The notes under the pieces were generated by a model. The model worked only from the letters and a program-made list of their open reading frames with translations. It made no database searches and was not told the origin of the DNA. A stretch of 29,485 nucleotides of DNA from Campylobacterota bacterium (GTDB lineage: Bacteria > Campylobacterota > Campylobacteria > Campylobacterales > Sulfurovaceae). Where the stretch lies: NCBI GenBank assembly GCA_034722955.1, contig JAYEOM010000134.1, forward strand, positions 1 through 29,485, read 5' to 3'. Shown in pieces: positions 1 through 29,485 of this stretch (position 1 is its first letter; every line of letters starts with the position of its first letter). The position numbers and the translations under genes were made by a program.

Positions 1-57
1 CCTGGAACGTCTGTGTAGTTTACTCTACCGAGGGTTCGAATCCCTTCCTCTCAGCCA
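1..57 (+). tRNA. tRNA-Ser(GGA), 3' portion (5' end outside window)
   Basis: Anticodon loop CTGGAAC, long variable arm (GTAG-TTTACT-CTAC), T-arm GAGGG-TTCGAAT-CCCTT, discriminator G and encoded CCA ending at 57. Confidence 0.9.
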
Positions 58-191
58 GAAGATCCCCATTTTTGATACTTTCAAAGCAAAAAACAACCTA
101 AGCCCCATAAACAAACTTAGACACCAGTTTTTCGACATGCGGGCAAACAAGATGACGCTTATCTTATAATCGGCATTTAGCTATATTCCAA

Positions 192-217
192 CTGGTTCCA
201 CCTCTCTAAGGTGGAAC
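192..217. repeat. REP-like hairpin, copy A1
   Basis: GTTCCACC-tctctaa-GGTGGAAC inverted repeat; shares 15 identical nt (CTGGTTCCACCTCTC) with 1263-1277. Confidence 0.7.
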
Positions 218-265
218 AAGAAAAGGTTTTGCCGAAGAAAGTACAAGTACAAGCTCAAAGAAAGT

Positions 266-296
266 GTATGCACAAGGAAGTAGCTTGGTGCACCGG
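266..296. repeat. Degenerate REP-like hairpin
   Basis: GTA-TGCAC-AAG...CTT-G-GTGCA imperfect palindrome; its reverse complement starts CCGGT and ends CATAC, resembling the 1263 copy (CTGGT...CATAG). Confidence 0.4.
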
Positions 297-347
297 TAGA
301 AGAGTTACCATTGTCACCTGCTCCCTAATCTCCATAGCTATATTAAC

Positions 348-389
348 TTGATCAATGTTAAGAATTTCTCTCTTTTTATCCGTTATGAT
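348..389 (+). promoter_or_regulatory. Crp/Fnr-family box (TTGAT-N4-GTTAA) plus -10 TATGAT; class II activated promoter candidate
   Basis: TTGATCAATGTTAA at 348-361 and TATGAT at 384-389; the box centre (354.5) is -41.5 from an inferred +1 at 396. Confidence 0.6.
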
Positions 390-423
390 ATGGCTCAATT
401 TTAGCTAAAAGGAGAGGCTCAAT

Positions 424-1254
424 ATGAAAAGAGTTTTATCGGTAGTGGCACTGAGTGCCTGTTTGACATTGGGAGTACATGCAGAAGCAGCGAAAGCAGA
501 TGCACCAAGTGCACAAGATCAAGGAAAACAACAGAGTGGTAATGTTATCAACCTTGCCGGCAAGCAGAGAATGCTGACTCAAAAGATGAGTAAAGAGGCA
601 CTTTTTGTAGCCAAGGGTATCGATGCAGATGCCAACAAAGCCAATCTGGCCAAAACAGTCGCACTGTTTGACAAGACACTCAACGGTCTCATAAATGGTG
701 ATGAGAGCCTTGATCTCCCAAAGACAACAAATTCGGAGATAGTTGGACAGCTCAACAAAGTCAAGGATCTATGGGGGCCATTTAAGGCAAGCATCGAAAA
801 GGGTGATCTCGAAGCGATCAGCAAGCAGAATATTCCTCTACTCAAAAATATGAATGCTGCAGTGCAGATGTATGCCAAAGCAAGTGGTTCAAAGCTCGAC
901 CCTGAGATGGCTCAAACGATAAATGTTGCGGGGAGACAGCGCATGTTGACTCAAAAGATGACAAAAGAGCTCCTTTTGGCAGCAAATGGTATCGATGCAG
1001 ATGCAAACAAAGCAAACGCCAAGAAGACATTGAAACTCTTCGAAACTACACTCGTAGACCTCACGGCAAAAGCAAAAGATGCAAAGATCAAAGATCAGTT
1101 GGGTGCTATCAAGGGTATCATGGTTGAGTATCAGCCCATTATAGAGGGTGGCGACACTTCAGGCGCATCTCTCAAAAAAGCGGAAGCTCTCAATATAAAG
1201 CTGCTCAAAGAGTCAAACAATGCAGTCACAATGTATAAGGCTTCTATCAAGTAG
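424..1254 (+). CDS. Secreted protein with two tandem PilJ/NarX-like (P-box) sensor domains and no signalling domain
   Basis: Signal peptide MKRVLSVVALSACLTLGVHA; two INxAGxQRMLTQKM motifs 124 aa apart; internal DNA duplication (571-642 vs 943-1014); RBS AAGGAG. Confidence 0.85.
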   Translation: MKRVLSVVALSACLTLGVHAEAAKADAPSAQDQGKQQSGNVINLAGKQRMLTQKMSKEALFVAKGIDADANKANLAKTVALFDKTLNGLINGDESLDLPKTTNSEIVGQLNKVKDLWGPFKASIEKGDLEAISKQNIPLLKNMNAAVQMYAKASGSKLDPEMAQTINVAGRQRMLTQKMTKELLLAANGIDADANKANAKKTLKLFETTLVDLTAKAKDAKIKDQLGAIKGIMVEYQPIIEGGDTSGASLKKAEALNIKLLKESNNAVTMYKASIK

Positions 1255-1262
1255 TGTATTAC

Positions 1263-1295
1263 CTGGTTCCACCTCTCCCGAGGTGTAACCCATAG
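1263..1295. repeat. REP-like hairpin, copy A2 (may double as terminator or mRNA stabiliser)
   Basis: GGTTCCACCTC-tccc-GAGGTGTAACC stem (10 of 11 pairs) followed by CATAG; lies just upstream of a RAYT gene. Confidence 0.7.
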
Positions 1296-1368
1296 GCACT
1301 CACAACCAAAACCACGCTTCCTGCAATCAAAAGAATCTGCTAAAATAATAAAAAAAGAGAAACTATCA

Positions 1369-1881
1369 ACGGGAAGAAGTCGCTATAAAATATATGAACC
1401 GACATATCCGCATTTTGTCACTTGCACCATACTCCATTGGCTGCCGATATTTACAAGAAAAGAGAGTGTCGATATAGTCATACAGAGTTTAAAATTTCTA
1501 CAAAAACAAGACAACCTCAAACTACACGCTTTTGTCATATTGGAAAATCACCTGCATACGGTGTTGCGTAGTGATGATTTGCAAAAAAGTATGGAGTCGT
1601 TCAAAAAGTTTACAGCCAGAGAAATACTGCAGCTACTCAAAAGAGAGAATACTGTAACTATACTCGATCAGCTGGCTTTTTATAAAAAAGCCCATAGAAA
1701 AGAGAAGAGTTACCAGGTATGGGAAGAGGGGTATCAGCCAAAACTGATGCAGACAGAAGCTATACTGCAGAACAAGGTTAACTATATTCATCAAAATCCT
1801 GTCAAAAGAGGCTATGTCGATGAGACCGTGCAATGGAGGTATTCCAGTGCACGCGATTATGAGGGTATTGACGGGGCATAG
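1369..1881 (+). mobile_element. REP-associated tyrosine (Y1/HUH, IS200-like) transposase; start codon is ACG and the extreme C-terminus appears clipped
   Basis: The frame is open 57 codons upstream of the listed ORF: ACG-GRSRYKIYEPTYPHFVTCTILHWLPIFTR; HUH motif ENHLH, VWEEGY, catalytic YIHQNPVKRG, WRYSSA. Confidence 0.88.
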
Positions 1882-2031
1882 GGGTCAGGTGATGCTAATG
1901 CTACTATAAGTTATCTTCTGATATTCTCTGTAAAATAAAAGAATAAAGAAAAGGGTCAGATATCAAATCTTAAATGCTCTATATTACCAAATATACCCAT
2001 AAAAAGATAGATGAATTGGAGGAGTTGTAAA

Positions 2032-2127
2032 GTGAACATAGAAGCGATAGCACTTGCGGTAGCCTTAGATGTGGCACTTTTTTCTATTATTTATAGCACT
2101 TATGAGATTATGCAAGACCATAAATAA
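2032..2127 (+). CDS. 31-aa hydrophobic peptide (MNIEAIALAVALDVALFSIIYSTYEIMQDHK)
   Basis: GTG start with GGAGG upstream; one hydrophobic segment; starts 1 nt after the stop of an orphan ORF tail (...YITKYTHKKIDELEEL*). Confidence 0.5.
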   Translation: MNIEAIALAVALDVALFSIIYSTYEIMQDHK

Positions 2128-2175
2128 GAACCAAGATAAAAACCTGATGTCGTCTAAAAACAACAAATGCTAGAG

Positions 2176-2204
2176 TTGACTTTGTAACTAAAATATGATA
2201 CTAT
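2176..2204 (+). promoter_or_regulatory. sigma70 promoter of hicAB, likely leaderless transcript
   Basis: TTGACT-17 nt-TACTAT with extended TG; ATG 5 nt after the -10; no Shine-Dalgarno; imperfect palindrome GTAAC...GATAC overlaps the spacer. Confidence 0.65.
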
Positions 2205-2209
2205 AAAAA

Positions 2210-2464
2210 ATGAGTAAAAAAGAGAAGCTTTTAAGGCGATTTTTGGAATTACCTGCGAGAAAGGATTTAACTTTTCAAGAATTGGATCGCCTATTGAGTT
2301 CATGCGGTTACCGGAAAATCGAAGGTAGTGGCTCTGCTGTAAAGTTTTATCATCAGAAAAACGATAGTTTGATTAATCTGCACAAACCACACCCAGGAAA
2401 TATTTTAAAAGTCTACCTTGTCAAACAGATACAGATAAAACTAAAGGAGGTTTGTGATGGCTAA
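2210..2464 (+). CDS. hicA: HicA-family mRNA interferase toxin
   Basis: 84 aa, basic; G-S-G-S turn, LHKPHP motif and LKVYLVKQI tail; overlaps the downstream hicB. Confidence 0.9.
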   Translation: MSKKEKLLRRFLELPARKDLTFQELDRLLSSCGYRKIEGSGSAVKFYHQKNDSLINLHKPHPGNILKVYLVKQIQIKLKEVCDG

Positions 2465-2783
2465 TACACTAGAATATGGCGGCTATATCGGCTCTTTGGA
2501 ATATTCTCCCGAAGATAAGGTTTTTTATGGGAAGTTGGAGATGATCGATGACCTGGTAACATTTGAGGCTGATAATGCTTCGGAGTTGGAAGAAAATTTT
2601 CATACAGCCGTTAATGAGTATATTGATACTTGTAGAGAATTGGGACGCTCTCCTCAGAAGACATATAAGGGCATATTTAATGTGAGAGTTAATCCTGAAT
2701 TGGAAGAAAAGGTGTCAGGTGATCGTAATCGTATCGTAACCAAATCTTCTTTGCTATATTTAACTTGCCGGCAAAAAAAGTAG
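2457..2783 (+). CDS. hicB: HicB antitoxin, C-terminal RHH DNA-binding domain replaced by unrelated sequence after ~2702
   Basis: LEYGGYIGSLEYS...FYGKL...VTFEA...YIDTC...KTYKGIFNVRVNPEL; similarity stops after the RHH beta-strand, just before GGTGTCAGGT at 2711; RBS AAGGAGG. Confidence 0.85.
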   Translation: MANTLEYGGYIGSLEYSPEDKVFYGKLEMIDDLVTFEADNASELEENFHTAVNEYIDTCRELGRSPQKTYKGIFNVRVNPELEEKVSGDRNRIVTKSSLLYLTCRQKK

Positions 2784-2841
2784 GAGGCTAAGTGCATTGG
2801 CACTATCAGATTCACCTGCCGACTGGAACTCTTTGAGATAA

Positions 2842-3132
2842 GGCTACCCCAAGGAGATAAACACACAAATAGAAGCCACCAAGAGGGTAAGATTTGCAAA
2901 ATATAATTCGTAGGACTAGCCATAGCTAATTGGAGAATTATATTTTGTGAAGATTGCCCTCTTGGTGACTTCCCTACGGGCTTTATGAGGTTTCCCATAT
3001 ACGGCGTTAATCGTTTTTGCACCCCAAGGGCATTTCCTACGGGCAATTAGCTAAGGCTAGTACTTCAAACGATTGCCTTGTCTATGAAAAACCTCATAAA
3101 GCTATTTGTGTGTTTATCTCCTTGGGGTAGCC
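2842..3132. mobile_element. MITE/BIME-like composite: two inverted ~80-bp units, 31-bp perfect terminal inverted repeats, TAA target duplication
   Basis: GGCTACCCCAAGGAGATAAACACACAAATAG at 2842-2872 and its reverse complement at 3102-3132; TAA at 2839-2841 and 3133-3135. Confidence 0.85.
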
Positions 3133-3210
3133 TAATGAGAGTATAGGGGAAAAGTGCGAAATAAGGATGCCTGCCTTGCTCCGTCTGGTTTTAAATTTGT
3201 TCATTGGCTG

Positions 3211-3330
3211 TTATTTACTCTTTTGTACAAAGAAATAGATCAGTACCAGGAGACCAATGACGGGCACGAATGCGATTAGCATCAACAATCCTCTTTTTCC
3301 AATATCATGAAGCCTTCGCGCACCAAGGCT
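3211..3330 (-). pseudogene. C-terminal fragment of a DUF805 (YhaH-like) membrane protein
   Basis: SLGARRLHDIGKRGLLMLIAFVPVIGLLVLIYFFVQKSK*; RRLHD motif; in-frame stop 14 codons upstream and no start. Confidence 0.75.
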
Positions 3331-3473
3331 GTACTGAAAAATAAAGTGTTCTACAGGCGTATCTGACCACTACCATAGATCTTAAATTTATAAGTGGTAA
3401 AATTTCGGTGATGAAAATAAACTTTAAGAAAAAAATAGCCACAACACCAAACCCTAAAACAAGGAGCAACTAA

Positions 3474-3565
3474 ATGGCAAGAAAGACCAAGGCTATATAT
3501 GGCAGGTTTTCACCATATAGTGGACAGAGGAGTAGCAAGAGGCAATGTTTATAAGTGTGATGAGA
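3474..3565 (+). pseudogene. N-terminal fragment of a second RAYT/Y1 transposase, frameshifted
   Basis: RBS AAGGAG; ATG GCA AGA [extra A] AGA CCA AGG gives MAR-RPRLYMAGFHHIVDRGVARGNVYKCDE; the HHIVxRG motif is typical of Y1 transposase N-termini. Confidence 0.7.
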
Positions 3566-3594
3566 TCCAAAGTGGTCTGCCAAACACCATCACA

Positions 3595-3663
3595 TCATCT
3601 ACTCATCCTCTTCACAATCCCATTGACTATAGATTGTGCCAACCCCAATACCTTAGCAATCAT
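3595..3663 (-). pseudogene. C-terminal HTH fragment, probably from the same RAYT family, in inverted orientation
   Basis: MIAKVLGLAQSIVNGIVKRMSR* resembles a helix-turn-helix recognition segment. Confidence 0.5.
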
Positions 3664-3708
3664 ATAGTCTTCTCTTTAGGCTACCCTTAACCATATACTT
3701 TTATAACA

Positions 3709-3738
3709 TAAAACTACAGAGACGAGTGCCTATGTAGT
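3709..3738 (-). terminator. Intrinsic terminator after fusA
   Basis: Minus strand ACTACATAGGC-actc-GTCTCTGTAGT followed by a T run. Confidence 0.65.
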
Positions 3739-3759
3739 GTAGATAGGGTGGGTTAGATA

Positions 3760-5841
3760 TTAACCATTTCTCTTGACAATGATCTCTTTAGCAACATTTT
3801 GCGGAACTTCGTCATAGTGATCGAACTCCATCGCGTAAGTAGCACGACCTTGTGTCATAGATCTAAGATCTGTAGAGTAACCGAACATCTCGGAGAGAGG
3901 TACAAATGCATCTACTATCTTGTTTCCGGATCTGTCACCCATACCGCTGACTTGACCTCTTCTTTTGGAGATATCACCGATGACATCACCCATATAATCT
4001 TCAGGTACTTCAACTTCTACTTTCATCATAGGCTCTAGTATAACAGGATTAGCCTCTCTACATCCATCTCTGAATCCCATAGAACCAGCGAGTTTAAATG
4101 CCATCTCAGAGGAGTCAACATCGTGGAATGAACCATCATAAAGTGTAACTTTGACATCTTCGATAGGGTAGCCGGCTTGGATGCCTCTGCCCATCGCCTC
4201 TTTGATACCTTTATTGACAGCAGGGATGAACTCTTTTGGAATTACACCACCTTTGATAGAGTCGATAAACTCATATCCGTCACCTGGCTCTTGTGGCTCG
4301 ATCTTGAGGTATACATGACCGAACTGACCACGACCACCAGACTGCTTGGCATACTTGTACTCTTTGTCTACCGCTTTTCTGATCGTCTCACGGTAAGCAA
4401 CTTGCGGAGCACCTACTTCTGCTTCTACCTTGAACTCTCTCATCATTCTATCTACTAGGATCTCTAGGTGAAGTTCGCCCATTCCTGAGATGATAGTTTG
4501 ACCAGACTCCTCATCGCTAGATACTCTAAATGATGGATCTTCCTGAGCTAGTTTGCCTAGTGCAACACCCATCTTCTCTTGGTCAGCTTTTGTCTTTGGC
4601 TCAACTGCTACAGAGATAACCGGATCTGGGAACTCCATTCTTTCAAGTATAACTTTGTCTTTCTCGCCTGCAAGCGTATCACCGGTAAGTGTCGTCTTGA
4701 GACCAACAACTGCACCGATCTCACCAGCATAAAGTGCACCTACCTCTTCTCTCTTGATAGCATGCATCTTGAGAAGTCTACCGATACGCTCTTTTTTGCC
4801 CTTGGTTGTGTTGTATACATAAGAACCGGACTCCAGAACACCACGGTAAACACGGATAAATGTCAACTGACCGACAAATGGATCTGTCATGATCTTAAAT
4901 CCAAGAGCAGCAAACTCACCATCATCGGTAGACTCTACTGTAGTCTCGCTGCCATCTTCATACTCACCTCTGATCTCCTGAACCTCGGTAGGTGCAGGGA
5001 GATAAGAGATAACAGCATCGAGAAGAGTCTGAACACCTTTGTTTTTAAAGGCAGTACCACAAGTCATAGGGATCATAGTGATGGCAAGAGTAGCAGCTTT
5101 GATACCTGCTTTGATCTCAGCTTCAGTAAGCTCCTCACCCTCCATGAATTTCTCCATAAGAGTATCATCAGTTTCAGAGATAGCTTCGATCAACTTCTCT
5201 CTATATGCTTCAGATTTCTCAACCATATCTTCTGGGATATCTACTACTTCAAACTCTTGTCCCATTTTGCTCTGGTCGTCACCCCAAACAGTCGCTTTCA
5301 TAGTAACGAGATCGATAACACCTTGAAAATCCTCTTCGGCACCGATAGGGAGCTGAATAGGTACAGCATTTGATTTCAATCTATCATTGATCTGCCTCTC
5401 AACTTCATAGAAATCAGAACCTGTTCTATCCATCTTGTTTACAAATACCATTCTTGGAACACGATATTTATTGGCTTGTCTCCATACAGTTTCAGACTGT
5501 GGCTGAACACCACCAACTGAACAAAATACTGCTACTGCACCATCAAGAACTCTCATAGATCGCTCAACTTCGATCGTGAAGTCAACGTGACCTGGAGTAT
5601 CGATGATGTTGATCTGGTGACCTTCCCACTCACAAGTAGTCGCAGCAGAGGTAATAGTGATACCTCTCTCCTGCTCCTGCTCCATCCAGTCCATCGTTGC
5701 AGCACCATCATGTACTTCACCGATCTTATGTGATACACCAGTGTAGAAGAGGATTCTCTCAGTTGTTGTTGTCTTTCCTGCATCAATGTGAGCAGCGATA
5801 CCGATATTTCTTACTTTTTCAAGTGGATGTGTTCTTCCCAT
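3760..5841 (-). CDS. fusA: Elongation factor G
   Basis: [21 protein letters not shown] GTPase motifs; 693 aa; str operon context. Confidence 0.99.
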
Positions 5842-5852
5842 AACTTACTCCT

Positions 5853-6338
<486 letters not shown>

Positions 6339-6436
6339 TTATAACTATATTGATTTACTCAAGTCTTGTCCCCTAAGGATAACTGACAATACCTGCATAC
6401 TCTCGACTCTACCTACTCTTTATGAAATGCTAAAGG

Positions 6437-6808
6437 CTATTTAGGCTTTTTAGCACCATATTTAGAACGAGCAACTCTTCTGTTGGCCACACCTGATGCA
6501 TCCAATGCACCACGAACGATATGATACTTAACACCTGGCAAATCTTTTACTCTACCGCCTCTTACGAGTACAATCGAGTGCTCTTGAAGGTTGTGACCCT
6601 CTCCACCAATGTATGAGATAACTTCAAATCCACTTGTCAATCTAACTTTAGCAACTTTTCTCAAAGCTGAGTTAGGTTTTTTTGGTGTTGTAGTATATAC
6701 TCTTGTACATACTCCTCTTCTTTGTGGACACTTTACGAGTGCTGGTGATTTTGATTTTTTGATCACCTTCTTACGCTCTTTGCGAATCAACTGGTTAATG
6801 GTTGGCAA
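6437..6808 (-). CDS. rpsL: 30S ribosomal protein S12 (TTG start)
   Basis: [24 protein letters not shown]. Confidence 0.99.
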
Positions 6809-6964
6809 ATCGTCTTCCTTTAAATTTATTTTTCATACTTTGAGTATGAGAATTGAAATCTGGGTTCTTACACCACAAAAAAAGACTTTTCCTCTGCAAG
6901 TTTGGTTCAGATATAGAGAAAAATAGTACTTTCTTGAGATGTAAAGTCAGAAAAATGGAGGCAT

Positions 6965-6970
6965 ATTATA
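6965..6970 (-). promoter_or_regulatory. -10 element (TATAAT) of a probable rpsL-rpsG-fusA promoter
   Basis: Perfect TATAAT on the minus strand ~157 nt upstream of rpsL. Confidence 0.5.
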
Positions 6971-6995
6971 GTAGAATTGGCTTTATTTAAGCTTA

Positions 6996-7074
6996 GGCTA
7001 CCCCAAGGAGATAAACACCCAAATAGCTTTATGAGGTTTTTTATAAGAGAAGGCAATCGTTTATAGGGGCAGCC
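6996..7074. mobile_element. 79-bp MITE-like element with TTA target duplication between rpoC and rpsL
   Basis: TTA-GGCTACCCC...GGGGCAGCC-TTA; near-identical over ~65 nt to the reverse complement of 3055-3132. Confidence 0.85.
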
Positions 7075-7079
7075 TTATA

Positions 7080-7100
7080 CTCCTCTCCAAGAGAGAGGAG
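7080..7100 (-). terminator. Hairpin downstream of rpoC
   Basis: CTCCTCTC-caaga-GAGAGGAG 8-bp stem, 15 nt after the rpoC stop; no clear U-tract. Confidence 0.5.
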
Positions 7101-7115
7101 ATAGAAACGAACTTC

Positions 7116-15798
<8,683 letters not shown>

Positions 15799-15967
15799 CT
15801 ACCTTATAGGGTTTGTAGTGTGGTTTGTTTTATTATATAGATACACGAAAAAACTATTGCAAAAAGCGTAAATATTAGCTCTTAATAGCTCGTCTCTGTA
15901 TCCATGGGATAGTTAGTATGTATCCAGAGATTTGAGACTCATAAGCCTCTAGTCTCTGAACCGAAAA

Positions 15968-16336
15968 TTACTTAAGTTCGCAAGAAGCTCCAGCCTCTTC
16001 AATCTGCTTTTTGAAATCTTCTGCTTCATCTTTAGAGACACCCTCTTTAAGTACTGATGGTACCTCCTCAACTGCTGTCTTAGCCTCTTTGAGACCAAGA
16101 CCAGTGATTGCTCTTACTACTTTGATCGCATTGATCTTCTTAGCACCTGCATCTGTCAATACTACTGTAAATTCAGTCTGCTCTTCAACGGCTTCTGCTG
16201 CTTCACCACCACCAGCTACTACTGTAGCTTGGGCAGATACGCCAAATTTTTCTTCAAATTCTTTTACAAGCTCAGATAGCTCAAGAACAGACATGTTAGA
16301 GATAAATTCAATTACATCTTCTTTAGTTGTTGCCAT
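15968..16336 (-). CDS. rplL: 50S ribosomal protein L7/L12
   Basis: [22 protein letters not shown]. Confidence 0.99.
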
Positions 16337-16433
16337 TTTATTTCCTTAATTATTTATATTTAAACAAGGGTACCCACAAGAGGTACCACTACTACACGCA
16401 TACCGCAGAGGTAATCCCTCATGGTTGCCCTAC

Positions 16434-16919
16434 CTACGCTTCCTCTTCTCTCTTCGTAGCTAGTGCTGAAAGACCGATAGTAAAGTTCTGTACCGGAGCA
16501 TTCCAAACATTGAGTAGCATACCGAGAAGCTCTTCTCTGCCAGGAAGTTTCGCCATTGCATTGATCGTAGCCAACTCAACAACTTTTCCTTCGAGAAGAC
16601 CTGTTTTGATTGTAAAGTTATCTTGATTGTCAGCCGCAGCTGTATCAGCAACTTTACAAGTAGCGATTTGATCATCTCCCCAGATGACTAAGTTAGTATC
16701 TGAAAATGTCACTGCCTCTTGACCGGCATTTTTCAATGCTATAGCTGCCAATGTATTTTTGACAACTTTTACTCCTGCATCACTCTCGCGTGCATTGACT
16801 CTTACTGCTTCTAACTCAGCAACTGTCATACCTTTGTAATCACAAACGATAATAGCTGCAGTATCTGTAAATGACTCAGTCATCTGTGCAACGAGTTCAA
16901 CTTTTTCTGTTCTTGTCAT
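16434..16919 (-). CDS. rplJ: 50S ribosomal protein L10
   Basis: DYKGMTV, VVKNTLA, AKLPGREELL. Confidence 0.98.
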   Translation of the reverse strand: MTRTEKVELVAQMTESFTDTAAIIVCDYKGMTVAELEAVRVNARESDAGVKVVKNTLAAIALKNAGQEAVTFSDTNLVIWGDDQIATCKVADTAAADNQDNFTIKTGLLEGKVVELATINAMAKLPGREELLGMLLNVWNAPVQNFTIGLSALATKREEEA

Positions 16920-16924
16920 ATTTT

Positions 16925-17025
16925 CTCCTTCCGACTTCTAACCGGGCTGCTGTTATATTATCATAACAACTATCGTCTATAGACGAATTTTGTTTAAGCT
17001 TTCGCCCCTATTATCTTTAGCCTAA
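16925..17025 (-). promoter_or_regulatory. Probable L10 leader (autoregulatory RNA)
   Basis: Structured rplA-rplJ intergenic (AAAGAT...GG...CTTAA) at the known position of L10 leaders; not model-verified. Confidence 0.45.
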
Positions 17026-17048
17026 GATTGATGAATCTTATGATTCTT

Positions 17049-17753
17049 CTATTTTATTTCAGCTAGCTCAGATAGATCGAGCGTTATAGATGGACTCATA
17101 GTTAGAGATATAGCTGCATTTGTTACATATCTACCTTTTGCAGATGCCGGTTTTGCCTTATTGATAGTCTCTATAAATTTGATAAAATTCTCTTTGATTT
17201 TTGAAATTTCAAAACTAGCTTTACCTATACCTGCGTGAATATTGCCTTTTTTATCTACTCTGAAGTTAACCTGTCCGCCTTTTGCATTCTCTATAGCTTT
17301 AGTAACATCCATTGTAACTGTACCTGTCTTAGGGTTTGGCATCAAACCTTTTGGTCCCAATATCCTAGCTACCTTGCCAAGTACACCCATCATATCAGGC
17401 GTAGAGATCACTGTATCAAAGTCAAGATTTCCTGCTTGGATCATTTCGATAAGCTCATCAGAACCTACTAGATCAGCACCGGCAGCTTTAGCCTCATCGA
17501 CCTTCTCTCCCTTTGCAAAAACTGCAACACGAACTTTTTTACCTGTTCCATTCGGAAGGACTACAGATCCTCTGACCATCTGATCTGCATGTCTTGGATC
17601 TACATTAAGATTTAGTGCCACTTCAACAGTCTCATCAAACTTTGCAGATTTGAGATCTGCTAGTGTAGTAAATGCTTCATCAACACTATATGATTTGCTG
17701 TTATCAATCTTTTCTAATAATTTTGCTGTTCTTTTAGTTATTTTTTTCGCCAT
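17049..17753 (-). CDS. rplA: 50S ribosomal protein L1
   Basis: [23 protein letters not shown]; true start ATG 17753 (MAKKITKR) after a GGAG RBS. Confidence 0.98.
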
Positions 17754-17809
17754 TGTTTTCTCCGCTAATTTGCTCCCACACTCTTTTGAATCTATGTGGT
17801 ATAAAAGAT

Positions 17810-18235
17810 TTAGTCCGTGATCTCTACACCCATACTTCGACATGAACCTGCAATAATTCTTGCTGCCATCTCCTTGTCATCAGTATTTAGATCTGAAATT
17901 TTCTGATCAATAATCTCATCAAGTTTAGCTTTGCTGATAGAGCCTACTTTAGTAGTGATAGGGTTATCTGTACCTTTTTTGATACCTGCTGCTTTCATGA
18001 TCAAGTCACTTGCCGGTGGTTGCTTTGTTTCAAAAGTAAAACTTCTGTCAGTGTATACTGTCACAATTACAGGGATCTTGAACCCCATCTTATCTTTTGT
18101 CGTCTCGTTAAATGCTTTACAAAATTCCATGATGTTTACACCACGCTGTCCCAATGCAGGGCCAACCGGAGGTGATGGATTTGCAGATCCGGCAGGGATC
18201 ATCATTTTGAATTTATCAGCGATTTTTTTTGCCAT
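17810..18235 (-). CDS. rplK: 50S ribosomal protein L11
   Basis: [26 protein letters not shown]. Confidence 0.99.
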
Positions 18236-18262
18236 CTTATTTCCTTTGTTTGATTTGTTGCG

Positions 18263-18793
18263 TTAGATAATCTTCTCTACTTGAGTGTAGAGTATCTCTA
18301 CTGGTGTATTACGACCAAAGATAGAGACATTTAGCTTGAGTTTCCCATGATCTAAGTCATACTCTTCAACCATACCTGTGAAGTTGGCAAATGGTCCATC
18401 AACTATACGAACCATCTCTCCATTCTCGAAGTCAACCTTTGGACGAGGAGCAGCTTTTCTCTCCATCTTTTCAAGGATCACTTTGATGTCAGCTTCAGTT
18501 AAAGCTGTAGGTGTTTTCTGTTCACCGATAAAGCGTGAGACTCTCGGCAGACTCTGGATCTTATGCCAAAGATCTGTATCCAATGCAATAGAAGCAAAAG
18601 CATAACCTGGATAGAGAGATCGTTCTGTGATCTTCTTCTCACCATTTTTTACCTCTATCACCTCTTCTGTAGGAACGACTATTCTATCAATCTTCTCTTC
18701 GATACCATAATCGATCGCAAGTTGCTCTATCGCTCTTTTGACCGACTGTTCACTGCCTGCATAAGTTTGGATTGCATACCATTGATAGGTCAT
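18263..18793 (-). CDS. nusG: Transcription factor NusG
   Basis: WYAIQTYAGSE, LYPGY, KOW motif GPFANFTG, IFGRNTPVE. Confidence 0.99.
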   Translation of the reverse strand: MTYQWYAIQTYAGSEQSVKRAIEQLAIDYGIEEKIDRIVVPTEEVIEVKNGEKKITERSLYPGYAFASIALDTDLWHKIQSLPRVSRFIGEQKTPTALTEADIKVILEKMERKAAPRPKVDFENGEMVRIVDGPFANFTGMVEEYDLDHGKLKLNVSIFGRNTPVEILYTQVEKII

Positions 18794-18801
18794 TATTTAT
18801 C

Positions 18802-18981
18802 CTATAAAAATAGTGAGATGGTGGATGACATAAAGAGATCAACCAGTGCTAAAAATATTGATATAACAGTCACTACGAGGATAACTGCCAAAAATGCTTG
18901 TCTTACTTGTACTTTAGTCGGAAATATAACTTTATGAATCTCTTCTCTAGCATGTGCTATAAATATTGAAAGTTTTCCCAT
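18802..18981 (-). CDS. secE: Preprotein translocase SecE (59 aa, not in the ORF track)
   Basis: MGKLSIFIAHAREEIHKVIFPTKVQVRQAFLAVILVVTVISIFLALVDLFMSSTISLFL*; lies between tRNA-Trp and nusG. Confidence 0.95.
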   Translation of the reverse strand: MGKLSIFIAHAREEIHKVIFPTKVQVRQAFLAVILVVTVISIFLALVDLFMSSTISLFL

Positions 18982-18999
18982 TGTTGTTTACCTTAATTG

Positions 19000-19075
19000 T
19001 GGCAGGCCAAGAGGGACTCGAACCCCCGGCACCTGGTTTTGGAGACCAGTGCTCTACCAACTGAGCTATTGGCCT
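19000..19075 (-). tRNA. tRNA-Trp(CCA)
   Basis: 76-nt cloverleaf, anticodon CCA, TTCGA T-loop, CCA end. Confidence 0.97.
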
Positions 19076-19139
19076 AAATATTATTTAGGTTGTTATTTGA
19101 GAAGTATCTCAAATAACGGTATCATCATAGAGGTGAAGC

Positions 19140-19292
19140 TTACAGTTTCATCTCTTTGTGAGCAGTATGAACTTTACACCATTTACAATACTTCTTTAGT
19201 GTAAGTTTACCTGTTGTTGTCTTCTTATTTTTTGTTGTGTGATAGTTGCGTCTAGTGCACTGTTCACATCCCAAATGTATAGTTTCTCTCAT
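19140..19292 (-). CDS. rpmG: 50S ribosomal protein L33 (Zn-binding form, 50 aa)
   Basis: MRETIHLGCEQCTRRNYHTTKNKK...KKYCKWCKVHTAHKEMKL*. Confidence 0.96.
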   Translation of the reverse strand: MRETIHLGCEQCTRRNYHTTKNKKTTTGKLTLKKYCKWCKVHTAHKEMKL

Positions 19293-19348
19293 AGTTTTCC
19301 TTAGTTTCGCGATAGATTGCCAGAGCAGAAGCTCTTAGCAATTTACAA

Positions 19349-20557
19349 TTATGCGATTACCTTACTAACAACACCGGCACCAACAGTTCTACCACCTTCA
19401 CGGATAGCAAATCTAGTACCCTCTTCAAGTGCAACTGGTGCGATAAGCTCTACATCAATCTTGACATTATCGCCTGGCATAACCATCTCAGTACCCTCTT
19501 GGAGTTGAACTGAACCTGTTACATCTGTTGTTCTTACATAAAACTGTGGTCTATAGTTGTTGAAGAATGGAGTGTGTCTACCACCCTCCTCTTTAGTCAA
19601 TACATAAACTTCAGCTTCAAACTTAGTGTGTGGCGTGATAGAGCCTGGCTTACAAAGAACCATACCTCTCTGTACAGCCTCTTTGTCGATACCACGGATA
19701 AGAACACCACAGTTGTCGCCAGCTTGACCACAATCCATCTCTTTACGGAACATCTCAACACCAGTTACTGTAGTAGTCTGAGTATCTTTGATACCTACGA
19801 TTTCAACAGTTTCACCTACACATACCGTACCTCTGTCTATCTTGCCGGTTACAACTGTACCACGACCCTGTATAGAGAAGATATCTTCGATAGGCATCAA
19901 GAACTCTTGATCAGTCTCTCTGACAGGCTCAGGGATATACTCATCTACTTGACTCATGAGTTCAATAATTTTTTCTGACCACTCACCAAGAGTACCAGAT
20001 TTGGCCTCTTCAAGTGCTTGGAATGCAGATCCGGCTATGATAGGAGTATCATCACCTGGGAACTCATACTCAGAGAGAAGCTCTCTTACTTCCATCTCTA
20101 CAAGCTCTAGCATCTCCTCTTTATCTTCTTCATCAAGCTGATCTTCTTTGTTTAAGAATACAACGATATATGGTACACCAACCTGGCGAGAAAGAAGGAT
20201 ATGCTCTCTAGTTTGTGCCATTGGTCCATCAGTAGCAGCGATAACAAGAATAGCACCATCCATTTGAGCAGCACCGGTAATCATGTTCTTAACATAGTCA
20301 GCGTGACCTGGACAATCTACATGAGCATAGTGACGACCTTCAGTTTCATACTCTACGTGTGATGTAGCGATTGTGATCCCTCTTTCTCTCTCTTCAGGAG
20401 CGTTATCAATCGCATCATAATCCATAAGAGCTGTATCATTTTTCGTTGCAAGTACAGCAGTGATCGCTGCTGTTAGCGTAGTTTTACCGTGGTCAACATG
20501 TCCGATTGTACCAATGTTAACATGTGGTTTGGTTCGTTCAAATTTTTCTTTAGCCAT
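19349..20557 (-). CDS. tuf: Elongation factor Tu
   Basis: [25 protein letters not shown]. Confidence 0.99.
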
Positions 20558-20721
20558 TTGTGTTCTCCTAGCTTTATTTTAAATTATGGCTGATATTATA
20601 TCAGCTTTTTCTCAAGAGTTCTTGAGAGCATCTTCAGAATACTCTTTTTATGTACCCATTACCCTCGATATGGACAGAACTACTACCATATAAATATGTA
20701 GCACTTTTGTCCATATTTGAG

Positions 20722-20796
20722 TGGAGCCCAGAAGCGGAATTGAACCGCCGACCTCTTCCTTACCAAGGAAGTGCTCTGCCTCTGAGCTATCTGGGC
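20722..20796 (-). tRNA. tRNA-Thr(GGT)
   Basis: Cloverleaf, anticodon loop TTGGTAA, CCA end. Confidence 0.95.
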
Positions 20797-20900
20797 ATTA
20801 TCTATTTTATTATATTATTAATTTCAGGTTTGGAAAGCTTTTGAATGTGAAGTTTTTATCTTAAAGTATTAATGATAATTCACACAGCTCCCAGTATGTA

Positions 20901-20977
<77 letters not shown>

Positions 20978-21000
20978 ATCTTTATATTTATGATCTGACA

Positions 21001-21085
<85 letters not shown>

Positions 21086-21131
21086 TTAATGCTTTGATCG
21101 TATTACTGGTCAAACACTGATAATTATTTTA

Positions 21132-21208
21132 TGGAGCTGGTGAAGGGACTCGAACCCCCGACCTGCTGATTACAAATCAGCTGCTCTAGCCAGCTGAGCT
21201 ACACCAGC
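21132..21208 (-). tRNA. tRNA-Thr(TGT)
   Basis: Cloverleaf, anticodon loop TTTGTAA, CCA end. Confidence 0.96.
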
Positions 21209-21248
21209 ACCATCACATTTGAAGTCATTCAACTAAAAATGGAGTGCA

Positions 21249-21277
21249 ATTATAGGCAAAAAATTATAAAATGTCAA
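21249..21277 (-). promoter_or_regulatory. Consensus sigma70 promoter of the tRNA-tuf operon
   Basis: TTGACA-17 nt-TATAAT on the minus strand. Confidence 0.9.
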
Positions 21278-21492
21278 GGGTTATTGAAAATTTTTTGAAA
21301 ATTTTATATTTTTCTCTCTTTATAAATCGATGTATTATATTTGTGTGCCAAAAACATTCCACTATTTATTGCTAACTCTTCTACTTTAGCTATATGTTAG
21401 TCAATATTTTATAGAATATTCCTAATATCTCTTGTATAAGGTGGTTTCATTATGTTATATTTTTTCAAATCTCTCTTTTTTGCACTACTCAT

Positions 21493-21765
21493 TGTCCTGA
21501 CTTTGGGATTCCTGATGTGAGCAATATCCACGATAGATCATATGGTCAATATATCAATGATATGGAGGAGAGTCTACGCAACACTATCACACAGTTTGAG
21601 CCTAGATTGAGTGGAGTAGAGGTGAAGCATATCGAAGAGGATGGAGAGAAAACAGTCATGCACTTCAGGATAGAGGCAGAGCTGACTGAGCATAGTGAAA
21701 CTCCTGTTTTGTTCGAGACAGTCATCAATCCAAATGGCAAGATAGTTATCCAGAAGAGCTTATAG
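21493..21765 (+). pseudogene. tssE: T6SS baseplate TssE (gp25-like), 5'-truncated
   Basis: CPDFGIPDV...ITQFEPRLSGVEV motifs; N-terminal part missing, with no in-frame start before the stop at 21412; abuts tssF. Confidence 0.8.
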
Positions 21766-23505
21766 ATGAGTAACAAAGCATTCAAATACTATTTTCAAGA
21801 GGAGTTGAGCAAACTCCACAAGCTAGCAGGAGAGTTTAGCAGAGAGCATCCTGCTATCGCTCCACTCCTAGACGCTACTACAGCAGACCCCGATGCACAG
21901 CGACTTCTGGAGGGTGTGGCGTTTCTCACTGGTCTCCTCCAGCAGAAGCTAGACAAGGAGTTCCCCGAAGTCACCTATACCCTCTGCAACACACTCTTCC
22001 CTCACTATCTACGACCTATACCAGCACTCTCTATAGTAGAATTCACACCCAAGCCAAGTATGCGAGAGATGATAGATATCCCTGCAGGCACACAGCTCAA
22101 TGCCACACCTATAGATGGAGCTTCTTGTAGCTTCTCGACGAGTACTCCTCTAGAGATCTACCCTCTCCAGATCACACAGTCACAGCATCTGCTAGAGAGC
22201 TCCAAGAGGGGCAAACTAGAGCTGGATATAGAGATGCTCAACACCTCCCTCTCTACGCTCAAGATGCAGAAGCTCAGCTTCTATCTCAACGACAACTACA
22301 GCAACGCCTCCAATCTCTTCATGCTGCTAGAGCACTACTTAGAGTATATATCTATTCTACTGCCTGACAAGCAGAGCTTTAGAGTTGATAGAGAGTTACT
22401 CTCTTGTGATGGCTTCGATGAGGAGTGTTCGCTCTTTCCCTATCCATCGCAATCTTTTAGTGGATATAGAGTCCTCCAAGAGTACTTTGTCTTGCCTCAG
22501 AAGTTTCTCTTTTTTACTCTAAATGGACTTGAGAGACTCTACCAAAAGAGTAGTGCCAAGGAGTTCAAGATACTCTTTCACTTCAAGCCTACACCACTAG
22601 AGCTGATGCCACTCTCTCATAATGCTATCAAACTCTTCTGCTCGCCCGTGAGCAATATCTTTGATAGTCAAGCAGAGCCGATACTCCTCACCCACACAAA
22701 AGAGATGATGCTTATACGCCCCACACTCCGCTATAGCAAACAGCACAAAATCTATGATGTACAGCGAGTCTCTAGCTACACCCAGGGAGAGCATCAACCC
22801 AAGAGCTACTCTCCTTTTGAGTCTTTTGAGACTAGGCAAGAGGAGAAAAACATCTACCAAGTACATCGCAAACGCTCCATCGTCGATAACCAAGAGGAGA
22901 TCTATCTCCAGCTCCACTACAAAGAGCATCTCCCGCAAAAAAAAGAGGTACTCTCTATAGATATAGCTTGCACCAACGGTAGCTTGCCTGAGAGGCTCAA
23001 ACTCGGAGAGATATCACTCCATAGCGATAACTCCCCTGAACTCACTTCGTTCAAAAACATCATACCCTGCACGATGCAGATAGATGCAAATATTGATGAG
23101 CATACGCTATGGCAACTCATCTCTCATCTGAGTATCAACCTCATGACTCTAGCTGATATGGAGGCGTTTAAGCAGATGCTCACTCTCTATATGTTTCCAC
23201 ACAGTAGAGACAAGAGCAGAGTCGCAAGAAACAAAAAAAAGCTAGATGCTATAGGGAGTTTCTCCATAGAGAGTGTAGATAGAGTGAGTCGTGGCTATCT
23301 CCTCAAGGGGCATAGAGTTTTGATAGATATGAGACAAGACTACTTCGCTTCACTCGGTGATCTCTATCTATTTTGTACGATTATATTACGCTTTTTGGCT
23401 AGTTATACCTCTATCAATAGTTTTGTAGCTCTGGAGGTTAGAGAAGAGATTACAGGGGAGGTTTTGAGATGGAAGCCACTATTGGGCGACAAGAGATTGA
23501 TCTAA
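21766..23505 (+). CDS. tssF: T6SS baseplate TssF
   Basis: YFQEEL...DPDAQRLLEGVAFLT...FPHYLRPIP, GYRVLQEYFVLPQKFLFF, WQLISHLSIN, YTSINSF; 579 aa. Confidence 0.95.
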   Translation: MSNKAFKYYFQEELSKLHKLAGEFSREHPAIAPLLDATTADPDAQRLLEGVAFLTGLLQQKLDKEFPEVTYTLCNTLFPHYLRPIPALSIVEFTPKPSMREMIDIPAGTQLNATPIDGASCSFSTSTPLEIYPLQITQSQHLLESSKRGKLELDIEMLNTSLSTLKMQKLSFYLNDNYSNASNLFMLLEHYLEYISILLPDKQSFRVDRELLSCDGFDEECSLFPYPSQSFSGYRVLQEYFVLPQKFLFFTLNGLERLYQKSSAKEFKILFHFKPTPLELMPLSHNAIKLFCSPVSNIFDSQAEPILLTHTKEMMLIRPTLRYSKQHKIYDVQRVSSYTQGEHQPKSYSPFESFETRQEEKNIYQVHRKRSIVDNQEEIYLQLHYKEHLPQKKEVLSIDIACTNGSLPERLKLGEISLHSDNSPELTSFKNIIPCTMQIDANIDEHTLWQLISHLSINLMTLADMEAFKQMLTLYMFPHSRDKSRVARNKKKLDAIGSFSIESVDRVSRGYLLKGHRVLIDMRQDYFASLGDLYLFCTIILRFLASYTSINSFVALEVREEITGEVLRWKPLLGDKRLI

Positions 23506-24509
23506 AAGAGCAACTCCTCACACAGAGTTCTGAGTTTTCATTTGTGCAGGCATTGCGTCTCTTGCTACTACAGTATGACGATAAAGAGCAAGCCCTACGA
23601 GATGCTATCCGTGTACGCCCTCGCCTCTCTCTGGATTTTCCACATAGTGATATCATAGATATTGTGCAGAGGGGTGATATCTATCAACTGACTGTGACTT
23701 TCTTGGGACTCTACGGGGAGTCTTCGCCTCTGCCTACTTTTTACACAGAGACACTGCTCGAAGAGGAGGCTCGCGACACATCTGTCATGCGAGACTTTAT
23801 AGATATCTTCAATGGTCCTATCTATGAGAGCTACTTTAAGGTATGGCTCAAAAATAGATTGGGTGTTCGTTTTGACGAGTTTGGCGACCAATCAATCATA
23901 GAACTTTTTCATGTTTTTTCTGGTATGCCGACGAGAGAGCTGAGAGACAAACACAAAGTCTCATATGCACTACTCAAATATGCAGGACTCACACTCCACA
24001 ACTCCCACTCGGCTCTAGGACTCTCTATACTCATCAGAGATGTTGTCTCTTGGGAACAGGTGCATATAGTCCAGTGTGTAGAGCAGATGGTAGCTATACC
24101 CCAAGAGCAGTACTGCTTGCTCGGAGAGAGTAACTCTATACTTGATGAGACACTGCATCTAGGAGAGAAGATCAGAGACAGGATGGGGAAGTTTCGTATA
24201 GTGATAGAGGAGTTGGATGCCGATAGATTCAACCATCTCCTCCCAGGGGGTGAGCTCTTTGATACTCTGGTTCAAGCTATTGTCTTATACCTCAACGAGC
24301 CACTCGATTGGGATATCCAACTCATCTTGGCTAGAGATGCCTACCACACAGTGACACTGGGTAAAAAACCATTCGCTAGCTTGGGATACAACACTTGGCT
24401 AGGCGTAGAGGACAATAGAGAGGAGTACTCTATCATCTTGCATAGGGATTACTATAGAGGGGTGTATGATGATAAGGCTACACCAAATAGCGATTTGCCA
24501 TCAATATGA
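23469..24509 (+). CDS. tssG: T6SS baseplate TssG
   Basis: FSFVQALRLL, LSLDFPHSDI, TFLGLYGESSPLPTFYTE, LGYNTWLG; overlaps the tssF end. Confidence 0.93.
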   Translation: MEATIGRQEIDLKEQLLTQSSEFSFVQALRLLLLQYDDKEQALRDAIRVRPRLSLDFPHSDIIDIVQRGDIYQLTVTFLGLYGESSPLPTFYTETLLEEEARDTSVMRDFIDIFNGPIYESYFKVWLKNRLGVRFDEFGDQSIIELFHVFSGMPTRELRDKHKVSYALLKYAGLTLHNSHSALGLSILIRDVVSWEQVHIVQCVEQMVAIPQEQYCLLGESNSILDETLHLGEKIRDRMGKFRIVIEELDADRFNHLLPGGELFDTLVQAIVLYLNEPLDWDIQLILARDAYHTVTLGKKPFASLGYNTWLGVEDNREEYSIILHRDYYRGVYDDKATPNSDLPSI

Positions 24510-24545
24510 GGATAGTTTCGCTACAATAAAACCAAAGGAGAAGCC

Positions 24546-25094
24546 ATGGACGCTATAAAATATGATAATTTTCAGTACTTTACTTATGATGACTATGTGC
24601 AGTGGGAGGAGTCATGGGAGTTGATAGATGGGGTTGCCTATGCGATGTCTCCTGCTCCCTATCCCAAACACCAAAAAATTGTCTTTAGGGTAGGTAAAGA
24701 GCTAGACAAGAACCTCTCCTGTGCCACGAGTGAGTGCGAAGTCTATATCGCTCCTGTGGATTGGAAAGTGTCAGAAAATACAGTCGTGCAACCTGATGTA
24801 GCGATATTTTGCGAAGATACGCAGAGGCAATATTTTTCTAAAACTCCACTACTAGTCGTAGAGATACTCTCTCGCTCTACAGCACTCAAAGATGTCACAA
24901 GCAAATACAAACTCTATGAAAAAGAGGAAGTACCCTACTACATCATCATCGAGCCAAATAGTGAGACCAGTGATATCTTCCAACTCATAGATGGAGAGTA
25001 TATACTCATACAAAAAGCTACGAGAGAGGATAGCTATGCGTTTGAACTCTCCGATGACTGCAAGTCGGCTATAGACTTTTCGACGGTTTTTTAG
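24546..25094 (+). CDS. Uma2-family PD-(D/E)XK putative endonuclease
   Basis: WELIDGVAYAMSPAP...HQ, VVQPDV, PLLVVEILS...K..LY; RBS AAGGAG. Confidence 0.9.
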   Translation: MDAIKYDNFQYFTYDDYVQWEESWELIDGVAYAMSPAPYPKHQKIVFRVGKELDKNLSCATSECEVYIAPVDWKVSENTVVQPDVAIFCEDTQRQYFSKTPLLVVEILSRSTALKDVTSKYKLYEKEEVPYYIIIEPNSETSDIFQLIDGEYILIQKATREDSYAFELSDDCKSAIDFSTVF

Positions 25095-25174
25095 GGTTTA
25101 GTATCTCTTTTTTCTCCATAATAAGCCTTTTCTTTTTTAATCATCTCTTATTTAATTATATTTTTTATTACATC

Positions 25175-25351
25175 TTGCAAAAGCAAAAAGTTCCCATCAC
25201 TGTAAACTATGAGACCCTTGACCCTGAAGTGGCATTAAATGCAATCAAAGACAAGGAGCTCTCTATGCCTATTAGGTATATCCTCAAAATCAACTCCGCC
25301 TTTGGTGGACAAAACTCTGCATTGGTGGTAAAGAGATATAGTAGAAAAAAT
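25175..25351 (+). pseudogene. C-terminal fragment of a beta-ketoacyl-ACP synthase (FabF/FabB-like)
   Basis: VPITVNYETLDPE...LKINSAFGGQNSALVVKRY matches the KAS C-terminal signature (NSFGFGGxN-like); the rest of the gene is absent. Confidence 0.8.
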
Positions 25352-26068
25352 ATGAATAGAAAAGTAGTAATAACTGGTGCAAGCTCTGAGATGGGTCAAG
25401 CCATTATCAAAAAGGTAGCCAAAGCAGATGACCAACTCATTGTGCAAGGGTATCAAAATAGTGAGAATTTACGCTCACTTAAAAGCACTTATCCCCATTG
25501 CGAACTGCTCTCACTTGATTTTACAAAAAGTGAAGAGCTAGAGGAGTTTTGTAGTTATCTTGATGATGTCGATATCTTTATCAACCTATCAGCAGTAACG
25601 GTTACAGATATATTACCTGCTATCAAAGAGAGTTCTATAGATACGATGCTTAGTGTCAACATCCAAGCACTTATCCTCATAACCCAAAGTCTCATCCCCT
25701 CGATGGTAGCCAAAAGGGCAGGTATCATAGTCAACCTCTCCTCCATCGCAGCCTCTCGGGGCAATAGGGGGCAGTCGGTCTATGCAGGAACCAAAGGATT
25801 TGTAGAGTCCTTCTCTAGGTCAGTTGCTAGTGAGTATGGAGGCAAAGGGGTACGAATCAACTGCGTAGCCCCTGGTCCTATAGATGCAGGAAGCCTCAAA
25901 CCCCTCTACGCTCAAGCACCCAAAGAGCTTTTGCAGAGTATCGTATCACCTAAAATAGGGAGCGTTGAAGATGTCGCCAATATGATAGCGTTTTTATGTG
26001 GCAAAGAGTCAGAGTTTATCAATGGGCAAGTGTTGCATATAGATGGAGGGTTTTGTAAAGGTGTTTGA
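25352..26068 (+). CDS. FabG-like SDR (3-oxoacyl-ACP reductase)
   Basis: MNRKVVITGASSEMG Rossmann motif, NLSS, YAGTK catalytic motif, NCVAPG, GQVLHIDGG. Confidence 0.88.
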   Translation: MNRKVVITGASSEMGQAIIKKVAKADDQLIVQGYQNSENLRSLKSTYPHCELLSLDFTKSEELEEFCSYLDDVDIFINLSAVTVTDILPAIKESSIDTMLSVNIQALILITQSLIPSMVAKRAGIIVNLSSIAASRGNRGQSVYAGTKGFVESFSRSVASEYGGKGVRINCVAPGPIDAGSLKPLYAQAPKELLQSIVSPKIGSVEDVANMIAFLCGKESEFINGQVLHIDGGFCKGV

Positions 26069-26069
26069 T

Positions 26070-26633
26070 ATGTATGAGTCATTTAGAGAGTTATCACTGA
26101 GCCGTCATAGCACACGGGAGTTTAGCGAAACAAAAGTACCACAAGATAGGGTCGAGAAGATTTTGGAGTTAGCTGCCACTTCTCCCTATGCATCGGTCAA
26201 AAGCAACTGGGATATCAAGGTGATAGATGACCCTCAAATTATCAAAGAGATAGCAAGCAGGGTCAAAGAGTATACAGATGAACTCACACCCAAAATACGA
26301 GATGATTTTCGAGATGGGTTTATGGAGTATAGCAAAAGTTTCGTAGCTTTTGAAGATGCTCCGCTTATACTTATCCCCACTTTTAAAGTAAACTACTCAC
26401 TCTCACTGATGGTAGAGGATGAAGATATCAAGAACTGGGAAAGAGAGAGCTATGTCAAATCTATCTCCTGTCTGAGTATGATCATCCACCAAACTGCCCA
26501 CTCTTTGGGGTTGGGGAGTTGCTATATGACAGGTCCTGTGATTGCACAAGAGGCAATTAAACAAATTATCAAAGTAAAACCCAGACACGATATTGCAGCG
26601 ATTATACCTATTGGGTTCAAAAAGGAGAAATAG
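26070..26633 (+). CDS. Nitroreductase-family flavoprotein
   Basis: SRHSTREFS FMN motif, ATSP, AHSLGLGSCYMTG, IPIG; likely start ATG 26070. Confidence 0.88.
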   Translation: MYESFRELSLSRHSTREFSETKVPQDRVEKILELAATSPYASVKSNWDIKVIDDPQIIKEIASRVKEYTDELTPKIRDDFRDGFMEYSKSFVAFEDAPLILIPTFKVNYSLSLMVEDEDIKNWERESYVKSISCLSMIIHQTAHSLGLGSCYMTGPVIAQEAIKQIIKVKPRHDIAAIIPIGFKKEK

Positions 26634-26635
26634 AT

Positions 26636-27016
26636 ATGAGTGTATTAGAGAGATTACAAGAGTTACTGTTGCCTGTTTTTGGTTTGGATAGTATCGAAGA
26701 GGTACAACCTCAGTTTGCCCTAGTCAATGATTTGGGAGCAGATAGTATAGACTTTGTCGAGATAGTCTATCTCATAGAGAAGAACTTCAGCGTTTCACTC
26801 AAAACCGATGAGATGATACTCGGTGGTGTAGTCATCAGCTCTGATACGCTCTTTGAGAATGGGCTTTTGAGTGCCGAAGGTGTGGAGCATCTCAAAAGTG
26901 CATTTCCCGATAGAGCCGATGAGTTCCAAGCAGATACCAGCAAAGTAAATCTCTTTGCCAAGCTCACAATAGCTGATTTAGCACAAGTGATAGAGTATAA
27001 ACAAAATGAAATCTAA
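26636..27016 (+). CDS. Extended acyl carrier protein (126 aa)
   Basis: DLGADSIDFVEI phosphopantetheine site; ~45-aa insert before the terminal TIADL helix. Confidence 0.85.
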   Translation: MSVLERLQELLLPVFGLDSIEEVQPQFALVNDLGADSIDFVEIVYLIEKNFSVSLKTDEMILGGVVISSDTLFENGLLSAEGVEHLKSAFPDRADEFQADTSKVNLFAKLTIADLAQVIEYKQNEI

Positions 27017-27416
27017 AGTATTTGAAAACAAAACGGTGTTAGTCTCAGGTGGTACAGGATATATCGGCTCAGCTATCTGTAGAGAGTTCTATGAGCAAGG
27101 AGCGACGCTATACTTCACCTATCATAAGAACAGCGAAAAAGCAGATGAGCTCATCGCACAGATGCCCGATGCCAAGGCTCTACACTTAGACCTACGAGAT
27201 ACAGCCTCTATCAATACCACGATAGAGAAGCTCTACAAAGAGGGTGTCTCCATAGATATCTTGGTCAACAATGCGGCGATGAGTCAAGTGATGCCACTAC
27301 CGATGCTCGATGAGGAGGATGTCGATATGATACTCGATATCAACATCAAGAGTGTTATTTTCCTCACCAAAGCGGTGATGCGATTAAGGGGTCAGGTAAC
27401 AACTACAACTAATTAG
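27006..27416 (+). pseudogene. Second FabG-like SDR, truncated before the catalytic YxxxK
   Basis: VSGGTGYIG, DILVNNAA; similarity ends at ...LTKAVMR (~27383), where the palindrome begins. Confidence 0.85.
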
Positions 27417-27438
27417 TTGTAGTTGTTACCTGACCCCT
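27387..27438. repeat. 52-bp perfect spacerless palindrome (REP doublet-like)
   Basis: AGGGGTCAGGTAACAACTACAACTAA|TTAGTTGTAGTTGTTACCTGACCCCT. Confidence 0.95.
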
Positions 27439-27480
27439 ACTGAGTAATATGCTTTTATGCCAAAAGCTATGGTATTTTAT

Positions 27481-27828
27481 CTATAGTTCATCAATAAGTT
27501 TTTGAATATTATCTTTTAGAGGTAGTAGATGAAACTGAATAATACTCCAAATCTCATCTGCATCAATTCCAAAGTAGTCATGGGTGATAATATTTCTAAA
27601 GTCTTTGATCTGTTGCCAAGGGATATTGTCGTGAGTTGCTTTATACTCATCATTCAAGCGAGATATAAGCTCACCTATAACCACAAACTGCATCATAGAA
27701 GCATCAAAACTTTTGGTATCATAATAAAAATTCTCACCATTATCAAATTCAAGAGAGTAGGTCTCTATCTTATCAATTGCTTCCATAAAAGCAAGTAGAT
27801 TATATCTGATTTTTGAAATATTAGACAT
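27481..27828 (-). CDS. HepT-like HEPN RNase toxin (DUF86)
   Basis: IGE...IPWQQIKDFRNIITHDYFGID with an RX4HXY motif. Confidence 0.92.
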   Translation of the reverse strand: MSNISKIRYNLLAFMEAIDKIETYSLEFDNGENFYYDTKSFDASMMQFVVIGELISRLNDEYKATHDNIPWQQIKDFRNIITHDYFGIDADEIWSIIQFHLLPLKDNIQKLIDEL

Positions 27829-28120
27829 AGATGGCGTCTTGTAGTATCTGCTCTTTTATATAGGGCTTGAGATACTTTTCTCTAGCCAAATCCACAGATT
27901 TATTAAAAGTTTGGGAGAGATATTTTTTTAGTTCTATCTTGAGGGTATATATGTCAGCTACATTATCTTGAAAATCAAAGATAATATCTATATCACTATC
28001 TTTTGTTGCTTCATCACGAGAAAATGAACCAAAAAGACCTATTTTACTAAGATGAAACTTTGATAATAGTTCGTTTTTATTTTCACTTAAAAAGCTAAGT
28101 ATCTCTTCTTTTGTATTCAT
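27821..28120 (-). CDS. MntA-like minimal nucleotidyltransferase antitoxin
   Basis: GLFGSFSRDEATKDSDIDI (GS-X10-DxD), VDL; overlaps the HEPN gene by 8 nt. Confidence 0.92.
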   Translation of the reverse strand: MNTKEEILSFLSENKNELLSKFHLSKIGLFGSFSRDEATKDSDIDIIFDFQDNVADIYTLKIELKKYLSQTFNKSVDLAREKYLKPYIKEQILQDAIYV

Positions 28121-28400
28121 ACTTTAATTCTATCGTAAGAATATTTGAATTTGCTTATTTAGTTTAGGTTAAGAAGAGGTTCATTAGTAGATGATTGCTA
28201 ATCTATTGGGTATAATACAGTAGGTTGTATTTTGTGTGATAAAACAGTATGTAATGATGTTGCTATCTCGTATAGAGAAACTATGCTAAGATAGATAAAC
28301 ATGAGGTATGCAATGGAGTTCTTACAAAACTCATCAGAAACGATGGCTTTAGCACTACTTCCGAGTTTTGCAAGATATGGGATAAAAGGTAAATAGAGCT

Positions 28401-29485
28401 ATGGAAAAATTTTTTAATACAGCAGGACCGATGAAGAGGGATATGAACTACTATATCTCCTCTTTTGATAGATTTAATTATGATGATATAGAGAATTTAA
28501 TTCATAAAGAGAGGTATTTTGTTCTCCACGCCCCAAGGCAAACAGGAAAAACTTCTGCACTTTTCGAGATGATGGAGCGAATCAACAGTGAGGGTAGATA
28601 TGATTGTCTCTATGCCAATATCGAATCGGCACAAGCCTCCCGTTCGGATGTCACTCGTGGGATCAGAACTATCTGTGAATCTATTGCAAGTGCAGCATTT
28701 ATATATCTCAAAAATGATACTCTTAAAAAATGGGTTTTGGAGTATAAACACAAGGTTGAAGCTGAAAAACTACTATTTGAACTGCTTCAATATTGGACTA
28801 TCAACAACCCAAAACCCATCGTTCTTTTTATCGATGAAGTAGATGCTTTGGTAGGGGATACTTTGATATCGCTTCTACGACAGATACGAACAGGTTACAA
28901 CCAAAGACCCAATGCTTTCCCCCAATCCATAGTCTTGTGTGGTGTTAGAGATGTGCGAGATTATCGAATCCATACCAAAGATAATGAGATTATCACAGGT
29001 GGGAGTGCATTTAATATCAAAGCCAAATCGCTAACGCTAGATAATTTCACCTACGATGAGTCAAAAAAACTACTACTTCAACACACTATAGAGACAGGAC
29101 AAAAGTTTGAAGAGAAGATATTTGATAAGTTATGGTCTGACACCAAAGGACAGCCGTGGTTGGTCAATGCTTTGGCTAGTGAGATGACTTGGGAGAACAA
29201 AACACTCAGAAATGATAGAGCAAGAGTGATAATGCTAGAGGATTACAAAGCGGCGAGAGAGGTTTTGATACACTCTCGTGCAACCCACCTCGACCAGCTC
29301 ATAGATAAACTACAAGAGCCGAGAGTCAAAAGGGTTATCATACCTATTTTGGCAAACAAAAGCTCTGAAGAGTCCGATTTTAGCGATAGAGATTTAGAGT
29401 ATGTTAGTGATTTGGGTTTGATCACACGAAGACCATCTGTTGCTATCTCCAATGATATCTACAGAGAGAGCATTCCACGAGAACT
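28401..29485 (+). CDS. AAA-like P-loop ATPase (AAA_35-like), partial, runs off the window
   Basis: Open frame from ATG 28401: MEKFFNTAGP, Walker A HAPRQTGKTS, Walker B VLFIDEVD, GGSAFNIK, GQPWLVNAL, THLDQL. Confidence 0.9.
   Translation, partial: MEKFFNTAGPMKRDMNYYISSFDRFNYDDIENLIHKERYFVLHAPRQTGKTSALFEMMERINSEGRYDCLYANIESAQASRSDVTRGIRTICESIASAAFIYLKNDTLKKWVLEYKHKVEAEKLLFELLQYWTINNPKPIVLFIDEVDALVGDTLISLLRQIRTGYNQRPNAFPQSIVLCGVRDVRDYRIHTKDNEIITGGSAFNIKAKSLTLDNFTYDESKKLLLQHTIETGQKFEEKIFDKLWSDTKGQPWLVNALASEMTWENKTLRNDRARVIMLEDYKAAREVLIHSRATHLDQLIDKLQEPRVKRVIIPILANKSSEESDFSDRDLEYVSDLGLITRRPSVAISNDIYRESIPRE

Follow-up and report, generated by a model that had tools for sequence, protein, structure and literature searches.

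In a 29,485-nucleotide contig of a Campylobacterota bacterium of the family Sulfurovaceae (JAYEOM010000134.1, analysed over its whole length and called the window here), several unrelated genes stop abruptly beside copies of a ten-letter motif. The locus raises the question of which mobile element the motif belongs to, and of how its neighbours came to be clipped. A preliminary description took the motif for a REP-type element at which a RAYT cuts and rejoins DNA, building mosaic islands.

Copies of the motif in the window and in the genome

All eight reported copies of the 10-mer are read at their positions, as are the three hexamer pairs that follow some of them, the third over 11 of its 12 letters. 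In the genome under study (G000; C-numbers are its contigs, and X1, X2 and X3 are sequencing runs), the exact 10-mer occurs 57 times against 1.3-2.6 expected. It is the only form beyond chance as a bare 10-mer, five degenerate forms occurring 4-9 times each against 2.4-5.3 expected. With up to two mismatches the window holds 20 matches, compared to a chance level of 12.9 ± 3.4 (3 of 100 shuffles reach 20); the copy at 3572, with four mismatches, is outside this list. Twelve of the 20 fall between 3760 and 27300, and the statement that the housekeeping core holds no copy is thus wrong for the 10-mer and correct for the 23-nt element.

The degenerate copies are backed by their inner sequence, not by the bare 10-mer. 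The copy at 2711 matches TIRYT ends (L131, L135 and L138) at 21 of 26 positions, as does the copy at 325 (G021 and G035), and the copy at 1952 matches a TIRYT left end (L101) at 23 of 26. The copy at 3572 has exactly the position of the right repeat of the TIRYT genes in G141 and G072. For the copy at 3370, the loci searched gave no close relative, the best match being 18 of 26; it is the weakest of the eight, a probable end supported by a loose end at 3338 in the runs X1 and X3. Two features had been overlooked. The copies at 27388 and 27428-27437 form the arms of a single perfect palindrome of 50-52 nt, and a ninth, clipped end lies at 3407. Allowing up to four mismatches, 23-nt ends number 141 in the genome and zero in the reversed genome. 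The repeats occur singly and as dimers, with 14 head-to-head pairs among those listed. For 75 of 122 repeat ends, a contig end is no more than 500 nt away.

The motif is a terminal inverted repeat of TIRtrons

Judged from its sequence and surroundings, the motif is the terminal inverted repeat of TIRtrons, whose enzyme TIRYT is a Y1/HUH transposase of subclass 2.1 with a C-terminal HTH (assigned here by motifs, length, HTH and repeat consensus). TIRtrons and TIRYTs were named by Di Nocera, De Gregorio and Rocco in 2013 (PMC3733652), and TIRYT has been equated with TnpAY1 subclass 2.1, that is, RAYT Group 1 (Quentin 2018, PMC6006769). The sequence GGGGTCAG fits the TIRtron consensus GGGG[AT][CG]A[CG], which occurs 85 times in the genome against 25-43 expected; some repeat variants have no GGGG core. 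Among loci with enough flank, the repeats adjoin TIRYT genes on the left in 47 of 73 and on the right in 41 of 75. Both ends are found at 33 of 80 TIRYT loci, with 16-22 of 22 positions identical.

In G000 itself, C67 and C130 each have a Y1 transposase gene between terminal inverted repeats. The TIRYT of C67 is intact (258 aa), and its NHYH, WQ and YIEHNP match the NH[YF]H, W[EQ], YxxNP and length near 238 aa of the subclass. H59, H61, Y118, N122 and P123 are invariant in 47 TIRYT sequences. HTH_23 is detected in 16 of these 47 (best E 1.6e-7); the match of the C67 protein alone is weak (E 0.18), and its structure model has three helices at 217-256. This is the only whole TIRYT of the assembly, out of 24 TIRYT/RAYT profile matches, and its repeat subtype differs from the ends in the window. 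The window holds no intact cognate enzyme, and therefore the enzyme must act in trans, as had been proposed. TIRYT is present in 12 of 12 relatives with a motif excess of at least 5, compared to 24 of 48 others, these kin not being independent. The copy number of the motif is patchy among relatives, from 0 to 81.

The REP assignment is not borne out. The single ends at 1881, 2711, 3370 and 3572 fold no better than shuffles (z -1.3 to +0.1), with no GTAG-footed hairpin per unit. A REP or REPtron (RAYT groups 2 and 3) was rejected on this ground, and because the implied cuts are not at CT or CA.

Broken genes and the position of the breaks

Compared to intact homologs, the truncations of RAYT1, hicB, RAYT2 and SDR2 all stand, with breaks at -6, -8, -7 and -7 from the repeat. 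In agreement with the preliminary description, the break points are directional and are marked by a single element some 40 nt long (-7 to about +30/+36), and neighbouring DNA has been deleted.

On the left, a decayed TIRtron end (303..325, minus strand) reads inward leftward, with a pilJ-domain gene on its outer side. At the same spot, C108 has another end subtype and a 55-nt track of short tandem duplications, termed stutter below. A hairpin at 1261..1293 (plus strand, z -3.5) is likely the own REP-like end of RAYT1, the gene downstream. Similar hairpins flank RAYT1 homologs, and it is unrelated to the GGGGTCAGGT repeat. RAYT1 (1393..1874, plus; NF047646, 99.4 bits) is of the subclass 2.6 type, its NHLH, YIHQNP and YSS matching the NH[LIV]H, YIH[QN]NP and SS of that subclass, along with the atypical flanking hairpins and a homolog length of about 170 aa (about 179 aa in the subclass). 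Its first codon is ACG instead of ATG, with a T>C difference at 1395 in the runs. Its last 8 codons are gone; seven of nine homologs end 8 aa later, one is longer and one has an early stop. The RAYT of the window, being of a different class and itself clipped, is a victim and not the enzyme.

RAYT1 is followed at 1875..1909 (plus) by a carried flank of 6 nt (1875-1880) and 29 nt of left end, of family B and matching other G000 ends at 26 of 26 positions, and then by a junction to foreign DNA. A left end of another TIRtron subfamily, about 35 nt long and bridged by run contigs, occupies 1952..1986 (plus). Joined to it, at 1987-2030 (plus), is the tail of an 87-aa membrane-protein gene with homologs in G027, G070 and G095, the 87-aa protein being seen in G027; this tail starts about 35 nt into the element. 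The first 82 codons of hicB (2457..2702, plus; Pfam HicB 1-33 of 51) lack the C-terminal DNA-binding part, about 28-34 aa, into which homologs continue. They are followed by a flank of 8 nt (2703-2710) and a TIRtron end beginning GGTGTCAGGT (2703..2745, plus). On the minus strand, a C-terminal DUF805 fragment (3214..3337; Pfam 63-102 of 111, homolog in G078) is joined about 33 nt inside the 3370 element (3338..3370), a probable diverged TIRtron end of the GTGGTC type, 33 nt long; the fragment starts 33-39 nt into that element.

A left end without its first 7 nt and then RAYT2 make up 3407..3564 (plus). RAYT2 retains the initial 30 codons of a TIRYT gene, with a frameshift close to its start, and its break was placed against TIRYT genes. 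The segment matches TIRYT left ends and genes of G001 and G020 at 87-88%, and C77 at 97%. The following 3565..3665 (plus), spanned by contigs from three runs, starts with a 7-nt flank (3565-3571). Next come a diverged right end belonging to another TIRtron (3572-3594) and, in reverse, what is left of the C-terminal HTH of that TIRtron's TIRYT gene (3595-3665; 92% over 3589-3663 to G141 and G072). At the far end of the window, SDR2 (27006..27380, plus) retains the first 125 codons of a 244-aa gene, and homology to the G004 ortholog stops at 27380, leaving it short of the last 118 aa. A 7-nt flank, the palindrome, which consists of two family-A ends and forms a miniature element, and a right flank fill 27381..27444. 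The same 50-nt miniature is found on C3, C20, C30, C62 and C132. Between the palindrome and the end of a HepT gene lies a 31-nt internal scrap of a TIRYT gene (27445..27475, plus; 94% to C104:381-351). The rest of SDR2, the next radical-SAM gene and the missing half of hicB were not found in the genome, where the best matches to the SDR2 and radical-SAM parts are paralogs of 23-32%.

The four breaks read G|G, G|G, G|A and G|C. A break in Cas2 seems to lie at -2 or nearer, which counts against a fixed offset. The truncated fabF-like gene (25175) and tssE (21517) of the same window have no clear repeat adjoining. Fragments of many unrelated accessory genes adjoin the ends, and all products examined are broken genes. 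Pfam domains are cut at the junction in 4 of 10 matches at repeat ends and in none of 18 at a control repeat (p 0.010; p 0.029 without SDR2), most frames having no match and 18 of 83 control ends being left out. Counted per end, the difference is not significant (4/110 vs 0/93, p 0.13). A coding-score test does not favour repeat ends (14 of 128, compared to 22 of 111 control ends).

Stutter duplications share the offset of the breaks

The left edge of short tandem duplications has the same offset at about a third of the repeat ends, in G000 as well as in other genomes. Duplications of at least 6 nt touch the flank at 37 of 110 unique G000 ends, compared to 6-9 at four other offsets, 5 of 111 ends of another repeat, and a mean of 5.2 (maximum 12) in shuffles. 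When run starts are not anchored to the flank, they cluster at -8 to -5, with zero at -4, both in 98 G000 ends (7, 15, 8 and 5) and in 131 ends of other genomes (11, 20, 21 and 7). Stutter is seen in 28 of 93 ends (19 of 49 loci) and in 19 of 488 random places. Where the GGGG core is lacking, the offset is kept in 13 of 15 runs (44 ends), and the 41 ends from another phylum and from two plasmids have 12 run starts, spread more broadly from -9 to -5. Of 147 pairs of near-identical ends at different loci, 74 have 4-7 flank bases in common and one has more than 7. The implied cut sites of 73 duplications have no fixed dinucleotide and only a purine bias, with C and T being rare.

Alleles in the sequencing runs

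A sister allele of hicB, present in X1, X2 and X3, has 121 extra bases between 2702 and 2705 and joins up again 6 nt outside the repeat that borders the short allele. In the closest intact hicB the stop is reached after 93 nt. Both alleles have 2705-2710 in common, and two bases of the short allele (2703-2704) are explained by neither side. The longer allele may come from another strain or copy, because read depth at the hicB island is several times the single-copy level. An allele with a duplication from 1911 back to 1878 is found in X1, and a 1350-2707 joint is found in one run, with a 27-nt side and 4 nt of microhomology. It should be mentioned that all runs are from one study, probably the source of the assembly.

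A proposed mechanism and its alternatives

The breaks and the short duplications line up 6-8 nt outside the repeat, likely because TIRYT nicks at a fixed distance and rejoins one end. We infer that TIRYT made in trans probably binds the repeat, nicks about 7 nt outside it and rejoins one end to another 3' end; the strand and polarity of the cut are read from the footprints. The HTH would bind the unfolded, double-stranded repeat, and the Y1 tyrosine would cut the strand reading GGGGTCAG inward and stay on the repeat side. If the freed 3' end were extended by a few bases before resealing, the stretch from -7 to +k would be duplicated, producing stutter. If the freed end were chewed back, or a second cut were made upstream, the neighbour would be deleted. 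A second cut downstream would remove the repeat and, after an earlier duplication, leave an end of 30-36 nt fused to a foreign gene tail. Gene clipping is then best explained as a by-product of a busy selfish element, not as a host system.

If whole TIRtrons and miniatures moved by ordinary two-ended transposition, with a variable true terminus of 5-7 nt or a preference for their own ends as targets, and deletions were made later by inter-copy recombination or host removal of hairpins, this would account for the 50-nt miniature at six or more loci with partly common flanks and for the microhomology at some joints. Adjacent deletion and recombination also often explain absent target duplications at insertion sequences (PMC11708052). 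However, neither of the two miniatures tested against homologs (SDR2 and C30) is a clean insertion, 36 of 73 stutters have a period of 7-10 nt, too short for a second element, single ends do not fold, and the offset persists when the repeat core changes; we consider this explanation unlikely. The strong form of the preliminary description, a domesticated system that shuffles genes into useful mosaic islands for the host, would suit the many unrelated accessory gene fragments and a pilJ-domain gene flanked by ends in two distinct contexts. It was also proposed that a subclass 2.1 enzyme diversifies prochlorosin genes (10.1101/2020.03.09.984088), strong support for which was later withdrawn by its authors. 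However, TIRYT and RAYT genes are themselves frequent among the victims, copy number is unevenly spread over the relatives, and there is no conserved target gene class. No useful fusion turned up, the products examined all being broken genes, and a host shuffling system is therefore unsupported and, in our estimate, very unlikely. An integron-like or shufflon-like cassette system was likewise rejected, because the joined pieces are parts of genes, and the halves lost from SDR2 and hicB were not found in the genome.

Errors of assembly in a metagenome bin, with chimeras and stutters made at short repeats, are suggested by the number of ends near contig ends and by the SDR2 and RAYT1 junctions, which are covered but fall below the 31-base bridging rule. 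Against them, run contigs that were assembled independently span the junctions at 1952, 1987, 3338, 3564-3572 and 3665, and one unitig has its branch point precisely at 2702. The -7 offset is seen again in separate assemblies, in 19 of 49 loci, and chimeras should join inside the repeat rather than 6-8 nt outside it. We regard this as highly improbable. Even harder to credit is a REP-type RAYT such as RAYT1 cutting here, guided by a hairpin and a CT dinucleotide. RAYT1 does score above the REP-transposase cut-off, and cleavage by REP enzymes occurs on the 5' as well as the 3' side of their element (PMC8266576). However, RAYT1 has its own hairpin family, a motif scan of 11 RAYT1 homolog loci gave one unrelated-looking GTGGTC match and no TIRtron end of the present family, none of the four breaks has CT, and the repeats bracket TIRYT genes.

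Implications and comparison with known systems

Fixed-distance nicking with one-ended rejoining, if true, would be a first clue to how the TIRtron family works, and the gene scrap around these repeats would have a single cause. The footprints predict the strand, the position (-7 ± 1), the absence of a sequence rule, and the products. More tentatively, and with considerable doubt, TIRYT could be a ruler-type HUH enzyme, new among Y1 transposases: the HTH would sit on a double-stranded site of 25 nt while the tyrosine nicks any sequence about seven bases away, the ends would be miniature rolling-circle origins, aborted rounds would write stutter tracks, and one-ended rounds would excise circles with pieces of neighbouring genes, to be reinserted elsewhere. 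If so, distance from a protein-bound duplex site would be a third mode of HUH cut choice, besides guide pairing and fixed origins. Clipping and fusion of genes in Campylobacterota and Desulfobacterota would then have a widespread engine, and TIRYT would offer a site-directed strand-joining tool of 258 aa. Subclass 2.1 is reported as the second largest group of Y1 transposases, in 14.9% of species (Quentin 2018, PMC6006769).

The present elements resemble published TIRtrons in having a Y1/HUH gene with a C-terminal HTH between inverted repeats fitting GGGGWSAS, in repeats that are also single, dimeric and clustered, and in being common in Epsilonproteobacteria. Some variants differ from the consensus by the lack of the GGGG core. 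The available TIRtron description covers structure only, in contrast to the cut offset, carried flank, stutter duplications and adjacent deletions described here; the 2013 text, as available, has no match for "duplication" or "truncated" (PMC3733652), and the accessible literature using the name TIRYT gives no cut site. A fixed offset with stutter was not found in a literature search. With E. coli TnpA-REP and its REP/BIME elements there is a common Y1 chemistry, cutting on both sides of the element, strand transfer, an enzyme acting in trans on many non-coding copies, and a nick-extend-rejoin model of tandem growth, proposed for BIMEs (PMC3333891, PMC8266576). REPs are hairpins with a GTAG foot, cleaved in single-stranded DNA at CT or CA, and the cut choice of IS608 follows a guide rule (PMC3333891, PMC8266576), whereas the present ends are unfolded, have no fixed cut dinucleotide, and show an offset seemingly set by distance.

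The lack of a target duplication and a strand-specific cut just outside the end are features in common with IS200/IS605 (IS608) and IS91-type elements. In the IS91 type, one-ended HUH events delete or carry neighbours. Unlike in either group, the ends here are two copies of one inverted repeat and have neither a subterminal hairpin nor a guide, and 5-8 variable bases are left on the end. DDE transposases cut flush with the repeat, whereas the anchor here lies about 7 nt outside it and is matched by short duplications. The likeness to adjacent deletion by DDE insertion sequences is that deletions anchored at an element end remove neighbouring genes (PMC11708052).

Repeat ends in the window and in the genome

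The genome under study (2.5 Mb, 140 contigs, the window being its contig C134) has at this place a housekeeping core from fusA to tuf with tRNAs, and a patch of gene fragments on either side. All eight copies of the 10-mer in the preliminary description were found, with ends at 325, 1881, 1952, 2711, 3370, 3572, 27388 and 27428–27437. The exact 10-mer occurs 57 times in the genome vs 1.3–2.6 expected, which identifies a real repeat. The motif observation as a whole is confirmed. Degenerate forms, taken as 10-mers, are no more frequent than chance and were therefore judged by the sequence that comes after them; every true copy continues into inner sequence specific to its subfamily. Eight 23-nt consensus motifs, derived from this genome itself, mark 141 ends in it at up to four mismatches and 0 in the reversed genome, with zero in the housekeeping core of the window. 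The complete genome G032 has few true ends, and an Rfam search returned tRNAs only.

The copies at 325, 1952 and 2711 are identical at 21–23 of 26 bases to transposase-locus ends of other genomes. After the 3572 copy come the last codons of a transposase gene in reverse, the offset being that of the repeat in genomes G141 and G072. The 3370 copy is without a close relative and is supported by the loose end that two sequencing runs show at 3338. The copies at 27388 and 27428–27437 form one perfect palindrome, also present on five other contigs; beside it lies a whole HepT/MNT toxin-antitoxin pair (27481–28120), followed by an AAA ATPase gene that runs off the contig end. A second, unrelated family, the AGGCTACCCCAAGG repeat (2838–3135 and 6986–7077; about 111 unique ends in the genome), served as control. 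Its ends usually lie directly after whole genes, and the tandem duplications described below are absent.

Identity of the element

Between the inverted repeats lies a Y1 transposase of 258 aa that carries the motifs NHYH and YIEHNP and has a C-terminal HTH. Among 80 loci of the protein's relatives, retained out of 123 found, the GGGTCAGG core is present at the left end in 47/73 and at the right end in 41/75 of those with sufficient flank. Several of the remaining loci carry other cores. In the TIRYT loci L083, L086, L089, L090, L109, L114–L127, L134 and L140 the repeats, without the GGGG core, are of the CACCCCTG or AGTACCG type and keep an inner TTGAA-like motif and the same duplication offset. 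The available text of Di Nocera 2013 (PMC3733652) gives GGGGWSAS as the repeat consensus of the TIRtron/TIRYT class, in which the transposase gene (TIRYT) lies between terminal inverted repeats, and that of Quentin 2018 (PMC6006769) equates TIRYT with subclass 2.1. Judged by sequence, the window repeat is an element of this class and a member of an already named family.

The genome holds 24 TIRYT profile matches at E 1e-12 or better; one, on contig C67, is whole, and contig ends interrupt some of the others. RAYT2 is a scrap of a TIRYT gene. RAYT1 has subclass 2.6 motifs and a hairpin of its own, and is therefore a victim. Two related hairpins of the RAYT1 type (190–220 and 1261–1293) are very deep in the runs and therefore represent a repeat family in the community. 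A PDB sequence search with a single TIRYT protein gave zero matches; with the TIRYT profile, TnpA-REP 4ER8 was matched at E 0.032.

A duplication footprint at a fixed offset

In front of many repeat ends stands a short tandem duplication, or stutter, whose start lies just outside the repeat and which extends into it. When matches had to span −5 to −1 (negative offsets lying outside the first G), duplications of at least 6 nt are present at 37 of 110 ends in the genome, 12 of 122 having been left out as near a contig end, gapped or duplicate, vs 6–9 at four other offsets, 5/111 at ends of the control repeat and 5.2 on average in shuffles. Without this anchor, the runs at 98 ends of the genome start 7, 15, 8 and 5 times at −8 to −5 and 0 times at −4; at 131 ends of other genomes the counts are 11, 20, 21 and 7, again with 0 at −4, and the remaining positions reach at most 6. 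TIRYT loci alone show duplications at 28/93 ends and 19/49 loci vs 19/488 random places. The first copy most often stops after G 1 or 2 (29/73); lesser clusters lie around +7, and a tail extends to +35. When aligned on the shared inner motif, variants lacking the GGGG core have the same offset in 13 of 15 runs (44 ends). In another phylum (seed Thermodesulfobacteriota) and two plasmids, a repeat pair is present in 21/31 loci; the 41 ends there give 12 run starts at −9 to −5, a peak that is broader and slightly shifted.

Near-identical ends at different loci also share their flank, out to −6, with background from −7 or −8; this common flank measures 4–7 nt in 74 of 147 pairs and more than 7 nt in one. 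A fold-back origin of the carried flank was rejected, at 4/112 vs 2.7 expected. Where the window carries the 325 end, contig C108 has a 55-nt track of about eight stutter-type units. A pilJ-domain gene 99.8% identical to the one at 335–1315 lies on C108, where the repeat junctions to its left and right differ from those in the window; it is a second copy or belongs to a sister strain.

Truncated genes at repeat ends

The four truncations proposed earlier hold. The losses relative to intact homologs are 8 aa in RAYT1, about 28–34 aa in hicB and 118 aa in SDR2, and RAYT2 ends at codon 30; the breaks lie 6, 8, 7 and 7 nt, respectively, outside the first G. At these junctions, the bases between break and first G match neither gene. 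A search of the genome did not find the missing SDR2 and hicB parts or the gene after SDR2; these are therefore deletions, not insertions. The last base at the break is G in 4/4 (1874, 2702, 3564, 27380), too few to mean much. A clean insertion was rejected at the miniature element on contig C30, where the left gene is about 32 aa short and the sequence to the right is unrelated. For a base-level comparison with empty sites, the nearest relative is too distant, at 74% identity.

The clipped hicB (2457–2783) has a frame open for 108 aa, with the toxin-binding half retained and the DNA-binding half gone, and a whole hicA adjoins; from this arrangement, it may still neutralise the toxin. Two truncated window genes, FabF-like and tssE, are without a clear adjoining repeat end. 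The FabF-like piece (25175–25350), the last ~56 codons of a gene encoding 400 aa in genome G004, has no repeat end beside it and opens a clipped fatty-acid or polyketide-like cluster of SDR, nitroreductase, carrier protein and SDR2. The other belongs to an isolated T6SS baseplate piece beside the tRNA cluster (21517–24509; tssE without a start, tssF and tssG whole), near which about 21491–21506 on the minus strand may be a decayed end. Elsewhere in the genome, a reverse transcriptase gene (L055, contig C112) breaks off at a repeat end, and a Cas2 gene (L054:91–231, contig C104) is reduced to half its length, breaking at −2 or closer.

Among 123 open frames adjoining 78 of 110 unique ends in the genome, 10 have Pfam hits and 4 of these are cut at the junction (SDR2, Cas2, PIN, ABC-2). 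The 90 frames at 65 control ends, part of the 83 with open frames, gave 18 hits, 0 cut under the same rule, with one doubtful (p 0.010; p 0.029 without SDR2; p 0.13 counted per end). A coding-score test of the flanks failed to distinguish repeat ends from the control repeat; the control flanks scored as "coding" were in fact the ends of whole genes. NCBIfam, applied to 65 frames on the repeat side, yielded one cut reverse transcriptase, outside the statistics as it has no control. Most repeat ends adjoin non-coding DNA or unrecognised scrap. The suggested enrichment of truncations near the motif is thus modest.

Evidence from sequencing runs

The contigs that contain the stretch come from four runs of one study. 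In three runs (depths 36, 115 and 124) a contig follows hicB to 2702 and then departs from the window for 121 bases before joining it again at 2705, which is 6 nt outside the 2711 end; in run X4 (share 0.25) the junction region is not covered. The nearest intact hicB (93% identical) has 93 nt to its stop, a length compatible with the rest of hicB lying within the 121 bases. Island depth is several times the single-copy level, and the long allele may therefore belong to a sister strain or a second copy. A metagenome search for it found intact hicB homologs and zero with a 2711-type end downstream; 3/80 of these loci have any repeat end. Among the alleles listed are also a duplication at the 1881 end in X1 and, with weak support, a deletion of 1356 nt in X2 that stops at the 2711 end. 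Run contigs bridge the junctions at 1952, 1987, 3338, 3564–3572 and 3665; for RAYT1 and SDR2 the contigs cover the junction but extend just 30 and 17 bases into the repeat side.

Proposed cleavage model

A single cut site would explain the deletions, duplications and shared flanks. In Y1 enzymes the tyrosine stays attached to the 5' end and the 3' end is released, as described in the available parts of PMC3333891 and PMC8266576. The duplications include −7 to +k but leave out the outer flank, which would place the cut on the strand that reads GGGGTCAG inward and leave the enzyme on the repeat side. Extension of the free 3' end and resealing would leave a stutter, although end-into-end joining fits the stutters equally well. 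Under the single-cut model, trimming of the free end, or a second cut upstream, could produce an adjacent deletion. A second cut downstream would remove the end; after an earlier 39–43 nt duplication, it could leave a 30–36 nt end fused to a foreign tail. Such duplications are present on contigs C22 and C25 and in genome G006, and such fused ends at 1881, 1952 and 3370; the clipped end at 3407 is what the reciprocal product would look like. Single ends show no folding and the implied cut sites show purine bias only, so the HTH may bind the repeat as duplex, with the cut position set by distance.

Comparison with known systems

Mobile elements commonly delete adjacent DNA. The earlier interpretation is partly supported. 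No prior description of the fixed offset, carried flank, stutter or sister allele was found in the available portions of PMC3733652 (text without Figure 9 and additional files), PMC6006769, PMC5581495, PMC3333891, PMC8266576, PMC11708052, 10.1101/2024.07.17.603846 and 10.1101/2020.03.09.984088, or in a literature search mostly outside subscription journals. A precedent for nick-extension is the BIME model of Ton-Hoang for E. coli TnpA-REP, as given in the available part of PMC3333891, which the proposed origin of the stutter resembles in free-end extension and resealing. The element is a known one, yet its footprint is sharp and recurrent, which makes this transposase class directly testable.
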